This document shows positions 1 to 64,000 of a DNA stretch of 64,000 bases, one piece after another; the first letter of the stretch is position 1, and every line of letters starts with the position of its first letter. Origin of the DNA: an uncultured Gammaproteobacteria bacterium (GTDB lineage Bacteria; Patescibacteriota; Microgenomatia; Levybacterales; UBA12049); NCBI GenBank assembly GCA_964416505.1, contig CAYQEJ010000003.1, forward strand, positions 54,034 through 118,033, read 5' to 3'. The translations under genes were made by a program, and so were the position numbers. Under the pieces are notes generated by a model. It was not told the DNA's origin. It saw nothing but the letters and a program-made list of their open reading frames with translations, and did not search any database.

Positions 1-1
1 T

Positions 2-658
2 GCAGATAGACTAGGCGCTTATTTACCTAGAGAAGGGAAGTATCTCCCTAAAGCATTTGATTTCTTAGGAATAAAGTATTTAATTCAAAAAAAATCCGAT
101 GAAGGCAAATCTTGGGCTTTTCCTTTTAATTTATTTCCAAAAAATAAATTTAAACTAATTTATGAAGATAAAAAATTTGAAATATTTGAAAACAAAACAG
201 TATATCCAAAAGCTTACCTGGTTGGAGATTACTTTGTTGAAAACGAAAATCAAAAAATAATTGATAAAATAACAAATTACAATTTAGATCTAAGGAAATC
301 AGTAATTTTAGAAAAAGATCCCAATATAAATAAAAATAAAAAAATTACTGGTGAAGTAAAAATAATTTCCAATACTCCAAATAAGATCGTAATAGAATCT
401 AATTCAGATAACGAAGGGCTTATTATTATTTCTGATAATTTTTATCCAGGATGGAGTGCGAAAATTAATGGAAACAAAAAAGAAATTTTCAGAGCTAATT
501 ATTCTTTTAGAGCAATTCCTGTAACTTCTGGAAATAACCTAATTGAAATGACATATTTTCCCAACTCTTTAAAATACGGAATAATTACTACGGCAATCTC
601 TATTGTAATATTTGCATTTTTTTTAATCAGATTAAAACTACTGAAAGGTAAGTGGTAA
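2..658 (+). CDS. 3' portion of a YfhO-family-like integral membrane protein (partial, start lies off the window)
   Basis: Open frame without stops from position 2 to TAA at 656-658. The translation ends ...FYPGWSAKINGNKKEIFRANYSFRAIPVTSGNNLIEMTYFPNSLKYGIITTAISIVIFAFFLIRLKLLKGKW with a C-terminal TM helix, typical of the YfhO/glycosyltransferase-like membrane protein C-terminus. It is not in the ORF track because it has no in-window start. Confidence 0.5.
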   Translation, partial: ADRLGAYLPREGKYLPKAFDFLGIKYLIQKKSDEGKSWAFPFNLFPKNKFKLIYEDKKFEIFENKTVYPKAYLVGDYFVENENQKIIDKITNYNLDLRKSVILEKDPNINKNKKITGEVKIISNTPNKIVIESNSDNEGLIIISDNFYPGWSAKINGNKKEIFRANYSFRAIPVTSGNNLIEMTYFPNSLKYGIITTAISIVIFAFFLIRLKLLKGKW

Positions 659-740
659 AACTTATTAGAACACTTCTCATTATTTTAATTAATTTTTTAT
701 AAAACCAGTTAAAATCCTGCCCTCCTATTTACCACAATAC

Positions 741-769
741 TTGACATGTTAAGTATTAACATCTATACT
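741..769 (+). promoter_or_regulatory. Sigma-70-type promoter of the MarR gene: -35 TTGACA (741-746), 17-bp spacer, -10 TATACT (764-769)
   Basis: Consensus -35 hexamer and near-consensus -10 with 17-bp spacing, about 10 bp upstream of the ATG at 779. Read directly from the sequence. Confidence 0.45.
745..761. promoter_or_regulatory. Perfect 7-bp inverted repeat ATGTTAA-gta-TTAACAT inside the promoter spacer; candidate MarR auto-operator
   Basis: The palindrome atgttaagtattaacat lies between the -35 and -10 elements of the MarR promoter. MarR-family repressors typically bind short palindromes overlapping their own promoter. Confidence 0.35.
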
Positions 770-778
770 GTGAAAACA

Positions 779-1228
779 ATGAGTGAAAATTTCTCTGAAA
801 AAGTCGCGTATAAGATTCATAAAGCTGTTTTTGTAATGGATAAAATCGCAGACTCTACCCTACAAGATAATATCAATTTAACATTATCCCAATTCCTAAT
901 CCTCATGAACATTGTTCAAAATCAAGGATTAACACAAATTGAAATTGCAAATTTTCTTGAAATCACTCAATCTGCAGTCTCCCGTCAAATTGATGTTTTA
1001 AAAAATAAAAATTTAATTTTAATAAAACAAAATGAAGAAAATAAAAGAGAGCACTTACTCTTCCCTACTTCACTGGGTAAGCAAGTTTTCACAAAATCAA
1101 ATAATATTTTACACAAAACATTTGATGATTTACTCAAAGTAATGGACGATCGAGAAAAAGAAAATTTAGAAAAAAGCTTAGATAAGCTCCTCTTCTCCGT
1201 GTGTGGAAAGAGGAATCCTAATTGTTAA
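779..1228 (+). CDS. MarR-family transcriptional regulator
   Basis: Winged-helix region LTLSQFLILMNIVQNQGLTQIEIANFLEITQSAVSRQIDVLKNKNLI is typical of MarR. Start chosen at M12 of the track ORF (ATG 779), because the upstream in-frame ATG at 746 overlaps the -35 hexamer. Confidence 0.75.
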   Translation: MSENFSEKVAYKIHKAVFVMDKIADSTLQDNINLTLSQFLILMNIVQNQGLTQIEIANFLEITQSAVSRQIDVLKNKNLILIKQNEENKREHLLFPTSLGKQVFTKSNNILHKTFDDLLKVMDDREKENLEKSLDKLLFSVCGKRNPNC

Positions 1229-1240
1229 AGGAGGTGAAAA

Positions 1241-1855
1241 ATGAATAAATATAACGCATTACAAAACGATGAGATAATAAATTTAACTTCCCAAGCGCTT
1301 AAGAATAATGGAATAAACACAATAGTTGTTAATACCGGTAAAGAGGCAAAAGAAAAAGTGTTGGAATTAATTCCCGAAGGAAGTGAAGTAATGACAGCTA
1401 CTTCTACTACACTTGATCAAATTGGTCTTACTGAAGAACTCAACGAATCAGAAAGATTTAATTCAACAAAGAATGAGCTCAAATCTTTAAGTAGAGATAC
1501 TGATCATAGGCGTATGCAGCAAATCGGTGCTGCACCACAATATATAGTAGGAAGCATTCATGCTGTAACAAAGGATGGAGTCATATTTGATGCTTCAAAT
1601 TCTGGATCACAACTTCCAGGATACTCATACGGAGCAGATAGAGTAATTTGGGTAGTAAGTACTAAAAAAATCGTTGCAAACAACGACGAAGCTCTTAAGA
1701 GAATATACGATCATGTCTTACCACTTGAATCCGAAAGAGCAAAAAAAGCATATGGTGTTCCAGGGAGCTTTGTTTCTAAATTACTTATAATAAATCGTGA
1801 AGTTAAAAAAGATAGAATTACTTTAATTTTCGTAAAAGAAGATTTGGGATTCTAG
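1241..1855 (+). CDS. LUD-domain (lactate-utilisation LutB/LutC-like, DUF162) protein
   Basis: RBS aggaggtg lies just upstream. The segment [44 protein letters not shown] resembles the LUD/YkgG fold. The family assignment is from memory only. Confidence 0.5.
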
Positions 1856-2934
1856 CCTAAATAATCTTTAAGCTTGTTTCCCCGCGAAGGATGTCGAAGT
1901 TTTCGAAGTGATTTTGCTTCAATCTGTCTGATTCTTTCGCGGGTAACAGCAAACATTTTTCCTACTTCCTCTAGCGTTTTTGGTCTTCCGTCTTTAAGAC
2001 CAAATCTTTCTTCGAGAACTCTTCTCTCACGATCTGAAAGAGTAGCAAGAACTTGATCTACTTGCTCTTTCAAAAGCTCTCTACTTGCGGAATCAAAAAG
2101 GGTTGGAGCTGCGCTATCATGAATAAAGTCTCCAAGACGGGAATCTTCCTCATCACTTACGGGAGATTCCAAGCTAGCAGGCTCTTGAGAAATTTTGATT
2201 ATCTCAAGTGCCTTATCAGGATCAATATCTAAAACTTTTGCAACTTCTTCTGGAGTTGGTTCACGACCTAATTCCTGCATAAGCTTCCTTGAGGCTCTCA
2301 AAAATCTGTTAATATTTTCGACCATGTGAACCGGTATTCTAATCGTTCTTGCCTGATCAGCAATTGCACGAGTGATCGATTGGCGAATCCACCAAGTAGC
2401 ATAAGTTGAAAACTTAAACCCTCTTCTCCAATCATATTTCTCAACTGCTCTAATTAATCCTTGATTTCCCTCTTGAATTAAATCTAAAAGCGTTAATCCA
2501 CGACCAACATATTTTTTTGCAATCGAAACCACTAAACGAAGGTTAGAATTAACTAAAATTTTCTTTGCTTCTTCATCACCCTTCTCTACCCTTTTCGCTA
2601 ATACTATTTCCTGATCAAAATTTAAAAGTGGGATTCTACCTATTTCTTTTAAATACATCCTCACGGGGTCACTAACTGTCCCTTCTGTAAGAACTGTCAA
2701 AGCTTCTAGCTCTTTTTCTAAATCTTCAATTGGTTTTTCACTATCTTGATTTTCTGCAACTGATTCGAAAACATCAATATCTGCTTTTATCAATTTGTCA
2801 TACAATAAATCCAAATCCTCAATATGCTCTTCTGGTTTTGGAAACATTGAAAGTATTTCTTCTTGCGTAATATATCCACGTTTTTTCGCAGAATCAACAA
2901 TATCGCTCAAAATGTTTGGGGAATTTTTTGACAT
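1852..2934 (-). CDS. rpoD: RNA polymerase primary sigma factor (sigma-70, RpoD/SigA)
   Basis: Region 2 has [55 protein letters not shown]. Region 4 has [12 protein letters not shown]...[27 protein letters not shown]. Confidence 0.9.
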
Positions 2935-2973
2935 AGAATTATTTTATCATAAATTGAGCTCAAATTAAACCTA

Positions 2974-7378
<4,405 letters not shown>

Positions 7379-7395
7379 AGTGCTATTATATTTAT

Positions 7396-8922
7396 ATGCT
7401 CGCCAAAGTTAATTCTGGAGCTTTAATCGGGCTGAACGCTATACCTATTGAAGTGGAGGTAGATATTTCTTCCCAAGGCCTTCCTTCTTTTACAATCGTT
7501 GGTCTTCCTGACAAATCAGTGGAAGAGGCAAAAGAAAGAGTCAGATCTGCAATTAAAAATACTGGTGCAGATTTTCCCGCAAGGAGAATCACTGTAAATC
7601 TTGCACCAGCAGATATTCCAAAAGAAGGTGCCCTTTATGATCTCCCTATTGCCTTAGGAATTCTAATAGCTAGTGAACAGATTAAAACTAATATCTCAGA
7701 TTGCTTATTTATGGGGGAACTGTCCCTAGAAGGAAAACTTCGATCTACTAGCGGCGCTCTCCCCCATTCAGTTTTAGCTAAAGAAAAAAAATATTCATCA
7801 TTTTTTCTGCCTACAGAAAATGCGCAGGAAGCAGCGATAATAAAAGATATTGATGTATTTCCTGTCTATTCCCTACATGAGCTACTCAATCATTTAAAAA
7901 AGATTATAACAATTAAAAAACAAAAGGTCACAAAGATAGAAAATTTTTCTACTGAAGACTTTGAATTCGATATGATAAACATTAAAGGACAGGAAGGAGC
8001 AAAAAGAGCGATGGAAATTGCAGCTGCAGGAGGACATAACATAATTCTAAAAGGACCACCAGGCGCTGGAAAAACTCTTCTAGCTAGAACATTTCCATCA
8101 ATTCTTCCAAAACCCACTTTTGAAGAGGCTATTGAAATCACAAAGATTTATAGCATTTCAGGATTATTAGACAAAGAGGAATTAATAATTAAAAGACCAT
8201 TCCGCTCTCCACATCACACTACTTCCCACATTGGACTGATAGGTGGAGGAAATATTCCAAAACCTGGGGAAATATCTCTGGCTCATAGGGGTATTTTATT
8301 TCTGGATGAATTTCCAGAATTTCAAAGACATGTTTTGGAAGCCATGCGACAACCTATGGAAGATGGATTTGTTACTATTTCTAGAGCTTCTGGGAGAGTA
8401 ACTTTTCCTGCAAAATTTATTTTAGTTGCTGCTCAAAATCCATGTCCCTGCGGATATTTAGGAGATTTAAAGCATGAATGTAAATGCTCAACCTCAGAAA
8501 TTTTAAGATATCAAAAGAAAATCTCAGGACCCATGATGGATCGCATCGACATACATCTCGATGTCCCTCCGGTAAAAACAGATAAACTAATTTTAGATAA
8601 ATCTTCAAATCCTCCATCATCAAGAGAAATTAGAAAAAAAGTACAACTGGCAAGAGATCTACAGACAAGAAGATTTAAAAAAGATAAAATAATTTCCAAT
8701 TCTGAAATGGGAGCAAAACACATTAAGAAATATTGCGACTTATCAGTTGAATCCTCGAAAATTCTTGAGCTTGCGGTCAACAATCTCAATCTTTCAGCTC
8801 GCTCCTATACTAAAACTTTAAAGGTGGCAAGAACAATTGCTGATTTAGACAAATCGCTCAACATAAAACCAGAACACATAGCAGAAGCTCTACAATATAG
8901 ACCAAAAACTGATAACATATAA
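7396..8922 (+). CDS. YifB/ComM-family Mg-chelatase-like AAA+ ATPase
   Basis: N-terminal Lon-like ChlI region (GLPDKSVEEAKERVRSAIKNTG), Walker A GPPGAGKT, and a C-terminal Mg-chelatase C domain. Confidence 0.85.
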   Translation: MLAKVNSGALIGLNAIPIEVEVDISSQGLPSFTIVGLPDKSVEEAKERVRSAIKNTGADFPARRITVNLAPADIPKEGALYDLPIALGILIASEQIKTNISDCLFMGELSLEGKLRSTSGALPHSVLAKEKKYSSFFLPTENAQEAAIIKDIDVFPVYSLHELLNHLKKIITIKKQKVTKIENFSTEDFEFDMINIKGQEGAKRAMEIAAAGGHNIILKGPPGAGKTLLARTFPSILPKPTFEEAIEITKIYSISGLLDKEELIIKRPFRSPHHTTSHIGLIGGGNIPKPGEISLAHRGILFLDEFPEFQRHVLEAMRQPMEDGFVTISRASGRVTFPAKFILVAAQNPCPCGYLGDLKHECKCSTSEILRYQKKISGPMMDRIDIHLDVPPVKTDKLILDKSSNPPSSREIRKKVQLARDLQTRRFKKDKIISNSEMGAKHIKKYCDLSVESSKILELAVNNLNLSARSYTKTLKVARTIADLDKSLNIKPEHIAEALQYRPKTDNI

Positions 8923-8926
8923 ATTC

Positions 8927-9814
8927 ATGGAGAATCAATTTTCCAACAGTGCATCAAGCGGATACTACAAAAGAAGAATTGGAGCGATGATTTTTTTCGC
9001 TCTTTTTTTTATGTTCCTGGGTCGCCAACTTTCTTTTCTTCCCACAATTAATCTTTCAAGAGAAACAAAAGAAAATGACCTAAAAAAAGAAATAACCAAA
9101 ATTACAAAAGACAAAAAAGGTTTTTATTCATATTATTTTAAAGATTTAAAATCTGGGATTTCATTTGGAGAAAACCAGGACCAGATTGAAACAGGAGCTT
9201 CTGTTAATAAATTACCCATCATAGCAGCATTATATTATTTAGATAATCAAGGAAAAATAGATTTAGATAAACGCGTCACAATTCAAGAAAACGATGTTCA
9301 AGATTATGGTACAGGATCTATAAGATACCAGGAAATGCCACAAACATATTCTCTAAAAAACTTAGCTAAGCTTGCATTAAACGAATCTGACAACACTGCG
9401 GCACATGTGATTTCAATTACTATTGGCGAAGATAATGTTCAAAAATTAGTTGACTCGTGGGGAATGAGTCAAACTAGTATGGCAGACAATAAAACAACAG
9501 TATTCGATATGGGATTATTATTGGAAAAAATTTACAACGGTAAAATTACAACTTCTGCAAAAACAAAAGAACTTTTAGGATTTATGACTGACACAGAATT
9601 TGAAGATAGACTTACAAAAGGAATATCAGAAAATGCAAGAATTTATCACAAAACTGGAGACGGCGAAGGCTTCATTCATGATGTAGGAATAATCCAAACA
9701 GAAAAAGGCGCTTATTATCTAGGAGTTATGACTAGCGACATTGGCGATAATGAAGAAGAAACAAAAGCAACTATCGGAGAAATCTCAAAGAAAATTTTTG
9801 ATTCTCTAAATTAG
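8927..9814 (+). CDS. Membrane-anchored class A beta-lactamase-fold serine hydrolase
   Basis: N-terminal TM segment. The motifs fall in canonical order and spacing: SxxK (ASVNK), SDN (NESDNTAA) and KTG (HKTGDGEG). Confidence 0.6.
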
Positions 9815-10840
9815 TTTTTGTTGTTTTTTCTTTTCTTCTTCCTGAATTGGCAAACCAAAATGTTCATAAGCAAGACTTGTCGCCATACGCCCTCTTGGAA
9901 GTCTTTTTATAAAACCGATTTGCAAAAGATAAGGTTCTATCACATCTTCAATAGTAGATATGTCTTCAGAGATAGTTGATGCAATTGTCTCAACTCCCAC
10001 TGGTCCTCCCCCATGCTTTTCAATAAGAGCTTTTAAATATCTGATGTCATTATTATCGAGCCCAAGCGAATCCACCTCAAGCATTTTAAGTGATTCATCT
10101 GCAAGCTTCTTAGTTATTTCCCCTTCTCCATGAACCTGTGCATAATCTCGAACTCTTTTTAAAATCTTAAGCGCAATCCTAGGAGTCCCCCTAGCTCTTA
10201 CGGAAATTTCCTCAATTGACTGATTGTCTATTTTTGTTTTCAACTTATCAGCTCCTTTTCTAATTATTTCTTCCAGCTCCTTAGGTGTATAGAAATTTAA
10301 TCTATGAATTACACCAAATCTATCTCTTAAGGGCGCACTTAAAAGCCCTATTCTTGTCGTGGCACCAATTATTGTAAACTGAGGCAAATCTAACCTTAAA
10401 GTCCTAGCGCTAGGTCCTTTCCCAATGACTATATCCAAGGCATAATCCTCCATAGCCGGGTACAAAGTTTCCTCAACCACCTTATTAAGTCTATGTATCT
10501 CGTCTATGAATAAAACATCACCTTTCTCAAGATTTGTAAGAATTGATGCCAAGTCCCCTGCTCTTTCAATAGCGGGGCCACTTGTTATCTTAATATTAAC
10601 TCCCATCTCCCGAGCGATTAAATGAGATATTGTCGTCTTTCCCAAACCAGGAGGACCATAAAGAAGAATATGCTCTATAGATTCCCCTCTTTTTTTAGCT
10701 GCTGAAATTGCAATTTGAAGAGGTTTTTTAATTGTTTCCTGGCCATGAAATTCACTCCAGTCCTTTGCTCTTAAAGACACAAATAGGACTTCTTCTTCTG
10801 GCGTAACTTTTTCTTCCTTTGTTTTTTTATCTTTTACCAT
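9806..10840 (-). CDS. ruvB: Holliday junction branch-migration ATPase RuvB
   Basis: [12 protein letters not shown] Walker [10 protein letters not shown], and a C-terminal winged helix. Lies in a ruvC-ruvA-ruvB tandem. Confidence 0.95.
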
Positions 10841-11409
10841 TATTTCCCCAGATATTTGAGAACGAATTTTATTTTTTCATCTGCTGTCTTAATATCCTTA
10901 TCTATATTTTTAAGCGCTTCTATAATTTCTTTATGACTGAATCCAAAGCTTTTTAATGCCTCTAATACTTCATTATTTTCTTCTGAATCTACCATAGATA
11001 GATCAAGTATGCTATCATCTCCGAGTTTATTTTTAAGCTCAATTATAATTTTTTGAGCATTTTTTTTGCCCAATCTAGGAACTTGTGTAAAAAAGGAAAC
11101 ATTTCCTTTAAGTATTGCATCTACTACCCCACTTCTGTCTGCAAAAGAAAAAATCGACATTGCCGTCTTTGGCCCTACACCGGAAACACTTATTAGAAGC
11201 TCAAAAAGTTTTAGATCTTGAGTTTCTAGAAAACCAAATAAATCAAGCGAGTCTTCCCGTACATGTGTATACGTAAAAAGAGAAACATCATCTTTACCCG
11301 AATTCACAACCTTTGAAGAAACTAAAACCTTATATCCTACGCTACCAGTGTCTACTATTATATAGTTGCCATCCCTAAGAACAATTTTTCCTTTAACTAA
11401 GCCAATCAT
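10840..11409 (-). CDS. ruvA: Holliday junction DNA helicase subunit RuvA
   Basis: [10 protein letters not shown]...[10 protein letters not shown] is the RuvA domain I signature, with HhH motifs GVGPKTA. The start overlaps the ruvB stop. Confidence 0.9.
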
Positions 11410-11891
11410 AATTTAGAACCCATTTTAGCAGAAAACGTGTGAGTTATTGCAATAGCTAAAGCGTCATTTGTATCATCGAGTTTCGGTATTTTCTCAAGTT
11501 TTAAAATTATCTTAACCATCTGTGCAATTTGATTTTTTTCAGCTCTACCATATCCAGTTAATGCCATTTTTATCTGAAGGGGCGTATAAATAAAAATAGG
11601 AATTTTATTTTCCGCTGCAGCAAGTAGAATTACCCCTCTTGCCTGACCCACCGAAAATGCGGTTTTACTATTTGCTCCAAAAAAAAGTTCTTCAATTGAC
11701 AACTCATCAGGTTTATATTTTTTAATAATTTCTCTTATTTTCTGGTCTATAACAATCAGTCTTTCTTCAATTTTACCGTTTACCTCTGTCTCTATGCATC
11801 CATAATCTATTGGAGTCATTTTTGAATTTTCATTTTTTATAACCCCCCATCCACATCTCCCAATTCCCGGATCAATACCTAAGACTATCAT
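11406..11891 (-). CDS. ruvC: Crossover junction endodeoxyribonuclease RuvC
   Basis: MIVLGIDPGIGRCGWGVI is the RNase H-like RuvC N-terminus. Overlaps ruvA by 4 nt. Confidence 0.9.
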   Translation of the reverse strand: MIVLGIDPGIGRCGWGVIKNENSKMTPIDYGCIETEVNGKIEERLIVIDQKIREIIKKYKPDELSIEELFFGANSKTAFSVGQARGVILLAAAENKIPIFIYTPLQIKMALTGYGRAEKNQIAQMVKIILKLEKIPKLDDTNDALAIAITHTFSAKMGSKL

Positions 11892-11959
11892 TCAAAATAT
11901 TATACTAAAAATGACAACTATTGCTATAAGACTCCCCTTTTTGATAAAATACTAAGATC

Positions 11960-12673
11960 ATGAAAAGGTATAAATTGACAGCGGAACCTAGAAAGATAAC
12001 CGGAAAACAAATCAAAAAATTAAGACGGGAAGGAATACTCCCGGCTAATGTTTATGGCAAAGACATTAAATCTCAAACCCTTCAACTTCCTGTTTCAGAA
12101 TTTTTAAAAGTATACGAAGAAGCTGGAGAAACCGGAGTTATTGATTTAGAGATTGGAAATGACAAAATCCCAGTTCTTATTCACAATCTTCACTTAGATT
12201 GGAAAAACATGCCCCTTCATGTAGACTTCTTCAAAGTTAATCTTAAAGAAAAAGTTACAGCTATGATCCCGGTTGAACTAACTGGTGAACCTATTGCGGT
12301 AACTGAAAAAATAGGACTTCTTGAAAAAATAACTAATGAAGTTGAGGTAGAAGCGCTTCCAACAGAACTACCTGAAAAATTTGAACTCAATGTAACAGCT
12401 CTTAGAAATATTGACGAACAAATCACAGTTGGAATGATTAATAAGCCTGAAGGCGTTGAAATTATCTCTGATCCAAACTTAGTAGTTGTTAAAATCGGAG
12501 AATTAGTAAGCAAAGAGGCTCAAGAACAAGCAGCAGCAGATGCGGCAGCAGCCGAAGCCGCAGCAGCAGAAAATGCAGAAACAGCTGATGGAGAAACACC
12601 TAGTGAAAGTGCACCAACTGAAGGATCTAACGAAGAAGGTCAAGCAACCACAGAAGAAAAGCCTCAAGAATAG
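11960..12673 (+). CDS. rplY: Ribosomal protein bL25 (general stress protein Ctc form) with an Ala/Glu-rich C-terminal tail
   Basis: N-terminus MKRYKLTAEPRKITGKQIKKLRREGILPANVYGK matches bL25. The C-terminal 50 aa are low-complexity A/E/T-rich. Confidence 0.85.
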   Translation: MKRYKLTAEPRKITGKQIKKLRREGILPANVYGKDIKSQTLQLPVSEFLKVYEEAGETGVIDLEIGNDKIPVLIHNLHLDWKNMPLHVDFFKVNLKEKVTAMIPVELTGEPIAVTEKIGLLEKITNEVEVEALPTELPEKFELNVTALRNIDEQITVGMINKPEGVEIISDPNLVVVKIGELVSKEAQEQAAADAAAAEAAAAENAETADGETPSESAPTEGSNEEGQATTEEKPQE

Positions 12674-13084
12674 CTATAAGGAATCCAAAATCTTTTCCAA
12701 TTCTCTTCCCTCTTTAAAATTGGGGTCAATACTAAATACTTTTTCTAAATTTTCCCTTGAAGCTGAAAAGTTCTTGAGACGGAAATTTAATAAAGCCACA
12801 TTCATCTGTGCGTCTCTATAATCTGGTTTTTCTTTGACTTCCCTTTCCCAAAATGAAAGTTCTTTCACTAATTCAAATCTCTCATTTATGAGTGACTTTT
12901 GTCTTTCAAATGCTAAATAAACATTTAAAGAAATTAAAATCACAGCTACAAAAACACTCACAAACCCCACCAGGAAAATTAATTTATCAGAATTTAGCTT
13001 TTCGGGAATAGTTCGGTAATTACTCGGTAATTTTTTACTTTCTTTTTTATTCTTAAGCTTAGCTGTTTTTTTAAATTTTGCCAT
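12674..13084 (-). CDS. Hypothetical membrane-anchored small protein (one TM, helical repeat C-terminus)
   Basis: The ORF fills the gap between rplY and valS. It has a basic N-terminus, a single TM helix and a TPR-like helical tail. No recognisable family. Confidence 0.4.
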   Translation of the reverse strand: MAKFKKTAKLKNKKESKKLPSNYRTIPEKLNSDKLIFLVGFVSVFVAVILISLNVYLAFERQKSLINERFELVKELSFWEREVKEKPDYRDAQMNVALLNFRLKNFSASRENLEKVFSIDPNFKEGRELEKILDSL

Positions 13085-13091
13085 TTAACAA

Positions 13092-15212
13092 TTAACTAAT
13101 TTGAGGCCAGTCTACTGTAATTAATAACCGAGTATTTCCCGATATTTTCCCGAATATTTCCTCTGTGATAAATGGCATGAAAGGATGAAGGAGTTTAAGG
13201 ATTTCAATATATACAGTTTTTAATATTATCCATGAATTTTCATTTTCATCTTTTTTTATATCTTCGATATAGACATCGGCTAACCTATGCCAAGCAAATT
13301 CATATAATCCTTCTGCTGCTAAATTAAGATTGAAGTTTTCAATATGTTTCGTGGATGTTTTTATGCATTCAAAAAGTTCTTTTACTAAATCTTTTTGGAG
13401 CTTGGTCTTTGCAATATTTTCAAGACTGCTTAACTCAATTACTTCAAATTTTTTGTTTTTATTATTTTCTGTAAACTCTATAAACCTACCCATATTCCAA
13501 ATTTTATTTGTAAAATTTCTCATTCCTCTTATTTTTTCTTCAGCAAGAGCCTGATCGTTTCCAGCTGCCGATCCAAAAATCAGAGCCATCCTAACAGCAT
13601 CCGCGGAGTATCTATCTACCATTTCCATAGGATTTACAACATTTCCTTTACTCTTACTCATCTTTTGACCCTTACCATCCCTAACCAGTCCATGATAATA
13701 AACAGTCTTAAAAGGAACTTTTCCCGTAGAATAAAGACCCAACATTACCATCCTACACACCCACCAAGGCAAGATGTCATAAGCAGTTTCCATGACTGAG
13801 GTTGGATAAAATTTTTCAAAATCCCCTTCTATGGTTGTTTTTAAAGTCGCAAATGGCCACTGACCTGATGAAAACCAAGTGTCAAAGGTATCAGAATCTT
13901 GAGTAAGACTTTTCGAGTTACACTTCGAACATTTTTCGGGAGTTTGGCCCTCTGTTACAATCCAGCTATGGCATTCATCACACTTCCAGGCTGGAATCCT
14001 AATCCCCCAAACAATTTGCCTACTTATATTCCAATCTTTAAAGTTCTCATACCATTGAATCATAATTTTTTCAAATCTTTTTGGAACTATTTTAATCTCT
14101 TTTTTTCTTAAAGCATCTATACTGGGCTTTGCTAAAGGTTTAACTTTTAAAAACCACTGCTCCATTGGAAGCGGCTCCAAAACTCTTCCACACTTATAAC
14201 ATGTTGCAACATTATGAAAATAATTTTCATCAATTTTTTCAATCAATCCTTTTTCTATTAAATCTTTAACAACTATTTCCCTTGCATCTTTAACCTTTAA
14301 TCCTTTGTACTTCCCGGCTATATCCATCAGTTTTCCATCAAAACCAATTACCTGCTTCATTTCAAGACTATGCCTTTTGCCAATTTCAAAATCTGTAAAA
14401 TCATGTGAAGGAGTTACTTTAACCACACCGGTTCCGAAAGCTGGATCTACTGCTTCATCTCCAACTACTTTTAGCTTAACCTTTCCTAAAAGACCTTCAA
14501 ATTCAATTTCTTTTCCAATATACTTCTTGTATCTTTTGTCTTCGGGATGAACAGCAACAGCTGTATCTCCAAATTTTGTTTCAGGTCTTACGGTAGCCAA
14601 GACGAAAGGACCATATTTCATATAATAAAGGGGGTCTTTTTGTTCGATATATTTAACTTCCAAATCAGAAAATCCTGTTCCGTCTTTTGTACAATAATTA
14701 ATGAGCTTTAAGTCTCTATATACTAATCCATCATCAAAAAGTTTTTTAAATGTTTCATAAACAACACTTACTACTTTTGGTTCAATAGTAAACTTCATTC
14801 TTGACCAATCCAAAGAAAAACCTAACGACCTCAATTGCGATTCCATTGTTCCCCGATTTCCTTCTACAAAATCCCAGATCATTTTATAAAGTGTTTCCCT
14901 ATCGTAATCAAAACGAGATTTTCCCTCTTTCTGAAGATGCTTTTCAAAAACAAATTGAGTCTCAAACCCTGCGTGGTCAGCACCAGGAATCCACAATGAT
15001 GCGTCCCCTTTCATTCTGTGGTAACGCACCAAAATATCTTCAACAACATACATCGCATGTCCAAAATGAAGAGGAGCATTTGCATTCGGAGGAGGAAGAA
15101 TTATCGTGAATGGCTTACCACTGGGATTTACTTCTGGCTTGAATGATCCAGACTCTTCCCAATTTTTATATATTTTCTCTTCAACATCTTTATGATTATA
15201 TGCCTTATCCAT
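13092..15212 (-). CDS. valS: Valyl-tRNA synthetase (short form, 706 aa)
   Basis: Class I HIGH region PPPNANAPLHFGHA (ValRS-type PPPN..G.LH.GHA), KMSKSKGNVVNP, and a CP1 editing region. It is about 150-200 aa shorter than typical ValRS, so the C-terminal coiled-coil or anticodon extension appears absent. Confidence 0.75.
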   Translation of the reverse strand: MDKAYNHKDVEEKIYKNWEESGSFKPEVNPSGKPFTIILPPPNANAPLHFGHAMYVVEDILVRYHRMKGDASLWIPGADHAGFETQFVFEKHLQKEGKSRFDYDRETLYKMIWDFVEGNRGTMESQLRSLGFSLDWSRMKFTIEPKVVSVVYETFKKLFDDGLVYRDLKLINYCTKDGTGFSDLEVKYIEQKDPLYYMKYGPFVLATVRPETKFGDTAVAVHPEDKRYKKYIGKEIEFEGLLGKVKLKVVGDEAVDPAFGTGVVKVTPSHDFTDFEIGKRHSLEMKQVIGFDGKLMDIAGKYKGLKVKDAREIVVKDLIEKGLIEKIDENYFHNVATCYKCGRVLEPLPMEQWFLKVKPLAKPSIDALRKKEIKIVPKRFEKIMIQWYENFKDWNISRQIVWGIRIPAWKCDECHSWIVTEGQTPEKCSKCNSKSLTQDSDTFDTWFSSGQWPFATLKTTIEGDFEKFYPTSVMETAYDILPWWVCRMVMLGLYSTGKVPFKTVYYHGLVRDGKGQKMSKSKGNVVNPMEMVDRYSADAVRMALIFGSAAGNDQALAEEKIRGMRNFTNKIWNMGRFIEFTENNKNKKFEVIELSSLENIAKTKLQKDLVKELFECIKTSTKHIENFNLNLAAEGLYEFAWHRLADVYIEDIKKDENENSWIILKTVYIEILKLLHPFMPFITEEIFGKISGNTRLLITVDWPQIS

Positions 15213-16153
15213 TAAAGCTTTCTAAGATCCTTTTCCATTTTTCTTAGCTCATTTCGAGATTTAAAAAAGAAATATCCTACAGTACCGAATGTGATAATCG
15301 GAGAAACATATGGCGGAACTTCAATGTGAAATGCGTGAAGAGACATAATAACTCCTAAGAAAAATATGGAATACATTGCACCGTTTTTTAAGAATTTATA
15401 TTTTTTGATTCGATCAATATTGCTTATTGTAAGCTTTCTTAAAATAAGTGCTCCGATTCCATTTCCAATTAAAATAAATGGCACTGAAAAAGTAAAAGCA
15501 AATGCACCGATTACTCCGTCTATTGAAAAAGTAGTATCTAAAACCTCAAGGTATGCTATTTTTGAAAAATCAGACATATTATTTGACTTATCTAAGAGCT
15601 TTGCTTCTTGTTGCTCTGCGTACTGTCTGAATCCATGAATTATAAAAAAAGCTGTAGAACCAAGAACCGCTGCAAAAGCGAGCATTCCATCTACCTGAAG
15701 AGCTAAATAAACAATAACTGCTAAGAGAATGGAAACAACTGCGAAAAACCACGCTCCCTGACTTTGGAAAAATCTCTCGCCTTTTAATCCAAAGTTTTTT
15801 GGTTCTAAAAATAACCAGTTAAAAAAGAGGAAAATTAAAAAAATTCCTCCTCCAAGGAGCAAAAGCGGAGCCGCATGTTCAACAGCTTCTTTTGCAGCCT
15901 CCGAGCCCTTAAAAGAGATTCCTAAAACTTCGATTGGACCCAAAGATGGAGTCGCTGCCCAAATAATTAGAAACGGCAAAAGTCCTCTAACTACAAAAAC
16001 TGCAAAGAAAAATCCATATGTCAAAAACCATCTCCTCGCCTTTTTGCTCATCCCAGACAAGACTTCAGCATTTATTACAGCATTATCGATTGAGGTAATT
16101 ACCTCAAAAAGACAAAGACCTAAAATTGTTAAAATTATAAATAATATTTCCAC
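15212..16153 (-). CDS. TerC/DUF475-family integral membrane protein
   Basis: Multi-TM protein with ITSIDNAVINAE near the N-terminus. Family call from memory. Confidence 0.55.
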   Translation of the reverse strand: MEILFIILTILGLCLFEVITSIDNAVINAEVLSGMSKKARRWFLTYGFFFAVFVVRGLLPFLIIWAATPSLGPIEVLGISFKGSEAAKEAVEHAAPLLLLGGGIFLIFLFFNWLFLEPKNFGLKGERFFQSQGAWFFAVVSILLAVIVYLALQVDGMLAFAAVLGSTAFFIIHGFRQYAEQQEAKLLDKSNNMSDFSKIAYLEVLDTTFSIDGVIGAFAFTFSVPFILIGNGIGALILRKLTISNIDRIKKYKFLKNGAMYSIFFLGVIMSLHAFHIEVPPYVSPIITFGTVGYFFFKSRNELRKMEKDLRKL

Positions 16154-16192
16154 GGTTTAATTTTACCAGATTTTGAGGCAAAAATCGAAGTT

Positions 16193-18781
16193 TTATCTTT
16201 GAGTAATCAAATATTCCAAATTAATGTCAGAGCTAATGCTTAAAGACTTAAACTTATCAAGATCAATAACTCTATGAGTTTCTAAAGTTTCAATTCCTAA
16301 GTCGAATGTATACGGATCAGCTCCTGGCTGCTTAAACACTTTAAGAGAATATTTTGCTGATTTTTGAGTTCTAGGAAATGAATATGGTAAATCATATGTT
16401 AAAACAATAGTTTTTAAACTATCCGCTGGAATACTTACAAGAAATCCTGCTATAGTTTTATTCATTTGATTTTTTTCATTTACCTCTATTCCTTCTGGTT
16501 GGTTAAAATTTCGTGATTCATAAACGGCAGGATCAGTTACTGCTTTTTCAATTTTTAATTTCGTTCCATCAATTGATATTGAATTTAGCTTTACTGCTTC
16601 TGGTAAAATTAACTGTAAGTAATTTTTATAATTTTTATCTTTAGAACTATTTTTGTAAACTATAGTTAATTCTGAAGAAATCTTTCCGTTTTGCTGAAAA
16701 TTTATTTTCTTAGAAACACTTTTTGCTACATACCTATTTACATCGCTCTTGCTCAGATTTGATTCACTAATTCCAAGATAGTCATTAATCTTATTGTTCT
16801 CTTTCTCCCTATTATCCCAAAGACTTGATGACCAATCGCTTGATGTAAATACATTTTGGAACGAAGGTTCTGAAAAGGCAAAAGTTAAATCCTTTTTTAA
16901 TATTGAAGATCCAATTTCTTTTAAAAGTTGAATTTCAGAAAAGTCTTTATTATTTCCTTTAAAAATTGCTTTTGATAGGCTCAAAGAAAGATTATTATTT
17001 CTATCAAAATCTTTTACGTTTTCGTGATTTATTTTTCCTACTCCATCTACGTCAACAGAACCAATCACGCTTAAAATATTTTCTAATACATTTATATTCA
17101 TACCAATTACACCATCAACTTTTTCTTGATTAACAATTGAATATATATTGGAAGCTGTGATTGCGTCGTTTACGAAATCAGGATCAGATCCACTGTCCTT
17201 TAATTTAAGATTTTCAATTGATAAATATCTATTTAACCAAAAAGGTGGATCAATTTTTGCGTTAAGCTTCTCATCAATTTCTTTTACATCATAAGATTTA
17301 AAAGAAACAATATCTAAGTTTTGAATTTCAACAGTAAGGTATCCGATAACCACACCACCACCAGGACGAATTTCATTTTTATCATGCAGTAAAATCAAGT
17401 ACTTTTTTCTTTCGTTTACACCTAAAACATCTGGAAGAATGTCTGCTGAATTCGAAAACAATGTAACTATTGGAGCTATATTATTTATGTCACTTTCCAA
17501 ATCCCGTGGCACAGTACCCTCTGCTTTTACTTTTTGATATAAAAATAATGAATTTTTAAAAAGATTAGATGCCTCAGTAAAATCTTTTTTGGGATCTAAG
17601 CTTTTCTTTTCATGGATATTCCTAATCTTCTCTCCCCCATCAATTAGATATTCACCTGCTTTAGAAATATCTTCTCCGGATCTTGCTTTTTTTCGAATTG
17701 ATTCTGCACCTTTTTGCATTCCTAGAAATTTACCTTCAATAACTAAAGGCTGTGATGTTTTATATGCGATACCAAAAAAAACTTTAGCGTTACTTAATTC
17801 TTTTTTAGTTTTTCTTAAATCCCCCTCATTTAATTTCTCCATTGCGGAATCTAAAGATCTTTTTCCCAATAACAAGTACGCTTCTGTAGTAAGCAGTGGA
17901 AGAAGCATCACGAAAAGAATCAATAAAATAAGTGCTAAAAATGGTTTAAATAAATTTTTTTTATTTGTCTTTCTTTGAATTACATTTATTTGACGATTTT
18001 CTGAATTTCCCAGATCTAAATCTTTAATTTTTTCTTCTAAATCGTATTTACTTAATGCATGCTGAGAATTTTTTGGGATATAAATTTTCTCATCTTTTTT
18101 TTCATTTCCAAAATCCACTTTGATATCTGGATCAATCTTCTTAAAAGTATTTGCAAGAGAGATGTCTGTAATTGGATGAGGCGGAAAAAGAAGTATGATT
18201 TTCTGACTAACATCTAAATACGACGCTTTAATTAAAAGCTTAACTGTATCTTCAAATGAAACAGGAAAACTTAATGCTAAACCATTTCCTGGAACAATTA
18301 TTTTTTTATTTTTTCTCGCTTGAAGTATAAATCTCCCAATTGATGAATTTTTATCAAATAAGATATTTTTATCAAATATATCTCCAAATATAAGAACCGA
18401 GGAATTTGTATAAGAAGAGATAATTTCCTCTGAATGTGATACGTCAATATTCCTTGTGCTCCCAATGAAATAAAAATTTGCACTACTTTCTCTTGCCTTA
18501 GAAATGAAAGACTGAGCAGATCTTCTAGTTAGCTTGTCCCCATCATCAACTAAAAAAATTTTAGAATATCTATTGTTTGGCGCCTGTGGAATTTTATTTT
18601 TAAAAGGAATTTGAATTATTTTTTGCTTTCCATTGCTTTTTCTTGATGATAATAAAACTACTAATGTATCTTTTGAGAACTCTTCAGCTAATCTCTCCCC
18701 TATTACGCCAATTCTATCGACAATCAGTACGGGAAATGTTTTAAGATCTGTCTCATGTGCTTTGAGAACGGGCAGTTTCAT
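16193..18781 (-). CDS. Large bitopic protein: cytoplasmic Rossmann-like N-domain, one TM helix, about 570-aa extracytoplasmic domain (DUF4012-like architecture)
   Basis: 862 aa, TM helix around residues 283-300 (LALILLILFVMLLPLLTT). No catalytic motifs recognised. Confidence 0.45.
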   Translation of the reverse strand: MKLPVLKAHETDLKTFPVLIVDRIGVIGERLAEEFSKDTLVVLLSSRKSNGKQKIIQIPFKNKIPQAPNNRYSKIFLVDDGDKLTRRSAQSFISKARESSANFYFIGSTRNIDVSHSEEIISSYTNSSVLIFGDIFDKNILFDKNSSIGRFILQARKNKKIIVPGNGLALSFPVSFEDTVKLLIKASYLDVSQKIILLFPPHPITDISLANTFKKIDPDIKVDFGNEKKDEKIYIPKNSQHALSKYDLEEKIKDLDLGNSENRQINVIQRKTNKKNLFKPFLALILLILFVMLLPLLTTEAYLLLGKRSLDSAMEKLNEGDLRKTKKELSNAKVFFGIAYKTSQPLVIEGKFLGMQKGAESIRKKARSGEDISKAGEYLIDGGEKIRNIHEKKSLDPKKDFTEASNLFKNSLFLYQKVKAEGTVPRDLESDINNIAPIVTLFSNSADILPDVLGVNERKKYLILLHDKNEIRPGGGVVIGYLTVEIQNLDIVSFKSYDVKEIDEKLNAKIDPPFWLNRYLSIENLKLKDSGSDPDFVNDAITASNIYSIVNQEKVDGVIGMNINVLENILSVIGSVDVDGVGKINHENVKDFDRNNNLSLSLSKAIFKGNNKDFSEIQLLKEIGSSILKKDLTFAFSEPSFQNVFTSSDWSSSLWDNREKENNKINDYLGISESNLSKSDVNRYVAKSVSKKINFQQNGKISSELTIVYKNSSKDKNYKNYLQLILPEAVKLNSISIDGTKLKIEKAVTDPAVYESRNFNQPEGIEVNEKNQMNKTIAGFLVSIPADSLKTIVLTYDLPYSFPRTQKSAKYSLKVFKQPGADPYTFDLGIETLETHRVIDLDKFKSLSISSDINLEYLITQR

Positions 18782-18793
18782 TATAATTAAATT

Positions 18794-19234
18794 TTAGGAA
18801 AGATTCAGATGATTGTCTAGCGCGATATTCACAAGCCTATCTGCTTTTTTATTCTTTTCCCTTGGAATATGAGTATAAGTTATTGGAAGTTTTATTTCAG
18901 CCTCTTTTTGTTTTGCCATAAAAAGTAGCTCTCGAAGGTTAGCGTTTTTAATTTTATATAGACCATTCAATTGAGATGCAGCCAAATTTGAGTCCATAAA
19001 AAAATCTATTTTTTTTAATATAGGCATTTGATTTTTGTTTTCTAGTACCCATTCTAATCCTTCAATTATTGCTTTGTACTCAGCAACGTTATTTGTAGCA
19101 ATCCCTATATAAACCCCGATTGCAGCTAATGTTTCGCCACTTTCATTTTCGATAAATGTTCCAGTTGCTGCATGCCCCGGATTACCTCTTGAACCACCAT
19201 CAGTATAGATTTTCAAGCTTGTTGAATTATTCAT
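18794..19234 (-). CDS. rnhA: Ribonuclease HI
   Basis: IYTDGGSRGNPGHAATG, NNVAEYKAIIEGLEW, and DS...N..AD.L are the catalytic DEDD signature of RNase H1. Confidence 0.8.
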   Translation of the reverse strand: MNNSTSLKIYTDGGSRGNPGHAATGTFIENESGETLAAIGVYIGIATNNVAEYKAIIEGLEWVLENKNQMPILKKIDFFMDSNLAASQLNGLYKIKNANLRELLFMAKQKEAEIKLPITYTHIPREKNKKADRLVNIALDNHLNLS

Positions 19235-19401
19235 TTTAATTTCCCGTTCTAATAAATTTTTTTTAGATTCGGCCTTAAAAAAGACAAATTCTAATATTTT
19301 TTTTGGAAAATTCTCTTCTTTTTGAAGTCATTCTATTATTATTAGAGACCCGTACCTTAAAAGTCATTTTAACAGATTCAAAGAGGATTTTGAGGATTAA
19401 A

Positions 19402-19851
19402 TTATTTAGGCTTTACAACAAGCGTTCTTTCTCTTCCTTCGCCTACTGATTCAGAAATCACATCAGAATCTTCTGCTAAATACATATGCACTTCACGTCG
19501 TTCCCAAGACTTTAAATTCGGTAAATATACTTCTCTTTGTTCATTTAAAACTCTCTCTCGTGTTTGCTCTGCCAATGTTTTTAAATAATCTGATCTATTT
19601 TTTTTATAATCCCCGACTTCCACACTTACTCTTTTAAATTCTCCTAATTTCTTAGCAATCATTAAAGAAAGAATCAATTGAATTGAATCAAGGGTGTCTC
19701 CGTGATGACCAATGATTAGACCTGGATCTTCAGAGTTAACAACGACATTTATTGACTCGTCATTTTCTGATACTTCAAATGAATCCTTTATTCCGAGGTT
19801 ATCAAAAAGATTTTGAATTATTTCTTTTGTAATTTTTTCGTTTTCTGCCAT
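19402..19851 (-). CDS. Jag/KhpB (EloR) family RNA-binding protein (KH + R3H)
   Basis: Follows yidC as in the conserved yidC-jag pair. C-terminal R3H-like segment. Overlaps the yidC 3' end by 34 nt. Confidence 0.7.
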   Translation of the reverse strand: MAENEKITKEIIQNLFDNLGIKDSFEVSENDESINVVVNSEDPGLIIGHHGDTLDSIQLILSLMIAKKLGEFKRVSVEVGDYKKNRSDYLKTLAEQTRERVLNEQREVYLPNLKSWERREVHMYLAEDSDVISESVGEGRERTLVVKPK

Positions 19852-20624
19852 AAATCTTCTAGGCCTCCTAAGCCCACGATTTTATATTGCTGTATGATAC
19901 CAAAAATTGTAAAAGTATTCCAGTATAGAGACAGTCCTACCGGAAATTGAAAAGAAAAGAATGCAATCATGATTGGGAAGATGTATGTAGATTGGGACTG
20001 GAAAGCCGAAGCAAAATCGTCATTCTTCTTTTTTACAGTAGTCTTTGGTGCTGAGAAAATCATTTTTGACTGAAGGAATTGCAATACTCCAGTAATCAAA
20101 GGAACCGATATTGCAACAATTGTTAAAGAATTTAATAGATGTGATGGGCTTTGTCCAATCGGAATAGTGAAAAATGTCGATTCCCAAGGATGCTGCAATT
20201 TTAATGGATTAATTACTATTCCATTTATATAGCTCACTACATCCGCGGAACTTTTATGAACCACATTATTTAAAACATTGTAAAGTCCCCAGATAACAGG
20301 AAGCTGTATAAGAGTTGGAAGACACCCTGCGGCTGGATTTACACCATGGTCTTTATAGAGCTTCATTGTCTCCTCTTGAATTCTTTTTCTATCTCCTTTG
20401 TGTTTTTCTTTTAGATTTGACAGGTGAGGAGCTAAGTCCTGCATTTTCTTAGATGCTTTTAGCTGAGCAGAAATAAGAGGATAAAGAATAATTCTTATTA
20501 CTATAGTCAATGTAATAATTGAGAAACCAAGAGGATAGGGAACATGAAGAGCCAAAAGTCCTTGATAGATTGCTACCAAAATATTTATTATCGGGTGTAC
20601 TATTAATAAATTAAATATTTCCAT
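19818..20624 (-). CDS. yidC: Membrane protein insertase YidC (short Gram-positive-type form)
   Basis: Five-TM core with the conserved C-terminal segment LYWNTFTIFGIIQQY and a basic tail. Lies in the rnpA-yidD-yidC synteny. Confidence 0.9.
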   Translation of the reverse strand: MEIFNLLIVHPIINILVAIYQGLLALHVPYPLGFSIITLTIVIRIILYPLISAQLKASKKMQDLAPHLSNLKEKHKGDRKRIQEETMKLYKDHGVNPAAGCLPTLIQLPVIWGLYNVLNNVVHKSSADVVSYINGIVINPLKLQHPWESTFFTIPIGQSPSHLLNSLTIVAISVPLITGVLQFLQSKMIFSAPKTTVKKKNDDFASAFQSQSTYIFPIMIAFFSFQFPVGLSLYWNTFTIFGIIQQYKIVGLGGLEDLWQKTKKLQKK

Positions 20625-20841
20625 TTATTTTTGCGTTATAAAACGGTTGGCATTTTAACAAACGATTGAATCCTAGCGCTAATCCTCTTAAAACTCCATT
20701 TTCCATTATATTTCTTTTCGTATATTCTGAACATGTTTCATCAAATCTGCAAAATCTAGAAACACCTAATACATTTTTTAAGAGCGTTGATAAGATTAAT
20801 TGATAAAAGGAGATTATGGTTACTAATGTATTTTTTATCAT
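20611..20841 (-). CDS. yidD: Membrane protein insertion efficiency factor YidD
   Basis: 76 aa with the CRFDETCSEY motif (haemolytic-domain family). Confidence 0.85.
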   Translation of the reverse strand: MIKNTLVTIISFYQLILSTLLKNVLGVSRFCRFDETCSEYTKRNIMENGVLRGLALGFNRLLKCQPFYNAKINGNI

Positions 20842-21164
20842 TTTAAATAATTATTTTCTTTAAAAGTCTTTTTTATTTCCTCTAAGACCCTCTGTCTTTC
20901 TGTATCCTTAGATATTTGACTCGGGTAAAATATAAAATCGTATCCTGGTTTTATATTATCAAATATTTCCTCTACACAAGATCTAACTTTTCTTTTAACT
21001 TCATTTCTTTGCGTAGATCTCTGATCAATTTTTTTAGAAACTACAAAAGTAAATCTACTAAGATTCAAATTATTTACTCCAATTTTTAGATTAAAAAGGG
21101 GAGTAGTGATAATTTTAGGATTTGTCAAATAAACGTTTGTAAGCCTGTTTGTTTTTCCAAGCAT
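20838..21164 (-). CDS. rnpA: Ribonuclease P protein component
   Basis: Basic 108-aa protein with the RNR-like motif RFTFVVSKKIDQRSTQRNEVKRKVR, located directly downstream of rpmH. Confidence 0.85.
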   Translation of the reverse strand: MLGKTNRLTNVYLTNPKIITTPLFNLKIGVNNLNLSRFTFVVSKKIDQRSTQRNEVKRKVRSCVEEIFDNIKPGYDFIFYPSQISKDTERQRVLEEIKKTFKENNYLK

Positions 21165-21298
21165 TATACTGTCATTTTTTTCCTGCCAGTAGCTCTTCTT
21201 CTTTTTAAAACTTTTCTACCATTAGAATCACTCGATCTTGCAAGAAATCCATGCTTCCTAGCTCTTTTTACTTTTTTAAGTTTTCTAAATTTTTCCAT
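21164..21298 (-). CDS. rpmH: Ribosomal protein bL34 (45 aa; absent from the ORF track)
   Basis: Manual translation of the reverse complement 21298->21164 gives [44 protein letters not shown]. This matches the bL34 consensus (..KR.RSHGFRARM.T.NGR.VL.RRRAKGRK.LTV). Its stop overlaps the rnpA start, the classic rpmH-rnpA arrangement. Confidence 0.85.
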
Positions 21299-21361
21299 TT
21301 TATAAGAATAAAGTATATCAAAGTGGTTTATTTTTTAAAAGTGGTAAAAAAAGAGATACTT

Positions 21362-21427
21362 TTATCCACTTTTGCATTATTGAGGGAAGTAGGTTCGTTT
21401 GGTAAACTTTTAGCTATGTTATCCACA
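21362..21427. promoter_or_regulatory. DnaA-box cluster upstream of, and overlapping, the dnaA start
   Basis: TTATCCACT at 21362-21370 (8/9 match to TTATCCACA), a perfect TTATCCACA at 21418-21426, and weaker AGTGGT(A/T)A repeats between them. Confidence 0.4.
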
Positions 21428-22765
21428 TCAGAGCTCTGGAAAAAAATTCTTGCTGAAATTCAGACTGAAATATCAAGCGCAAATTATTTAACTCTTTTTA
21501 AAAATACCACATTAATTTCATTAGAGGATAGCGTAGCTACAATCGGAGCTCCATCTACCATGATAATTGACCTATTAAATAAAAGGTTTTATGAAATTAT
21601 AAAAAAAACAGTTGATAAGCATGTAGGAAGAGATACAAAATTAATATTTGTCCCAAAGACTCTTCAAGTAGCATCAACCAAATCCGCTGGTCCACTTTTT
21701 TCCAAATCAAATGAAAAACCTAAAGCAACAGTAGGACATCTTCCTAGAATTAGAGCTGATTACACATTTCAAAATTTTGCAGTTTCTGGCACAAACCAGC
21801 TTGCATTTGTTTCAGCAACAACAGTAGCCGAAAAGCCGGGAACAACCTACAATCCTCTTTTTATTTATGGGCCTGTTGGGGTGGGGAAGACTCATTTAAT
21901 GCAGGCTGTTGCAAACGAGCTATACTCTAAGGATCCAAGCAAAAAAATACTATATATAACAAGCGAGGAATTTACCAATGAGGTAGTAGAAGGTATCAGG
22001 GCAAACAATACTGCAGCCATGAAAAGGAAGTTTCGACAAGTTGACCTGCTTATGATAGACGATATTCAGTTTATTGCAGGCAAAGAAAGAGTTCAGGAAG
22101 AACTGTTTCACACCTTTAACATTCTTGTTGATAATGCCTCTCAGATAATCCTCACCTCAGATAGACCTCCCTCTGAACTTAAGAAAGTAGAAAAAAGGTT
22201 GGTTTCAAGGTTTTCCGGTGGACTTACCGTAGACATTGATTCTCCCGATTATGAACTTAGATGCGCAATTCTTCTTACCAAAGCTAAAAAGTTTAATTTT
22301 GATCTTGATATTGAAACTGCAAAGATTATCGCACAAAAAACAGAAGACACAAGGGAATTAGAAGGTCTACTTCTGAGAGTAATGACTGAAGCTTCCAGCA
22401 AGCAAATCGAGGCTTCACCTGATCTAGCAGAGACTGCACTAAAATCAAATGATGATATTAAAAAAGCCCTTTATCCCGAAGATGTGGTCAAAAGTATATG
22501 TGAGTTTTATCAAATTAAACCAACACAGTTAAAGGGATCAAAAAGAGATGCAAAACTAGTTAGAGCAAGACAGGCCTGCATGTATGTGCTAAAAAAAGAA
22601 TGCAATCTCACATACTCTGAAATTGGTAACTTATTGGGAGGAAGAGATCACACCACGGTTATGCATGGTGTTGAAAAAATAGATTCACTTTTATCAGCTC
22701 ACAAGCTAACAGAGGAGACATTGGGGATAAAAGAGCTAGGAATCAAATCTAGTGTTGAAAACTAA
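21416..22765 (+). CDS. dnaA: Chromosomal replication initiator DnaA
   Basis: AAA+ Walker A GPVGVGKTHL, box VII, and the C-terminal DNA-binding domain signature VMHGVEKI. Start placed at ATG 21416 (MLSTSELWKKIL...); the 55 upstream in-frame codons of the track ORF are AT-rich and not homologous. Confidence 0.9.
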   Translation: MLSTSELWKKILAEIQTEISSANYLTLFKNTTLISLEDSVATIGAPSTMIIDLLNKRFYEIIKKTVDKHVGRDTKLIFVPKTLQVASTKSAGPLFSKSNEKPKATVGHLPRIRADYTFQNFAVSGTNQLAFVSATTVAEKPGTTYNPLFIYGPVGVGKTHLMQAVANELYSKDPSKKILYITSEEFTNEVVEGIRANNTAAMKRKFRQVDLLMIDDIQFIAGKERVQEELFHTFNILVDNASQIILTSDRPPSELKKVEKRLVSRFSGGLTVDIDSPDYELRCAILLTKAKKFNFDLDIETAKIIAQKTEDTRELEGLLLRVMTEASSKQIEASPDLAETALKSNDDIKKALYPEDVVKSICEFYQIKPTQLKGSKRDAKLVRARQACMYVLKKECNLTYSEIGNLLGGRDHTTVMHGVEKIDSLLSAHKLTEETLGIKELGIKSSVEN

Positions 22766-22808
22766 GGCAAGTTTTACACATGGAAAAAACAAAAAAGTTA
22801 TTAACAGG

Positions 22809-22912
22809 TAATCCACATAACTTATCAACAAGATATCCACATTTTTCTGAGGCTGGCTCGTTGCTTTTTTCCACTTTTCCTGGTAACCTACTACAACTAC
22901 AAATTTATATAT
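22809..22912. promoter_or_regulatory. Candidate oriC core in the dnaA-dnaN spacer: three DnaA boxes and an AT-rich unwinding stretch
   Basis: TAATCCACA (22809-22817), ATATCCACA (22833-22841) and TTTTCCACT (22867-22875) are all in the same orientation. The run aaatttatatatatg follows at 22898-22912. Confidence 0.5.
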
Positions 22913-24028
22913 ATGTTTAAAATAACTGTTTTATCAAGTAATTTGAAAAATGGTATTTCCTTTGCAAATCATGCAATTTCTTCTAAAAGCCAATTACCAA
23001 TACTTCTAAATTTCTTATTAAGTGCTAGGGAAGGATATTTAACGATATCAGCAACAGATTTAGAAATTGGAATAATAATAAAAATACCTGCTAAGGTTGA
23101 GGAAGAAGGGGATGTGAGTATTTCAGCTAAAACTTTTGTAGATTTGATTTCAAATATAGACCAAGAAAAAATAAATTTAGAACTAAAAGAGAACGTTTTG
23201 CTTCTTAAAGCAGAAAAGCTAAAAACATCATTCCCTACGCTTATTGCTTCAGAATTCCCCAAACTATATGAGACAAAAGGAGAGAAGCAGGGTGAATTTA
23301 AAAAAGAAGAATTAGAAAGAGAAATCCAAAGGATTGTTTTTTCCTCAGCGGGGGATAGTGGTAGGCCTGCTTTGGCTGGAGTTTTGGTTAGAAAAGATTC
23401 AGAAGGAAAACTAATTGTTGTCGCAACTGATGGTTATAGACTTTCTCTAAAAGAAGGATTTTCTGAAAAAGCAGAGAAGGGAGAGGGCGTAGACCTTCTC
23501 ATTCCTTCGCGTGTTGTTAAAGAGGTTTTAGGAGTGAAACAGGAAGATGATTTAGTTAAGCTTTATGTTGCAAGAGAGGGAAACCAGGTTATCTTTGAAT
23601 GTGGAGACGCAATGATTGTTGGAAGGTTAATTGATGCAGAATACCCTGATTATCAAAAAATAATTCCAGACGAATCAACCACAAAAGCCATATTTGATAA
23701 AGCACACGCGCAGGCAGCGGTTAGAGCATGTTCTGTTTTTGCTAGGGAAGCTGCAAATATAGTAAAAATGGGAATTGGTAATGGAAAAATAACTTTTTCT
23801 GCTAGTGCATCCTCGGTAGGGGAGAATGAAGTAGAGGTTGAGGCAAAAACCACTGGGGAAGAAAATGAGATTGCGTTTAATGCAAGATATTTACTTGAGT
23901 TCTTTTCAGTGATAGATGCTGAAGAAATATCTTTCGAAATGACAGGTCCTTTAAATTCGGGAGTCTTTAGGGTGGTAGGGGATAATTCCTATTTACACCT
24001 CATAATGCCAATTAGAATCACTGACTAG
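22913..24028 (+). CDS. dnaN: DNA polymerase III beta sliding clamp
   Basis: MFKITV...LLNFLLSAREGYLTISATDLEIGI N-terminal clamp domain, 371 aa, directly after dnaA. Confidence 0.9.
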   Translation: MFKITVLSSNLKNGISFANHAISSKSQLPILLNFLLSAREGYLTISATDLEIGIIIKIPAKVEEEGDVSISAKTFVDLISNIDQEKINLELKENVLLLKAEKLKTSFPTLIASEFPKLYETKGEKQGEFKKEELEREIQRIVFSSAGDSGRPALAGVLVRKDSEGKLIVVATDGYRLSLKEGFSEKAEKGEGVDLLIPSRVVKEVLGVKQEDDLVKLYVAREGNQVIFECGDAMIVGRLIDAEYPDYQKIIPDESTTKAIFDKAHAQAAVRACSVFAREAANIVKMGIGNGKITFSASASSVGENEVEVEAKTTGEENEIAFNARYLLEFFSVIDAEEISFEMTGPLNSGVFRVVGDNSYLHLIMPIRITD

Positions 24029-24029
24029 T

Positions 24030-24455
24030 TTATTTAAAACCACTTTTTAGGTTAGTTAAATCAGTTTTTTTAAGATTATATTCGTTAAGTAATTTAGATA
24101 ATTCTGTATTCGCCTCTAAAGTCCTAGATCTATTGGAAAGAAATAAGAAAGAGTCATTTAAATAATCATAACTGAGTTCGAATAGATCGGATTTATAAGG
24201 TAGGCTTCTGATCAATACTCCCAACTGTTTAGGTGCTATTTGAGCATCAGCATCTTTTTGTGTAACACCTAAAGAATCAGTGTGATAAGGTTCTTTTTCT
24301 GTCTCATCAAAGACTGGTGTAGGAGCAATGCTGCTAATATTTTTAGTTTCTTTAGGAAGAACTGTGACCACGATGCTTATAAAAATAAGATAAAAAATTA
24401 TGGCTAAAAATATTAAAAATAGAATCTTATGTTTTTTTAAAAGTTCTTTAATCAT
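24030..24455 (-). CDS. Bitopic membrane protein (N-terminal TM anchor, about 100-aa extracytoplasmic domain); last gene of the T4SS-like operon
   Basis: TM helix ILFLIFLAIIFYLIFISIVVTVL. Overlaps the upstream gene by 8 nt. Its stop is 1 bp from the dnaN stop, so the two are convergent. Confidence 0.5.
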   Translation of the reverse strand: MIKELLKKHKILFLIFLAIIFYLIFISIVVTVLPKETKNISSIAPTPVFDETEKEPYHTDSLGVTQKDADAQIAPKQLGVLIRSLPYKSDLFELSYDYLNDSFLFLSNRSRTLEANTELSKLLNEYNLKKTDLTNLKSGFK

Positions 24456-25224
24456 TTTTTCTTATTGGAACTAATGACATAAACCTCGTGTCATATCTGT
24501 TCATTTGTGTTAGGGACGGGTGATAAATAAAATTACTTGAATTACATTTATCGCTTGCGGAAGCCACTATAAGTGTTTCGTTTTTTGGATTAGCGCCTAG
24601 CACAACAAATGTATGACTACATCTTCCTTCGCATCCGACCCAATTTTCTGCTGAGCCTAGGATATACCACCCTTGATTTGTAAATCTTTGAATTGCTTCA
24701 AGATCAGCTTTAGTCAAATGTCTTCTGTTATCTCTGTCTCTGCCTCCTTCTATAAGATCAACTTGCGCTCTTTTTAACCCTATGCTTCGTAAAAAGACAG
24801 TATCTACAATTGAAAATGGACTAGTTCCTACGTATCCATAAGCATTTCCCGGTTGCCAAGCAAAACCTTTTTCGGTAAATAATTCAGCTACTGTAGCAGG
24901 ATTTGCAACTCCTCGATCACTGGGGCGAGCTTTTAGTCCATAAGTCGCAAGTATCATGGCTATAGATGATGGTCCACAGCCTGAGCTGCCGACCGTACCA
25001 GTATCATAACGATTATTACCCCATGGAGAATCAAATTGACAGTAGTAAACAAAATTCCCGGGTTTTGTACCCGTGCTGGTGTCTCCTCCGAAATCTGATC
25101 CTTTACCAACCACCGTGGTTACAGTGTCGTGAGCTATACCCGTTTGCTGTGCAAAAGCAGGAGACAGAATAATTAAGCTGAGAAGTAAATTAATTAGGAA
25201 AAGAAGAGAGAGGATTTTCTTCAT
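24448..25224 (-). CDS. Secreted papain-like cysteine peptidase (Peptidase_C39_2/CHAP-like), candidate cell-wall hydrolase of the T4SS-like cluster
   Basis: Signal peptide MKKILSLLFLINLLLSLIILSPAFA. YYCQF...SSGCGPSSIAMILATYG contains the candidate catalytic Cys in the C39-like context, and ...CSHTFVVLG contains the candidate His. Confidence 0.55.
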   Translation of the reverse strand: MKKILSLLFLINLLLSLIILSPAFAQQTGIAHDTVTTVVGKGSDFGGDTSTGTKPGNFVYYCQFDSPWGNNRYDTGTVGSSGCGPSSIAMILATYGLKARPSDRGVANPATVAELFTEKGFAWQPGNAYGYVGTSPFSIVDTVFLRSIGLKRAQVDLIEGGRDRDNRRHLTKADLEAIQRFTNQGWYILGSAENWVGCEGRCSHTFVVLGANPKNETLIVASASDKCNSSNFIYHPSLTQMNRYDTRFMSLVPIRKND

Positions 25225-25262
25225 TTAACAATATTTAAGCACAATTGATTTAGTCTTACAAC

Positions 25263-25784
25263 CTAACACCCAGAAGGGAGTGGGTTAAATTGGGAATTTC
25301 TTGGAAAATCATTTGCAGCAAAGGCACCTAGATAAAACCTTACTGGTAAATTGCATAGTCCGTTTTTTGAAAAACCTTGATTAAGTAGATAATTTTCTGC
25401 TTCAGTTTTGGCTAGATCAATGTCTTTTGAATTAATTTCTATTTCGAAGTCATCTAGAGACTCAACGTATTGGATAATAAAATTTTCATTTTGAAAAATA
25501 ACTCCTGATTTGTTGTCTAACGGCGTTAAGATTTTGGCTTTTGCATCTAGGTCTGAAGGAGGAAGTGGCTGTCTAGTAGTTAGTTTTATTAAGGATTTTC
25601 CTAAGCTTCCAGGTTCATAGTTAACAACTGGCTTTGTGTATATTTGCTTCGAAGGGGTAGGTATTGGTTTTTGCGATGATCTTAAGTCGGAAAGAGTAGA
25701 TGCTATAGCAAGTAAAACAAATATTACTACTAAAATAACCGCAGAAATCAGATATATTATATTTTTTTTATTCTTTAAGTTCAT
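25263..25784 (-). CDS. Bitopic membrane protein (VirB8-like topology)
   Basis: N-terminal TM IIYLISAVILVVIFVLLAIA followed by an approximately 140-aa external domain. No sequence motif to confirm a VirB8 fold. Confidence 0.4.
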   Translation of the reverse strand: MNLKNKKNIIYLISAVILVVIFVLLAIASTLSDLRSSQKPIPTPSKQIYTKPVVNYEPGSLGKSLIKLTTRQPLPPSDLDAKAKILTPLDNKSGVIFQNENFIIQYVESLDDFEIEINSKDIDLAKTEAENYLLNQGFSKNGLCNLPVRFYLGAFAANDFPRNSQFNPLPSGC

Positions 25785-25785
25785 C

Positions 25786-28053
25786 TTACCTTATTGTATT
25801 ATATTCACCGTTTGTGCAAAGTTCAGGTGCGCCTCTGCAAACATTGGTTTCGCATTGCCAATAATCGAAATCTAAATTTCTTGGTTCAAGCACGATTTTT
25901 TCTCTGTCTACAGCTACTTGTATTTGTTCTTTCCACTCCACATTACCTCTATTGTAGGCAAGAGGATTGCGGTTGGAGCCCATTTGAAAAGCTCCCCAGG
26001 CTCCTTTGGGATCGGGTGTGCAAACGCTTCCATCGCTATTACATCTAAAATATGCATTGGGTCTATGGCCGCTTTCACATTCAGAAAGTAAGTACCAAAA
26101 TCTATAGTTTTTTGGATCTTTTGACTTAAGTTCATTCCCGAAATCGTTAAGTGTATAGTTGCAGCTTGGGTCTCCGAAATTTCCTTTAGGTGCGTTTACG
26201 GAATTATACTTTCCTGAGCAACTATCTCCAGTAGCAGGAGGTCCTCCGCCTCCAGTAGCGCCTAGAATAGAAATTGACACATCAAAAGTGCTATCGTCTT
26301 GGGGACGAAGAATTAAAGTAAAAGAATACATGGTTTGTTCGCCTGTTTCTGAAGGCGAATTATCCTTTAATCGCCAAGTGATTGCGCTTGAGTTTGTAGG
26401 AGATCTGTATATCCCCGTTGTGCCGCTCGGAATCAAAGTAGTCTCTTCAGGAATATCTGCGCTTACTGAAATATTTTCGATAGGGTCTACTGCATTTCTT
26501 TTATCGTAAATAACGATTATTTCATATCTCAAATCAACGCCATTGGGAGAAGATTGCGGGCCATAAATTGTATAGCTTATTCCTGCATAGCGGCTATTTG
26601 TGATTGGTTTTGTTAGATCTGAAGTGTTAAAGAAGATTTGGCCTATTATCACAAATATAAAGATTATTAGAGCTATTATGATAACAGCTGGTAAGCTAAT
26701 GGTGGTAACCGTAATCCCAATTCCTGTAATAATTTTTGCTAATACTAGAGAAATAACGCTTATCGTGGCAGCGGCTGCACTTGTAGCCACGCCTATTATT
26801 GCAGAAATTGCTGTTGTTAAAAAACCTGCGATGGAAGATAAAAGTGAGCCAAGTATTGATCTTGCAAACAGTCTTTCTAAATATCCAATTGGATCTAAGA
26901 ATTTTTTTAATTTAAAAAACTTTTTGTTTAGGTTCTTAAATCTATTAATTGATTTAGATTTAGACAGACGGTTACCTAGTCTTGTTTTGAAAAATCTTTT
27001 GTATAGCCAGTTTTGATTTTGAGTTGATTGTTGCGATTGGGATTTGCTTTGGTTGGTAGTTTGAGGAGCGTTAGCGAAATTATTTTGCAATACTGGGAGG
27101 GAGGCAGGAATAGGAGAAGTTAATGGCTGTGGTTTCGTAATCTGTGTTGGGGAAGGTTTGTTTCTTCTAAGTAAACGGGATGTGATCCCAGGATTTTGAT
27201 AGGTATATGTTATGTCTTTCTGCCTTTTCCTTTCGATAGCTGATGTTAGCTCTGGGTCATTGTATTGTGCTGCCCATTTTTTTGCATTTTGTGGAGAATA
27301 TGTGACCAGATGTTCTTCAATTTCTTCCTGCGCATTGGAAATTGCTCGTGATCGATCTAAATATCTAGCGCTTGGATCTCTACTATCATAATCTTTTGCT
27401 GTTTTTTCGATATATCTTCGTCTAGTTTCTAGATAATCAGAGTAAGTAAGATTTTTGTTTTCTAGGCTTACTTTCTCAAAAGCCAAGTCGAGTTGGGTAT
27501 TTTGAGGGTCTTTGGAAAGCCATTCGCGTGCCTTTTTAGGATCGGCTCTAACTAATAATTCATGGTATTCCCGTCGTGCTCTTTCATATGCCTCCAGTCT
27601 GCTTTTTGCAACAGGAGCATTTCTTTTTGAGGGATTTTGATTATATCTCCTGTATTCTTCCTCCCACTTTTTTGCAAAATACTCAGCATATCTATCTGCT
27701 TCTTTTTGAGATTCTTCATATGACCCCCCGCGTCTTAAAAGGTTAACACCTGCGATAATAGATCCTAAAGCTAAGCTCTGTGGATTTCTGGGGCTGGAGT
27801 TTTTATCTTTATCTTTTGACTCAATTTCTATATTTGCTCCCTGCGATCGTTGAGTATTTATGTCTTCAATGCCTTGCCAAATTCCTTGAGTATTTAAAAT
27901 CTGATTTTCAAATAAAATTTTTTCAAATGATTGCCTATTTCCAGCTCTAAAAGCATTAAATAATTGATTTTGGTCGAATCTGGATAAATTTCCAAGTTGT
28001 GAGGCTGCCCACTTAGCATTTTCTAGGCTTAATTGTTTCTCGTTTTCATCCAT
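25786..28053 (-). CDS. Polytopic membrane protein with a C-terminal Rpf/transglycosylase-like (lysozyme-fold) domain; VirB1-analogous peptidoglycan hydrolase fused to a channel-like membrane core
   Basis: 755 aa. About 390 aa of cytoplasmic Q/S/R-rich N-terminus, then at least 3 TM helices (residues about 395-470). The Cys-rich external C-terminus ends with LLSECESGHRPNAYFRCN...KGAWGAFQMGSNRNPLAY...WKEQIQVAVD...WQC, matching the CESG...G.FQ...EQI.VA...W..C pattern of Rpf-type transglycosylase domains. Confidence 0.5.
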   Translation of the reverse strand: MDENEKQLSLENAKWAASQLGNLSRFDQNQLFNAFRAGNRQSFEKILFENQILNTQGIWQGIEDINTQRSQGANIEIESKDKDKNSSPRNPQSLALGSIIAGVNLLRRGGSYEESQKEADRYAEYFAKKWEEEYRRYNQNPSKRNAPVAKSRLEAYERARREYHELLVRADPKKAREWLSKDPQNTQLDLAFEKVSLENKNLTYSDYLETRRRYIEKTAKDYDSRDPSARYLDRSRAISNAQEEIEEHLVTYSPQNAKKWAAQYNDPELTSAIERKRQKDITYTYQNPGITSRLLRRNKPSPTQITKPQPLTSPIPASLPVLQNNFANAPQTTNQSKSQSQQSTQNQNWLYKRFFKTRLGNRLSKSKSINRFKNLNKKFFKLKKFLDPIGYLERLFARSILGSLLSSIAGFLTTAISAIIGVATSAAAATISVISLVLAKIITGIGITVTTISLPAVIIIALIIFIFVIIGQIFFNTSDLTKPITNSRYAGISYTIYGPQSSPNGVDLRYEIIVIYDKRNAVDPIENISVSADIPEETTLIPSGTTGIYRSPTNSSAITWRLKDNSPSETGEQTMYSFTLILRPQDDSTFDVSISILGATGGGGPPATGDSCSGKYNSVNAPKGNFGDPSCNYTLNDFGNELKSKDPKNYRFWYLLSECESGHRPNAYFRCNSDGSVCTPDPKGAWGAFQMGSNRNPLAYNRGNVEWKEQIQVAVDREKIVLEPRNLDFDYWQCETNVCRGAPELCTNGEYNTIR

Positions 28054-28055
28054 AT

Positions 28056-29999
28056 TTACTTATTTTGGTCAAAATCAGAGAAGCCAGGTGCAATTTGCGG
28101 CGTCTGCGGAGGAACAAAACCTGATTGATTCATGGGACTAATGGGCGCTGGGTTTTGGTAGGGTGCTGAAAAAGAAGTCTCATTCATTATTCTTTGCTCC
28201 TCCTGTCTTCTTAAAAGTTCTTCTGGATTTGAAGTAATAATCTTGTGTTCAAACGGAGCAGATATCACTTTCATGGAAACATGACTTTGTCCTGCAAAAA
28301 ATAAACCCTCTCCGACGTTTGCTGATAAAAGTAGTTGTTTTTCCTGCTGTGTTAAATAGAAAATTTGAGACACTAAATCTATCTCAGTAGGGCTTTGTTT
28401 TAAAAGCATCTGAATGGACGAGTTTGAAAGAATTGCCTTTCCATAATCGGTGGAGAGAAAGTCCTGAACATCCTGGGTAGCTGTTGTTAGTGCAAGATAA
28501 TATTTCCTAGCTCTTTTAGCTATTCCATGGATGAAAGAGGCAGAGTCTTGGTATTTCATAAGGTACCAGGCCTCATCAAGCACTAATAGTCTTTTTTTAA
28601 GATCTTTTCTAACTCTCGTCCAAATGAAATCAAGAATTATATGCATAGCCACGGGGCGAAGCTGATCTTCGAGTCCTCTAGTTGAAAATGCAGTGAATGG
28701 ATTTTTTATATCAAAGTTTGATTGTTGGTTAAAAATTCCAGCCATGCTTCCTTTTATAAATTTCTCAAGCCTTAGTGCTAGGTTTTTAGAAATTTCATCC
28801 TCGTTTCCCAAGAGAACTTTATATAGATCTTCCATGAGAGGAGGCTTCTTTGTTTGTGTAGATGGGTCTGGTGTAATTCCTTTTTGCCTGTAAACTTCTA
28901 CTAATGCTCGATCAAGAATTGCGTCATGCGCTGCATCAAGTTCTCCCATAACGATTCTAAGAAGAGCATGGAGCGAAAGGATTTTTAATCCTAATTCATT
29001 TTCTCCTTGTTCATAGATACCAGATAAGTCGAATGGATTAATCTTGATAGGAGAGGCGGGGGTGAACTCAATATATTCTCCGCCGAGGGTTCTCGTGAGT
29101 TCCCCATATTCTCCTTCAGGATCAATTACTATGATTTCAGCGCCAAACATAAACTGTCGCATAAGCTCCAGCTTGATAAGGTAAGATTTTCCTGCTCCAG
29201 ATTTTCCGAAAACCACTTCGTTTGCATTTTCTAGAGAGTATCTGTCAAAAATGATTAATGAATCATTTAGCTTATTTAGTCCATACATTACTCCTTTATC
29301 TTGGGTGAGAGTGGCAGATGTAAACGGAAACGTTGAAGCGAGGGAAGTGGTGTCCATGTTTCTGGTCAAGAATAATTGATCGTCTGCAATTGGAATGCTT
29401 GATTTAAAACCAGCATCCATTTGAAGGGTTGCGGGTTTAGCTAGGACAAGAATTGAAGCCAGAAGTGTTTTGAGTCTTTTTGATGCCTCTTCAAGGTCCT
29501 CTTTTGTATCAGATATTAATGTAATGTAAAGGCTAAATTGAAAAAATCTTTCTATTCCCTTTGCGAGTTCTTCCTGTACCGAAAGTGCGTCTTCTAGAGA
29601 AGCTTGGACGGTAGGATCTAAGACTTTATTATTCTGTGTTTGTTCCATAAGGGTTGCTTCCATTTCGCCAATTTTTCTTCTTAGATCTTGGAGGGCATCT
29701 GGTGAAGATGTGGGATAGCAGAACATAGAAAGATTTAGTGAATGTTCAAAATCAATAAGAGGTTCAAGCCAATTAGGTGAAACAAATCTGGGGTATCCCA
29801 CAACGAAAAAAGTTTTGTGATATTTTTCTCCAATTCTAATATGCCCAAAATCAACTTCGATAGAAGAAGGGGCTATGATATCCGTAACAGAATTCATGCC
29901 TCTTTCGATTCTTTTTATTCCCTCATTTGCAGGGTGAATCGCTGCGCCAGGAATAGGATTAGTTTTTAAGCTTTGATCTTTTTTGTTAAATAGTTTCAT
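28056..29999 (-). CDS. VirB4/TrbE/CagE-family type IV secretion ATPase
   Basis: 647 aa, no N-terminal TM. N-terminal CagE_TrbE_VirB-type region (IAPSSIEVDFGHIRIGEKYHKTFFVVGYPRFVSPNWLEPL). Walker A VFGKSGAGKSYL, Walker B LLVLDEAWYLM, and C-terminal LTTATQDVQDF, typical of VirB4. Confidence 0.75.
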   Translation of the reverse strand: MKLFNKKDQSLKTNPIPGAAIHPANEGIKRIERGMNSVTDIIAPSSIEVDFGHIRIGEKYHKTFFVVGYPRFVSPNWLEPLIDFEHSLNLSMFCYPTSSPDALQDLRRKIGEMEATLMEQTQNNKVLDPTVQASLEDALSVQEELAKGIERFFQFSLYITLISDTKEDLEEASKRLKTLLASILVLAKPATLQMDAGFKSSIPIADDQLFLTRNMDTTSLASTFPFTSATLTQDKGVMYGLNKLNDSLIIFDRYSLENANEVVFGKSGAGKSYLIKLELMRQFMFGAEIIVIDPEGEYGELTRTLGGEYIEFTPASPIKINPFDLSGIYEQGENELGLKILSLHALLRIVMGELDAAHDAILDRALVEVYRQKGITPDPSTQTKKPPLMEDLYKVLLGNEDEISKNLALRLEKFIKGSMAGIFNQQSNFDIKNPFTAFSTRGLEDQLRPVAMHIILDFIWTRVRKDLKKRLLVLDEAWYLMKYQDSASFIHGIAKRARKYYLALTTATQDVQDFLSTDYGKAILSNSSIQMLLKQSPTEIDLVSQIFYLTQQEKQLLLSANVGEGLFFAGQSHVSMKVISAPFEHKIITSNPEELLRRQEEQRIMNETSFSAPYQNPAPISPMNQSGFVPPQTPQIAPGFSDFDQNK

Positions 30000-30643
30000 A
30001 TTTTCATTTTTCCAGTAACCATGGGAGTTATGATATCTTTGGATACTCCCGAGCTGCTTTCGTTGTTATAGATCTCATAAAAAAGCCTAATTAGTTCGTC
30101 TTTTTCCAAAATTTTTGATTTCAAACCGGATCTTAAAAGCTCTTGGATTATAGATGAAGATTTGGAAGTTAATAAATTTTTTGCATCTCTTATTATCGCA
30201 TCTCTGTCTCTTGAGTTTGCAATTCCTCCAGCTCCTTTTTCAAGATACGAGTACGAAATGGAGATATAAAATTTTTTATCAAGAACTGTATTTTTTTGAA
30301 CAAGTTGAGAAACGAATTCTTTATACATTCTAATGTGTTCTGAGAATGTTGGGTTAGATGCTTTCGCAGCTTGTTCCTCGAGTAGTTTTTGATAATTACT
30401 GATATCGAGTTTTCTGCTCAAAATTACTATTTGAATAGGAAAAGATAGGGAGTTGATGAGCGAAGCATAAGAGAGAATTTTTATTTCTTGTTCTTCTTTG
30501 GATTGTAATGCAAAATTTGTCGCTGTAACTTCTATAACCATACACACACTTCCTCCGGACATAAGAACTAGGCTGTCTATAATGTCCTCAATCTCTATAA
30601 ACTTTTGTGTTGTCGCTATGGTTTTTGGGGCAGAGTTTTTCAT
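29996..30643 (-). CDS. Hypothetical cytoplasmic protein (215 aa) translationally coupled between the VirB3-like and VirB4-like genes
   Basis: No TM or signal. Overlaps the VirB4-like start by 4 nt and abuts the upstream gene. No recognisable family. Confidence 0.45.
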   Translation of the reverse strand: MKNSAPKTIATTQKFIEIEDIIDSLVLMSGGSVCMVIEVTATNFALQSKEEQEIKILSYASLINSLSFPIQIVILSRKLDISNYQKLLEEQAAKASNPTFSEHIRMYKEFVSQLVQKNTVLDKKFYISISYSYLEKGAGGIANSRDRDAIIRDAKNLLTSKSSSIIQELLRSGLKSKILEKDELIRLFYEIYNNESSSGVSKDIITPMVTGKMKI

Positions 30644-31942
30644 TTAATTAAATAATTCCCTTCTTAATTCTTCCCTGGGATCTACTGAAAAAATTTCAAG
30701 CGGCATAATTGGTGTTCCGTTCGCTTCAATTTCCACGGTGTCAAACTTATTTTGTCCTTTTGGATCTTCAATAGAAACTATGTATTTCCCGTTTTGAAGA
30801 GAAGTTGCCGATGCAAATTGCCCAAGCCCATTTGTTTTAAAAGCTCTCACTGGATTGTCTTCTGGATCTTTTACCTCGACTAGAATATTTGGTAGGGGAT
30901 TCCCTCTAGGATCTTTAATGATCCCAGTTATTAGATTTGGATCTGCGGGAGCTGTGGGGAGGCCAACGCTTTTTACTAATGCAGGAGGGGCTTTTCTAAC
31001 TCTTTGGGTCTGGGGAAGAGGTTGTGCCGTAATTGGATTAAATTTCGTTTTTTCTGTTCCTTCAAGTCTAGCCTTAAGAGATAATAATTCTTTCTCAAGC
31101 GCCTCCTTTTGTCTGTTTGCTTCGATAAGCATTTTCTCAAGTTCTTCTGATTTTTGATGAGTAGTTGAGTCTGTTTGAGGAGTTGAGTTATTTTCTATAG
31201 CTTTTGCTTCAACAAGCTCTTTCTGAAGTGCGGAAACTTGTTCTTCGAGTTTTCTTTCATTTTCTTCTATTTTTTCTTCCTCCTCTTTTTCTTTGATTTT
31301 TTCAAGATCATCAAGATTCCCAGACATAATAGGTTTATTGTTGGGATCATTTAATTCGATTACTCTGCCTGGGACCTGAGTTATAGGAGTGTTTATTTGT
31401 GGTGCGCTCTGTGGCTGCGGAGCAGGAACAGGTTGAATGATTTGGGCTTGTGTTTGGATCGGGGTTTGTTGGATAGGTTGTTGATAGTTGATGGGGGTTG
31501 GTGTTTGTATCTGTGTTTGTGTTTGTAAAGGCATATTGGTAGGTGGTAGTGGAGCAGGTGTGTTAAGTTGAGGAGGAGTTGATTGGAGTACAGGATTTAA
31601 TGGTGTTTGTGGGGCACTAGGATTCATTTGTGAGAGATTTCCACCAGTTTTTCTATAGATATATTGGGTAGGGGAGAAAAGAGCTCTAATGAAATTTCCA
31701 ATCATGGTATCCATAGGTCTTCCGTCAATAGGAACAAACGCTAATGCAACACCAAGAGAGAGAAATAATACTGCTAAGGGGAGTCTAATCAGTATAAATA
31801 TCGGTAAGATAAAAAATATAAACCAGGCAATTACTGTTCCACCGGCAAGGTAGGCAAACTGCTTTACGGTCATGTTGCCAATAAGTTTAAATTGAAATCC
31901 TGTAATGTCTTGTGGTATTGGATGGTTTTCCATAGGCAGCAA
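30644..31942 (-). CDS. PrgI/VirB3-like two-TM N-domain, followed by a P/Q/T-rich linker, a coiled coil and a C-terminal beta-sandwich (carboxypeptidase-regulatory-like) domain
   Basis: The N-terminal 100 aa are MLPMENHPIPQDITGFQFKLIGNMTVKQFAYLAGGTVIAWFIFFILPIFILIRLPLAVLFLSLGVALAFVPIDGRPMDT, a hydrophobic hairpin as in PrgI/VirB3-family proteins that precede VirB4. The C-terminus IKDPRGNPLPNILVEVKDPEDNPVRAFKTNGLGQFASATSLQNGKYIVSIE is Big/CarbopepD_reg-like. Confidence 0.45.
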   Translation of the reverse strand: MLPMENHPIPQDITGFQFKLIGNMTVKQFAYLAGGTVIAWFIFFILPIFILIRLPLAVLFLSLGVALAFVPIDGRPMDTMIGNFIRALFSPTQYIYRKTGGNLSQMNPSAPQTPLNPVLQSTPPQLNTPAPLPPTNMPLQTQTQIQTPTPINYQQPIQQTPIQTQAQIIQPVPAPQPQSAPQINTPITQVPGRVIELNDPNNKPIMSGNLDDLEKIKEKEEEEKIEENERKLEEQVSALQKELVEAKAIENNSTPQTDSTTHQKSEELEKMLIEANRQKEALEKELLSLKARLEGTEKTKFNPITAQPLPQTQRVRKAPPALVKSVGLPTAPADPNLITGIIKDPRGNPLPNILVEVKDPEDNPVRAFKTNGLGQFASATSLQNGKYIVSIEDPKGQNKFDTVEIEANGTPIMPLEIFSVDPREELRRELFN

Positions 31943-32070
31943 AATAAATACAAATAAGAGCTCTTTGCTTCATACTAGAATATAACGTGAAAAATAGCGT
32001 TTCAAGGCTATCAAAATGAATCAATTTTTGAGGATTTTGAAGCTAATTGTGAAAACAACTTTTTAGACAC

Positions 32071-32700
32071 TTAATTTTGACAAGTGTAGATTATATCTCC
32101 CGCATGATTAAGCTTTTTGCATGTTCTGTTAAGAGCACAGTATCCATGAGGATGCGCTTCGCTGCAAGGAAATTGGCATGTGTAGTGACTACCTGTATCG
32201 TTTGGCACGCAGATTCTACCCGTAGGGCATATTCCGTCCGGATGTTGATTGTTGCATCTATAAGCGACGCTATCGGGAACACATTGATCAAATCCAAATG
32301 TTGAAATGCAGGCGTTTACTCCAGTTAGTCTTATTATGAAAGGTAATATTATTACTGATAATAAAATTAAGGTTAATCCCAAAATAGAAAAAGTAAGTGT
32401 TTTTTTGGCCCCATCTGCTTTTTTTGCATCACCTCCAGAGCTAACAAATTTAAATCCGGAAATTATAATCATGGCTACTGCGACAATTCCTGCGAAAATA
32501 AACACCCAGTAAATTACGTTTCCTAGGATAATTGGTAGGCAGTTAAGCGTTGCTACCTGGTTCGATCCGCCAGTTAGACATCCAGATCCTCCAAGAGGGG
32601 TAAAATTTGCAGCAAAAACATTTGGGGTGAAAAAAAGAAATCCAGAAATTAACAAAAAGAAAAATAAAAACTTTTTCACTGATAAATAAAAGCGTAACAA
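32071..32700 (-). CDS. VirB2/TrbC-like pilin paralog 1 with a Cys-rich C-terminal extension
   Basis: Signal peptide, hydrophobic helix, loop SGFKFVSSGGDAKKADGAKK, second hydrophobic helix, then a 75-aa tail containing 11 Cys. Confidence 0.5.
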   Translation of the reverse strand: MLRFYLSVKKFLFFFLLISGFLFFTPNVFAANFTPLGGSGCLTGGSNQVATLNCLPIILGNVIYWVFIFAGIVAVAMIIISGFKFVSSGGDAKKADGAKKTLTFSILGLTLILLSVIILPFIIRLTGVNACISTFGFDQCVPDSVAYRCNNQHPDGICPTGRICVPNDTGSHYTCQFPCSEAHPHGYCALNRTCKKLNHAGDIIYTCQN

Positions 32701-32721
32701 AGAAGATGTTAAATTACAAGA

Positions 32722-33141
32722 TTAACGAGGAGCTACTAGTGTAGGGAGAGTGAAGCTGCTGTTAAGTAGGCTTCCGATTCCGAAGAATTGTAATGCGAGG
32801 TTGATGATGAAGTAGGAAAGAAATACTAGTACTAATCCTACCAGTGCAGCTACGATCATTCCTCTTGCAGCATCTACTTTTCCTTTATCTCCACCTGATG
32901 TAATCCATTTAATTCCACCATATACTAGAAAACCTAAAGCTAGCAATACAGCCACTATAAATAATAGAAGAATTATTGAAGAAACTAGTGGGCCAATTCC
33001 TGCGTTACCCATATTGCAAAGAGTTGTAAATCTTCCGCCTACGCAGAGATCAAGTGTACCGCCACCTACAGCAGCAAAAGTTTTAGGGGTAAACGTTAAG
33101 AAAGAAGCGATCGATAACGATAGAGCAGTTAATTTTTTCAT
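32722..33141 (-). CDS. VirB2/TrbC-like pilin paralog 2
   Basis: Signal peptide ...TFA|AVGGG, TM1, loop WITSGGDKGKVDAARGMIVAA, and TM2. This is the classic conjugative-pilin topology. Confidence 0.55.
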   Translation of the reverse strand: MKKLTALSLSIASFLTFTPKTFAAVGGGTLDLCVGGRFTTLCNMGNAGIGPLVSSIILLLFIVAVLLALGFLVYGGIKWITSGGDKGKVDAARGMIVAALVGLVLVFLSYFIINLALQFFGIGSLLNSSFTLPTLVAPR

Positions 33142-33195
33142 TACTTATTTGATCGTATTGTGTTTTTAATTGTTTGTCAAGTACCTTTTCTGAAT

Positions 33196-33513
33196 CTAGA
33201 CTATTTGTCCAATTCCTAAAAACCAACCTAAAACATTTATTATCAAAAAAGAGGAAAGAGCAACTAGAAGTCCTATAACTGCATATGTAATTTTTTTTCT
33301 TGCAGCGTCTACTTTTCCTTTATCTCCACCTGATGTAATCCACTCAATGCCTCCCCAGACAAGAAAAGCGAGTGAGGCGAGTGTTATTAATACAAAAGCC
33401 CAGGTAAGACCATTTGTAATTACGTTTTTAAGAGTATTGAGGCCGCCTGTGGGCATCCCTGCGACAGGTTCTATAGAATATGAGCCGGGTAAGTTAAATG
33501 CAATTTTTTCCAT
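33196..33513 (-). CDS. VirB2/TrbC-like pilin paralog 3
   Basis: Shares the near-identical loop WITSGGDKGKVDAARKKITYAVIG with paralog 2, and has two flanking hydrophobic helices. Confidence 0.55.
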   Translation of the reverse strand: MEKIAFNLPGSYSIEPVAGMPTGGLNTLKNVITNGLTWAFVLITLASLAFLVWGGIEWITSGGDKGKVDAARKKITYAVIGLLVALSSFLIINVLGWFLGIGQIV

Positions 33514-34517
33514 TATCTCCCAAATCCTGGTAATCCTAGAATATCACGAGTTATTAATTCAAGTATAACTAAAGAAAATATAATAAATATAAATCCTACT
33601 ATTGCTGCCGTAAGCTGTTCTCTGGCATTTTTTACCTTATCAGGATCACCTTGGGATGTCATAAGTTTGTATCCGGCGACCAAGATTATTATGAATATTA
33701 TTCCGCCTCCAATACTTAAAACAAATCCAAGTGCCCATCTGGTAAAGTCAGTTGCTCCAGTGCTAACCATTCCAAATGCTGTTCTGACTCTTAAACATCC
33801 GCGCGCGTCATTATAGAAATTTCCATTTTTTTCGCAAGGTAAAGATAGAGGAGCATTCTTGGCATAATTTATGACTGAAGGATCATACAGGCTTCCGGCT
33901 ACGCATGTGCCTGTTCTACAGTCTCCTGTGGTAAGCGAATTGCAATAAAAACCCTCAGAGCACGTTCCCCTTACTCTCCCTCCTTTAGAACAGATTTTAT
34001 AATCGTTTGATGTTGGATCTATTTCGCAAGAATTATTTTGTCCTGGGCCCGTGGGTTCAGGGGAAGGATTTTGACCACCAGCCGTCCTAACTACTATGCC
34101 ATTGCTTCTGCAGGATGGTTGACAAGTGCCGTCTTCTTTGTAAACGCAGAGTCTAACCGTATATGTGCCAGCGCCTAAATTTCTTAGATCTCCTAGGGTA
34201 TGATCAGTCTCGCTAAATGTAACACCTGAATCTGGGTTTATAAGAATATCTTCAGATACGCATCCTTCTTGAAATTTTCCAGCTTTTGTTAATGAATCAA
34301 GAGGGCATGGGCCAGTATTTGAAGTATTAAATGCTACATAAAGACGTGTTCCTGCATCGCGGATATTGGTGAACGTAATGCTTTTAAATTTTCCTACTTG
34401 AAGTTGAGTGGGATCAGTCGTAAAAGTACAAGCATCATCTGGCCCGGCATATGCAATGGTAGTTTTTAGAGCGAAAAAAGCAATGAAAATTAACAAGGGA
34501 AAAATTATTTTCCTCAT
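33513..34517 (-). CDS. Secreted Cys-rich domain protein with a C-terminal VirB2/TrbC-like pilin module (paralog 4)
   Basis: Signal peptide, then an approximately 230-aa Cys-rich extracellular domain, then a pilin-like TM1-loop-TM2 with a degenerate MTSQGDPDKVKNAREQLTAAIVGF loop. Stop and start overlap with paralog 3. Confidence 0.5.
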   Translation of the reverse strand: MRKIIFPLLIFIAFFALKTTIAYAGPDDACTFTTDPTQLQVGKFKSITFTNIRDAGTRLYVAFNTSNTGPCPLDSLTKAGKFQEGCVSEDILINPDSGVTFSETDHTLGDLRNLGAGTYTVRLCVYKEDGTCQPSCRSNGIVVRTAGGQNPSPEPTGPGQNNSCEIDPTSNDYKICSKGGRVRGTCSEGFYCNSLTTGDCRTGTCVAGSLYDPSVINYAKNAPLSLPCEKNGNFYNDARGCLRVRTAFGMVSTGATDFTRWALGFVLSIGGGIIFIIILVAGYKLMTSQGDPDKVKNAREQLTAAIVGFIFIIFSLVILELITRDILGLPGFGR

Positions 34518-34552
34518 AATTTTATCGTAGGCAAAACTAGAATTAATTGCAA

Positions 34553-35875
34553 CTATGGAGTGAATTTGAATCCGCGGCCTTTAACTGTTTGGATATGTGT
34601 TGGGGAAGAAATGTCTTTTTCAATTTTCTTTCTTAGTCTAAAAATAAGTTGATCTAAAGCTTGCTCTGTAACCCCGGCAGTAGAGGATAAATCGCCCCAA
34701 ACTGAGGATATGATTTCGTCTCTTTCAACTATTTTTTCAGGATTTAAAATAAAAAATTTAAGTAATTTAAACTCTGAAGAAGTAAGTCCTTCAGACAAAA
34801 CTATTTCGCCAATTCTAATTTCCTTAGCCGCTTCATCAAATATTATCTTTTCTTGTTTTTCGGAAATTTCTTTTTTAGCAAATTCTTCCAAGAGAGGAAC
34901 TGCAAATTTATTATTTTTAATAAGTCCTACAGCCACTAAATGAGATGATTCAGAAGCTTTTTTATTTGCGATTAGACTTTGTTCGTATGGAGAGAGAGAA
35001 TTCCAGATTTCGTAAAGAACTGATTTTACTTTAGAATTATTTTCTAAAAATTCTCTGACATCATCTTTTTTATCATTTAAGATACAGGCTTCAATGCTAA
35101 CAAGCCATAATTTACCTAATTCTCCTGTTAATTCACTAATCTTTTCAAGCGTTTTTTTATCCACATTTTTTCCACTATTTTTCTTTAGATAATCAAGTCT
35201 AAATTGTTGAATTTTTTCATCTCCTAGAGATAGGTAAACTAAATTTCCTGTTAAAAATTCATAAAAGGAAGTAATTATTTCATTTCCTGCGGTTTCTTCT
35301 AATGGCCGAGAAAGAGGAAATATGCAGGAAAAACGATATTTTGCTCTATCTCTCAATACTCTTAAGTTATCAAAGAAGATAGGCTCAAGTACTCCAACGT
35401 ATTCTTCGAATCTATCAAAAAGTAGAACTATAGTTAATTCTTTTTCAAGACATAAATAGTCAATCGTTTTTTTTAGACCCTGGAAGATCACAAGTTCATC
35501 GCCTGATTTTAGACTCTCATCAAATATTTTTTTAAGAGCTTTATGCTCTTCGTTCATTTTTCTCTCCGCTAGAGAATCCAAGATTTCCAAAAACATATAC
35601 TTTGTAGATTCGGAAAGTGGCCTTTTTTTAATTTCTGCAAAATTCATCATTACGAAATGAAACCACTTTGTGTTTTCTTTAAGGTGAAGTTCGCGAGCTT
35701 TTGAATTGTATGCGAGAATTCTTAAGATGTTTGATCTTCCAACTCCTGGAAGAGAAATTACCTGAGCAGAATTTCCAACTCTTACAAAAGAAAGAATTTT
35801 CTCTATCTCAGAATATCTTGCGTCTTCAGGGTAAAGTGATTCGAAGTGTTTTGGTTCCATAGCTAGGTAAAACAA
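34553..35875 (-). CDS. Transcriptional regulator: N-terminal STAND/AAA-like ATPase domain, C-terminal OmpR/PhoB-type winged helix (Trans_reg_C)
   Basis: P-loop-like VISLPGVGRSNILRIL. The C-terminus ERDEIISSVWGDLSSTAGVTEQALDQLIFRLRKKIEKD....IQTVKGRGFKF matches the Trans_reg_C/CadC wHTH consensus. The domain order is the reverse of SARP/AfsR regulators. Confidence 0.55.
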   Translation of the reverse strand: MFYLAMEPKHFESLYPEDARYSEIEKILSFVRVGNSAQVISLPGVGRSNILRILAYNSKARELHLKENTKWFHFVMMNFAEIKKRPLSESTKYMFLEILDSLAERKMNEEHKALKKIFDESLKSGDELVIFQGLKKTIDYLCLEKELTIVLLFDRFEEYVGVLEPIFFDNLRVLRDRAKYRFSCIFPLSRPLEETAGNEIITSFYEFLTGNLVYLSLGDEKIQQFRLDYLKKNSGKNVDKKTLEKISELTGELGKLWLVSIEACILNDKKDDVREFLENNSKVKSVLYEIWNSLSPYEQSLIANKKASESSHLVAVGLIKNNKFAVPLLEEFAKKEISEKQEKIIFDEAAKEIRIGEIVLSEGLTSSEFKLLKFFILNPEKIVERDEIISSVWGDLSSTAGVTEQALDQLIFRLRKKIEKDISSPTHIQTVKGRGFKFTP

Positions 35876-35939
35876 TTGTAATTGTTTTATAAGGTTTATA
35901 TCAAGCTCAGATGCCTTATTTTTTCTAAACTAACGCCAT

Positions 35940-38900
35940 ATGACACACGAAATAATTATGAGACCAGGTGAATTGACAGTGCAAAGGGGACAATCTACAC
36001 TGAATAAGGAGCAAAGTATTTTTATGCCAGACGCAGGAATACAAACAGAAGGAGTTCAGCCAGTAAAACCAGCTATTAGAGCTGAGGTTTTACCTTTACC
36101 TAGAGTAACAACCAGCTTGTCTTTGGAAGGACTAACCCCGACTCAGCGTGCTGACGCTTTAAGGACAACAAGGCTTCTCGAAGGGCTCGGTTTGAAGCCT
36201 GACCAAGTTACTTCCAAAGGAAGAACAGAGCAAAAAGCAGGTCAAGTTGTTGAGAATGCACAGCTTGATAGTGAAAATCCGGAAGCATCAACTAAATCGC
36301 AGGAAATTTTAGGAAAAGGAGAATTAACAGATCAGGATAGAGCTGATCTTTTTGGATTAAACGCTGGTAGAATCGCAAAAGCAGAAGAGCTACTTAAAGA
36401 TAGTCTCGGAAGAGAATTAACTGATAAAGAAAAAGAAGGAATCTTACGCGCTCATTTTGTGGGAGCAGGGGAAAAAGGAAAAAACGGAGAAGAATCCGGA
36501 GTGTTTAATGTAACACGAGAGCAGCTTTCGGAAAAAGCAAAAATATTAAAAGATGCTGGATTTGATCAGGAGCAAAGAAGGGAAATCATAGAATCAGGTC
36601 TTACTCAAATGAATCCACCACAGCCTCTTACTCCTCTGGAGGCTAGAAACCAGGCAATTCTGGCCTTAGGGAATTTAACATTAACTGGAAAGCTTTTGGA
36701 AATCAGAGATAACATTTTAAGACTTCATAATGCTGCAATTGGAAATCCAGCTGCAGGTATTCCCGTGATTAATCCAGATGGTATTACCTCTGACGCACTA
36801 ACAGCGCTTCATAGAGAATTTTATAATAAATTTAATAAAGTACTTAATAATCCAAATACACCACCGCCACCCGAAGTTCTTCTTTTTGAAAGAAGACTTA
36901 AAGAAATTGGTGATCTTGATGCAAGAACACACGAGCAGCGTGGTCCACAAGAAGATTTCCATAATGAATATGATTTCATTAGGCTGCAATTGAATAGTAC
37001 TCCTCAATTATTGCCCAATGGAGCTCCAAATCCCCAGAGGGCAATTTTGGAAGAAGAGTTAGTTTTGAGTGTAGAAAATTTTGTGGGACATGGCATAAAC
37101 CCATCCAGTGATAGTATTTATGACTCTACTCTTAAAAAAATAGTGCAAACTGATACTTTGGTAAGTGATCCTGATCTTCAGGCAAGAATTCAGTCATCTG
37201 TTCAGAGGTTGGTTATTAGAATTGTGGGAATGCCACTTCAGGACGATGTGGGAGATTTTGATATTGGGTTTTATGGTGGAATTAATTTTTCAGCAATTAA
37301 AAATTTACTTTATTCACAGTCATTGGATCCTGCATATTTTAGATCTCAGCAAGAATACAATGCCTTTAGCAACTTGAGAAGAGACCAGAACTTAAGCGTA
37401 GAAGGTCTGTACCATTCTATGAGAATAGTTCATGAAATCAATAAAATGATTGTTCAGAATCAGCTTGATGCAGCAAATCAATCGGCTCCAAACTTAGGTC
37501 CTGAAGCACTGCAAATGCTTGCCAAGACAAAAGGTGCTGGCGCGATATTTAGAATTATGGAATCTGGTCTTTTGGAACTATTGGCAAAAGATGGATACAT
37601 GGCAAAGGGTTCGTATGATGCTCTGATGGGCAAGGCAATGAGTCAACAAACTGGAAGATATGATAATTCTCAAACGTCATCGATAGCTTCACAAGTTAAA
37701 GAAATGATTAGCGCTTTAAGATCATTGCCTCCTGGTATTATTCAGGCAGGAGATTTACAGGAGTTAAGAGACATGGAAAATTGGGAAATTGATTTAGCAT
37801 TTAATCTTGGAAGAAATATGTATAACGTTTTACATAGGTCTGCGGAGCTGGCTTCATGGGGAAGGCTTCCGAAAGGACTCAAGCTTTACACAAATTCTGT
37901 TTTTGGAGGATTTAGAAATATTTATAATCCTGCCCTTCATGTTATAGAAAGGTTTAAGCCCGGCGAAGGTAGAGGAGGATACAGATTATTCCAGATGTTT
38001 ATGGATGCGATGCAAAGACGAAGAGAAAGAGAGGGATTTGGTCATATGGGGCTTAAAAAACTTCATGGAGATTTAATTAAGTATTTTGAACTGCCTTCGA
38101 TTGCAGGTATGAGAGGGTATGTCTCATCTTGGAAAGCGAACGAAGGAGTTCTTAAAGTAATCGAAACCGGTTACGCTCCAAGAGGTAGATTTGCAGATCT
38201 AGATATATTTTCGCAAGTACAACTTAGAGAAGCAGGTTCTCAGATTTTTGATAGAAATGGAGGGGTAATTACTGGAAAAGGAATTGGATATTTCCTGGAT
38301 GTAGATGCTCTTACTTTTAAAGATGGTCAAGGGAGAACATATTCATGGAAAGATTTTTCAGATGCTGAGCAAGCTGATTATTATAGATCAATTTTCTTTG
38401 AGCCAAATACAGGTGGACATGGTCATGATCCAGTGTTAAAAAGAGATATAAACATAGGATTGGGAACTCTTTATAAAACAGCACTTGGGCCAGCAGGGGG
38501 ACATGAAGCACATAAAAATCATCATCATTTAAATGAGGTTAAAGAAGAAATAAGGCGTCTTATCTGGGAAAGAGTAGGAGCGGATAATCCCCTTGCAGTT
38601 TTACCGTATCTACATAGGCTTGAATTTAGTGGTGATCATAAACCAGTTGATGTGGGCCATCACGGGACGCCGCACTTAGTAGATGTTGCAGGCACAAAAT
38701 TGCTTGAAGATATTTATGATAGGCCTGGTTGGCAAGATTTTCAAGTGAAGCTTATGCTTCTAAATGAATGGAGAATGTCAAAAATTAAACAAGGAAATAC
38801 TAATTACACATTGCAGGACGCAATAAATGAAATGGATACAGCAATGGGTGTTCAAAGAGATCCTGTGACCCATGCAATTATTCAGGGGGGAAATCAAAGC

Positions 38901-39653
38901 CTAAATCTTAGTGGGGATGAATATGCATGGTATCAGGAGATAGCAAGAGGTGCGAAATTAGCTTCAGCAGATATGGCAAATGTAAGATTTGGATTTGTGG
39001 CTTTCGCAAACGATCTCCCACTGGAGCAATTTAACTTTGAGGTTTTAGGTGACAACTCTTATCAGAGGCATTTTGGCGATATTGTACAGATTAACAGTTC
39101 AACGGGGGCTATGATAGAGGCATTCGATAATTTGGGAACAGTAAAAGATTATCATGGAATAGTTGAGATTGTGGCAAAATTTGAAAAAGGTATAACGGCT
39201 GTGCATGGAGATGGTGCAGCTAAGGATAAAGCTGCTCCGTTGGTTGAGGCAATTACAAGATTTTTCAGGAGAGGAGAAAATGGCGGCTCAAAGAGTCATA
39301 AGGATGAAAATGAAAAATCTTTTTCTGAAAAAGCTAAGCGTTATTTTAGGCAATGGGATGAAGTTCATGGTCTACTTCAGCAATTTCATAAGGCTAATTC
39401 TATCGCACAGCAATTTTACAACGTTGAGGCATTAGCTCTTGATAGGCATCAATTGTATATGCTTCAGGAAGAGCTTATGGCAAATGGTCTCATGGGGCAT
39501 GATCAAGAAGAAGAGTTCAGGGAAAGATTCGGAGGATTCTTAGGATTTATTAATAGAATGTTTATTGAGCAATTTAGTAGGCTTTTGAAAGTTACATCTC
39601 TAATCACTACGAGAAACTTACTGGGTAGTTCATTTAAGGGTATAGGTCAATAA
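35940..39653 (+). CDS. Giant hypothetical protein (1237 aa), no signal peptide or TM, no recognisable catalytic motif; candidate cargo or effector of the adjacent T4SS-like apparatus
   Basis: Single uninterrupted ORF. GC visibly higher than neighbouring genes. No HUH relaxase motif, no Walker motifs. Divergent from the regulator gene and convergent with the VirB6-like gene (stops 4 bp apart). Confidence 0.55.
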   Translation: MTHEIIMRPGELTVQRGQSTLNKEQSIFMPDAGIQTEGVQPVKPAIRAEVLPLPRVTTSLSLEGLTPTQRADALRTTRLLEGLGLKPDQVTSKGRTEQKAGQVVENAQLDSENPEASTKSQEILGKGELTDQDRADLFGLNAGRIAKAEELLKDSLGRELTDKEKEGILRAHFVGAGEKGKNGEESGVFNVTREQLSEKAKILKDAGFDQEQRREIIESGLTQMNPPQPLTPLEARNQAILALGNLTLTGKLLEIRDNILRLHNAAIGNPAAGIPVINPDGITSDALTALHREFYNKFNKVLNNPNTPPPPEVLLFERRLKEIGDLDARTHEQRGPQEDFHNEYDFIRLQLNSTPQLLPNGAPNPQRAILEEELVLSVENFVGHGINPSSDSIYDSTLKKIVQTDTLVSDPDLQARIQSSVQRLVIRIVGMPLQDDVGDFDIGFYGGINFSAIKNLLYSQSLDPAYFRSQQEYNAFSNLRRDQNLSVEGLYHSMRIVHEINKMIVQNQLDAANQSAPNLGPEALQMLAKTKGAGAIFRIMESGLLELLAKDGYMAKGSYDALMGKAMSQQTGRYDNSQTSSIASQVKEMISALRSLPPGIIQAGDLQELRDMENWEIDLAFNLGRNMYNVLHRSAELASWGRLPKGLKLYTNSVFGGFRNIYNPALHVIERFKPGEGRGGYRLFQMFMDAMQRRREREGFGHMGLKKLHGDLIKYFELPSIAGMRGYVSSWKANEGVLKVIETGYAPRGRFADLDIFSQVQLREAGSQIFDRNGGVITGKGIGYFLDVDALTFKDGQGRTYSWKDFSDAEQADYYRSIFFEPNTGGHGHDPVLKRDINIGLGTLYKTALGPAGGHEAHKNHHHLNEVKEEIRRLIWERVGADNPLAVLPYLHRLEFSGDHKPVDVGHHGTPHLVDVAGTKLLEDIYDRPGWQDFQVKLMLLNEWRMSKIKQGNTNYTLQDAINEMDTAMGVQRDPVTHAIIQGGNQSLNLSGDEYAWYQEIARGAKLASADMANVRFGFVAFANDLPLEQFNFEVLGDNSYQRHFGDIVQINSSTGAMIEAFDNLGTVKDYHGIVEIVAKFEKGITAVHGDGAAKDKAAPLVEAITRFFRRGENGGSKSHKDENEKSFSEKAKRYFRQWDEVHGLLQQFHKANSIAQQFYNVEALALDRHQLYMLQEELMANGLMGHDQEEEFRERFGGFLGFINRMFIEQFSRLLKVTSLITTRNLLGSSFKGIGQ

Positions 39654-39657
39654 TTAG

Positions 39658-41262
39658 TTATCCTCCCAATCCCAATAGTGAGGAAATAGCTCTGCCTCTC
39701 TTTCTGTTTGCTGGATTAGGATCCATTGGATCATGGACAATAGTTGAATAAGTCTTTAAGCCTCCTCTAATAGATTTGCCTGCTTCTCCGGCCGGTTCAA
39801 ATACTGGGCCAAAATTAATAGCTGGAGCTTTAATTGCGCCTCTAGTTATGCTTAAAACATGAGGAGTCATAAATAAAAACCCAAGAGCTACTACACCTGA
39901 AAATATCTGACTTGATGTTCCCGTACCACCGCCTACTAGTGGTGGGATAAAAAGTGAACCAGAAGTGACTACATCTTGACTTGTAGCTGCGATATTGCTG
40001 AAAACTTTTCCAAGTACAAGCATGGACATAGCGGTAGGGAATACTGCGAGATTTGCTAGCATATCTTTAAACCATGCGCCTATTCCAGCACTTGACCCCG
40101 GTAGTAATCCGAGAAGAAGCCAGAAGGGGGCAAAAACTATATCGAGAAGTATGTTTATGTATGCAGTTATAAGAATGATCCAAAGCCTTATGGCTGTATA
40201 AATCAAAGCTAGGAAAATTATTAATGCTGATACTATTCCAACTATAAGGCCTACAACAGCAGTAAATAAATTACCGATTATATCTGCAAATCCTGGCTCA
40301 AGATTTATCTGGCCTTTTCCTGTAGGTCCATTTAATGCTGAAGTTACAAGATTTCTTATAGTATCGGACCCTTGTGCGGCTAGTTCCGGGAAGCCTCCTT
40401 TCACACCTGTATAAATTTCCCCTGATCCTCCAGGCCAAAGCCTATTTATAGCATCAAAAGGAGTAGGAGAAGTAGAGACTTGACCAAAATTTGTAATTTC
40501 GTGCCCAGGAATACTGGACAATACTCCTCCTACGAGATAAAGAGCAACATACATAACATCAATTAGAAGACCAGCTATGGCAAACGAAAAGGTAACAAGG
40601 ACAATTCCTAAAACAATTTTAGGGATCTGATTTTCTATAGTCATAATAGTGCGGGGATCTATGTGTACTCGAAACATTATTGCTAAACCGATTAACACAA
40701 AGACCAATACGAATAATAGATATGCGATATTTCTCATAGCTACCCATACTTGAAGAAGGGGTCTAATGCCACAAAAACCAACTCCTTCTGGTTTGTTTGC
40801 ACAGTCGCTTACTACAAGCGCTTGTGCGTACGTTTTTTGCGTGACCCCAAAATTCCCTGCCATATATTTAATATAATCACCGCTTGAAGCGGGAGGAGTA
40901 AACGTTGAAGCTATCATTTGAACCAAGATTCCGTAAGCACCCCCGCCATTTTCCACGAAACCTATTTTTCCAGTCTGAGGATTAAGCCCTAAGCATCTGT
41001 GGTCAGGTCTAATTGGATCTATTCCTCCGAGTTGACATACTGCAGCTGCCATGATTTCCATGAAAGTTGATTGAACATATGTTCTTTGGTCATTGGGCAC
41101 ATCTGAATCAAAATTTGATGAGTAATCATAGGAGGAATTGGGAGCACTGTATTTTTCGCTTGTGATTTCAGACGGAGTTTGAGCAAATCCATTTTTAGTA
41201 AATATGAAAATAAATGAGGCTAAAAAGACAACGAAAAACAAAACTCGGGCAGAGATTTTCAT
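39658..41262 (-). CDS. VirB6/TrbL-like polytopic inner-membrane protein
   Basis: 534 aa with signal peptide MKISARVLFFVVFLASFIFIFTKNGFA, an approximately 140-aa external domain with 3 Cys, and at least 6 TM helices with Gly/Ala-rich loops. Size and topology match TrbL/VirB6. Family assignment by architecture only. Confidence 0.45.
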   Translation of the reverse strand: MKISARVLFFVVFLASFIFIFTKNGFAQTPSEITSEKYSAPNSSYDYSSNFDSDVPNDQRTYVQSTFMEIMAAAVCQLGGIDPIRPDHRCLGLNPQTGKIGFVENGGGAYGILVQMIASTFTPPASSGDYIKYMAGNFGVTQKTYAQALVVSDCANKPEGVGFCGIRPLLQVWVAMRNIAYLLFVLVFVLIGLAIMFRVHIDPRTIMTIENQIPKIVLGIVLVTFSFAIAGLLIDVMYVALYLVGGVLSSIPGHEITNFGQVSTSPTPFDAINRLWPGGSGEIYTGVKGGFPELAAQGSDTIRNLVTSALNGPTGKGQINLEPGFADIIGNLFTAVVGLIVGIVSALIIFLALIYTAIRLWIILITAYINILLDIVFAPFWLLLGLLPGSSAGIGAWFKDMLANLAVFPTAMSMLVLGKVFSNIAATSQDVVTSGSLFIPPLVGGGTGTSSQIFSGVVALGFLFMTPHVLSITRGAIKAPAINFGPVFEPAGEAGKSIRGGLKTYSTIVHDPMDPNPANRKRGRAISSLLGLGG

Positions 41263-41337
41263 TAATTTAAGTTTGATCCATTTTCACTTTTATGTCAAGT
41301 TGGCTTCAAGCTCAAAAGCTGGTAAAATATATAGAGT

Positions 41338-41424
41338 GGAGAGGTCGCATAGTGGACTAGTGCGGCTGTCTTGAAAACAGCTGTGGGTGCAAGCCTACCG
41401 CGAGTTCGAATCTCGCCCTCTCCG
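41338..41424 (+). tRNA. tRNA-Ser (anticodon TGA), class II with a long variable arm
   Basis: GGAGAGG acceptor pairs with CCTCTCC. Anticodon stem-loop GCTGT-cTTGAAaa-ACAGC. 22-nt variable arm, T-arm GAGTTCGAATCTC. 87 nt; CCA not encoded. Confidence 0.85.
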
Positions 41425-41425
41425 C

Positions 41426-43864
41426 TTATCTCTGTCTAGGGTTTGAGTTTATCCCCCCGCTCACTTGACCCGTAGTGCTTCGTATAGAATTTACTAAAAA
41501 TGAAAGTCCAATTGCGCTTAGGAAGTTTGTTAATCCTTCTTTTCTTTTTTTTCTTTTGATGATTTCATGCTCTATTCTATATGCTTCATAAGCCATTTGC
41601 GCTAAGGTAATCTCCTCAGCGTTCCCTTTAGTCACTGTTTCTTCTAGTCTTTTTTTTGCTGCTTTTAATGCTTCATTTGCGTCTGATTCCATTTCTTCAA
41701 GCTCAGTAGAAAATTCTCTATTTCTTGCTTTTGCTCGAATCTCTGCGCTTTCAAAGGCTTTTTTGTATGCCTCATCGCGCTTTTTAATTGCGTTTGCTAA
41801 TTCTTCATCGGTCATTTTTCTTGGTTTACCATCTCTTTGGGCAGCTTGTTCCAGGAAAATTTCCATATTTAATCTTAATAAAGCTTCTTTTACTTCAGCT
41901 TCTGCTAATCTCCTTTCCAATATCTTTCTGTCCTCAACGCTTAAGGCTCCTTTCATTTCAGCAATTCTTAGTTCTTCCCGTGCTTCATCTACGAGCGTAA
42001 ATACTTTTCTTTCGGGTGCCGCTTGATTATGTTCATCATCGGTATCTGGGAGTTGTTCATCTGTTTCTAATATTTCTTCAGCTTCATCTCTAGGATCAAT
42101 TATTTGATCCACTGGTTGAGATGATGGCTCCATGGCTGTCTCGGTGGCTCCTTCAAGACCTTGTGCAGCTGAAATCATATCGCTAAGTCCCTGATTTGCT
42201 TCAGATGCTTTTATGAATTTTACATTTGGGAATGCCTCTTGAAGTCTTGGAATGGCATCATAATAAGCCTCGTGTACGATTACTCCAGCTATTCCGCCAT
42301 CTTTTAAAGATTGGCCTGGTTTTCCTAGTACAATAAAGCTTCCGTTATCTTTAACGCTTATTGCTGCAGCATTTGGTTTTGAATCAAGATTGGCTGTAAA
42401 GAAACTGGCTTCTTGATCTATGCCATTTGTTAGAAGGTTATTAAGACTTACTAAATCCTGCGTGGTTCCCTTTGCAATCCCATGTGCATCAAATTGAGAA
42501 GCGAGTTCAGGAGGGATTGATCTTCTGGTATCAACTAGCATATAAGGGTCATATGGGAATTCTTCGCCATCAACTAATTCATTTGGATGTTCTTCGATGA
42601 ATCTCTGTGCTTTTCCTGCCATTGCTTGAACTTCATCGGAAGACAATCCAGTTCGATTCGCTTCTGCTGTAGTGGGTGCTGGAACAGATTCTGGCGCTGT
42701 AGCTGAAGTTGCATCTCTTTTTGCTTTTCTTGCGATTGCTTCAGAGAGGCCATGATGTCCTTTTTCGGCATATGCTTTGGATTTTTCAGGATACCGCGCT
42801 AGATATGCATCCCATCCATTCATTTCTTCAATATCTCGTGCAGCTTGAGCTTTCTCTCTCCTACTTGAAGGATCAGCGCTTTGAACTTCAGGGTGTGCAT
42901 TTGCTTTTTCTATAATTTGTGCTTGAAACCTGGTAAGTTCTGGATCTAAATCTGGGTGGTCATAGATATGATCTGGTCCGATGGTTTCCAATCTTGGTGG
43001 ACCAGCGGTAAATCCTTCGGGGAGATTTACGTTTCCTGCTGATTGTGGGGATGTCTCTGGCAAATTTGATGGGTTTATCATTTCCCCGAGACCTTCTGTC
43101 ATTTGATCTGCTCTAATAAATTTTACTCCTGGGTATGCTTCTTGAAGCCTTGGAATAGCATCGTAAAAAGCTTCATTTACTAAAACTGCTGCTATTTCAC
43201 CTCTGGGGTTTTCTGGCGTTTCAATCTTGCCGTCGGGTTTACTAAGGATGATAAAATTTCCCGTATCATATGCTAGGCCACCCATTGCAGATGCAACTTG
43301 AGCTTCAATTTCTGGTGGAACTTTTAATGGTACAGTATGGAAATCACGAGCCTGGTCAATACCGGTAGTTAAAAAAGTATTTAAAGCCGCAAGTTGGTCT
43401 TTGTATCCTCCCTTTGCAATTCCATGCGCATCAAATCTTTGACCTATCTCAACAGGAAGTTGACCTCTCACTCCTACCATGAGATCATCTTGTTCATATT
43501 TAATTTCCTGAATAAATCCAGTTGATTCTGGTATTGGATGATCTCTTATGAAAACAGCAGCATTAGTTCCTAATTCTTGTATTTCTTGGGGGGAAAGGCC
43601 AGTTCTTGTTACTTCCTGACTTGTTAAGCCTGCTGCGTCAGCTAAGCCTGCGTCTATTCTTGGCGGATTTGCTGTTAGATCTGCTTCAATCGCTCCCGCC
43701 AATGCTGTGTTAGCTGCAACCTGCGCAGCATCTGGTGCTTTGGGTGCAGTGGGAGCAGCAGGTGCCCTTACTGCTTCTGCTGGCCGTGGTGCTCCATCTG
43801 GCATTCCTGGTGTTGTAGTCATACGTTCTATCATAAGTCTAGATTTATAAGCTAAGTTTGTCAA
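41426..43864 (-). CDS. Large hypothetical protein (812 aa) with an internal tandem duplication of an approximately 330-aa module, a C-terminal coiled coil and a C-terminal TM anchor
   Basis: Repeated blocks: QFDAHGIAKGGYKDQLAALNTFLTTGIDQ / QFDAHGIAKGTTQDLVSLNNLLTNGIDQ, and FYDAIPRLQEAYPGVKFIRADQMTEGLGEMI / YYDAIPRLQEAFPNVKFIKASEANQGLSDMI. GC-richer than surrounding genes. The stop is 2 nt from the tRNA-Ser 3' end. Confidence 0.55.
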   Translation of the reverse strand: MTNLAYKSRLMIERMTTTPGMPDGAPRPAEAVRAPAAPTAPKAPDAAQVAANTALAGAIEADLTANPPRIDAGLADAAGLTSQEVTRTGLSPQEIQELGTNAAVFIRDHPIPESTGFIQEIKYEQDDLMVGVRGQLPVEIGQRFDAHGIAKGGYKDQLAALNTFLTTGIDQARDFHTVPLKVPPEIEAQVASAMGGLAYDTGNFIILSKPDGKIETPENPRGEIAAVLVNEAFYDAIPRLQEAYPGVKFIRADQMTEGLGEMINPSNLPETSPQSAGNVNLPEGFTAGPPRLETIGPDHIYDHPDLDPELTRFQAQIIEKANAHPEVQSADPSSRREKAQAARDIEEMNGWDAYLARYPEKSKAYAEKGHHGLSEAIARKAKRDATSATAPESVPAPTTAEANRTGLSSDEVQAMAGKAQRFIEEHPNELVDGEEFPYDPYMLVDTRRSIPPELASQFDAHGIAKGTTQDLVSLNNLLTNGIDQEASFFTANLDSKPNAAAISVKDNGSFIVLGKPGQSLKDGGIAGVIVHEAYYDAIPRLQEAFPNVKFIKASEANQGLSDMISAAQGLEGATETAMEPSSQPVDQIIDPRDEAEEILETDEQLPDTDDEHNQAAPERKVFTLVDEAREELRIAEMKGALSVEDRKILERRLAEAEVKEALLRLNMEIFLEQAAQRDGKPRKMTDEELANAIKKRDEAYKKAFESAEIRAKARNREFSTELEEMESDANEALKAAKKRLEETVTKGNAEEITLAQMAYEAYRIEHEIIKRKKRKEGLTNFLSAIGLSFLVNSIRSTTGQVSGGINSNPRQR

Positions 43865-43943
43865 TTTTGCTTATAAACTAAGCGCATTATAGATTTGAGA
43901 CAGAAAACAAGCTTGATATTTACCTTATAAGAAATTTATAAAT

Positions 43944-44285
43944 TTATGCTTGAGGTGGAGCAGTGAGCGTCTTTGCGGTAGAAATTGCTTGTTCAATTTG
44001 TCCCTGCTTTATAAAATCTCTCATTGAGTTTAGGGTTTGATCTCTCTTTTCATCAGTTACTTTTTCCAGTTCTTCAAGATATACTTCATTTGCTTCTTTA
44101 TATTTTTCTCCCAAGCCTTTGAGCTTGGTTAGTAAATCTGCCTGATCTTTAATTGGAAGAGCTGCTAGAAAGTCACGAGCAAGTTGCTGTGCTTCTGGAG
44201 CATTAATTTTATTTTGCTTTAAATGTTCAACGATTAACTCTAATAGTTCTTTTTTAACTTTTTCAATTTCTTCTACCAAATTCAT
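43944..44285 (-). CDS. Small coiled-coil hypothetical protein
   Basis: 113 aa, highly charged helical protein, no family recognised. Confidence 0.45.
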   Translation of the reverse strand: MNLVEEIEKVKKELLELIVEHLKQNKINAPEAQQLARDFLAALPIKDQADLLTKLKGLGEKYKEANEVYLEELEKVTDEKRDQTLNSMRDFIKQGQIEQAISTAKTLTAPPQA

Positions 44286-44403
44286 TACTTCATGTTATCT
44301 CTTTTTTGCTAAAAATTAAATGGTTAGAGTTGACGAAGGATATGGGTTGAGTTACAGTATAGGTATGGATTCTGCCCCAGATGATCAAAGAATAAGTAAT
44401 ACA

Positions 44404-44910
44404 ATGCCTCAAATTCATGATCATAGCGTGAGAACTCTTCTCTCATGGTCAGCTCCTGGAAGGCCTTTTAAAACTCGTGGAAAGCAGTTTTATATGACCG
44501 CTCTTCTTATAGCTTTTTTAATTGAAATACTTTTGTTTTTGTTTCATCAATATATGCTTATGTTTGTTGTAGCTTCTCTTGTGTTTGTTTCGTTTGCTTT
44601 TGCTTATGTACCTCCAAAGAATTTCCATTACAAAATTTCAACTGAAGGATTTATGCTTGAAGACAGATTTTATATTTGGCACGAATTGTATGATTTCTTT
44701 TTTACTAGAAGAAACGGAATAGAAATTTTGAACATAAGAACAAAAAGTATTTATCCAGGAATACTTACTGTAACGCTTGGTGATATCACAAGGGAGCATG
44801 CAAAAGATGTTTTAGTGAGATATCTTCCTTTTAGGGAGTATATAAAACCAACCTTCATGGAAAAATCAGCTGACTGGTTATCCAAAAATTTTCCTCTTGA
44901 GAAAAATTAA
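44404..44910 (+). CDS. Hypothetical membrane protein (2-3 TM)
   Basis: The track ORF starts at 44320, only 34 bp from the divergent upstream gene. The internal ATG 44404 (MPQIHDHS...) is a more plausible start. The hydrophobic core is LLIAFLIEILLFLF...MLMFVVASLVFVSFAFAYV. Confidence 0.4.
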   Translation: MPQIHDHSVRTLLSWSAPGRPFKTRGKQFYMTALLIAFLIEILLFLFHQYMLMFVVASLVFVSFAFAYVPPKNFHYKISTEGFMLEDRFYIWHELYDFFFTRRNGIEILNIRTKSIYPGILTVTLGDITREHAKDVLVRYLPFREYIKPTFMEKSADWLSKNFPLEKN

Positions 44911-44912
44911 AA

Positions 44913-45002
44913 TGGCGGAGAGTGGGAGATTCGAACTCCCGGTCGCCTTACGACGACATCCGCTTTCCAAGCGAACGCACTAGGCCACTATGCGAACTCT
45001 CC
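44913..45002 (-). tRNA. tRNA-Ser (anticodon GGA), CCA encoded
   Basis: The reverse complement GGAGAGTTCGCATAGTGGCCTAGTGCG-TTCGC-tTGGAaa-GCGGA-long variable arm-CCGGGAGTTCGAATCTCCC-ACTCTCC-G-CCA folds as a class II tRNA. Confidence 0.85.
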
Positions 45003-45005
45003 GTG

Positions 45006-45431
45006 CTATATAATTAATTTCCTTGCTTCTTCCCAAGCTTCCTTTTCTGAATCATAAGTCAATTTTTTAGAAACATCATTATAATCTATCCACAAAACAT
45101 CTTCCATTTCATTATCGTGATTGTTAGTGTCTCCGCCTTTAAATTTCATCACAAAATAATAGACGGTTTTTTTTATTTTCTCACCATTCCAAACGTAGAA
45201 ATATGATGTTGGTTTTATTTCTTTTTCAATTTCTCCAATTATCCCTGTTTCTTCTTCAACTTCGCGAAGTGCTGTTTCTTCTTTCGTTTGATGTTTATTT
45301 TCTTCCTTATCTCCAATAAGTCCTTTGGGAAAAACCCATCCATGATGTTGTGAATGCTGAGCGATAAGAATTAGAGTTCTATCTCCATCTTTTTTATAAA
45401 CTATTCCTCCAGCGCTAAATTCAAGTGTCAT
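45006..45431 (-). CDS. NUDIX hydrolase
   Basis: Nudix box GLIGDKEENKHQTKEETALREVEEETGI (GX5EX7REVXEEXGU). Confidence 0.8.
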   Translation of the reverse strand: MTLEFSAGGIVYKKDGDRTLILIAQHSQHHGWVFPKGLIGDKEENKHQTKEETALREVEEETGIIGEIEKEIKPTSYFYVWNGEKIKKTVYYFVMKFKGGDTNNHDNEMEDVLWIDYNDVSKKLTYDSEKEAWEEARKLII

Positions 45432-45474
45432 AATATTAAGTGTTTACACAGAAAACTTCCTAGAAATTATTTTG

Positions 45475-45559
45475 CGGAGGGTACAGGATTCGAACCTGTG
45501 TAGGACTTGCGCCCTCGAGTTTTCGAAACTCGTGCAATTGGCCACTATGCGAACCCTCC
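45475..45559 (-). tRNA. tRNA-Ser (anticodon CGA)
   Basis: The reverse complement GGAGGGT...CGAGT-tTCGAaa-ACTCG...GGTTCGAATCC...ACCCTCC-G has a long variable arm. 85 nt. Confidence 0.8.
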
Positions 45560-45564
45560 TTATG

Positions 45565-45638
45565 CACCCTCGAATGGATTCGAACCATCGACCTTAGCGT
45601 CCGCAACGCTACGCTCTATCCAGCTGAGCTACGAGGGC
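45565..45638 (-). tRNA. tRNA-Arg, anticodon read as GCG (G34 instead of the usual A34/I34)
   Basis: The reverse complement GCCCTCG-TA-GCTCAGCTGGATAGAGC-G-TAGCG-tTGCGGa-CGCTA-AGGTC-GATGGTTCGAATCCATT-CGAGGGT-G. The D-arm GTAGCTCAGCTGGATAGAG is characteristic of tRNA-Arg. Acceptor has G1-U72. Confidence 0.65.
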
Positions 45639-45692
45639 TTGCTCTCTTAGGGCATATGCGTATTTTAGTTCATTATATGAGGCCAATCAAGC

Positions 45693-46670
45693 TTAGAGGT
45701 GTATGCATTTAACAAAAGGGATATAAAATGTTTTTGTTAATATTTTAATTGATCTAAACATCATGCTGCAGCTAATTTTTGGAGTCTGAATAATAATTTT
45801 GGGAGTAGGTGTGGGTGGTATTGGGGTTATGCTTGGGATCATGGAGGGAATAGGGGATAGAGTGGGTATTGAAGTGGGTAAATTTGTAGGGCTAGGAGCA
45901 TTCGTAGGTGATAATGACGGAATTGGGCTTAATATTTGAGTGGGAGAAGGTGCGGAAGATGGTGTTGGTGATTGAGAAACGCTTGGAGTTAAAGTAGAAG
46001 TAGGCGTATCTGTTGGAAGAGTCTCAGGACTAGATAAGTTGTTTTGAGCTTGCGGAATAGATCTTACTATGAAATCTAATGCGTTATTATTCGTGTCTTC
46101 AGAGTTTCCTGTCAATTCATCCACTCCACCACTACTCATGGAAATTGCAGTGGAAAAGCTCTTAGCTTTTCTTTCTATGCTTGTATTTGCGTCAGGAGCC
46201 GTGAGAGCTGTGCCTTCCCCAAGGGGATTATCTGGTGTACCGAGTGTTACGGAATCAATAAGAGCCCCTGTATTTACTGGTTCACTTCTTAAACCAATAC
46301 TATTGTTGTTTGAAATTGTATCCGAAGAAGTTTTATCGCATGTCAGCGTAGCATTAAGAGCTGTATTACACCATAGATAATACCCATGAGCTTTTATCGT
46401 ATCGGATGCGTTAAATACTATTATGTCTGTGTCAGTAGCGCCGCTGCTAGATCTTTTTACTAGTCTTATATCGCCTAAATTTATGTCCGAAGAGGTTGGG
46501 TTATAAAGCTCTACGAAGTCATCATTTGATGTAGCTCCTGCAATTTGAATTTCTGAAATCACAACATTAGTCGCAGGCGCTGCTGATGCGTTTTGAGAAA
46601 AATTAAAAATAACTGCTAGAAAAAGAAGCGTTAGTGAGGATCCCATAAACGTTTGGACAATACGTTTCAT
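45693..46670 (-). CDS. Secreted lamin-tail-domain (LTD) protein with a P/S/T-rich C-terminal linker
   Basis: Signal peptide ...FSQNASA|APA. ATNVVISEIQIAGATSNDDFVELYNPTSSDINLGDIRLVKRSSSG...HGYYLW matches the LTD consensus (V.I.E......NEFVEL.N.....V.L.GW.L). This is followed by about 120 aa of SPTP repeats. Confidence 0.55.
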   Translation of the reverse strand: MKRIVQTFMGSSLTLLFLAVIFNFSQNASAAPATNVVISEIQIAGATSNDDFVELYNPTSSDINLGDIRLVKRSSSGATDTDIIVFNASDTIKAHGYYLWCNTALNATLTCDKTSSDTISNNNSIGLRSEPVNTGALIDSVTLGTPDNPLGEGTALTAPDANTSIERKAKSFSTAISMSSGGVDELTGNSEDTNNNALDFIVRSIPQAQNNLSSPETLPTDTPTSTLTPSVSQSPTPSSAPSPTQILSPIPSLSPTNAPSPTNLPTSIPTLSPIPSMIPSITPIPPTPTPKIIIQTPKISCSMMFRSIKILTKTFYIPFVKCIHL

Positions 46671-46749
46671 GGCTATAGTTTAGGTATAGTATTATACGGA
46701 AGCTATGTCAATATGAGTAAATATATCGAAAACACTCAATATTCTGGGG

Positions 46750-46839
46750 CGGAGGAGATGAGATTCGAACTCATGCGAGACTTATTCAGCCTCAGGGGGT
46801 TAGCAACCCCCCGCAATGGACCAACTATGCGACTCCTCC
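46750..46839 (-). tRNA. tRNA-Ser (anticodon GCT)
   Basis: The reverse complement GGAGGAGTCGCATAGTTGGTCCATTGC-GGGGG-tTGCTAa-CCCCC-long variable arm-GCATGAGTTCGAATCTCAT-CTCCTCC-G. 90 nt. Confidence 0.8.
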
Positions 46840-46880
46840 TGAGTCGATTAATTATACATCAATAGAGGCTATTTTGCAGA

Positions 46881-47444
46881 TTAAACTTCGTATTCGTAGA
46901 TCTTGCCGCGTTCATTTTCGTATGAAGCCATTTGCATGTCAGTCATTTTTTCAAAGTATTTTCTAAAGGGTCTAATGCTATTTCCGGAAGCACAAATTAG
47001 AATTACATCATTTTGCCAAACATTTGCTAAAAGTTCTTTTATAAATTCAGTTACTCGAATTTCTACATCTTTTATGCTTTCTCCGTTGGGTGGAGGAGTG
47101 TCATAGCCTCGATGCCAAGCTGGATATTCTTTAGGATAAAGTTCTTCTGTCTTCTTCTTGTTTTTACCTGTTAGATCTCCATAGTCCCTTTCTCGGAGTC
47201 TTGGATCAGCGATTACGATTATTTCTGCTCCCTTATGGGCTTCTAGTACAATTTCCAAAGTATGCTTACATCTGATGAGAGGAGAGGTAAAAGCTTTTGT
47301 AATTTTTTCATTTTTTAAATGCAGTGCAATTTTTTTAGCCTCTTCAATTCCTGAGTCTGTTAAATCTGGATTTCTCTTTCCAGAAAAAATATTTTCAAGA
47401 TTATCAGTAGTCTGACCATGTCGAAAAAGAAATAATTTTGCCAT
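46881..47444 (-). CDS. Histidine phosphatase superfamily protein (phosphoglycerate mutase-like, GpmB/PhoE type)
   Basis: N-terminal catalytic motif LFLFRHGQTTDN, plus the downstream catalytic His in ...ICASGNS. Confidence 0.8.
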   Translation of the reverse strand: MAKLFLFRHGQTTDNLENIFSGKRNPDLTDSGIEEAKKIALHLKNEKITKAFTSPLIRCKHTLEIVLEAHKGAEIIVIADPRLRERDYGDLTGKNKKKTEELYPKEYPAWHRGYDTPPPNGESIKDVEIRVTEFIKELLANVWQNDVILICASGNSIRPFRKYFEKMTDMQMASYENERGKIYEYEV

Positions 47445-47461
47445 TATGCTTATATAAGAAT

Positions 47462-48157
47462 ATGAGAATTCTCGATCTTATTTTCCCAAAATATTGTGTA
47501 AATTGCAAAAAATATGGCGATTTTCTATGTGTTAACTGCTTTTCCAGGTTATCATTTGATACGAAAAATATTTGTCTTTTGTGCGGAAAGCCTTCTTATG
47601 ATGGATTAACTCATCCAATTTGTTATAGAAAAAACGGAATAGAAGGATCTTTTACTGGAATAGTATTCAATTCGATTTCTAGAAAACTTATTTATCAGTT
47701 TAAGTACAAACCTTTTTTATCAGGATTAGGTGCATTCTTGGGAGAATTATTATATGAGTCATTAATTCAAAATGAAGAATTTGAGAGGGTGATTGAAAAA
47801 TATGATGTTATCTTAGTTCCAGTTCCCCTGAGTGTTAATAAACTTCGGAAAAGAGGATATAATCAGGCTGGAGTTTTAGCAAAAGAACTTGGAAAGAAAT
47901 TAAGCATGCCGGTTTTAGATTGTTTGCTAAGGGTAAAAGATACAAAGACTCAGGTAGGACTTAGTAAAAAAGAAAGACAGGAGAATATTAAGGACGCTTT
48001 TCAAGTTAGAGATAAAATGGTTGAGAAGGTTAAAAATAAAAACATACTTATAATCGATGATGTTTTAACAACTGGCGCTACTTTTTCTGAAATAACTAGG
48101 ATTTTGAAGGATGCAAAAGTGAATAAAGTCTGGGGTGTCGCTCTTGCCAGGGAGTAA
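47462..48157 (+). CDS. comF: ComF-family (ComFC-like) phosphoribosyltransferase-domain protein
   Basis: N-terminal 4-Cys zinc finger (CVNCKKYGDFLCVNC...CLLCGKPS...HPIC) and C-terminal PRTase motif ILIIDDVLTTGATFSEI. Start moved to ATG 47462 to avoid a divergent overlap with the phosphatase gene. Confidence 0.75.
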   Translation: MRILDLIFPKYCVNCKKYGDFLCVNCFSRLSFDTKNICLLCGKPSYDGLTHPICYRKNGIEGSFTGIVFNSISRKLIYQFKYKPFLSGLGAFLGELLYESLIQNEEFERVIEKYDVILVPVPLSVNKLRKRGYNQAGVLAKELGKKLSMPVLDCLLRVKDTKTQVGLSKKERQENIKDAFQVRDKMVEKVKNKNILIIDDVLTTGATFSEITRILKDAKVNKVWGVALARE

Positions 48158-49016
48158 CTTCTTCTCCCTTTGCTCTTCTTCTCTCGGTTAGAAATTGAGG
48201 ATTATATCTCATGAAATCTGGCATGTGACGAACTGCTTTTTTGATGTCTTCAGCGCGTCTTCTCGAAGCTTTTCTTTCTCCAGGGGTGATTTTTAACCCA
48301 TATTGTCTCATTAGTTCTGGGTGTAGCATATCGAGCGCCTGAAGTCGCATAAAATCTTTAATTGCTTTTGGGACAGATGCATATTCAAGCAAAATATATG
48401 GCATTAAGCTCATCGCAGCGCCACCTACAGCAAGCCGTCCGTCGAAAATCATTGTTTCTAAGTGAGTTTGGATTCCGTCATATGTTTGAGGCAATGTTTC
48501 TGGTTTTAAACCCATTGGGCTAAAAACTCCTGTAATTGCGTCTTTGGCGTATTCATCTTTTTCAGGATCTGATAAAGGGCCAACAAATCTTTGATATCCT
48601 TCAACTGAGCCGACGATTAATGTACCCGCAACTACTCCTTGGCTTTCTTGAGTCATAGGAGAGTAGGGTTGACCTTCTCGATGTGCGCCAGTTGTTGTAA
48701 CCAGTCTTCGTCTAAAATCTGGGTTCGCATGAGCTTTGTTAATGCGCGTTATTGCTTCTTCCGCTTCTGCATTAGTTCCATGAATAATGTCAAATCCAAG
48801 TGTTGCATTTAGTCTTAATCTTCCGAGCGTGTTTCTTTGAATCTCGCCTGTATAAACTAAGAGTTCAGCAACTCTTGGATCAGCTGCCTGAGTTAGTAGG
48901 GCACCTTGTCCACTAAGTATCGGAGTAGCCTCGCTAGCTACTCTTATTAATGCGCCATTTGGATTAAATCTTAAATTATTTGGACCAGAATCTGGTCCAT
49001 ACTCAACGTTTGGCAT
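48096..49016 (-). CDS. Hypothetical protein with atypical (GC- and Arg-rich) composition
   Basis: Continuous ORF. Start set at ATG 49016 (MPNVEYGP...) because the 23 upstream in-frame codons are the tmRNA terminator hairpin. GC is markedly higher than the window average. The 3' end overlaps the comF 3' end by about 60 nt. No confident family; a possible MpaB/DUF2236-like oxygenase is only a guess. Confidence 0.45.
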   Translation of the reverse strand: MPNVEYGPDSGPNNLRFNPNGALIRVASEATPILSGQGALLTQAADPRVAELLVYTGEIQRNTLGRLRLNATLGFDIIHGTNAEAEEAITRINKAHANPDFRRRLVTTTGAHREGQPYSPMTQESQGVVAGTLIVGSVEGYQRFVGPLSDPEKDEYAKDAITGVFSPMGLKPETLPQTYDGIQTHLETMIFDGRLAVGGAAMSLMPYILLEYASVPKAIKDFMRLQALDMLHPELMRQYGLKITPGERKASRRRAEDIKKAVRHMPDFMRYNPQFLTERRRAKGEEVTPWQERHPRLYSLLHPSKS

Positions 49017-49026
49017 ATGTATAAAA

Positions 49027-49052
49027 AAACCCGCACGTGGCGGGTTTTTTAG
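49027..49052 (-). terminator. Rho-independent terminator of ssrA (perfect palindromic hairpin flanked by A and T runs, potentially bidirectional)
   Basis: AAAAAAACCCGCCACGTGCGGGTTTTTTT on the minus strand: 9-bp GC-rich stem, 4-nt loop, U-tract, immediately after the tmRNA 3' acceptor. Confidence 0.7.
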
Positions 49053-49059
49053 TGTGGAG

Positions 49060-49451
49060 ATGTCGGAGAGTGACTCCGAGTGCAAGAAATGTAATTTAGA
49101 AATATCTACAAGCTTAGTTTCGTATTATTTTGATCACTCTATTCTTTGAAACGAAACATTCATAAATAGAGCCGAGGTTATAAATACAATAAAGATCTAA
49201 CCGATTTCTTTACAGTTTTCTTGGCTGATTTAATGCCCAAAATGTCTCACCAAGAGAAGACAAAATGAACAGCTCAAAAGCTTAAGCGTATGCTAAAGCT
49301 GGTTGAGCGCTAGGTGAGAATAATCTCGCCATAGCGTTAAATGCATTTCTAGCATTTAATTTTTGATCAAATTTTACGTCTTTTAATCGTGGACGGCTTG
49401 CAATTATTAAAGTACTTATCTTGTCGATGCAATGCATCCCCAAGGATGAAA
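49060..49451 (-). ncRNA. ssrA: tmRNA (ssrA), approximately 390 nt, directly downstream of smpB
   Basis: 5' end GGGGATGCATTGCATCGACAAG... pairs with 3' ...CATCTCC-A to give a 7-bp acceptor stem with a G3:U70 wobble (the alanine identity element). T-arm-like CGGAG-tcactct-CTCCG. The internal tag reading frame ends ...NAFNAMARLFSPSAQPALAYA-TAA (a degron-like ALAYA end). The terminator hairpin follows. Confidence 0.7.
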
Positions 49452-49481
49452 TAATACCAAATTTAGCTTCAGAAGTCAAGT

Positions 49482-49934
49482 TTAGGAGGCTAATTCTTGT
49501 TCAATGTCACGTTCTAAATCTGCTCTTTTTTTGGCTTCTTTTTTATCATATTTTTTCTTACCACGTCCTATTCCAACCTCAAGTTTTATAAGTCCGTGTT
49601 TTTCATAAAAGGAGATTGGAACTAATGCCAGGCTAGCTCCATCAGTTTTGTGTTTAAGGCTAATTATTTCCTTTTTGTGCAAAAGAAGTTTTCGAGTTCT
49701 TGTTTCGCTATATCCTTCGGGTCTGGCATATTCATATGGAAAAATTTTAGCATTCACGAGGTATGCCTCAGAGCCTATTATTCTTACGTATGCGCCTGAT
49801 AGATCTGCATGTTCTAATTTTATAGCCTTAACTTCAGCTCCATTGAGATTTATTCCAGCCTCAAATCTTTCAGAGATCAAATAATCATAGAAGGCACGTT
49901 TGTTGGTTATTTTCATGAGGTAATAATACGTCAA
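49482..49934 (-). CDS. smpB: SsrA-binding protein SmpB
   Basis: 150 aa with ...LLLHKKEIISLKHKTDGASLALVPISFYEKHGLIKLEVGIGRGKKKYDKKE and a basic C-terminal tail. Canonical SmpB. Confidence 0.9.
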   Translation of the reverse strand: MTYYYLMKITNKRAFYDYLISERFEAGINLNGAEVKAIKLEHADLSGAYVRIIGSEAYLVNAKIFPYEYARPEGYSETRTRKLLLHKKEIISLKHKTDGASLALVPISFYEKHGLIKLEVGIGRGKKKYDKKEAKKRADLERDIEQELAS

Positions 49935-49952
49935 AAAAGAGGGAATGTAAAT

Positions 49953-51872
49953 TTAGTTGATGTCTATTTTGAAGATTTTTCCACCTGATAGAATGAGAAT
50001 TCTTTTATCAGTTTCTGAAACATCAATGTCTTTTGCAGATTTTATAATGCTTGCTGAGTATGATTTAACAAATTTTCCTTCTTTATCAACTACAACTACC
50101 CTTGAATTACCATTATCCAGGATATATAGATTATCAAAATCTTCTCCTGTAAATATTCTGGTTGGAGAAGAAAGATCTTTATCTAGTCCTGAAAAGGAAA
50201 AGTCATCTTTTGTTCCACGGGTATATTTATTCACTGAGCCATTATTGAATAAAACATAAATTGATCCGTCAATTGTCATCGATACTGCTTTTTCTAAGTC
50301 TTCGTTTTCTTTGAGATAATCGGATTCAGAATAATCATCTCCGTTTGGAGTAAATTTAGAAATTCCAGATGTTTTATCTAGTAAGTAAAGATTTGAGCCA
50401 AAAACTCCAATTCCGGCTTCTTCTTTCCAGGTTTTATCAATCAGTGATTTCTTGGAATTATTTCCTTTATCTAGCGATGATAGTCCTTTTGAGTCAGTAA
50501 AATAGATAAAATCCTCATTTTGAGTTATGTATTTAACTGCGGAATTCTCTATTTGATATGAAAGAACTTTGCTTTCTGATTTATCTACTTCGGATGCCTG
50601 AGATTCGCTTGCCTGACCTCCCGTAATTTCTTTATTTACTTTCGAAAGGAGATCCTCTATTTGATTATCTTCATCGGAATTGTTTTTAAATGTGTCTTTA
50701 TTCTCTTCAAGAATATTTTTTGCTTCCTTAAAGCTGTCCTGAGCAAGAGAGGCATTTAAATCTTTTAAGTTAAGTCCTTCGTTATATTTTTCTTCTGCTT
50801 GAGTGAAGATTCCGTTAAATTGCGCTTGTGTTTTATTGCCTTGTCTGCTTCTTATAGCAAGAAATGCTGCTATTAAAATTACTGTAATTAAAATTATAGC
50901 GATTGTGGCTATTATTTTTCTTGAATGAGAAAATCCACTTGTTAGCTTTGGAAGTTTTATCCCAAACCCTTTTGATATTCGAGATCTTTGAGAAATTTGA
51001 TCTGTAAGGAAAGGTGAAGGGATTTCATCCATTTTTATATCTTCATTGTCTATCGTGGGCCCATTTTCTATTGGCTTTTCAACCGTTTCAAAATTTACTG
51101 GTGCTTCGTTATGTTGGGCAATATTTACAATATTTTCCGAAGAGTCCTCATTAGTCTTAATTGCTTCATCATTCTTTACGGAGGTGTTCTCTTGCTCTTT
51201 TTCTTCTTCCTTTTCTTCATTTTCAACTTCATTTGCTAGTTCTGTAATAGCGGGTGAAACTTCTTGATGATCTGATTTTTTGTATAAAAGAATCACTGCT
51301 GATGCTCCACCATCAGTTTTTTCATGAATATGCGGTGCGAGATCTTCTGATATTTCTGCTGGGTTATTGCGGTCAAGTGAGGAGGCTAATGTGGAATGCG
51401 GAATTATGTTTACAAAAGATTTTGTTTGGAGAACGATTATGTCTTCTTCTTGAACATAGCCTGATGCAGATTTAATTTCGTTATCATCTTCTGCTTGAAT
51501 TACGGTTCCAATTTTATCTCCTCTTTTTAAGATTGCTTTTCCTCCACTTTTAGCAAATAAATAAAGAATATTTTCATTTAGATAGCAAATTACAAATGAA
51601 GAAGATACATCTCCTTTAATTCTTTGATTAGTTACATTTACGGCTTCTCTAATAGAGTCAAGATCTTTTTTCTCTAAAGTAAAAAATTCGCTTTCTAGGG
51701 TAGAGATAAGATCTTTTCCCAGTGCATTGAGATGTTCTTCGCCTTCTTGGGGAGTGTTGGAGGACTTTAAAGAAATAGCAGCAAATAATCTGCCTGCGCT
51801 ATATGCTTGAGACCAAGCTGTGGGCGTTGGGTTTGCAACTACTTTACTAAAAGTTAGGTTTGTTTCTGCCAT
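49953..51872 (-). CDS. Bitopic membrane protein: cytoplasmic N-domain (about 200 aa), acidic linker, one TM, extracytoplasmic beta-propeller-like C-domain
   Basis: TM IIATIAIILITVILIAAFLAI around residue 320. The C-terminal repeats (LYLLDKTSG, LYILDNGNSRVVVVDKEG) suggest NHL/YVTN-type blades. The function of the N-domain is not recognisable. Confidence 0.45.
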   Translation of the reverse strand: MAETNLTFSKVVANPTPTAWSQAYSAGRLFAAISLKSSNTPQEGEEHLNALGKDLISTLESEFFTLEKKDLDSIREAVNVTNQRIKGDVSSSFVICYLNENILYLFAKSGGKAILKRGDKIGTVIQAEDDNEIKSASGYVQEEDIIVLQTKSFVNIIPHSTLASSLDRNNPAEISEDLAPHIHEKTDGGASAVILLYKKSDHQEVSPAITELANEVENEEKEEEKEQENTSVKNDEAIKTNEDSSENIVNIAQHNEAPVNFETVEKPIENGPTIDNEDIKMDEIPSPFLTDQISQRSRISKGFGIKLPKLTSGFSHSRKIIATIAIILITVILIAAFLAIRSRQGNKTQAQFNGIFTQAEEKYNEGLNLKDLNASLAQDSFKEAKNILEENKDTFKNNSDEDNQIEDLLSKVNKEITGGQASESQASEVDKSESKVLSYQIENSAVKYITQNEDFIYFTDSKGLSSLDKGNNSKKSLIDKTWKEEAGIGVFGSNLYLLDKTSGISKFTPNGDDYSESDYLKENEDLEKAVSMTIDGSIYVLFNNGSVNKYTRGTKDDFSFSGLDKDLSSPTRIFTGEDFDNLYILDNGNSRVVVVDKEGKFVKSYSASIIKSAKDIDVSETDKRILILSGGKIFKIDIN

Positions 51873-51930
51873 TTTATATCATTCCGGCTTAGATTAATTA
51901 TCCAAGTCGAGTATTTGATAATAATCAGTT

Positions 51931-52158
51931 CTATAGAATGATTAGGGCAGCAACAAAAATTATTACACCTATTATAACATTAATTAGCGCAATTGAATTA
52001 AGTAATATTGAGCTGGCGCCATCATCGATTACTTTTTGCATTGCTCGTGCCTGTTTTAAAACAATTAAGAGAAAAATTATAGCAATTACGTTTAGGATTA
52101 AGAATCCTATTTTTAAAATAATTGCTAAGTTAATTGAGCTTATTAATAGTTCAAGCAT
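51931..52158 (-). CDS. Possible small two-TM membrane protein (75 aa)
   Basis: Fits exactly between the flanking genes and is strongly hydrophobic. An opposite-strand ORF of equal length exists, so the call is weak. Confidence 0.3.
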   Translation of the reverse strand: MLELLISSINLAIILKIGFLILNVIAIIFLLIVLKQARAMQKVIDDGASSILLNSIALINVIIGVIIFVAALIIL

Positions 52159-52813
52159 GTTTTGTTTTTCCTATTAAATTATTTATTATATTTATCACTT
52201 TTTCTGGGTGGGGTACTGCTAAGAATTCAAAGTTAGAAGCTGGTCCTGCAGTGTGAAGATTTACATCACCATAATCAAAAATTGATCTGATTATTCCAAT
52301 TTGTGAATATCCAACATCTTCAACTTGAGAAAGTTTTGTTGCTTCAACATTTTCATAAATTAGGCTTGAAAAATCTATATCGATTATTCTTTTATTAGTT
52401 ACTAATGAAACGTTATAGAACCAGCTCAAGTATTTTATAAAAGCATAAGAGGCAACAATTAAAAAATAAAAAGCTCCAGAAAAAGTAAAAAAACTGGTAG
52501 AAATAAAACTTAAATCAACAAGGCCAAATCTATATGCATACATAACTATGAAGGGGATGATAATAAGGCCAATGGTATTAAAAATCCAAGGAATATTCGT
52601 AACAAAATGTCTTCTAAGGTACAAAAGAATTTCTTCTCCTTCGATTTTATCTGCCACTTTAACTGCATTTGGATTATCGCAATAAGCAGAAAATAAATGT
52701 GTATGATTGTGGGTTTTATGTGAGCTGTATGTGGGTTTTGTTTCCACTGAAGGAGCTTTTTCTTCATTTTTTACGCTTGTTTCCGTTGTGTTTCCAACAA
52801 AGATATCAGGCAT
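52151..52813 (-). CDS. Membrane protein with bacterial PH-like (bPH_2/YdbT-type, DUF304) domain
   Basis: Two TM helices (IGLIIIPFIVMYAYRF, FFTFSGAFYFLIVASYAFI) followed by ...VSLVTNKRIIDIDFSSL, typical of membrane-flanked bPH domains. Confidence 0.45.
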   Translation of the reverse strand: MPDIFVGNTTETSVKNEEKAPSVETKPTYSSHKTHNHTHLFSAYCDNPNAVKVADKIEGEEILLYLRRHFVTNIPWIFNTIGLIIIPFIVMYAYRFGLVDLSFISTSFFTFSGAFYFLIVASYAFIKYLSWFYNVSLVTNKRIIDIDFSSLIYENVEATKLSQVEDVGYSQIGIIRSIFDYGDVNLHTAGPASNFEFLAVPHPEKVINIINNLIGKTKHA

Positions 52814-52837
52814 ATTTTAGGCGTAATACATTATATG

Positions 52838-54478
52838 CTACTTTTTTTCAATATTAAAGAATGCAAATCCTGATTGAGGGATTGAGAGGTGTCCCGGAGC
52901 TCTTAAATTAAATGCTTTTTTAAATTCATCTCCTGATAAAGAAATTCCGTTTATCGTTACGTTTGAGGTATTTCCATTTCCTTGGGTAACTGAAACACTC
53001 GTTGCCTGACTTATTCCTCCATTTCCTGCAACTAAATTTCGAAGTTCATCCATGCTGTATGGATTTCCTCCCCAGCAATCTGTAGTAACTGGGGTAATTC
53101 TACTTGTATCAATACCTCCTGTTTTAAGAGCGATTGCTGCATTAACAATGTCTGCCATCTCCGTAGGGGACAACCAAGGATTATTTCTTCCGCATTTCGC
53201 CGAAGATGGGCTGTATCCTTCTGTGTACCAAGCCTTATATAGCCAAGGAGATCCTCCGATCTTGTCGTATGCTTTGTCAATAAAACTTCCCCCACCTCCA
53301 CCATCAGTCGTGTCCCAGCCCATTGTTGAGGTAAAGCCTCCATGAGTAGAGGCGTAATATGTAACAACATCCTCCAAAACTTGTCCGCGAGTGGACTGAA
53401 CTGCTTGTCTCCACGCATCAGGTGGATTTGAGGCCTTGGAATCATTGTAAACTTGACAGGCTTCAGTAGTACAAATTTCTTTTCCTTCAGATTTATATCT
53501 GTATGCGTAAGTTCTTGCAGCAATCGCCTGAGCTTTTAATGCTTCAGGATGCCAAGTTGATGGCATTTCAGCAATTCCCATTAGATATCTATCTTCAAAG
53601 TTCATGCTTCCAAATCCTGCAACTTGAATATCTCCGCCTGTATCTTTTGAGACAGGATCTTTTCCGTAGTATGCTTTAAGGATTTGATTTGCTGATTGTC
53701 CACTTTGAGCTCTACCTCTTGCACCGTATTGGCTCATTCCCTTTCTGTGGGTATATGCTCCAAATGCAAAAGCTGCAAAATAACCAGACGGAGCAGCTTC
53801 TCTGAATCCTGTGATTGAAGCATTATAATCATCGGCCAAATTGCTATCACCTATAGTTGCCGTGAATCCTCCTGATCTTGAATTTATAATTTCCTGTTGT
53901 TTTGCGGTCAGGTTTGCAATTTTTCCACTAAGTTCTGACTGGTAATTTTTTGCTTCTCCTATGGCTTTGTCTAAATTAGATTTTAAAACTGCAAGTCTTC
54001 CTTTTTCATCTTCTAAAGTTGCTTTCTTTTCTTCCAGAGAGTTAATAGAGAGAGCTATGTTTGTAATTATCAATTTGTCTTGATCTGCAGCGGCTTTTTG
54101 ATATGCAAGAACCTGAGTTATTTCGCTTGCATTTCCTGAAGAAAGAAATATAAGAAGAGGGGAATTGTAGTGACTTTTAATGTAATAGTTTCTTATTGCC
54201 ATATTTAATTTATCAGTTTGTTTTTCCAGATTTTCATACCCTTTGTTGATATCATTTTCTTTTCTTACTAAGTCTCCTTCAATGAAAGAAATTCTTGATC
54301 GAATTCCTGAAACTTGTGTTTCAAGTGGGGTAGTTGCTGCCTTGGAATCATTCAAGGCTTTTGTAAGATCTGCAATTTGCTTGTTTAAATCATCTAACTC
54401 ATCTGCCTTTGCATTTTTTACAAATAGAAATGAAAAGACTAAAAGAACAGAGAGAATTAAAAGTCGAAGTTTGGGCAT
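52838..54478 (-). CDS. Secreted SpoIID/LytB-domain protein with an N-terminal coiled coil (amidase enhancer / lytic transglycosylase family)
   Basis: Signal peptide. About 200 aa of coiled coil. Then ...AGFGSMNFEDRYLMGIAEMPSTWHPEALKAQAIAARTYAY...CTTEACQVY matches the SpoIID/LytB domain consensus (EALKAQAVAARTYA...C....CQVY). Confidence 0.65.
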   Translation of the reverse strand: MPKLRLLILSVLLVFSFLFVKNAKADELDDLNKQIADLTKALNDSKAATTPLETQVSGIRSRISFIEGDLVRKENDINKGYENLEKQTDKLNMAIRNYYIKSHYNSPLLIFLSSGNASEITQVLAYQKAAADQDKLIITNIALSINSLEEKKATLEDEKGRLAVLKSNLDKAIGEAKNYQSELSGKIANLTAKQQEIINSRSGGFTATIGDSNLADDYNASITGFREAAPSGYFAAFAFGAYTHRKGMSQYGARGRAQSGQSANQILKAYYGKDPVSKDTGGDIQVAGFGSMNFEDRYLMGIAEMPSTWHPEALKAQAIAARTYAYRYKSEGKEICTTEACQVYNDSKASNPPDAWRQAVQSTRGQVLEDVVTYYASTHGGFTSTMGWDTTDGGGGGSFIDKAYDKIGGSPWLYKAWYTEGYSPSSAKCGRNNPWLSPTEMADIVNAAIALKTGGIDTSRITPVTTDCWGGNPYSMDELRNLVAGNGGISQATSVSVTQGNGNTSNVTINGISLSGDEFKKAFNLRAPGHLSIPQSGFAFFNIEKK

Positions 54479-54544
54479 TAGATTATTATATCAAATCAAA
54501 TATTGATCCATAGATTTTGTTGTGATATATTATGGCAACGACCA

Positions 54545-55120
54545 ATGGAAGAGATCTCGTACTCTGGATCAAGCATGCCCTCTAAAAAAAGAATTTCAAA
54601 AAGAGTTGCCCTATTTGGAATATTCTTTGTAATTATATTGCTTCTTTTAGGAAGTGTTGCGTATTTCGTAACAAGTAGCAAAGGAGAGAGTGAAGAAAAT
54701 ACTACAAATATTACACTTCCAGATGAGCCCGAATCAGAAATAATACAGGAGGAGACTCCTACTCCCGAGGAAACAGAAGCGCCAACACCTTCCATTACTA
54801 AATCTCCAACAAAGTCAGCAACAAAAGATGAGGACACTCCTGCGAGCGAGGGAAGCGTAGCTGTACAAAATGGAAGCGGCGAGTCAGGAGTTGCTGCAGC
54901 TGCTGCAGACATTATTAAAAATGCAGGGTTTTCTATTGCAACAACTGGAAATGCAGATAATTTTGATTACACCGATGTAACAATCAGAGTTAAAAGTTCA
55001 AAGAAAAGTATCTTATCTTCTTTGGAAGATGCTCTTTCAGCAAAATATACTGTTGGAGATACGTCAACAGATCTTCCGGAATCCACAAATTATGATGCGC
55101 TTGTTATAATAGGAAAGTAA
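54545..55120 (+). CDS. Membrane-anchored LytR_C (LytR/CpsA/Psr C-terminal) domain protein
   Basis: TM VALFGIFFVIILLLLGSVAYFV. The C-terminus VAVQNGSGESGVAAAAADIIKNAGFSIATTGNADNFDYTDVTIRV is LytR_C-like. Start moved to ATG 54545. Confidence 0.5.
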   Translation: MEEISYSGSSMPSKKRISKRVALFGIFFVIILLLLGSVAYFVTSSKGESEENTTNITLPDEPESEIIQEETPTPEETEAPTPSITKSPTKSATKDEDTPASEGSVAVQNGSGESGVAAAAADIIKNAGFSIATTGNADNFDYTDVTIRVKSSKKSILSSLEDALSAKYTVGDTSTDLPESTNYDALVIIGK

Positions 55121-55740
55121 TGATAATTCCTACAATCCTCGAGAAGAACTGGGAAGAGATAGAAAAAAAGTTTGAGATTTATAAGAATTTTGCTAAAGTA
55201 GTCCATATAGATTTTTTGGATGGAAAATTTGAAGAGAATACTACTTTTTTAGACCCAAGTCCATTTTTAAAATACTCAAAATATTTTGATTTAGAAGCAC
55301 ACTTAATGGTAGATGAGCCAATTAATTATGTTGAAAAACTTTCAAATGCAGGTTTTAAAACTTTTCTGGGTCATATTGAAAAGATGAATGATCAAATAGA
55401 ATTTGTTTCTAAATCTCAACAATTGGGCGAGGTGGGTCTTGCTCTTGATATTGATACGCAAGTTTCGGAAATTAAAGTTTCTCTTGAGGATCTTGACAGG
55501 ATTCTTCTAATGGGAGTGCATTTAGGAGCATCCGGAAGGCCTTTTGATGAAAGAGTAATTGATAAAGTTAAAGAATTACGAGGAAAAGCATTTACGGATA
55601 TTGAAGTCGATGGAGGAGTAAATAATGAAACATTGCCAGTTCTAAGACAAAGTGGTGCTAGTATGTTTTGCGTGAACAGTTTTTTATTTAAAGGGGATCC
55701 TAAAAAGCAGTTCAGATTACTTGAGTCGATTAGAGGTTAG
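55120..55740 (+). CDS. rpe: Ribulose-phosphate 3-epimerase family protein
   Basis: MIIPTILEKNWEE...VHIDFLDGKF...HLMV...IEVDGGVN parallels Rpe MKIAPSILSADF...HVDVMDGHF...HLMI...IEVDGGIN. Start overlaps the previous stop. Confidence 0.65.
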   Translation: MIIPTILEKNWEEIEKKFEIYKNFAKVVHIDFLDGKFEENTTFLDPSPFLKYSKYFDLEAHLMVDEPINYVEKLSNAGFKTFLGHIEKMNDQIEFVSKSQQLGEVGLALDIDTQVSEIKVSLEDLDRILLMGVHLGASGRPFDERVIDKVKELRGKAFTDIEVDGGVNNETLPVLRQSGASMFCVNSFLFKGDPKKQFRLLESIRG

Positions 55741-58111
55741 CAGGTTTTTGTTCGTTTAGGCTAATAGGTTTGCATCCGCCATTATTCTCAGTTCCTTTAA
55801 TAAAGTATTCATTTCTTCCTCCGCATGATTTAGAAACTATATTAGAAGGTTTTGGATAAATTTCATCTTTGGGATTTTTATTATTTAGTAAATTACTCAT
55901 AATTTTATTCCATATGGGTGCCGCACCAGTTATCCCTGATGCCAGAATTGGATTCATAGGGCTATTGTCATTGTTTCCCACCCATACTGCTGTAAGAATA
56001 TTTGGTGTGTATCCTATTGTCCAGTTATCTCTTTTATTATCAGTCGTTCCAGTCTTAACGGAAACAGTATGTTTGGGAATATTAAGAGGTGAATTAAGGC
56101 CGAACTCCAAGGCTCTTGCTCTGTTATCTGAGAGAATATTTGAAATAATAAAGGCGACTTCTTCAGGCATAGCTCTTTTTTCTTTAATATCTTTCTTTTC
56201 TTCTAACACAGCGCCTTGGTAGTTTGTAATTTTTAATATTGGATTAAGATCCACTTTCTTACCTTCATTCGCCAAGGTTCCGTACACTGTGGCCATATCG
56301 GTCATTTTGGCTTCAGCTGCTCCGAGGGTTACAGCAAGTCCATAATTTGCTGGATCTTCCCATGTGGTTACTCCCATTTTTTTTGCTAAGTTAACCATGG
56401 TTCCGATTCCAACTTTATTTAATGTTTTAACAGCTGGAATATTTATTGAATTTCCTAATGCATTTCTTAAGGTAACGTTTCCATGAAATCTTCCATCGTA
56501 ATTGACCGGAGAGTAGGGAGGAGAGCCTTGGGAGGCAAATGATACGGGTGTGTCCTGGATTGTTGTTGCTGAAGTATAGCCATTCATTAATGCCGCAGAA
56601 TAAGTAATAACTTTTACAGTAGAACCAGGTTGTCTCAAGGCTGTTGTGACATTATAATTTCCACCCTTTGGGTCGAAATAATCTTTTCCGCCAACCATGG
56701 CTAATATATCTCCGTTTTTAGGATTTGTTATAAGAGCACCAGCGTTTGTGAAATTTAGATAACTAGCTTTTTCTACTTCATTTGTAATAATTTGCTGAGC
56801 CATATCTTGAGTTTTTATATCCAGGCTTGTAATAACAGTGAGTCCACCTCTTTCTACAATAGGAAGTCCATATCTTTGGATAAGTAAATCTTTAACATAC
56901 ATTACAAAATGAGGAGCTTTTATATTGTTTTGATTTGGTTTAAATTCTAAATTCTTTTTTTCAGCAGTATTTGCTTGTTCTTTTGAAATAAATCCAAGAT
57001 CAACCATTCTAGCCAAAACTTCTTTCTGCCTCCCTTTCCATAAGTCGGGCGTTTGGCTGTATGGAGAATAAACAGAAGGAGCTTGAGGAAGACCTGCTAA
57101 GAAAGCGCTTTCAGATAGGTCTAAATCTTTAACACTTTTGCCAAAATAGGTTTGAGATGCTGCTTCAGCGCCCCATGCAGTTCCTCCGTATGGAACCTGA
57201 TTGAAGTACATTTCCAAAATCTCATCTTTAGAATATATTCTTTCCGCCCAGGTCGAAAGAATAATTTCCTTTACCTTTCTTTCTATTGTCCTGTCTGGAG
57301 ATAGAAGTCTAGCTTTTACGAGTTGTTGGGTAATCGTAGAGCCTCCTTGTAGAGGTTTTCCGGATATATCCGCAAATGCGGATCTAATAATTGCTAAAAC
57401 ATCGAATCCTGGAGTAGTATAAAAATTTTTATCTTCGATTGCGATTGTGGCATTTTTTAAATTTACAGGAATTTGAGATAAAGACACATTGGTTCTATTC
57501 TGGTTAGCATAAATTTGATAAAGCAAAACCTTATTTCTGTCGTATATTTTAGTTGTTTGGGGAATTTCTTGTTCTGCTAGACCAGCAGGATTTGGAAGAC
57601 TTTTTATAAACATGAAAGAAATGATAGGAAGAAAAACGAATAAAAATGAAAATGCTGTTCCAATAAATACATATTTAAATTTTGTTAAAAAAGGAAGTCG
57701 GGTAGAGAGCTTTGGTCTTCCTCTCTTGGCGTGATGTTTTTTAATATGTGGAAGACTGGGTTTTAAAATTGAAATTTTTGGTAAAGCAATGCCTGAAATT
57801 TTAATTTTTGGAATTTCTGGGACTTTGGAATTAAACAATTTTGGAAATTTTTCCGGAAACTCTACGTTAGGTAAAGCTGGAAAAGAAGCTCTAAAAAATT
57901 TGGGAAAATTGATATCTAAATTAAAATGTTTTTTAGTTACTTTTTTTAATTCTTTTTCAGTTTCAGAATTAAATATTTCCTTTATATTAGAAAATTTTAT
58001 TTCTACTTTTTTAAATAGTTTATAAGGAAAAAGAATGACGAAGAGAGTGATATCGCCAATTAGAATTAAGATTTTCGCAACAAATACAATTAATAAAACT
58101 ATAAATCCCAT
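55730..58111 (-). CDS. Class A penicillin-binding protein (bifunctional GT51 transglycosylase / transpeptidase), with an unusual 150-aa N-terminal repetitive extension
   Basis: GT51 motifs IEDKNFYTTPGFD, GGSTITQQLVK, RKVKE. Transpeptidase SxxK (GSTVK), SxN and SVKTGTT. The N-terminal extension has FPK/LPK periodic repeats before the TM anchor. Confidence 0.85.
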   Translation of the reverse strand: MGFIVLLIVFVAKILILIGDITLFVILFPYKLFKKVEIKFSNIKEIFNSETEKELKKVTKKHFNLDINFPKFFRASFPALPNVEFPEKFPKLFNSKVPEIPKIKISGIALPKISILKPSLPHIKKHHAKRGRPKLSTRLPFLTKFKYVFIGTAFSFLFVFLPIISFMFIKSLPNPAGLAEQEIPQTTKIYDRNKVLLYQIYANQNRTNVSLSQIPVNLKNATIAIEDKNFYTTPGFDVLAIIRSAFADISGKPLQGGSTITQQLVKARLLSPDRTIERKVKEIILSTWAERIYSKDEILEMYFNQVPYGGTAWGAEAASQTYFGKSVKDLDLSESAFLAGLPQAPSVYSPYSQTPDLWKGRQKEVLARMVDLGFISKEQANTAEKKNLEFKPNQNNIKAPHFVMYVKDLLIQRYGLPIVERGGLTVITSLDIKTQDMAQQIITNEVEKASYLNFTNAGALITNPKNGDILAMVGGKDYFDPKGGNYNVTTALRQPGSTVKVITYSAALMNGYTSATTIQDTPVSFASQGSPPYSPVNYDGRFHGNVTLRNALGNSINIPAVKTLNKVGIGTMVNLAKKMGVTTWEDPANYGLAVTLGAAEAKMTDMATVYGTLANEGKKVDLNPILKITNYQGAVLEEKKDIKEKRAMPEEVAFIISNILSDNRARALEFGLNSPLNIPKHTVSVKTGTTDNKRDNWTIGYTPNILTAVWVGNNDNSPMNPILASGITGAAPIWNKIMSNLLNNKNPKDEIYPKPSNIVSKSCGGRNEYFIKGTENNGGCKPISLNEQKPANL

Positions 58112-58210
58112 AAATTTTAATGAGCAGAAATAAATACAAAATTAGCCTCGTTTGATAAGCGAGTCTAGGCTGGATTATACAAAACTTATTTCTTACTTAA
58201 AAGAGGTACT

Positions 58211-60379
58211 TTATGGATTTGGAGTTGGAGATGGAGAGAGCTCAGGATGAGCACAGTCTACGCAGTACCTATCTCCGGTATCATCAGTTATTACATAATG
58301 TTCTTTTAGTTCCAAATTATCAGTCTGTTTTGGATCTTTAGGAATATCTTGGGTGCCTTTGTCAACGTAAACATTCTGCTTACCAGGATCTCTTCTTTTT
58401 GGAAATTTATTCCTAATAAAGTAGTCAGATCTTGTTTCGCACGAGCTTCCTTCAGTTGGGAAAAGCCCAGAATATCGACAAACGTTCATTTTTATTGCAT
58501 CTTTCGGTGGTCTAAGGGGAGTTGTTTTTTTATCTTTTAATAAAAATTCCATAATTTCATGCCAGATGGGGGAGGCGCCTGTTACCCCTGATACTACAGC
58601 TCCCATAGGAGTATTATCATTATTTCCTACCCATGTTGTTACTACGTACTCCGGAGTATATCCAATTGTCCAATTGTCGCGGTAATCATTTGTAGTTCCT
58701 GTTTTTACAGAAACATATTGTCCGGGAAGATTAAGGACTGAATTAGTTCCAAATGCTAAAGCCCTAGCTCCGTTATCAGCTAAAATGTCAGAAATTATAA
58801 AAGTTACGCTTTCAGGGAGTACTCGTTTTCCAAAAATCATAGATTCGTTTTTCTTTTTTTCCAAAATTTTACCTCTATTGTCGGTTACTTCTAAGATTGG
58901 ATTTAAGTCTACGCGATATCCTTTGTTTGCAAAAACACCAAATGATGTTGTCATGTCTAACATGGTTACTTCTCCTCCTCCTAAGGTAAGCGATAAGCCG
59001 TATCTTTGGGGGTCTGTAAATGTATTAATTCCCATTGCTGATGCAGTTGCCATCATTACTTCAACTGTATTAAGCTTTAGCATTTTTACAGCAGGAATAT
59101 TTAAAGAAGACGCTAAGGATTCTCTCATAGTTACAGCGCCATGGAATTTCCCATCATAATTTTTGGGACAATATGCGGCACCTGCAGATTGAGGAAAACA
59201 AATTTCTTTATCTACAAATACTGTAGCTGCAGAGTAACCATTCAGAAGTCCAACAGCATAATTAATAGGCTTGATGGATGATCCTGGCTGTCTTAATGCG
59301 AGAGCTATGTTAACGTTTCCATCAATTGAGGAATCAAAATAATCTTTGCTTCCTACCATGGCTAATATATCTCCGTTTGCAGGATTTGTGACGACCGCCG
59401 CTCCATTTGAAACTCTCGCGAATCTTAGTTTTCCAACTTCAGTTGCTACAGCTAGTTCTGCAAATTCTTGGATGCTAGAATCTAGAGTAGTTTTTACTTT
59501 GAATCCTCCTTCATCTGTAAACTTTTTTCCATATTTTTTTTCCATCAAATCTTTTATATATAGTACAAAGTGGGGTGCGAGGATATTGTTGGATACGTTT
59601 TTATAAACTAGCTTTTCTTTTTTAGCATTTTCCTCTTCTTTTTGGCTTATATATCCTTGTTCTCTCATTTGGGAAAGAACAAGTTCTTGTCTTTCTTTTG
59701 CATACTCTGGGTGAGATCCAAATGGGGAGTAAAGAGTAGGGCTTTGGGGAAGACCTGCTAAGAGCGCAGCCTCAGCTAGTGTAAGGTCTTTTGCACTTTT
59801 GCCAAAAAAAGTTTTAGCTGCAGCTTCGATTCCATATGCGGTTCCTCCATATGGAATTTGGTTAAGGTACATTTCTAAAATCTGTGATTTGGAATAGAGA
59901 ATTTCTGTAATGAATGCTAGTACAACTTCTTTAACTTTTCTTTTTACGGATCTTTCGGGGGTTAAAAGGCTACTTTTGATAAGTTGTTGAGTTAAAGTTG
60001 AGCCTCCTTGTATAGGTTTTCCTGAGATATTTGAAACAAGAGCTCTTGTTATTCCTCTGACATCAATTGCGCCGTGTTTGTAAAAATCTTTATCTTCTAT
60101 TGCGATGGTGGCATCCTGTACGTTTTTTGGAATCTCTTTTAGTGGAATTTGAGTTCTATTTTTGTCTGAGTAGACCGTATATAGAAGTTTTCCGTTTCTG
60201 TCGAAAATTTGACTTGATTCTGGAATTGCGGTTGGATTATTAAGTCTAGTAGGGGACGGAAGATCTTTAAGTATATAATAGTAGGATAAAAATCCGACTA
60301 GAACTATCAAAAGCGCAACTAGAATTCCAAAATATCTCTTTTTTCTGAATTTTTTATATTGCTTTTCTATAAGCTGCAT
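58211..60379 (-). CDS. Class A penicillin-binding protein, tandem paralog
   Basis: IEDKDFYKHGAIDVRG, GGSTLTQQLIK, RKVKEVVLA, GSSIK, and SVKTGTTNDYRDNWTIGYTP. Same domain order as the adjacent PBP, but the sequence is clearly diverged. Confidence 0.85.
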   Translation of the reverse strand: MQLIEKQYKKFRKKRYFGILVALLIVLVGFLSYYYILKDLPSPTRLNNPTAIPESSQIFDRNGKLLYTVYSDKNRTQIPLKEIPKNVQDATIAIEDKDFYKHGAIDVRGITRALVSNISGKPIQGGSTLTQQLIKSSLLTPERSVKRKVKEVVLAFITEILYSKSQILEMYLNQIPYGGTAYGIEAAAKTFFGKSAKDLTLAEAALLAGLPQSPTLYSPFGSHPEYAKERQELVLSQMREQGYISQKEEENAKKEKLVYKNVSNNILAPHFVLYIKDLMEKKYGKKFTDEGGFKVKTTLDSSIQEFAELAVATEVGKLRFARVSNGAAVVTNPANGDILAMVGSKDYFDSSIDGNVNIALALRQPGSSIKPINYAVGLLNGYSAATVFVDKEICFPQSAGAAYCPKNYDGKFHGAVTMRESLASSLNIPAVKMLKLNTVEVMMATASAMGINTFTDPQRYGLSLTLGGGEVTMLDMTTSFGVFANKGYRVDLNPILEVTDNRGKILEKKKNESMIFGKRVLPESVTFIISDILADNGARALAFGTNSVLNLPGQYVSVKTGTTNDYRDNWTIGYTPEYVVTTWVGNNDNTPMGAVVSGVTGASPIWHEIMEFLLKDKKTTPLRPPKDAIKMNVCRYSGLFPTEGSSCETRSDYFIRNKFPKRRDPGKQNVYVDKGTQDIPKDPKQTDNLELKEHYVITDDTGDRYCVDCAHPELSPSPTPNP

Positions 60380-60438
60380 TAGAATTTAATCATACCATCC
60401 TGCTAGAGAAAGAAACAACAATTTACTATAATGATGAT

Positions 60439-61470
60439 GTGATTTCTCTTGAGCAGATTCAAGCATTTCTTCAATTTCTTACAATTCCATTTGTAAATTT
60501 TAATTTTATAGATTTAGCAATCATTTTTATTGTGGCTTTTTATATCCTTGAAGGTTATTCAATTGGATTTATAAGAGGATTTGCGGATTTTACTAGTTTT
60601 GTAGCGTCTTTCTTATTTGGTCTTACATTTTATGATATATTTGGTAGCTTTTTAGTAAGTAGTCTTAATATTCCTAAGGGTTTTGGAAATGCACTGGGTT
60701 TTTTTCTAGCAGCTTTTTTGTGCGAAATTACGATCACAATTTTACTAAGAAGTTTTGTATTGCCTTACTTACTTAAAAGAGCATCTGGTTTGGATTATCC
60801 TAAGAAAATGGGAAAAATCGCCGGAATATTCCCAGGATTTTTTTCATCTTTGGTTCTTTTAGCTTTTGTTCTTACTATGGTAGTTGCGCTTCCTTTGTCC
60901 CCATTCCTTAAAAATGCAGTTGCGTCTTCTCGTCTTGGAGAGCCGCTTGTGTCAAATATTCAAGGATTTGATAAAGAATTAAATAATGTGTTTGGTGGGG
61001 CAGTAAACGATGCTTTAACTTTCTTAACAGTTGAACCGAAAAGTGAAGAAATATTAGAACTTAATTTTAAAGCAACAAATATAAAAATTGATTCAGCTTC
61101 CGAAGCAGAAATGCTCGATTTGCTAAATAAGGAGAGAGAGAAAGCAGGCTTAAGTTCGCTTGAAAGGGATCAGAGTCTAACAGAGGTTGGAAGAGCTCAT
61201 TGTCGGGACATGCTTTTAAGAGGATATTTTTCGCACAATACTCCAGAAGGAAAGACGCCTTTTGATAGAATGACGGAAGCAGATATAGAATATCAATTTG
61301 CGGGAGAAAATCTAGCTCTTGCTCCAAGTACAAAGCTTGCAATGCAAGGGCTAATGAATAGTCCTGGACATCGAGCAAATATTCTTTCGCAGAATTTTGG
61401 AACCGTTGGGATTGGAGTGATTGATGGGGGAATCTACGGAGAAATGTTTTGCCAGGAATTTACGGATTAA
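60439..61470 (+). CDS. Fusion protein: CvpA-family membrane domain plus C-terminal CAP (SCP/PR-1/YkwD-like) domain
   Basis: Four TM helices with a CvpA-like N-terminus (DLAIIFIVAFYILEGYSIGFIRGFADF). The C-terminus ...GYFSHNTPEGKTPFDRM...GENLA...MNSPGHRANILSQNFGTVGIGV matches the CAP-domain consensus (HxxxR, GENL, S.GHR.NIL, G.G). Confidence 0.6.
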   Translation: MISLEQIQAFLQFLTIPFVNFNFIDLAIIFIVAFYILEGYSIGFIRGFADFTSFVASFLFGLTFYDIFGSFLVSSLNIPKGFGNALGFFLAAFLCEITITILLRSFVLPYLLKRASGLDYPKKMGKIAGIFPGFFSSLVLLAFVLTMVVALPLSPFLKNAVASSRLGEPLVSNIQGFDKELNNVFGGAVNDALTFLTVEPKSEEILELNFKATNIKIDSASEAEMLDLLNKEREKAGLSSLERDQSLTEVGRAHCRDMLLRGYFSHNTPEGKTPFDRMTEADIEYQFAGENLALAPSTKLAMQGLMNSPGHRANILSQNFGTVGIGVIDGGIYGEMFCQEFTD

Positions 61471-61471
61471 T

Positions 61472-62518
61472 ATGATTCATCTAGCGGGTTTAGATAAGGT
61501 AAATGTAAATAATAAAAGAGTAATCGTAAGGTGTGATTTTGATGTTCCTCTGGACGAGGATAAAAAAATTCTCGATGATACACGTTTGGTTTCTTCAGTC
61601 TCTACGATAGAGTTTTTAATTGAAAATGGTGCAACTGTAATTTTGGTTGGGCATTTAGGAAGGCCTAAGGGAAATGATTCTAATTTTAGTTTGGAGCCTG
61701 TTACGAGATGGTTTGAAGAGGAATTTCCTGGAATAGAAGTTAAAAAAACTCATTTAGGTGAGTTTGAGGGATGGAAGCTAAAAGAAAATCTTTTTCTGCT
61801 GGAAAATCTTAGGTTTTATGAAGAAGAGGAAAAAAATGATTCTTCTTTTTCTCATAAGCTTGCATACTTGGGAGATATATATGTTAATGAAGCTTTCGGT
61901 TCTTCGCACAGAGCACATGCATCAATAGTCGGAGTTGCAGGTCTTCTTCCTCATTTTGCTGGATTTCATTTTAGAAAAGAAGTTGCCATTCTTAGCAATT
62001 TAATCGACAATCCTAAAAGGCCTTTTACTTTTGTTGTAGGTGGAGCGAAAATTGAAACAAAACTTCCTTTAATTTCTAAGATGCATAAATTTGCAGATTA
62101 TGTTTTAGTTGGAGGTCAGATTGCGGAGCAAGCAAAAGTTTTAATGGAAGAACAGCATAGAAAGGGTCCTAATGAGAAAGCTATGCTTTTCGTAGCAGAT
62201 TCAACAATTGATAAAAATAACATTACTCAAAATAGTTTGGAAAACTTTATTCAGATAATTTCGAGATCAAATTGTATAGTTTGGAATGGGCCAATGGGTT
62301 TTATTGAAAATGGTTTTACGAATACAACAGAAGATTTAGCAAGTGCTATTCAAAAAACTAGTGCCTATAAAGTTATAGGAGGAGGAGACACGATCGGATT
62401 TTTAAATAAAAAGAATATGTTAGGAAAATTTGATTTTGTTTCTGTGGGTGGGGGAGCGATGTTAGAGTTTTTAGCTGGTGAATCTCTTCCTGGAATTATA
62501 GCTCTTCAGAATTCTTAG
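61472..62518 (+). CDS. pgk: Phosphoglycerate kinase
   Basis: RVIVRCDFDVPLDE, ILVGHLGRPKG, and C-terminal GGGDT...VSVGGGAMLEFL. Start at ATG 61472 (MIHLAGLDKV); the upstream 17 codons of the track ORF overlap the preceding gene. Confidence 0.85.
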   Translation: MIHLAGLDKVNVNNKRVIVRCDFDVPLDEDKKILDDTRLVSSVSTIEFLIENGATVILVGHLGRPKGNDSNFSLEPVTRWFEEEFPGIEVKKTHLGEFEGWKLKENLFLLENLRFYEEEEKNDSSFSHKLAYLGDIYVNEAFGSSHRAHASIVGVAGLLPHFAGFHFRKEVAILSNLIDNPKRPFTFVVGGAKIETKLPLISKMHKFADYVLVGGQIAEQAKVLMEEQHRKGPNEKAMLFVADSTIDKNNITQNSLENFIQIISRSNCIVWNGPMGFIENGFTNTTEDLASAIQKTSAYKVIGGGDTIGFLNKKNMLGKFDFVSVGGGAMLEFLAGESLPGIIALQNS

Positions 62519-62781
62519 TGAGGTCTTGATCCGCCGTTTCCGTTATGAGAAGAATTTCCTCCATTTGATCCTTTTAGATTTTTTCTGTGAATAATATCTC
62601 TTTGATTACCTCCTTGTTTGTAAGGCATTCTTGCATCTTTTTTCTCATCCCGTCTTCCTTTGTGTGCTCTGCTTAGTTCCATAGAAGATATAAGGTTTCT
62701 ATCGAAAACAACAATAGGCGCTATTGGAGCAATTGCTACGCTTTCGGCTAGTGGTGTTGCTAATTCTGAAAAACTCATAGC
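62515..62781 (-). CDS. Possible small basic protein with a low-complexity G/N/S-rich tail (88 aa from M24 of the track ORF)
   Basis: Exactly fills the pgk-cmk spacer. No homology recognised. Could be spurious. Confidence 0.25.
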   Translation of the reverse strand, partial: AMSFSELATPLAESVAIAPIAPIVVFDRNLISSMELSRAHKGRRDEKKDARMPYKQGGNQRDIIHRKNLKGSNGGNSSHNGNGGSRPH

Positions 62782-62850
62782 AAAAATTATAACATGGCCT
62801 GTCAAGCAATTCGACTTGATGAAAAAAGCATAAAGTTTTATAATCTTCAA

Positions 62851-63441
62851 ATGACACCTGCTGATTTAGGAGACATAAGAAATATCACCGTTTCAGGGAG
62901 AATTGCTTCAGGCTCTACAACTCTCGCAAAAAATTTGTCTGAAATATTAGGTTGGAGACATATCGAGGGGGGGGACATTTTTTGGGAAAGAGTAAGAACT
63001 AGGCTTGGTTTGGGATCCAAGGACACAGATAAAAGACCTGATGATGAAGATAAAATTTTTGATGAGGAGTTAAAAAAAATGCTTTCTGATGAAAAGGATT
63101 TAATTCTCGAAACAAAATTAGCTGGTTTTAATGCTCAGGGAATTCCGGGATTGTTTAAGATTCTAGTGGTATGTGAAGATTCTGCTGGAGAAGATCACAT
63201 GGATATCAGAATTGATAGGCTTATTAATCGTGAGCAACAGTCAATAGAATCAGCAAAGCAGGAAGTGATCCAGAGAGAAGTAAATGATATAGAAAAATGG
63301 AGAAGAATTTATGCAAACGGGGATGCAGATTGGGTTTATTGGGATAGAAAATATTATGATTTCGTGGTTAATACATATTCGCATAATGCGGAAGAAAGTC
63401 TTAAATTAGTGTTAGAAAAAATTGGCTACAAGAAAACTTGA
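62851..63441 (+). CDS. Cytidylate kinase-like (AAA/NMP-kinase family 2) protein
   Basis: P-loop ITVSGRIASGSTTLAKNLSEILGW, then WVYWDRKYYD... Start at internal ATG 62851 (MTPADLGDIRNITVSG). Confidence 0.55.
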   Translation: MTPADLGDIRNITVSGRIASGSTTLAKNLSEILGWRHIEGGDIFWERVRTRLGLGSKDTDKRPDDEDKIFDEELKKMLSDEKDLILETKLAGFNAQGIPGLFKILVVCEDSAGEDHMDIRIDRLINREQQSIESAKQEVIQREVNDIEKWRRIYANGDADWVYWDRKYYDFVVNTYSHNAEESLKLVLEKIGYKKT

Positions 63442-63488
63442 ATTTAAGAAGTTCTAGTGATAGAGTAGGCTTTTCCGCCCAAAAAAAT

Positions 63489-64000
63489 ATGAAGCGACTA
63501 ATGACAATATTTTTGGGAACAGTATTTTTTATAATTCTAGTTTCCGCCCCTACTCAGGCTCAGGTCACTTCTACTCCTACAGAAAGTATCCCAATCCCAA
63601 CAACAAGCTTAACGCCTAGTCCTACTCCAAAAACTGTTAACTACACTCTTCCATATCCTGGGATTCTTCCTGGAGGCCCACTTTATTCCTTAAAGATGGT
63701 AAGAGATAAGTTAATTGATTTATTTATGAGAGATTCTCTAAAGAAGGCAAATTTTTATCTTCTTCAGTCAGATAAGAGAATGGCGTCTGCTTTAATGCTT
63801 TATGAAAAAGGAGAAAATGATTTAGCAAATACTACTTTTTCTAAATCCCAAGTATATTTAGATAAGTCTTTAGGAAGGGCTAAGCAGGCAAAAAATAGTG
63901 GGGAAGACATAGGAGATATTTTTGCAAGAATAAAAAACTCTGCAATTAATCAAAAGCAGGTAATTGAAATTTTAAGTAAAAAATCAGGTAATAAGAGTGA
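63489..64000 (+). CDS. Secreted hypothetical protein (5' part; continues beyond the window)
   Basis: ATG 63489 with signal peptide MKRLMTIFLGTVFFIILVSAPTQA. The frame stays open to the window end. Confidence 0.45.
   Translation, partial: MKRLMTIFLGTVFFIILVSAPTQAQVTSTPTESIPIPTTSLTPSPTPKTVNYTLPYPGILPGGPLYSLKMVRDKLIDLFMRDSLKKANFYLLQSDKRMASALMLYEKGENDLANTTFSKSQVYLDKSLGRAKQAKNSGEDIGDIFARIKNSAINQKQVIEILSKKSGNKS

Follow-up and report, generated by a model that had tools for sequence, protein, structure and literature searches.

A DnaA-box cluster and an unwinding-type module in the dnaA-dnaN spacer point to the chromosomal replication origin of an uncultivated Candidatus Levybacteria

Where on the chromosome does an uncultivated Candidatus Levybacteria (Microgenomates, CPR/Patescibacteria) start replication, and what do the DnaA boxes on either side of its dnaA gene contribute? 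We analysed a 64-kb stretch of DNA, called the window below, which contains a dnaA-dnaN locus that a preliminary description had taken for an origin region. The locus is very probably the ordinary chromosomal oriC of this organism, with the dnaA-dnaN spacer as its core, an unwinding module of the BUS type (a DnaA box followed by trios) in the spacer, and the upstream boxes acting as operators.

Pfam searches agree with the gene order given in the preliminary description. On the minus strand, rpmH (ribosomal protein L34, 21164-21298; Ribosomal_L34, E=3e-14) is the first gene of an operon that continues with rnpA (20838-21164; Ribonuclease_P), yidD (20611-20841; YidD) and yidC (19818-20624; 60KD_IMP) and has its far end at 19402 with jag/KhpB (19402-19851; KH/R3H). 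This operon, whose order recurs in the genomes L001-L007 and L081, is divergent from dnaA and dnaN on the plus strand. The dnaA gene (21416-22765) encodes 449 aa with the DnaA_N, Bac_DnaA and Bac_DnaA_C domains, and dnaN (22913-24028) encodes a beta sliding clamp of 371 aa with all three DNA_pol3_beta domains. The mechanical ORF start of dnaA, 21251, overlaps rpmH. The real start is 21416; a 5-nt indel relative to the related genomes lies upstream of this position, and the N-terminal alignment pairs residue 5 with residue 5 of B. subtilis DnaA. Two intergenic regions flank dnaA: the rpmH-dnaA region (21299-21415), where alignment with the relatives points to divergent promoters and DnaA operator boxes, and the 147-bp dnaA-dnaN spacer (22766-22912), designated as the oriC core on the basis of box-cluster statistics, the skew change point and conservation.

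The position of the GC-skew minimum had been named beforehand as the test able to refute an origin at this locus. In the 64-kb window the cumulative minimum maps to 21857, inside dnaA, which favours the origin. Measured on the plus strand at four-fold degenerate sites, the skew goes from -0.26 and -0.36 on the left side to +0.33 and +0.22 on the right side of the locus, and the switch is the same for minus- and plus-strand genes: C equals or exceeds G in every gene up to and including dnaA, and G equals or exceeds C from dnaN on, whichever the strand. Centred on the spacer, the switch is maintained across 21 kb of the left arm and 41 kb of the right. Its maximum-likelihood change point, 22654-22657, improves logL by 80 (2-logL interval 22477-23815; 3-logL interval 22279-23857). 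With 15 G to 31 C at its four-fold sites, dnaA itself has the skew of the left arm (P=1.5e-5 under the right-arm frequency), and L001-L004 likewise show C>G in dnaA and G>C in dnaN. Given the change point, the switch does not occur in the upstream intergenic region. Complete CPR genomes are reported to have a small repeat array and skew inflexions of the origin type close to dnaA (PMC7111523). The present skew profile covers 64 kb, and a further inflexion or origin may exist outside it. In the Pacebacteria genome L008, the four-fold skew tracks the coding strand and no switch occurs within 21 kb of dnaA; as all its genes lie on one strand, we set it aside as uninformative for an independent skew test.

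The spacer contains a cluster of DnaA boxes, all on the plus strand. The three claimed earlier, TAATCCACA at 22809, ATATCCACA at 22833 and TTTTCCACT at 22867, were all found, together with three further co-oriented boxes, TTTTACACA at 22772, TTATTAACA at 22798 and TTATCAACA at 22822. Numbered along the spacer, S1 (22772-22780) is an exact TTWTNCACA match kept as TT(A/T)TACACA in L001-L005. S2 to S5 (starting at 22798, 22809, 22822 and 22833) form a head-to-tail array at 22798-22841 with starts 11, 13 and 11 bp apart; in the relatives every one of these positions has a box, its sequence drifting within the consensus. S6 (22867-22875), which is also box 1 of the unwinding module, reads TTTT(C/A)CAC(T/A) in 8/8 genomes. 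It has 2 mismatches to TTATCCACA and the same orientation as the B. subtilis box, towards the trios. Box counts over the whole window were discarded as evidence: 1-mismatch boxes number 21 for 17.3 expected, with no excess, and both TTATCCACA (<=1 mismatch) and exact TTWTNCACA occur at chance level. Only the clustering is informative. Six same-strand TTWTNCACA matches (<=1 mismatch) fall within 105 bp of the spacer, the best elsewhere in the window being three. None of 200 whole-window Markov simulations reached a cluster of six, nor did any of 5000 simulations using the spacer's own composition.

The 3' part of the spacer is organized as S6, a degenerate 8-nt second box, a 4-nt gap, CTACTACAACTACAA and then the least stable DNA of the region. 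The 12-nt interval after S6 (22876-22887, plus strand) comprises the second box TTTCCTGG and the gap TAAC, which gives a 9+8+4 geometry; the 9-mer TTTTCCTGG overlapping the second box has 4 mismatches to TTATCCACA, and the second box of L006 is (T)TATCCTCC. A DnaA-trio-like array, CTA CTA CAA CTA CAA, follows at 22888-22902 on the plus strand, and its CTACTACAAC is invariant in 8 genomes. On the lower strand the array reads 3'-GAT GAT GTT GAT GTT-5'. Triplets 3 and 5 break the NAN rule. Read in the GAT register, the array has a run of only two canonical triplets ahead of CAA; the published rule asks for at least three consecutive 3'-NAN-5' (consensus 3'-GAT-5'). The invariant non-canonical third triplet CAA is the one oddity of this origin. 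The published BUS rule further places the first trio at most 16 bp from the better box (mode 10-13), allows that box <=2 mismatches and admits an optional second box in the spacer with <=4 mismatches. Its permissive form, NTNx3, finds a match only in another register (TTC CTG GTA). We rejected the permissive rule (NAN x3 within 16 bp) as evidence because it is satisfied by 90 of the 249 box-like sites in the window (36%). S6 is the sole site among these 249 with at least three in-phase CTA triplets after it (three in-phase GAT triplets out of five, 1/249). The AT-rich stretch that had been reported in the spacer was recovered: the 40-mer beginning at 22902, with a nearest-neighbour dG of -39.65 kcal/mol, is the least stable of 21001-23100; in the window as a whole, its instability ranks at the 99.85th percentile. 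It marks a candidate DNA unwinding element at 22903-22941, which spans the dnaN start codon.

Relative to the window, L001-L005 match the 46-nt module at 96-100% identity, and L006 and L007 at 78-83%. In the same comparison the four-fold sites of dnaA and dnaN are 35-47% identical, their synonymous sites being saturated. We ruled out a structured RNA or leader in the conserved module: folding of 22845-22935 gave z=+1.0 relative to shuffles, and an Rfam search of 21100-23100 returned no match even at E<=1.

The DnaA protein encoded next to this module aligns with B. subtilis DnaA (8btg) at E=1.4e-88. Lys222/Glu223 (the Lys-Glu of AGKE) and Arg264 (the Arg of RLVSRF) are kept, Ile190 is replaced by Val, a conservative change, and GGRDHTTV of domain IV is present in the full-length protein. 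By sequence alignment, DnaA retains the B. subtilis residues for filament formation, ssDNA binding and box reading.

Upstream of the dnaA coding sequence and across its start, we found two good boxes (21362 and 21419) and one weak inverted element, compared with six boxes in the downstream cluster. U1 (TTATCCACT, 21362-21370, plus strand) lies exactly where it had been reported, is invariant as TTATCCA(C/T)T in the window and L001-L006, and precedes the inferred dnaA -35 hexamer by 9 nt. The perfect box U2 (TTATCCACA, plus strand) is present too, but at 21419-21427, one base away from the reported 21418-21426, and it lies within dnaA rather than upstream, as codons 2-4 of the gene (ATG TTA TCC ACA, +1 to +12 relative to the ATG). 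L001-L004 retain U2; L005 and L007 instead have their perfect box between the dnaA -35 and -10. The weak inverted box-like element TTTACCACT (21340-21348, minus strand), which has 2 mismatches to TTWTNCACA and counts as weak evidence, is conserved as AAAAGTGGTAAAAAAAG in L001-L004 and is paired with U1 by the inverted repeat I7 (21337-21350 / 21360-21373).

These boxes are interspersed with putative promoters. A consensus scan located an rpmH promoter-like site, TTTAAA-16 nt-TATACT with an upstream TG (21312-21339, minus strand), whose GTATATCAAA block is invariant in the relatives. The inferred dnaA promoter, TTGAGG-17 nt-(TGG)TAAACT (21380-21408, plus strand), occupies the aligned position of TTGACA-17-TAAACT in the relatives; in the window it scores 8/12 and is absent from the consensus-scan listing. 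In the alignment of the rpmH-dnaA region, the invariant blocks are the box, ATATTGA (-35) and TAAACTT (-10), and the rest is variable, with indels that are not multiples of 3. The dnaA promoter ends 7 nt before the ATG, and the mRNA would be without a leader or nearly so. A conserved DnaA box overlaps the dnaA promoter or start (U1, U2), as far as consensus and conservation define this promoter. U1 and U2 are most likely DnaA autoregulatory operators on the dnaA promoter, U2 likely being an autorepression operator at the transcription start. Since both boxes coincide with the promoter or first codons, autoregulation would account for them without an origin role.

The gene orientation to the right of dnaN had been raised as a caveat, and it is indeed predominantly head-on: the minus strand carries 26 of 35 ORFs, with 72% of the coding bases. 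The block adjoining dnaN, which belongs to the context outside oriC, is a Patescibacteria-type T4SS cluster (24030-34517, minus strand) recognized by Pfam and synteny and transcribed towards the origin. It includes VirB4 (28056-29999), a PrgI/VirB3-like protein (30644-31942) and three VirB2-like pilins (32071-34517), all on the minus strand. Two explanations had been put forward, a foreign block inserted next to oriC or a functional origin and skew minimum elsewhere. We rejected foreign insertion: the cluster is syntenic in six Levybacteria relatives (L001-L006), its four-fold skew fits its replichore and is equilibrated with its position, and a published association speaks against it. A recent article describes T4SS genes close to dnaA/dnaN/rpmH in Microgenomatia and Paceibacteria, with the same VirB4, PrgI/VirB3-like protein and VirB2-like pilins (Microb Genom 2025, PMC12102498). 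The passages covered do not mention T4SS transcription towards the origin, which we observed in Levybacteria, L008 and L025. The other explanation is not needed to accommodate head-on genes, and the skew minimum of the 64-kb window is at the locus.

How much of the conserved 3' module (22861-22912) could be due to transcription rather than to DNA opening? It could be only a dnaN promoter with a DnaA operator in the promoter's own spacer, a regulatory reading that is compatible with oriC in the dnaA-dnaN spacer but that we consider improbable. All 8 aligned genomes, as well as L081 and L082, have the -35-like TTGCTT unchanged; the -10-like hexamer (TAACCT/TATACT/TACACT) has T1, A2 and T6 fixed and a variable middle. 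With their conserved 17-nt spacing, these hexamers compose a weak sigma-70 promoter, TTGCTT-17-TA(A/T/C)(C/A)CT, which could explain part of the conservation, and the dnaA promoter of L005 and L007 is built likewise, its -35 and -10 enclosing a DnaA box. However, each hexamer matches the consensus at only 3/6 positions and the scan did not list the site, while CTACTACAAC, downstream of the supposed -10, is equally invariant. Moreover, CPR genomes without TTGCTT and the TA-gap keep the geometry of box1, box2, 4 nt and CTA repeats, and in L082, L086 and L088 the module lies at least about 100 nt from the dnaN ATG. A terminator scan between dnaA and dnaN found none, an observation that is neutral for the promoter reading.

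Placing the initiation site outside the spacer fares no better. Opening could take place in the rpmH-dnaA intergenic region (21299-21415), or both clusters could be needed, as with incA/B plus incC in B. subtilis or oriC1 plus oriC2 in H. pylori; we judge this very unlikely. In favour of it, this region and the dnaA start hold the conserved boxes U1 and U2, the latter being the only perfect one, as well as AT-rich DNA (dG40 -43 to -45), and the layout around dnaA is like that of bipartite origins. Yet good boxes number just two here, each coinciding with the inferred dnaA promoter or start codon, and no box-plus-CTA-triplet arrangement accompanies them; dnaA itself has the left-arm skew, and the region falls outside the 3-logL interval of the change point. 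The 'bipartite' arrangement of the preliminary description holds for the layout only, its upstream 'cluster' being just two boxes on the promoter and first codons; a helper role of these boxes through looping may exist. It is extremely improbable that all boxes are purely transcriptional operators for dnaA and dnaN, with the origin elsewhere in the genome and the local skew switch produced by a rearrangement or a foreign block. Such a reading can draw on the head-on orientation of 72% of the coding bases right of dnaN, on a view limited to 64 kb and on the lack of a switch at dnaA in L008. It conflicts with a switch that is strand-independent, extends over both arms and is centred on the spacer, with a right block that is syntenic, skew-equilibrated and known near dnaA in Patescibacteria, and with the housekeeping genes also carried by the right arm (smpB, tmRNA, PBPs and pgk).

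We compared the proposed origin in the spacer with well-characterized ones. The incC BUS of B. subtilis (Richardson et al. 2016/2019, Pelliciari et al. 2021) occupies the same site, the dnaA-dnaN spacer, and likewise has several co-oriented boxes ahead of the module, then top-strand CTA-type triplets (lower strand 3'-GAT-5') and AT-rich DNA by dnaN. Its TTATCCACA+AATCCACA+GGCC shows the same 9+8+4 arrangement in the supplementary tables (Pelliciari 2021 Tables S1/S2, PMC8287927), where the 12-nt spacer is found for B. subtilis, Listeria and Oceanobacillus. Compared with B. subtilis, the Levybacteria second box TTTCCTGG is far more degenerate, and the gap TAAC is not GC-rich. Triplets 3 and 5 are CAA (lower strand GTT), without a central A, and do not vary among Levybacteria. 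Ahead of dnaN, the AT-rich DNA extends for only ~10 nt and then continues into the dnaN coding sequence, and the upstream incA/B-like cluster is shrunk to two boxes.

The H. pylori origin is not known to have a dnaN neighbour, and its boxes are supercoiling-sensitive. That of E. coli lies away from dnaA and contains 13-mer repeats, IHF/Fis sites and two opposed half-arrays of boxes. What E. coli oriC shares with the Levybacteria locus are boxes of the TTWTNCACA type, a flanking DUE and the R1-to-DUE orientation (its row in Table S1). H. pylori oriC1/oriC2 shares box regions on both sides of dnaA, an unwinding element downstream and a BUS-type box-plus-trio (PMC8235120 and PMC8287927); an initiation role of the upstream boxes is hypothetical in the Levybacteria locus.

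The 9+8+4 geometry extends to other candidate phyla genomes, namely L008, L024, L025, L048 and L081-L094 (Pacebacteria, Saccharibacteria and other CPR). In L008, L024, L025, L048 and L084-L094, the same succession of box1 (9), box2 (8), 3-4 nt and CTA/TTA triplets is found at the dnaN-proximal end of the spacer. Unlike Levybacteria, these other CPR loci mostly have at least three consecutive canonical triplets, and they are without the Levybacteria-specific invariant TTGCTT and TA-gap; these loci, too, often show one odd triplet at position 3 or 4 (GAA, CGA, CTG, GTA). Among the covered entries of Pelliciari Table S1, a 2070-species survey, none is from the CPR, and in the literature covered no paper combines 'oriC', 'DnaA box' and 'Patescibacteria'.

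The locus thus combines a box cluster beyond chance, an orientation-independent skew switch, a meltable AT-rich element and a cognate DnaA. On these observations, together with the gene identities, conservation, module geometry, duplex instability and DnaA residues, we base a model for what we infer, that is DnaA binding, the direction of oligomerisation, the opening site, the promoters and autoregulation. ATP-DnaA would bind the co-oriented array formed by S1 (22772), S2-S5 (22798-22841, about one helical turn apart) and S6 (22867). S6 and the adjacent degenerate 8-nt box would direct the DnaA oligomer onto the lower strand of the CTA array (22888-22902), where it would stretch and open the AT-rich duplex from 22903 to ~22941, overlapping the dnaN start. 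The helicase would be loaded at the opened duplex and forks would depart both ways. DnaA would also repress its own promoter through the boxes at 21362 and 21419.

A more unusual reading starts from the invariant CAA of triplets 3 and 5 in the trio array and from the near loss of the second box. Levybacteria, and more loosely other Microgenomates, might initiate with a variant single-strand code, in which CAA (3'-GTT-5') is read or tolerated without the central adenine, or a second, unknown initiation factor might recognize CAAC(T/A)AC. The origin would also be flanked permanently by a T4SS cluster that is transcribed against the fork. We regard this combination as rather unlikely. Were it true, the head-on T4SS and the 72% of head-on coding bases in the next 40 kb would imply unusually weak selection against replication-transcription conflicts in slow-growing epibionts, or replication-coupled T4SS control.

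As an ordinary oriC, the locus represents otherwise textbook biology and alters no concept. It would place the origin of the Levybacteria chromosome within ~150 bp, which could be used for orienting and checking metagenome-assembled genomes and for measuring growth through read-depth ratios. It also indicates that the box-plus-trio module of B. subtilis, with the same 9+8+4-nt geometry, reaches into the CPR.

The genes around dnaA were assigned from their Pfam matches. On the minus strand, rpmH (21164-21298), rnpA (20838-21164), yidD (20611-20841), yidC (19818-20624) and the gene of a KH/R3H Jag (KhpB) protein (19402-19851) diverge from dnaA and from dnaN (22913-24028, plus strand), which follows dnaA on the same strand. 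This is the gene order of the preliminary description, which had proposed a replication origin here. Beyond jag, at 16193-19234 on the minus strand, lie an RNase H gene and a gene encoding a DUF4012 protein of 862 aa, a pairing 3' of the rpmH operon that is kept from Levybacteria to the Pacebacteria locus L008. The mechanical dnaA ORF starts at 21251 and overlaps rpmH. The true start is the ATG at 21416: residue 5 of the resulting protein pairs with residue 5 of B. subtilis DnaA in the alignment and the DNA upstream of this ATG carries a 5-nt indel relative to close relatives.

Searching with the DnaA protein returned Candidatus Levybacteria/Levyibacteriota MAGs, with identities of 85-87% for the related loci L001-L004, 77% for L005, 73% for L006 and 58% for L007; the next match was L008, at 39%. 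These matches identify the window as a segment of a CPR/Patescibacteria (Microgenomates) chromosome. The TPA MAG records L001, L002, L003 and L005 are titled 'uncultured Gammaproteobacteria bacterium', in conflict with their content. Given their DnaA identity of 77-87% and full synteny with Levybacteria/Levyibacteriota MAGs, these labels are probably wrong.

The preliminary description had tied its proposal to the position of the GC-skew minimum. Within the 64-kb window, the cumulative skew falls from 0 to a minimum of -850 at 21857 and then rises to +190, which favours an origin. Because the two sides of the locus differ in gene orientation, the skew was also taken at four-fold degenerate third positions and expressed on the plus strand. 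It is -0.26 in minus-strand and -0.36 in plus-strand genes left of the locus, and +0.33 and +0.22, respectively, right of it. C equals or exceeds G in 21/21 ORFs up to and including dnaA, and G equals or exceeds C in all 34 ORFs from dnaN onward. The four-fold sites of dnaA (15 G, 31 C) behave as the left arm (P = 1.5e-5 under the right-arm frequency) and those of dnaN (18 G, 13 C) as the right arm; in L001-L004 the skew is likewise negative in dnaA and positive in dnaN. A single-change-point likelihood over 1757 sites located the switch at 22654-22657 and raised the logL by 80. Both the 2-logL (22477-23815) and the 3-logL (22279-23857) intervals contain the dnaA-dnaN spacer and leave out the rpmH-dnaA intergenic region. 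With G>C on the strand leading outward from the locus, the skew has the polarity of an origin rather than a terminus.

All three spacer boxes of the preliminary description were found (TAATCCACA at 22809, ATATCCACA at 22833 and TTTTCCACT at 22867), together with three co-oriented boxes that it had overlooked (TTTTACACA at 22772, TTATTAACA at 22798 and TTATCAACA at 22822). These six same-strand matches lie inside 105 bp of the 147-bp spacer, while the densest cluster elsewhere in the window has three. A six-box cluster was reached in 0/200 Markov simulations of the window and in none of 5000 simulations using the spacer's own composition. Across the whole window, neither box-like 9-mers (21 observed vs 17.3 expected) nor exact TTWTNCACA sites (11 vs 8.0) are enriched; it is the clustering, not the whole-window count, that stands out from chance. 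A second perfect TTATCCACA at 35157-35165 (plus strand), within a gene (34553-35875, minus strand) whose product has a DNA-binding domain of response regulators (Trans_reg_C), is probably a chance occurrence, as no further boxes were found near it.

On the other side of dnaA, the box TTATCCACT is present at 21362-21370, as described. The perfect box TTATCCACA is also real, but lies at 21419-21427, one base away from the reported position, and occupies codons 2-4 of dnaA rather than upstream DNA. Alignment of the rpmH-dnaA region revealed three invariant blocks, ATATTGA, TAAACTT and a TTATCCA(C/T)T box directly upstream of an inferred -35/-10 pair. This putative dnaA promoter (21380-21427 together with the perfect box) reads TTGACA-17-TAAACT in relatives and TTGAGG-17-TAAACT plus a TG extension in the window; a weak -35 thus accompanies a TG-extended -10 here, and a perfect TTGACA without TG is found in L001-L004. 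With 7 nt between the inferred -10 hexamer and the ATG, the perfect box would sit at the transcription start and the dnaA mRNA would be leaderless or nearly so. The operator box falls in codons 2-4 in the window and L001-L004, and between -35 and -10 in L005 and L007 (perfect box). The operator thus moves among relatives, yet the dnaA promoter always retains a box. In L007, the most distant Levyibacteriota relative (9387-10000, 11315-11602), the rpmH-dnaA region spans about 600 nt, with the TTGACA-box-TAAACT promoter some 400 nt ahead of dnaA. The bipartite arrangement first proposed may apply to the layout, with boxes at both ends of dnaA, but the upstream pair (21362, 21419) is best read as serving a putative dnaA autoregulation. 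Nothing requires it to be half of the origin, though it may help initiation through looping, by analogy with the upstream boxes of B. subtilis.

Within the spacer, the boxes at 22798, 22809, 22822 and 22833 form a head-to-tail array, their starts 11, 13 and 11 bp apart, and an eight-genome alignment keeps a box at each position, its sequence drifting within the consensus. The dnaN-proximal end is far better conserved than this array: TTGCTTTTTTCCAC(T/A)T(T/A)TCC...CTACTACAAC(T/A)AC(A/T)AA is near-invariant, L007 included, where additional AT-rich DNA carrying TAGCTAT-type repeats is inserted between the array and the conserved module. Over 46 nt, the window is 96-100% identical to L001-L005 and 78-83% to L006 and L007, while flanking dnaA/dnaN four-fold sites are saturated, at only 35-47% identity. 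The module begins with the box TTTTCCACT (22867-22875), followed on the plus strand by the degenerate 8-nt second box TTTCCTGG, TAAC as a 4-nt gap, the triplets CTA CTA CAA CTA CAA (22888-22902) and AT-rich DNA. By its published definition, a basal unwinding system (BUS) has a box with at most 2 mismatches, a spacer of at most 16 bp and repeated 3'-NAN-5' trios. For B. subtilis, Pelliciari et al. (PMC8287927) tabulate in their supplement, on the complementary strand, TTATCCACA + AATCCACA + GGCC + CTACTATTACTTCTACTA and a 12-nt spacer; its orientation and 9+8+4 geometry are identical to those of the window module. Among the 249 box-like sites of the window (up to 2 mismatches), the box at 22867-22875 alone precedes at least three in-phase CTA triplets. 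Within 21001-23100, the duplex is least stable in the 40-mer beginning at 22902, right after the triplets (dG -39.65 kcal/mol, 99.85th percentile of the window). Of the B. subtilis DnaA residues, the window DnaA keeps Lys222/Glu223, the arginine finger Arg264 and the motif GGRDHTTV that reads the box, with Val at the Ile190 position. A candidate unwinding module is identifiable at the dnaN-proximal end of the spacer. A structured RNA in this module was rejected (folding z = +1.0, no Rfam match).

The same layout is present in every other readable CPR dnaA-dnaN spacer, given here as box 1, box 2, gap and triplets: L008 (TTTTTCCCA-C, TTATCCACC, GTCT, CTATTACTACAACAA), the Saccharibacteria locus L024 (TTATCCCCA, AATCCACA, AGAC, TTATTATTACTA), L048 (TTATCCACT, TATCCACA, GTA, CTAATAATA...), L086 (TTTTACACT, TTTGCACC, TTTA, CTACTACTGCTACTACTA), L088 (TTATTCACT, TATCCACC, TCAC, CTATTACTACTATTACTA), L090 (TTATCAACT, TATCCCCA, ACCC, CTACTACTACGACTACTA) and L094 (TTATCAACT, TATCAACC, GTCT, CTACTACTAGTACTACTG). 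In L008 (MFWV01000011.1, 5284-18126), the T4SS genes, dnaA, dnaN, rpmH, yidD, yidC, jag, rnh and the DUF4012 gene follow each other on a single strand; relative to Levybacteria, dnaA-dnaN and the box-plus-trio module between them are inverted in place. No four-fold skew switch was seen across the 21 kb examined in L008.

The trios of the window are imperfect. In the GAT register, just two consecutive triplets have the central adenine, and triplets 3 and 5 are CAA (3'-GTT-5'), invariant across Levybacteria. Runs of at least three NAN triplets occur in the window module in another register only; asking for such runs is uninformative, as 90 of the 249 boxes in the window have them. Because other CPR modules commonly have a deviating third or fourth triplet (GAA, CGA, CTG, GTA), we treated the CAA triplets as presumably tolerated variation. 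The conserved sequence might instead be a weak sigma-70 type dnaN promoter and nothing else, since the Levybacteria module reads TTGCTT-17-TAACCT/TATACT/TACACT with a constant 17-nt spacing. We consider this quite improbable: the hexamers match the consensus at just 3/6 positions each, the promoter scan did not return the site, and the triplets further downstream are conserved as well as the hexamers. Moreover, other CPR lineages retain the module without those hexamers, and in L082, L086 and L088 about 100 nt or more separate it from the dnaN ATG. A promoter of dnaN may overlap the candidate unwinding module.

A T4SS cluster (24030-34517, minus strand) abuts dnaN. Its Pfam matches comprise a VirB4/TraG-type ATPase (28056-29999), a PrgI/VirB3-like protein (30644-31942) and three VirB2-like pilins (32071-34517), all on the minus strand. 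A Pfam-less 755-aa ORF of the cluster diverges fast: in relatives with 77-85% identity in VirB4, it retains 25-42%. The preliminary description had offered a foreign block next to the origin as an alternative, but the block is the conserved T4SS of Patescibacteria. A recent insertion was rejected and the block regarded as an old resident, since it is syntenic and equally oriented in L001-L006, a T4SS also adjoins dnaA in L008 and in the Saccharibacteria locus L025, and its four-fold skew agrees with its replichore. A 2025 paper (PMC12102498) reports that the Patescibacteria T4SS often adjoins dnaA, dnaN and rpmH; the portion of it available to us makes no mention of orientation relative to the origin. 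In all these loci from three CPR lineages (L001-L006, L008, L025), the T4SS is transcribed toward the dnaA-dnaN origin, head-on to the fork.

The predominance of minus-strand genes right of dnaN, raised as a caveat in the preliminary description, is genuine: in the right replichore (24030-60379), 26/35 ORFs and 72% of coding bases are on the lagging-strand template. The bias extends beyond the T4SS block, to smpB (49482-49934), tmRNA (49052-49441), two class-A PBPs (55730-60379) and several tRNAs, all on the minus strand. It is unusual, yet no argument against an origin, since the skew at neutral sites does not depend on the strand that a gene occupies; on the right arm this skew is clearly replication-driven despite the head-on genes. 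The arm also carries four tRNA-Ser (TGA, GGA, CGA, GCT) and one tRNA-Arg (GCG) within 5.5 kb (41338-46839), interspersed with small ORFs including those of a NUDIX and a lamin-tail-domain protein. Five large ORFs of 534-1237 aa (35940-39653, plus strand; 25786-28053, 41426-43864, 49953-51872 and 39658-41262, minus strand), the 755-aa ORF of the T4SS cluster among them, matched nothing in Pfam at E<=0.001.

The skew switch, the spacer box cluster and the conserved module support the origin interpretation, which was essentially right. The locus is very probably an ordinary oriC, DnaA-dependent and of the B. subtilis (dnaA-dnaN) type, in the genome of an uncultivated member of Levybacteria, mildly unusual only in its invariant CAA triplets and its conserved head-on neighbourhood.

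Follow-up and report, generated by a model that had tools for sequence, protein, structure and literature searches.

A Probable Patescibacteria-Type Type IV Secretion Cluster Without DNA-Processing Genes Beside dnaN in Levybacteria

Gene Content and Place of the Cluster

A T4SS gene cluster lies beside dnaN in the stretch of DNA analyzed (the window, 64 kb), and its features are listed in Table 1. The genes from 31942 down to 24030 form a minus-strand operon with junctions of 0, -4, +2, +1, +38, and -8 nt, and every ORF of the cluster is intact and tightly coupled. The stop codon of the last operon gene (24030-24032) and that of dnaN (TAG, 24026-24028) are separated by 1 bp. The ORF layout, the gene spacing and this 1-bp distance were as described in an earlier note on this DNA.

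Table 1. Features of the T4SS cluster and its right-hand flank.
Feature	Position	Strand	Remarks
Bitopic 141-aa protein, last operon gene	24030..24455	-	One TM; tail to tail with dnaN
Putative secreted Cys/His peptidase, C39_2-like, 258 aa	24448..25224	-	Signal peptide
Bitopic 173-aa protein, Levybacteria-specific	25263..25784	-	
Candidate VirB1 analogue, 755 aa	25786..28053	-	Charged N-terminal region, TM x3 (404-470), beta-rich middle, Cys-rich lysozyme-like C-terminus (~600-755)
VirB4 motor ATPase, 647 aa, MPF-FATA / CD1110 type, without own N-terminal domain	28056..29999	-	Pfam + NCBIfam
VirB4 N-terminal domain as a separate 215-aa protein, TrsD / TraC-like	29996..30643	-	Start overlaps VirB4 gene by 4 nt
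PrgI/VirB3-like hairpin protein	30644..31942	-	Hairpin, P/Q-rich linker, coiled coil, C-terminal beta-sandwich (CarboxypepD_reg-like)
VirB2-type pilin array, four genes	32071..34517	-	PF18895
Pilin, 209 aa	32071-32700	-	Cys-rich C-terminal extension
Pilin, 139 aa	32722-33141	-	
Pilin, 105 aa	33196-33513	-	
Pilin, 334 aa	33513-34517	-	Cys-rich N-terminal domain
Cluster regulator	34553..35875	-	C-terminal OmpR/PhoB-type winged helix, N-terminal P-loop-like domain
Giant T4SS-associated protein, 1237 aa	35940..39653	+	Divergent from regulator; conserved ~80-aa module at residues ~140-230
Divergent VirB6/TrbL-family polytopic membrane protein, 534 aa	39658..41262	-	Signal peptide, ~150-aa external domain, helical TM bundle
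tRNA-Ser(TGA)	41338..41425	+	ARAGORN + Rfam; practical right-hand boundary of the cluster
812-aa protein	41426..43864	-	Beyond tRNA-Ser; probably outside the T4SS

The gene order was kept in Levybacteria, where the operon converges on dnaN and adjoins dnaA and rnpA, and the convergence on dnaN-dnaA reached beyond them to Shapiro- and Woykebacteria. In two loci (L022, L023) the last operon gene overlaps dnaN by 11 bp. Flanking or att-like repeats were looked for around the cluster and none were present. Given this synteny and the lack of repeats, the suggestion that the cluster had been inserted against dnaN was not borne out. On comparison it proved conserved rather than variable at this site, and it appears to be vertically inherited and syntenic with its housekeeping flanks across Microgenomates (Levy-, Shapiro-, and Woykebacteria).

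The 812-aa gene, which the earlier note had counted in the cluster, is probably no T4SS member, since the tRNA-Ser gene intervenes and the gene is not conserved in relatives: in L018, a 475-aa protein matches just the C-terminal ~180 aa of its product, and L020 has no counterpart. The protein had no family (Pfam, NCBIfam) or PDB match, and a segment of 195 aa is duplicated in tandem within it (42% identity, E 8e-42).

The VirB4 Motor and Its Membrane Partners

The VirB4 ATPase matched Pfam P-loop_TraG (1.7e-28), AAA_10 and DUF87, and reached 388.9 bits against NCBIfam conju_CD1110 (cut-off 325) in an alignment beginning at model position 180; the HMM searches thus agreed with the VirB4 proposed earlier. 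Walker A (GKSGAGKS) is at residue 265 and Walker B (LLVLDE) at residue 471. Identity to Levybacteria/Patescibacteria homologues was 70-87%, and the best homologues of both VirB4 and VirB6 carry the names Levybacteria or Patescibacteria (Microgenomates group). Placed by its nearest neighbors, this VirB4 matches the Patescibacteria clade, which is nested in MPF-FATA and covers 2,407 of 3,035 assemblies (PMC12102498).

The "small protein" between PrgI and VirB4 is the detached N-terminal domain of VirB4. Its sole NCBIfam match was the VirB4 of a Mycoplasma ICE (Mbov_0397, model positions 98-281, 1e-10, under the cut-off), and its orthologues carry PF26593 TraC-like. When compared with the 777-aa VirB4 of a firmicute locus (L017, an Oscillospiraceae MAG used as monoderm control), residues 4-192 of the 215-aa protein corresponded to residues 17-186, and the 647-aa VirB4 to residues 210-750. 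In Patescibacteria TrsD adjoins virB4 (PMC12102498).

A VirB4 in two ORFs, missing DNA-processing genes and a peptidase gene short of one domain relative to its orthologues are what the remains of an integrated conjugative element in decay, now without function, might look like. We consider this reading close to negligible, because the intact ORFs are accompanied by a VirB4 split that is kept in every Patescibacteria locus examined and equals the TrsD/TraC-like family. Moreover, the identity of VirB4 to the closest genome (83.5%) was on par with that of DnaA (84.8%), DnaN (83%), and SmpB (83%), which points to strong purifying selection on the core, and the orthologous genes are essential in Southlakia epibionticum (PMC10633639). 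The identities of the VirB6-like protein and the regulator to the closest genome were 71.5 and 72.6%, respectively.

The PrgI/VirB3-like hairpin was confirmed by PF12666 PrgI (6.3e-11, 43.1 bits, cut-off 27) at residues 8-96. The C-terminal part of the same protein matched CarboxypepD_reg at 3.8e-7 (30.8 bits, slightly under the cut-off of 32.3); the fusion recurs in L018, L020, L022, and L023, and in L010 and L013, both from Woykebacteria, its parts are two separate ORFs. The VirB6/TrbL-like identity claimed for the 534-aa polytopic protein was recovered by structure, whereas VirB6 of Microgenomatia, which is very divergent, is described as "scarce" in profile searches (PMC12102498). This assignment for a Microgenomates member is a small addition to the known system.

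Pilins, Hydrolases, and Bitopic Proteins

All four pilins exceeded the cut-off of PF18895 T4SS_pilin (26.6), with 26.9, 28.9, 36.6, and 41.4 bits, in agreement with the four VirB2/TrbC-like pilins claimed before. They have in common a hairpin of the form TM - SGGD..K..A - TM, and the N-termini of three resemble signal peptides. Each also gave a sub-threshold match to the Mycoplasma ICE pilin-like family NF045849 (Mbov_0395/MMCAP2_0565, "pilin-like conjugal transfer protein"), spanning most of the 80-residue model (E 3e-8 to 0.03). Mycoplasma ICEs differ, however, in being mobile, conjugative elements.

The C-terminal domain profile of the 755-aa protein aligned to residues 27-123 of human lysozyme, almost the full length of the C-type lysozyme, despite a weak E of 0.15. 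Its invariant E660 corresponds to the catalytic Glu35 and its G.FQM to GIFQI, so that the protein may be a membrane-anchored lysozyme-like protein, a statistically weak assignment. The ORF found in this place in other Microgenomates has CHAP (L009, 27.9 vs. cut-off 26) or Peptidase_M23 (L016, 38 vs. cut-off 28.7) as its C-terminal domain. The hydrolase domains downstream of VirB4 thus seem to be swappable among Microgenomates, a small addition to the known system.

The 258-aa protein is probably a cell-wall endopeptidase. Peptidase_C39_2 matched it only at E 0.0027, and the L001 orthologue reached 29.5 (cut-off 24); the Cys of GC.P and a His are invariant in the family. Its orthologues are 478-646 aa long and contain the motif WSMIHESAHII, and the copy here is shortened and lacks their HExxH domain. 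The two different peptidoglycan-hydrolase modules noted earlier are therefore upheld as one lysozyme-like (E 0.15) and one C39_2-like module (orthologue above cut-off). Two cell-wall hydrolase activities also occur in CwlT, PrgK, and TraG of monoderm conjugative systems.

In L001, L005, L022, and L023 the product of the final gene ahead of dnaN was 24-27% identical to the 141-aa protein, and the profile of the 173-aa family matched the L005 copy of that gene (E 6e-4); the two bitopic proteins of the cluster are distantly paralogous. The hint of VirB8 in the bitopic proteins did not hold for the 173-aa protein, the one of the two that was modeled, which lacks a VirB8 fold. No VirB8-like, VirB5-like or adhesin components were recognized in the cluster.

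The Regulator and the Giant Opposite-Strand Protein

An ATPase-wHTH regulator had been proposed. The winged helix stood (Trans_reg_C, 1.3e-19), while "ATPase" comes from an atypical motif pair, PGVGRSN (Lys -> Arg) and LLFD(R/K)FEE (LLFDRFEE here), which is invariant in six orthologues. All of these start with MEP.HFE, and translation here probably begins with the ATG at 35860. A regulator is found at the equivalent position in L002, L005, L007, L018, and L020.

As for the two giant domain-less proteins reported before, the description fits the 1237-aa protein, which had no Pfam, NCBIfam or PDB match; the 812-aa protein shares this lack but probably lies outside the system. The 1237-aa protein has 374 representative relatives. 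An opposite-strand ORF of 912-1215 aa abuts the VirB6-like gene in L007, L010, L011, L013, L018, and L020; the family profile detected those in L018, L020, and L011, and L007 was linked via shared representatives. The fast-evolving family seems always to adjoin VirB6, another small addition to the known system.

These features could suit a T4SS that injects proteins into a host without a T4CP, with the 1237-aa protein as substrate, and effector delivery has been suggested (PMC10633639, PMC11665869). The giant protein has no predicted Sec signal or TM segment, always adjoins the VirB6-like gene and is only 42% identical to the closest genome compared with 72-84% for its neighbors, evolving about twice as fast. 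Many large proteins share its ~80-aa module, and one of them gave 12 ankyrin-repeat matches. However, the cluster has no coupling protein for recruiting cytoplasmic substrates and the giant protein no known translocation signal. The module is not fixed in position, a Bacteriovoracales protein has it as well, and fast evolution fits a weakly constrained structural protein equally well. We therefore regard effector export as unlikely.

Absence of DNA-Processing Genes

The ORFs of the 64-kb window (five ORFs of 161-237 aa aside) yielded no relaxase, T4CP, VirB11 or integrase, as the earlier note had stated. The equivalent scan beside the firmicute VirB4 of L017 served as positive control and detected Relaxase PF03432 (2.9e-36) and T4CP PF02534 (2.5e-56). 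The lack of a relaxase and coupling protein supports the earlier core reading of an MPF-FATA-like, Gram-positive-style T4SS rather than a self-transmissible or ordinary ICE. The cluster probably serves host interaction or uptake.

A genuine conjugation system, with its relaxase, coupling protein and oriT located elsewhere or too divergent for recognition, seems very improbable. The CD1110 family, whose cut-off VirB4 exceeded, is one of conjugative elements, the window covers 64 kb of the genome, and Patescibacteria often have VirD4-like matches far away from virB4 (PMC12102498). Nevertheless, just 109 relaxases were reported, in 103 of the 3,035 genomes, and VirB4 relationships track class boundaries, which speaks against mobility (PMC12102498). 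The locus, moreover, keeps its fixed place by oriC and its housekeeping neighbors in different orders, and it has neither integrase nor att-like repeats.

Comparison With Known Systems and Proposed Working

We conclude, with a probability of roughly 0.85, that this is a chromosomal, vertically inherited Patescibacteria-type T4SS of Levybacteria (Microgenomates), derived from monoderm MPF-FATA conjugation machinery and lacking the DNA-processing half. By sequence or structure, the machine consists of the split VirB4 (N-domain and motor), the PrgI/VirB3 hairpin, the divergent VirB6 platform, four VirB2-type pilins, the membrane-anchored lysozyme-like protein and the secreted Cys-peptidase, with a dedicated winged-helix regulator in the cluster.

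Like the monoderm MPF-FATA T4SSs (CTn2 CD1110 type, Tn916, ICEBs1, pCF10, and the L017 control), it has a VirB4 above the CD1110 cut-off, the order VirB3-like > VirB4 > membrane protein/hydrolase and two cell-wall hydrolase activities, and no VirB7, VirB9, VirB10 outer-membrane core. In contrast to them, it lacks a relaxase, T4CP, oriT, integrase, sortase and adhesin (L017 has a relaxase, T4CP, CHAP hydrolase and sortase), its VirB4 is two proteins, VirB2-like pilins are present, and it is fixed at oriC and not on a mobile element.

By analogy with VirB-type systems, the pilins would enter the membrane via Sec or YidC, and VirB4 docked on VirB3 and VirB6 would pull them out and polymerize a pilus or tube, which could pass where the two hydrolases open the cell wall locally. 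Such an apparatus, without relaxase and coupling protein, would not conjugate and may serve an epibiont as a conduit to the host cell it depends on, or as an organelle of contact with it. Pilus or conduit models have been proposed (PMC12857230), tubular structures at the parasite-host interface were reported (bioRxiv 10.64898/2026.06.21.733656), and the orthologous T4SS is essential for epibiotic growth of S. epibionticum (PMC10633639).

Helicobacter ComB (DNA uptake), Bordetella Ptl and Brucella VirB also have no VirD4 coupling protein (PMC12857230, PMC11665869), so that non-conjugative uptake or export is not without precedent, but these systems are diderm, with a VirB7/9/10 core and VirB8 (none detectable here) and another VirB4 lineage. 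An importer like ComB or Sulfolobales Ced, feeding host DNA, RNA or macromolecules to a cell unable to make nucleotides, is possible but doubtful. Besides the ComB-like lack of T4CP and relaxase, a ComF-like gene lies at 47438-48157, VirB4 weakly matches NCBIfam CedB (1.7e-12), import is the favored hypothesis of two papers (PMC12102498, PMC11665869), and feeding on RNA has been proposed (bioRxiv 10.64898/2026.06.21.733656). However, the comF-like gene belongs to a housekeeping block syntenic in relatives, with tRNAs and unrelated genes between it and the cluster. The CedB score (46.8 bits) is far under the cut-off of 700, and no DNA-binding or nuclease component was recognized in the cluster. 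In S. epibionticum ComEC is dispensable and the T4SS essential (PMC10633639), which neither proves nor excludes import.

The Patescibacteria-type T4SS preferred here, which the majority of the ultra-small Patescibacteria have beside their replication origin, is a rediscovery of a system published in 2023-2025 (Wang 2023; Quinonero-Coronel 2025). The novelty implied earlier did not survive, since the system, the pilin arrays, the missing relaxase and the site beside dnaA/dnaN have all been published: Microgenomatia are rich in VirB2 arrays, relaxases are rare and dnaA/dnaN close by (PMC12102498), and a relaxase-less T4SS, probably for host interaction or uptake, is the conclusion of the literature (PMC10633639, PMC12102498, PMC12857230). 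The cluster resembles that of Ca. Southlakia epibionticum ML1 (SEML1_0006-0019) and of the 3,035-genome survey (PMC12102498) in its MPF-FATA-type VirB4 with adjacent TrsD/TraC-like protein, its PrgI/VirB3, VirB6 and array of divergent VirB2-like pilins, its lysozyme-like and peptidase genes downstream of virB4, its lack of relaxase and T4CP, and its site by dnaA, dnaN, and rnpA, as reported for Microgenomatia. The differences are of detail, with four pilins here compared with six in S. epibionticum. The conserved giant opposite-strand gene is absent from the discussion in the S. epibionticum paper and PMC12102498, and the tail with the 755-aa lysozyme-like, 173-aa and 141-aa bitopic proteins is Levybacteria-specific.

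Organization of the cluster and its genomic setting

The ORF map of the window matched the gene layout given in the earlier note. Seven ORFs ran head to tail on the minus strand from 31942 to 24030, with junctions of 0, -4, +2, +1, +38, and -8 nt, and the stop codon of the last operon gene lay 1 bp from the dnaN stop, as had been stated. Upstream of 31942, the minus strand carried four short membrane-protein genes and then the 440-aa gene, followed by the 1237-aa gene on the plus strand and the 534-aa and 812-aa genes on the minus strand. The GC content of the window was low (0.30-0.42). Outside the T4SS cluster, the genes were of the housekeeping type, namely sigA, dnaG, purA/B, ruvB, a class I aminoacyl-tRNA synthetase gene, yidC, rnpA, dnaA, dnaN, smpB with tmRNA, PBP genes, and pgk.

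Features of the window, with percent identity of the proteins to the closest genome
Feature	Position	Strand	Identity (%)	Tier or remark
rnpA	20838-21164			
dnaA	21251-22765		84.8	for comparison
DnaA-box cluster	21362-21427			near-consensus
DnaA-box cluster	22809-22841			near-consensus
dnaN	22913-24028		83.0	for comparison
141-aa gene	24030-24455	-	27	fast
258-aa peptidase gene	24448-25224	-	about 30-40	fast
173-aa gene	25263-25784	-	49	fast
755-aa gene	25786-28053	-	42	fast
VirB4	28056-29999	-	83.5	housekeeping-like
VirB4 N-domain (215 aa)	29996-30643	-	68	middle
PrgI fusion (432 aa)	30644-31942	-	67	middle
Four pilin genes	32071-34517	-	57-75 (cores)	middle
Regulator (440 aa)	34553-35875	-	72.6	middle
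1237-aa gene	35940-39653	+	42	fast
~80-aa module	36330-36660			residues ~130-240 of the 1237-aa protein
VirB6 (534 aa)	39658-41262	-	71.5	middle
tRNA-Ser(TGA)	41338-41425	+		between VirB6 gene and 812-aa gene
812-aa gene	41426-43864	-		
MpaB-like ORF	48096-49085	-		
tmRNA	49052-49441	-		
smpB	49482-49934		83.3	for comparison

The minimum of the cumulative GC skew was at ~21-23 kb of the window, which, together with the two clusters of DnaA boxes, places the origin of replication at dnaA (rnpA-dnaA and dnaA-dnaN spacers, 21165-22912). With the origin at this site, transcription of the T4SS cluster (24030-41262), all but the plus-strand 1237-aa gene, is head-on to the rightward replication fork. 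T4SS genes near dnaA, dnaN, rnpA, and rpmH have been reported in Microgenomatia and Paceibacteria (PMC12102498), and the first three of these genes also lie beside the window cluster. For the 504-aa dnaA ORF, the listed start is probably too far upstream, as its relatives have 444-447 aa. A promoter scan of the window gave 59 hits (50.6 expected from shuffling) and a terminator scan gave 16 (16.2 expected), neither of which was above expectation.

Conservation of the cluster in related genomes

The cluster was compared with 23 related loci, which were fetched through homologues of VirB4, VirB6, and the 173-aa protein. The best homologues of VirB4 and VirB6 were named Candidatus Levybacteria or Patescibacteria (Microgenomates group). 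Levybacteria-type loci had the consensus order NUDIX, VirB6-like gene, giant opposite-strand ORF, wHTH regulator, four to five pilins, PrgI fusion, VirB4 N-domain, VirB4, hydrolase protein, and tail genes, followed by convergent dnaN and dnaA and by rpmH/rnpA/yidC. The flanking smpB, comF-like, His-phosphatase, and SpoIID genes were syntenic as well. Furthermore, an operon convergent on dnaN-dnaA was found in most Shapiro-/Woykebacteria-type loci, whose VirB4 was 53-61% identical, and in L022 and L023 the last operon gene overlapped the 3' end of dnaN by 11 bp. The earlier note had described the cluster as inserted against dnaN. This did not hold, because the housekeeping synteny in relatives rules out an inserted island, and no flanking direct (att-like) repeats were found in the window. 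The repeat search returned only the paralogy of the pilins and an internal duplication of the 812-aa gene, and no template/variable repeat pairs. The conserved order and the convergence on dnaN-dnaA across relatives indicate that the cluster is ancestral and vertically inherited. Identity to the closest genome fell into three tiers, as listed in the table.

The contigs of L001-L005, L007, L011, and L014-L016, which carry a locus of the Levybacteria type (VirB4 identity of up to 87%, dnaA/dnaN in synteny), are titled "uncultured Gammaproteobacteria bacterium". Such titles on Levybacteria-type MAG contigs look like mislabelled taxonomy.

VirB4, PrgI, and VirB6 components

The proposed VirB4-like ATPase was borne out by Pfam matches to P-loop_TraG (1.7e-28), AAA_10, and DUF87, by intact Walker A and Walker B motifs, and by a score of 388.9 (cut-off 325) against NCBIfam CD1110, a family of VirB4-like conjugal ATPases and an MPF-FATA prototype. 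Its nearest relatives were Levybacteria or Patescibacteria proteins of 70-100% identity, and a firmicute VirB4 was only 25% identical. The CD1110 score and the nearest relatives point to membership in the monophyletic Patescibacteria VirB4 clade nested in MPF-FATA, which was reported from 2,407 of 3,035 assemblies (Quinonero-Coronel et al., 2025, PMC12102498).

The alignment to CD1110 began only at model position 180. The adjacent upstream 215-aa ORF matched positions 98-281 of a Mycoplasma ICE VirB4 model, and the 215-aa and 647-aa products aligned to residues 17-186 and 210-750, respectively, of the 777-aa firmicute VirB4. The "small protein" that the earlier note had placed between the VirB3-like protein and VirB4 is thus present, and the model match and the complementary halves identify it as a detached VirB4 N-domain. 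Its orthologues carry PF26593, and it corresponds to the TrsD/TraC-like protein that has been described next to virB4 in such systems (PMC12102498).

In the 432-aa protein, a PrgI/VirB3 hairpin (43.1 bits, cut-off 27), as expected from the earlier reading, was followed in the same polypeptide by a long linker and then a beta-sandwich. In the Woykebacteria loci (L010:6938-9265 and L013:6232-9006), the hairpin and the beta-sandwich part were two adjacent ORFs, compared with one fused protein in Levybacteria.

The 534-aa polytopic protein had no Pfam, NCBIfam, or PDB match by its own sequence. One of its 678 homologues (42% identical) passed the Pfam TrbL/VirB6 model. An AlphaFold2 model was built from 54 sequences (pLDDT 71.9), and a Foldseek search of the PDB with this model gave TrwI/VirB6 chains from the T4SS of R388 as its nine best matches (E 2.4e-3 to 5.8e-2), followed by a match with an E value of 0.65. 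From the transitive TrbL membership and the predicted structure, we accept the protein as a divergent VirB6, in agreement with the earlier VirB6/TrbL-like assignment. Since VirB6 was reported to be "scarce" in Microgenomatia (PMC12102498), this structure-supported assignment is of some use, and it is a modest gain for the Microgenomates parts list, as profile searches for VirB6 mostly failed in this class.

Pilins and regulator

All four small proteins encoded upstream of the operon scored above the PF18895 T4SS_pilin cut-off and had a common TM-SGGD-TM hairpin core, which confirms the four VirB2/TrbC-like pilins proposed earlier and gives the array of divergent VirB2-like pilins characteristic of Patescibacteria systems. 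The four pilins also matched NCBIfam NF045849, the Mycoplasma ICE "pilin-like conjugal transfer protein", over most of the 80-residue model and below its cut-off. These sub-threshold matches suggest that VirB2-like hairpins may not be foreign to monoderm MPF-FATA systems, and such hints of pilin-hairpin relatives in Mycoplasma ICEs would be another modest gain.

The 440-aa protein had been called an ATPase-wHTH regulator. Its C-terminus was an OmpR-type winged helix (1.3e-19), while the "ATPase" half showed only an invariant but atypical motif pair, PGVGRSN / LLFDRFEE.

In related groundwater genomes, small genes for 23S_rRNA_IVP / bAvd-like four-helix bundles occurred between T4SS genes (14527-14898 and 20243-20620 in L020/L021; 1659-2036 in L023), adjoining large pilin and PrgI genes. 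The window had no such gene, and no reverse transcriptase was seen nearby.

Wall hydrolases and tail genes

Of the two peptidoglycan-hydrolase modules claimed earlier, the first was that of the 258-aa protein, which had a signal peptide and a weak Peptidase_C39_2 match. Its orthologues were of 478-646 aa, the L001 orthologue scored above the Pfam cut-off, and a catalytic-type Cys and His were invariant. Comparison of the window gene with its orthologues (L001:5846-7765, L005:12522-14462, L022:10563-11999, and L023:10580-12061) revealed in the latter an extra domain at the N-terminus, bearing a zincin-like HExxH motif (WSMIHESAHII), which has been lost from the window copy. A profile of the Cys-peptidase domain gave nothing useful against the PDB.

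The second module was that of the 755-aa protein, in which three TM helices occupy the centre and a Cys-rich domain the C-terminus. This C-terminus had no Pfam SLT match. A profile of the domain aligned weakly (E 0.15-0.27) with residues 27-123 of C-type (human) lysozyme, placing the invariant E660 on the catalytic Glu and G.FQM on GIFQI; with an E value of only 0.15, the lysozyme-like assignment is suggestive and not proven. A hydrolase role is further supported by the large ORF directly after VirB4 elsewhere in Microgenomates, which ends in CHAP (L009) or Peptidase_M23 (L016), both above their cut-offs. In view of these swaps, the post-VirB4 position looks like that of a VirB1 analogue that is anchored in the membrane and whose wall-hydrolase modules can be exchanged, which would also add modestly to the parts list.

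Single-sequence PDB searches of the 755-, 534-, 258-, 1237-, and 812-aa proteins returned nothing. When the two bitopic proteins were joined into a single query, no homologue of the 141-aa protein was recovered and only 10 of the 173-aa protein, so that the 141-aa protein was followed solely through its position and weak tblastn/HMM matches.

Comparison with known systems and proposed function

The scan of the window ORFs, which covered all but five of 161-237 aa, detected no relaxase, coupling protein, VirB11, or integrase, and none of the scanned ORFs matched the coupling-protein families PF02534, PF12696, or PF10412. In the same Pfam scan, the control L017, a firmicute locus from the VirB4 search, gave a relaxase (2.9e-36), a T4CP (2.5e-56), a CHAP hydrolase, and a sortase. 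The absence of VirD4, VirB11, relaxase, and integrase noted earlier was therefore upheld. Relaxase, T4CP, and an integration module define conjugative MPF-FATA T4SS/ICEs, from which the window cluster differs in this respect; the modelled 173-aa protein also lacked the NTF2 fold of their bitopic VirB8-like protein. There was no family match to a ComB-type VirB7/9/10 core or to CedA/CedB in the window, and the scores for the Ced DNA-import T4SS were far below their cut-offs (CedB, 46.8 bits against 700; CedD, 22 bits against 600).

The cluster agreed with the Patescibacteria-clade T4SS (PMC12102498; PMC10633639) in every feature tested, including the lack of a relaxase or coupling protein near virB4 within the 64-kb window, the TrsD/TraC-like protein adjoining virB4, and the PrgI/VirB3 and VirB6 membrane components. 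In the survey of that clade, TrsD adjoined virB4, PrgI was present, VirB2 arrays were abundant in Microgenomatia, and very few relaxases were found (PMC12102498). The T4SS of S. epibionticum (SEML1_0006-0019) is essential, is Gram-positive-like in composition, has an essential pilin array, and has no coupling protein or relaxase (Wang et al., 2023, PMC10633639). These results indicated that the core interpretation of the earlier note was essentially right, and that every headline feature of the cluster has already been published, the system itself being known. The window leaves the general picture unchanged and adds a further uncultivated case to the roughly 2,400 genomes in which the system has been surveyed. 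The Patescibacteria T4SS is of interest because few envelope machines are known to be indispensable for life as an ultra-small epibiont, and it is one of them, a need for epibiotic growth being established only for S. epibionticum (PMC10633639). A 2025 review counts the Patescibacteria systems as a new subtype of T4SS and suggests that they may assemble a pilus or conduit (PMC12857230), another paper states that the role of the T4SS is unknown and mentions uptake (PMC11665869), and a 2026 preprint describes tubular structures at the parasite-host interface (10.64898/2026.06.21.733656).

The recognisable machine set identified in the cluster consisted of VirB2, VirB3, VirB4, VirB6, and wall hydrolases. 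These are essentially the pilus-biogenesis subset of VirB-type systems, without the substrate-recruitment half, which favours a pilus or conduit. We infer that VirB4, acting as a motor on a PrgI and VirB6 dock, would extract membrane-inserted pilins, which would polymerise into a tube through a wall opening cut by the lysozyme-like protein and the peptidase. The end product may be a host-contact organelle or a conduit. Cargo might pass outward (proteins) or inward (host nucleic acids or nutrients).

The giant VirB6 neighbour and the right flank

The earlier note had counted two giant domain-less proteins in the cluster, one of which was retained. In the 1237-aa protein, neither a signal peptide nor a TM segment nor a known domain was recognised, and an opposite-strand ORF of 912-1215 aa abutted the VirB6-like gene in all loci showing the region (L007, L010, L011, L013, L018, and L020). 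A profile of the family detected the ORFs of L018, L020, and L011, and L007 was linked through shared representatives. An exhaustive search with residues 1-1200 found 374 representative relatives, many having in common only a module of ~80 aa (residues ~140-230; consensus AH.VG.GE.GKDG..AG..NYT..QL..KA.ILK.AGF..ERR.LME.G.VG). This module was 68-70% identical between close relatives, better kept than the remainder of the protein, and occurred in one to three copies at varied positions in many other large metagenome proteins, among them one with 12 ankyrin-repeat matches and a Bacteriovoracales protein. It had no Pfam match and its profile had none in the PDB; no Pfam family was common to 35 proteins that either carry it or are members of the giant-protein family, and the source names were uninformative except for the one Bacteriovoracales.

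The 1237-aa protein may belong to an undescribed, fast-evolving family of ~900-1250-aa proteins whose genes, in the T4SS loci of Microgenomates, are always found back to back with that of the VirB6-like protein; it would act as a cargo/effector or as a machine part of this lineage that stands in for the missing coupling function, with the ~80-aa module as a T4SS docking element; taken as a whole, we consider this proposal improbable. Its assignment as cargo or accessory machine part is speculative. If a counterpart exists in the tractable Saccharibacteria, the conserved VirB6 neighbour could be a priority candidate for a cargo or component there.

The 812-aa gene was excluded from the T4SS, since it lies beyond tRNA-Ser(TGA), resembles a 475-aa protein of L018 only over the C-terminal ~180 residues, and is absent from L020. 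Its GC content (0.40-0.42) was above that of its surroundings. Its product had no known domain, and a unit of ~195 aa was duplicated in tandem within it (residues ~81-276 and ~398-577; 42% identity, E 8e-42).

To the right of the T4SS cluster, four tRNA-Ser genes (TGA, GGA, CGA, and GCT) and one tRNA-Arg(GCG) gene lay within 5.5 kb (41338-46839). Further on, the tmRNA gene was located directly downstream of smpB. The listed start of the MpaB-like ORF overlapped the tmRNA gene by 34 nt, and its true start is probably further downstream.

Follow-up and report, generated by a model that had tools for sequence, protein, structure and literature searches.

The locus and its gene order

The window (the whole 64,000-nt stretch of DNA analysed) carries on its minus strand an operon that reads three pilin genes, a PrgI gene, a split virB4, and then the genes for proteins of 755, 173, 258 and 141 residues, here p755, p173, p258 and p141, with gaps of -8 to +38 nt (Table 1). 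The original prediction of a Gram-positive-type T4SS operon stands, as do the limits given there for p755 and p258: the three pilins are VirB2-like, PrgI/VirB3 is present, and the VirB4, in two pieces, is of the CD1110 family. The extension of p432 ends in a CarboxypepD_reg-like beta-sandwich (Pfam E 3.8e-7, slightly under the cutoff), an architecture found identically in loci L018 and L024. More than 15 CPR loci show the identical gene order, terminating at dnaN/dnaA. No relaxase or coupling protein is encoded in the neighbourhood examined. Two class A PBPs are encoded within the window, so the organism makes peptidoglycan.

The p755 gene starts 2 nt downstream of virB4, and p755 orthologues or family members directly follow virB4 in at least 11 further loci (L001, L002, L004-L007, L015, L018, L019, L020, L024). 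Counting against the reading favoured below, the module is absent after virB4 from four more distant CPR loci (L009, L011, L012, L016), three others (L008, L010, L013) have no gene at all in that slot, and one family member, P0088 (locus L025), lies outside any T4SS locus. Two small genes had been overlooked, p173 and its paralogue p141, the final gene of the operon, which overlaps the p258 stop by 8 nt. p173 has an N-terminal TM segment, a ~135-aa ectodomain and a conserved Cys pair; a homologue comes directly after the module protein in 11 loci, the non-T4SS locus L025 included, so that p173 counts as a partner gene conserved alongside the lysozyme-like protein.

Table 1. Genes, protein regions and predicted catalytic codons of the operon (window coordinates)
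Feature	Position	Strand	Basis
p141, bitopic p173 paralogue, 141 aa	24030..24455	-	iterated HMM search, alignment
p258, Sec-secreted papain-like cysteine peptidase (predicted), C39_2 type, 258 aa	24448..25224	-	
p258 His204 codon, predicted catalytic base	24613..24615	-	8/8 relatives
p258 Cys83 codon, predicted nucleophile	24976..24978	-	8/8 aligned relatives, in GCGP
p258 residues 32-43 (HDTVTTVVGKGS), N-terminal slot motif	25096..25131	-	sequence comparison, motif HMM
p258 signal peptide, residues 1-25, cleavage AFA|Q	25150..25224	-	hydropathy, translation
p173, bitopic, 173 aa	25263..25784	-	no Pfam or PDB sequence match
p755, membrane-anchored VirB1/PrgK-slot protein, 755 aa	25786..28053	-	ORF, position
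p755 residues 598-740, predicted lysozyme-superfamily catalytic module	25834..26262	-	
p755 Glu660 codon, predicted catalytic acid	26074..26076	-	translation; conservation
p755 residues ~492-597, Ig-like beta-sandwich, DUF11/CLIPPER type	26263..26580	-	
p755 residues 400-481, single hydrophobic block, at most 3 TM segments	26611..26856	-	Kyte-Doolittle scan, translation
p755 residues 1-399, predicted cytoplasmic N-terminal region	26857..28053	-	charge and hydropathy
Split VirB4	28056..30643	-	p215 and p647 pieces
p647, VirB4 ATPase, CD1110 family	28056-29999	-	NCBIfam conju_CD1110 388.9 bits, cutoff 325
p215, TrsD/TraC-like N-terminal VirB4 piece	29996-30643	-	matches N-terminal part of Mbov_0397 VirB4
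p432, PrgI/VirB3-like N-terminus with long C-terminal extension	30644..31942	-	Pfam PrgI E 6.3e-11
Array of three VirB2-like T4SS pilin genes	32071..34517	-	PF18895, 3/3 above gathering score

Layout and topology of p755

The N-terminal region of p755 has no recognisable domain, resembles none of the N-domains seen in the slot proteins of Gram-positive systems, and is kept in the close lineage only. It had been described as a 390-aa Q/S-rich region, but Q and S are not generally enriched (K, N, L, S, R, E and Q each make up about 8-9% of the ~400 residues); the Q/S/T/P-rich part is a linker around residues 300-350. The region closes with a strongly basic stretch (net +13 over residues 350-392), a positive-inside charge preceding the TM block. 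With the N-terminus inside, an odd number of TM segments would put the C-terminus outside. The TM bundle of the original prediction survives as one hydrophobic block of ~80 residues, and the picture of a large polytopic membrane core of unusual architecture does not: at most three TM segments fit, a protein in this slot on an Enterococcus plasmid has the same N-in/TM/ectodomain layout, and all known Gram-positive VirB1 homologues are membrane-anchored, some with an intracellular N-domain (2025 review, PMC12857230). The predicted order, a hydrophobic block and then a C-terminal enzyme module, is that of a VirB1-type protein. Assignment as a polytopic VirB6/PrgH translocon subunit, for which five or more TM segments were expected, was rejected; no Pfam or NCBIfam match to VirB6, TrbL or PrgH was found. 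Between membrane block and module lies a DUF11/CLIPPER Ig-like domain that had gone unnoticed, probably a spacer or wall-spanning domain.

A lysozyme-superfamily module in p755

Translation gives the motifs CESG (residues 659-662), GAFQ (687), EQIQVAV (709) and YWQC (731-734) that had suggested an Rpf/transglycosylase-like domain. The module belongs to a family of 383 clusters with the consensus C.GKY..GNFGDP.C...W...CES.YNPNAY..GAWGLFQMG..GDV.W..Q..NA..Y..YW.C. The conservation proposed as a check on catalysis holds: position 660 is Glu in 139 of the 141 ungapped members, with Ser661 kept in 131, and in alignments to human lysozyme, Slt70 and RpfB, Glu660 falls on their catalytic Glu. A confident model of the module has a lysozyme-like fold, in which the E-S catalytic motif and the G-L-M/F-Q motif combine as in SLT domains. 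Its best lysozyme-like structural match is DslA (Bd0314; 6ta9), an SLT-domain protein of Bdellovibrio and a prey-exit lysozyme. The family profile matches C-type lysozymes with Glu on Glu35 (PDB profile, E 0.008, borderline), 13 of 38 relatives match SLT (PF01464) at E<=1 (best 9.7e-5), and two relatives carry other domains beside the module, Glucosaminidase in P0070 (E 4.6e-25) and an RlpA-like DPBB in P0109. Weighing on the other side, p755 has no direct Pfam or NCBIfam match, neither the whole protein nor the module alone (Pfam, E<=10 for the module) hits Transglycosylas, SLT or CHAP, and Foldseek with the two-domain model returned beta-sandwich matches only among the best 50. The C-terminus is supported as a module of the lysozyme superfamily whose Glu, of catalytic type, is conserved; the family models named in the original prediction do not match it.

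The module resembles SLT (PF01464) domains and C-type lysozymes (GH22): E-S closes a helix, "NPNA" comes next, and a strand carries G-(L/I)-(F/M)-Q. p755 itself scores below detection for both Pfam models. As in lytic transglycosylases, there is no counterpart of the second lysozyme Asp; that position is Ala in about 125 family members, which fits a single-Glu enzyme. Beyond SLT and GH22 domains it has an N-terminal Cys-Cys element, C.GKY..GNFGDP.C, and a C-terminal YW.C motif, neither of which we recognise from those families. Rpf domains (PF06737) share the small lysozyme-like domain and the CE(S/G)G motif, and the Rpf Cys beside the catalytic Glu pairs with the Cys of a C-terminal W.C; in the p755 family Cys659 and Cys734 co-occur (99 members with both, 14 with neither, 21 with one only; Fisher p about 9e-7, a statistic that ignores phylogeny). 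Rpf was nevertheless rejected as the closest family: p755 itself does not match PF06737, only 2 of 38 relatives touch it, weakly (best E 0.0023), hhalign gives a probability of 1.2%, and the region from Glu to GLFQ is SLT/lysozyme-like, not Rpf-like.

p258, a predicted secreted cysteine peptidase

p258 has the N-terminal signal peptide expected of the secreted protein originally described, and its motifs GSSGCGPSSIAMILATYG (Cys83) and SHTFVV (His204) are present by translation; Gln63, like the Cys and His, is invariant in all eight aligned relatives. Of the proposed C39/CHAP-like identity, the C39_2 half is upheld through relatives and fold and the CHAP half falls, with neither an HMM match to CHAP (PF05257) in Pfam nor a CHAP/NlpC-P60-type fold. 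Against Peptidase_C39_2 (PF13529), p258 scores 18.7 bits whole and 19.5 as the mature domain (E 0.0015-0.0027), under the gathering score of 24 bits, and only the Cys half aligns (profile positions 2-58 of 143). Relatives exceed the threshold: the syntenic protein of L001 at 29.5, P0154 at 35.6 and P0156 at 49.1 bits. Searching with a profile built from p258 and close relatives recovers P0154 (E 5e-35), P0155 (6e-18) and P0156 (2e-7), all with PF13529 matches, which establishes C39_2 homology. Together with a papain-like (clan CA) fold holding the conserved Cys and His, this supports a papain-like cysteine peptidase fold with C39_2 as the nearest sequence family. Like members such as PDB 3erv, p258 has the Cys motif Q...W...GCGP(T/S)(S/A).AM and a later His; it differs by long insertions at residues 97-140 and 155-170.

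The HDTVTTVVGKGS-type motif is common to all proteins of the p258 operon slot whatever their catalytic domain, and its HMM, run on 783 ORFs, finds slot proteins only. In close relatives the slot holds C39_2, HExxH or M23+YkuD proteins (Peptidase_M23+YkuD in L024), and in P0156 the C39_2 domain is fused to Phage_lysozyme2.

Comparison with known secretion systems

The p755 gene occupies the position of PrgK (pCF10) and TraG (pIP501), straight after virB4 with prgI earlier, as in plasmids of Pontibacillus and Enterococcus mundtii, and the same slot in Firmicute plasmids holds an annotated peptidoglycan hydrolase that shares the N-in/TM/ectodomain arrangement. In both settings a small bitopic protein follows the hydrolase gene, p173 taking the place of PrgL/VirB8-like genes, and glycan-cleaving and peptidase activities are combined (here by prediction). 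p755 shows no detectable sequence homology to PrgK/TraG-type proteins in N-domain or enzyme module; its glycosidase module is of a family that every Pfam model misses, and an Ig-like DUF11 domain is interposed. The splitting of the two activities noted originally is a real departure from this paradigm, the peptidase being a separate Sec-secreted C39_2-type gene product rather than a fused CHAP or NlpC/P60 domain. The present system is also chromosomal, near dnaA/dnaN, with VirB2-type pilins, unlike Gram-positive conjugative systems.

Another setting is the T4SS cluster of Ca. Southlakia epibionticum. SEML1_0006, at its end, unites a cysteine proteinase domain with two that are lysozyme-like (Wang et al. 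2023, Table S2); SEML1_0006/0007 are discussed in Quinonero-Coronel et al. 2025. Reportedly, epibiotic growth requires the peptidase and lysozyme homologues that are encoded after virB4 (PMC12102498). There as here, the genes for lysozyme-like and cysteine proteinase activities of a Patescibacteria T4SS lie downstream of virB4, not far from the replication origin. For domain 1 of SEML1_0006 the best structural match (ECOD e6tabA1) is, we take it, the same protein as the 6ta9 match of p755, DslA/Bd0314. Compared by description only, the Southlakia system fuses two lysozyme-like domains (PF01832, PF18013) and the cysteine proteinase in one Pfam-detected protein, with an M15B-like peptidase adjoining, whereas p755 has a single Pfam-invisible glycosidase module, placed C-terminally behind a long cytoplasmic region and a membrane block, and the peptidase here has a gene of its own.

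Proposed function and alternatives

Folds, residue conservation, gene position and predicted topology together make it probable that p755 and p258 are the cell-wall-remodelling parts of a chromosomal Gram-positive-type (MPF-FATA-like) T4SS of an ultrasmall Patescibacteria (Microgenomatia/Levyibacteriota-like) bacterium; the interpretation first offered is to this extent supported, in part. p755 would correspond in function to VirB1/PrgK: the N-terminal ~400 aa would stay cytoplasmic, the short hydrophobic block would serve as membrane anchor and the DUF11 Ig-like domain as spacer. We infer peptidoglycan cleavage for both p755 and p258: the ~140-aa module of p755, probably disulfide-stabilised and with Glu660 as single general acid, would cut glycan strands of the cell's own peptidoglycan, opening the wall locally to give room to the secretion channel and VirB2-type pilus. 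p258, exported by Sec and then released, would act through Cys83 and His204, most likely on peptidoglycan stem peptides or cross-links, performing the task that falls to a fused CHAP or NlpC/P60 domain where the enzyme is of PrgK/TraG type, and the machinery may bind it through the short motif near its N-terminus. The pair would then probably supply the wall-cutting function that standard searches missed beside this ATPase in this CPR branch.

It is doubtful, if a serious thought, that p258 is instead a processing or maturation protease cutting leaders or propeptides, as of the three VirB2-like pilins or other secreted operon components. The classical role of the C39 family is leader-peptide cleavage, C39_2 is the nearest sequence family of p258, a pilin array lies upstream, and the slot motif, a hydrophobic strand plus Gly, loosely resembles a cleavage signal. 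That motif, however, is present on p258 itself and also in lineages without a C39_2 gene in the operon; sister lineages carry bona fide peptidoglycan enzymes (M23+YkuD) in the slot, the relative P0156 is fused to a phage-tail lysozyme, and the Southlakia T4SS hydrolase joins lysozyme-like and cysteine proteinase domains. Unlikely, too, is a target in the peptidoglycan of a host (basibiont), breached by the lysozyme-like module and the secreted peptidase where epibiont and host touch, for a T4SS pilus or channel reaching the host membrane or for wall fragments released as nutrients. In the sole Patescibacteria tested, epibiotic growth requires the T4SS (PMC10633639; PMC12102498). Across the same genomes sequence change is far faster in p755, p173 and p258 than in VirB4 (31-36% against 82-87% identity), which also fits a host-facing role and counts against the favoured reading; the swapping of peptidases in the p258 slot among close relatives is expected of antagonistic proteins or those at a host interface, p258 is a soluble, secreted protein, and DslA is the top lysozyme-like structural match. 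Against this, p755 is fixed in the membrane of its producer and its ectodomain has only ~275 aa, hence limited reach; in gene position and layout it corresponds to the VirB1 homologues of Gram-positive conjugation, which act on the cell that makes them.

We consider it improbable that the p755 module is a non-catalytic peptidoglycan-binding scaffold, with p755 a channel or stalk subunit (a VirB6/VirB8 substitute) and hydrolysis left to other enzymes. VirB6 homologues are reported scarce in Microgenomatia (PMC12102498) and none is recognised in the operon, two of the three enzyme-like domains of PrgK are reported regulatory, not catalytic (PMC12857230), and p755 combines a cytoplasmic region that is large and conserved with a pilin-like Ig domain. 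Yet the Glu-Ser dyad and the GLFQ-type substrate-groove motif are near-invariant across at least 147 divergent members, which argues for retained catalysis, and the few TM segments of p755 are unlike the polytopic VirB6, for which a nearby 534-aa protein (39658-41262) with 4-5 hydrophobic segments is an alternative candidate.

The T4SS operon of the window encodes two wall-hydrolase-type folds, as the original prediction had it in outline: a lysozyme-superfamily module at the C-terminus of p755 and a clan CA peptidase fold in p258. The open reading frames were found at the predicted coordinates, and translation bears out every motif that had been quoted.

Operon and genome setting

Upstream on the same strand are the genes for p647, a CD1110-family VirB4 ATPase (388.9 bits, cutoff 325), for p215, a separate VirB4 N-terminal piece (TrsD/TraC-like), and for p432, a PrgI/VirB3-like protein, together with three VirB2-like T4SS pilin genes and a winged-helix regulator. 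Since intergenic distances from p432 to p141 are only -8 to +38 nt, these genes are taken to form one operon; promoter and terminator scans stayed at chance level. The 3' end of the operon meets dnaN stop-to-stop, with dnaA just past it. The convergent p141 (minus) and dnaN (plus) genes have stop codons 1 nt apart (window 24028-24030), so there is no space for a terminator between them. The order T4SS-dnaN-dnaA recurs in most related loci, and adjacency of the T4SS to dnaA/dnaN has likewise been described (PMC12102498). A mobile-element origin of the operon is rejected, because the adjacency to dnaN and dnaA is kept in many lineages.

The nearest loci elsewhere belong to Patescibacteria MAGs (Levyibacteriota, Woykebacteria, Shapirobacteria), with VirB4 identity running from 87% down to 53%. 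Two class A PBPs are encoded in the window as well, evidence that a peptidoglycan wall is there to be breached.

Coordinates of the operon genes under study, the PBPs and the slot proteins that share a motif with p258
Feature	Sequence	Coordinates	Strand
p755 ORF	window	25786-28053	minus
p173 ORF (173 aa), between p755 and p258	window	25263-25784	minus
p258 ORF	window	24448-25224	minus
Slot motif in p258, residues 32-43	window	25096-25131	
p141 ORF (141 aa), after p258	window	24030-24455	minus
Class A PBP	window	55730-58111	
Class A PBP	window	58211-60379	
Slot protein sharing motif	L002	14541-15359	
Slot protein sharing motif	L006	14732-15544	
Slot protein sharing motif	L007	13987-14703	
Slot protein sharing motif	L015	14730-15530	
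Slot protein sharing motif	L018	7768-8508	
Slot protein sharing motif	L019	10912-11640	
Slot protein sharing motif	L020	6597-7319	
Slot protein sharing motif	L024	10981-12111	

The lysozyme-like module of p755

Neither p755 as a whole nor its isolated C-terminal module matches any Pfam or NCBIfam model (for Pfam, the isolated module does not match even at E<=10), the isolated beta domain has no Pfam match at E<=10, and phmmer searches of PDB with p755 and p258 gave noise only. A word-index homologue search with full-length p755 retrieved the query alone, its candidates probably having been swamped by low-complexity N-terminal words. When residues 380-755 were used in an exhaustive HMMER search, they retrieved 383 cluster representatives at E<=1e-3 (258 at E<=1e-10), a family of no fewer than 383 clusters at 50% identity. 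The core common to the family is residues ~598-740, nearly always placed at the extreme C-terminus (median 1 residue from the end), and no member looked up carries a name beyond "hypothetical protein".

An alignment of 147 members shows that the glutamate of the CESG motif singled out in the original prediction, Glu660, is conserved (139 of the 141 ungapped sequences), as is the serine after it (131). The Cys612-Cys631 pair is nearly universal, while Cys659 and Cys734 (the latter in "YW.C") are gained and lost jointly (99 members have both, 14 have neither and 21 have just one). A profile built from 38 diverse members finds C-type lysozymes as its best matches in PDB, at a borderline E of 0.008, placing the invariant Glu on the catalytic Glu35 and "GAWGLFQ" on "DYGIFQ". 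Scanned individually against Pfam, 13 of the 38 members touch SLT (best E 9.7e-5), two each touch Transglycosylas (Rpf type), C-type lysozyme and Phage_lysozyme2, and 22 have a DUF11 match in the region before the module. In most members Ala takes the place of the second lysozyme carboxylate, as in single-Glu lytic transglycosylases. There is good support for placing the module in the lysozyme superfamily as a catalytic domain, with catalysis predicted. A Foldseek search of PDB with a two-domain model gave mostly beta-sandwich matches, uninformative on the enzyme module.

The more specific assignment to the Rpf type is not supported. Neither PDB search brings up an Rpf structure, and the hhalign values are 1.2% for RpfB and 70% for human lysozyme, of low power and to be read as a ranking only, the references being single sequences (HEWL, human lysozyme, RpfB, M. 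luteus Rpf, Slt70, T4L). The sole Rpf-like trait of the module is its apparent Cys659-Cys734 pairing.

Two relatives have a second wall-hydrolase domain, placed after the Ig-like domain and before the C-terminal module. In P0070 it is a Glucosaminidase (E 4.6e-25); in P0109 (L019 8001-9731) it is an RlpA-like DPBB scoring 26.8 bits, just under its cutoff of 28.8.

Topology and locus position of p755

The large polytopic "membrane core" once ascribed to p755 reduces to one hydrophobic block, residues 400-481, with room for at most three TM segments and no VirB6 features. An identity as VirB6 is rejected on the small number of TM segments and the lack of homology. The single block, preceded by a stretch of +13 net charge, predicts an N-in, C-out orientation, which puts both the Ig-like domain and the enzyme module on the cell exterior. 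The N-terminal ~400 residues are conserved in the close lineage only and resemble nothing known.

The module protein lies directly 3' of virB4 in L001, L002, L004-L007 and L015, and likewise in four distant members whose contigs were examined (P0017, P0109, P0011, P0153); P0084 adjoins a pilin array and P0088 has a housekeeping context. More distant loci have another protein after virB4 (L009, L011, L012, L016) or no gene at all between virB4 and dnaN (L008, L010, L013). Annotated Firmicute plasmids carry a large peptidoglycan hydrolase gene after prgI-virB4. In Enterococcus mundtii it encodes a 653-aa CHAP protein (TM residues 286-319) with the same layout as p755, a cytoplasmic N-domain, a TM region and an ectodomain; in Pontibacillus the post-virB4 protein is 1050 aa, with NlpC/P60+M23. 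Each is followed by another gene, which in E. mundtii encodes a bitopic protein of 233 aa. Neither the module profile nor the N-domain profile detects any similarity to the Firmicute PrgK-slot proteins. A 2025 nomenclature review describes all known Gram-positive VirB1 homologues as membrane-anchored, and PrgK as having a sizeable intracellular domain (PMC12857230). In position and in architecture alike, p755 thus corresponds to PrgK/TraG. Its membrane anchoring, earlier judged unusual, is the rule among such proteins. What does differ from PrgK/TraG, and from the Southlakia protein discussed below, is that the predicted glycosidase (anchored) and the predicted peptidase (secreted) are separate polypeptides in the window.

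The predicted p258 peptidase and the exchangeable slot

At its N-terminus p258 bears a signal peptide (AFA|Q). Its C39_2 match falls below threshold (18.7 bits against 24) and extends over the Cys half only. Its close homologues are few. Two stand alone; others are C-terminal domains of proteins of ~640 aa in L001 and L005 that occupy the same operon position after p173 (the slot). The L001 protein is above the Pfam threshold at 29.5 bits, and a profile of the close homologues reaches P0154, P0155 and P0156, all carrying PF13529. The predicted catalytic residues Cys83 (in GCGP) and His204 are invariant in all eight sequences, as the original prediction would have it, and so is Gln63. AF2 gave a model of middling quality (pLDDT 66, core elements 75-91, built on 6 sequences) with clear clan CA matches; no CHAP or NlpC/P60 structure is among its best 60. 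Of the "C39/CHAP-like" description, then, the C39_2 half stands and the CHAP half is dropped.

The slot contains secreted proteins with non-homologous catalytic domains, differing sometimes between closely related lineages: C39_2, an HExxH protein of ~270 aa with no Pfam match, Peptidase_M23+YkuD (L024), and unknown kinds. Slot proteins have in common a motif a few residues past the signal peptide (e.g. HDTVTTVVGKGS, IIDAVTTIVGLGS, NSNTVETRVGNPV), a hydrophobic strand ending [VI]-G-x-[GP]. A small HMM of this motif retrieves slot proteins alone among 783 ORFs, including four outside the training set. The motif could serve in docking or targeting. In the ~640-aa proteins of the close relatives (L001 5846-7765, L005 12522-14462) the C39_2 domain is the C-terminal third; the N-terminal 400 aa lack a Pfam match and include an internal copy of the motif, KDNATTIVGAGTS, at about residues 180-190.

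In 11 loci the gene next after the module protein encodes a homologue of p173; one of these, L025, is not a T4SS locus. p173 and p141 are paralogous bitopic proteins, of a family with no match in Pfam or PDB sequences; the position of p173 corresponds to that of PrgL/VirB8-like genes in Gram-positive systems.

Own wall or host wall

The Patescibacteria T4SS is known in its overall form, with a monoderm-type VirB4, a TrsD piece, PrgI, VirB2 arrays and no relaxase, next to dnaA/dnaN (Quinonero-Coronel et al. 2025, PMC12102498). The same survey found VirB1 homologues mostly unlinked to virB4 outside Paceibacteria, and proposed that unrecognised glycosidases might do the VirB1 job. The p755 family, large, invisible to Pfam models and usually directly 3' of virB4, is a concrete candidate for the missing function in Microgenomatia-type lineages. 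The finding is still a variation on a well-known theme.

The most likely mechanism, and one we consider rather probable, is that the producer's own peptidoglycan would be opened locally for assembly of the T4SS and pilus, the membrane-held, Glu660-dependent lysozyme-like enzyme cutting glycan with assistance from the secreted Cys83/His204 peptidase. We are more confident of the glycosidase than of what the peptidase cleaves, where a live rival is that p258 would be a processing protease rather than a wall hydrolase. Support for a wall role of p258 is contextual. P0156 fuses a C39_2 domain to a phage-tail lysozyme, L024 has the M23+YkuD protein in the same slot, and SEML1_0006, at the end of the Ca. 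Southlakia epibionticum T4SS cluster, unites a cysteine proteinase domain and two lysozyme-like domains in one protein (Wang et al. 2023, Table S2).

Another reading directs the enzymes at the host. Comparison of window 24030-31942 with L001-L007 and L015 shows VirB4 79-87% identical to its orthologues; in the same genomes identity is 31-36% for p755, 30-42% for p173 and 24-28% for p258. Against genomes with VirB4 at 82-87%, these three proteins together span 24-42%. The interchangeable slot, the p173 partner and this uneven divergence would fit a fast-evolving cassette that faces the host. Its parts would be a lysozyme-like enzyme anchored in the membrane and bearing a pilin-like Ig domain, the obligatory bitopic partner p173, and a swappable peptidase (C39_2, HExxH or M23+YkuD) that docks via the common N-terminal strand-plus-Gly motif. 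That this is a CPR-specific post-virB4 cassette breaching the host wall in epibiotic attachment seems to us improbable. Self-wall opening remains our preferred reading. Essentiality of the T4SS is established in Southlakia (PMC10633639). No T4SS before that of Patescibacteria had been shown to be required for the growth of the cell that carries it. Glu660 of p755 and Cys83/His204 of p258 are concrete targets. The question of own-wall or host-wall cutting by these epibionts also becomes testable. Recognition of the p755 family should also improve annotation of CPR genomes. Separately, the slot peptidase gene is seen to be exchanged between close relatives.

Other observations

Ten of the related loci (L001-L005, L007, L011, L014-L016) are from public MAGs that have the Patescibacteria-type operon and are labelled "uncultured Gammaproteobacteria bacterium", which on these TPA assemblies looks like a labelling error. 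The window, a small CPR genome segment, encodes a class A beta-lactamase-family protein (8927-9814, plus strand; Beta-lactamase2, E 1.2e-47). At 432 aa, p432 (window 30644-31942) is longer than the Pfam PrgI model, which covers ~90 residues. It includes a region rich in Pro and Gln, a charged stretch of coiled-coil-like character and, at the C-terminus, a beta-sandwich resembling CarboxypepD_reg, an architecture recorded likewise in L018 and L024. No VirB6 is recognised within the operon. Three large ORFs without a Pfam match adjoin the T4SS cluster, of 1237 aa (35940-39653, plus), 534 aa (39658-41262, minus) and 812 aa (41426-43864, minus). The 534-aa ORF, with a signal-like N-terminus and 4-5 hydrophobic segments, could be a candidate for a diverged VirB6-type translocon.
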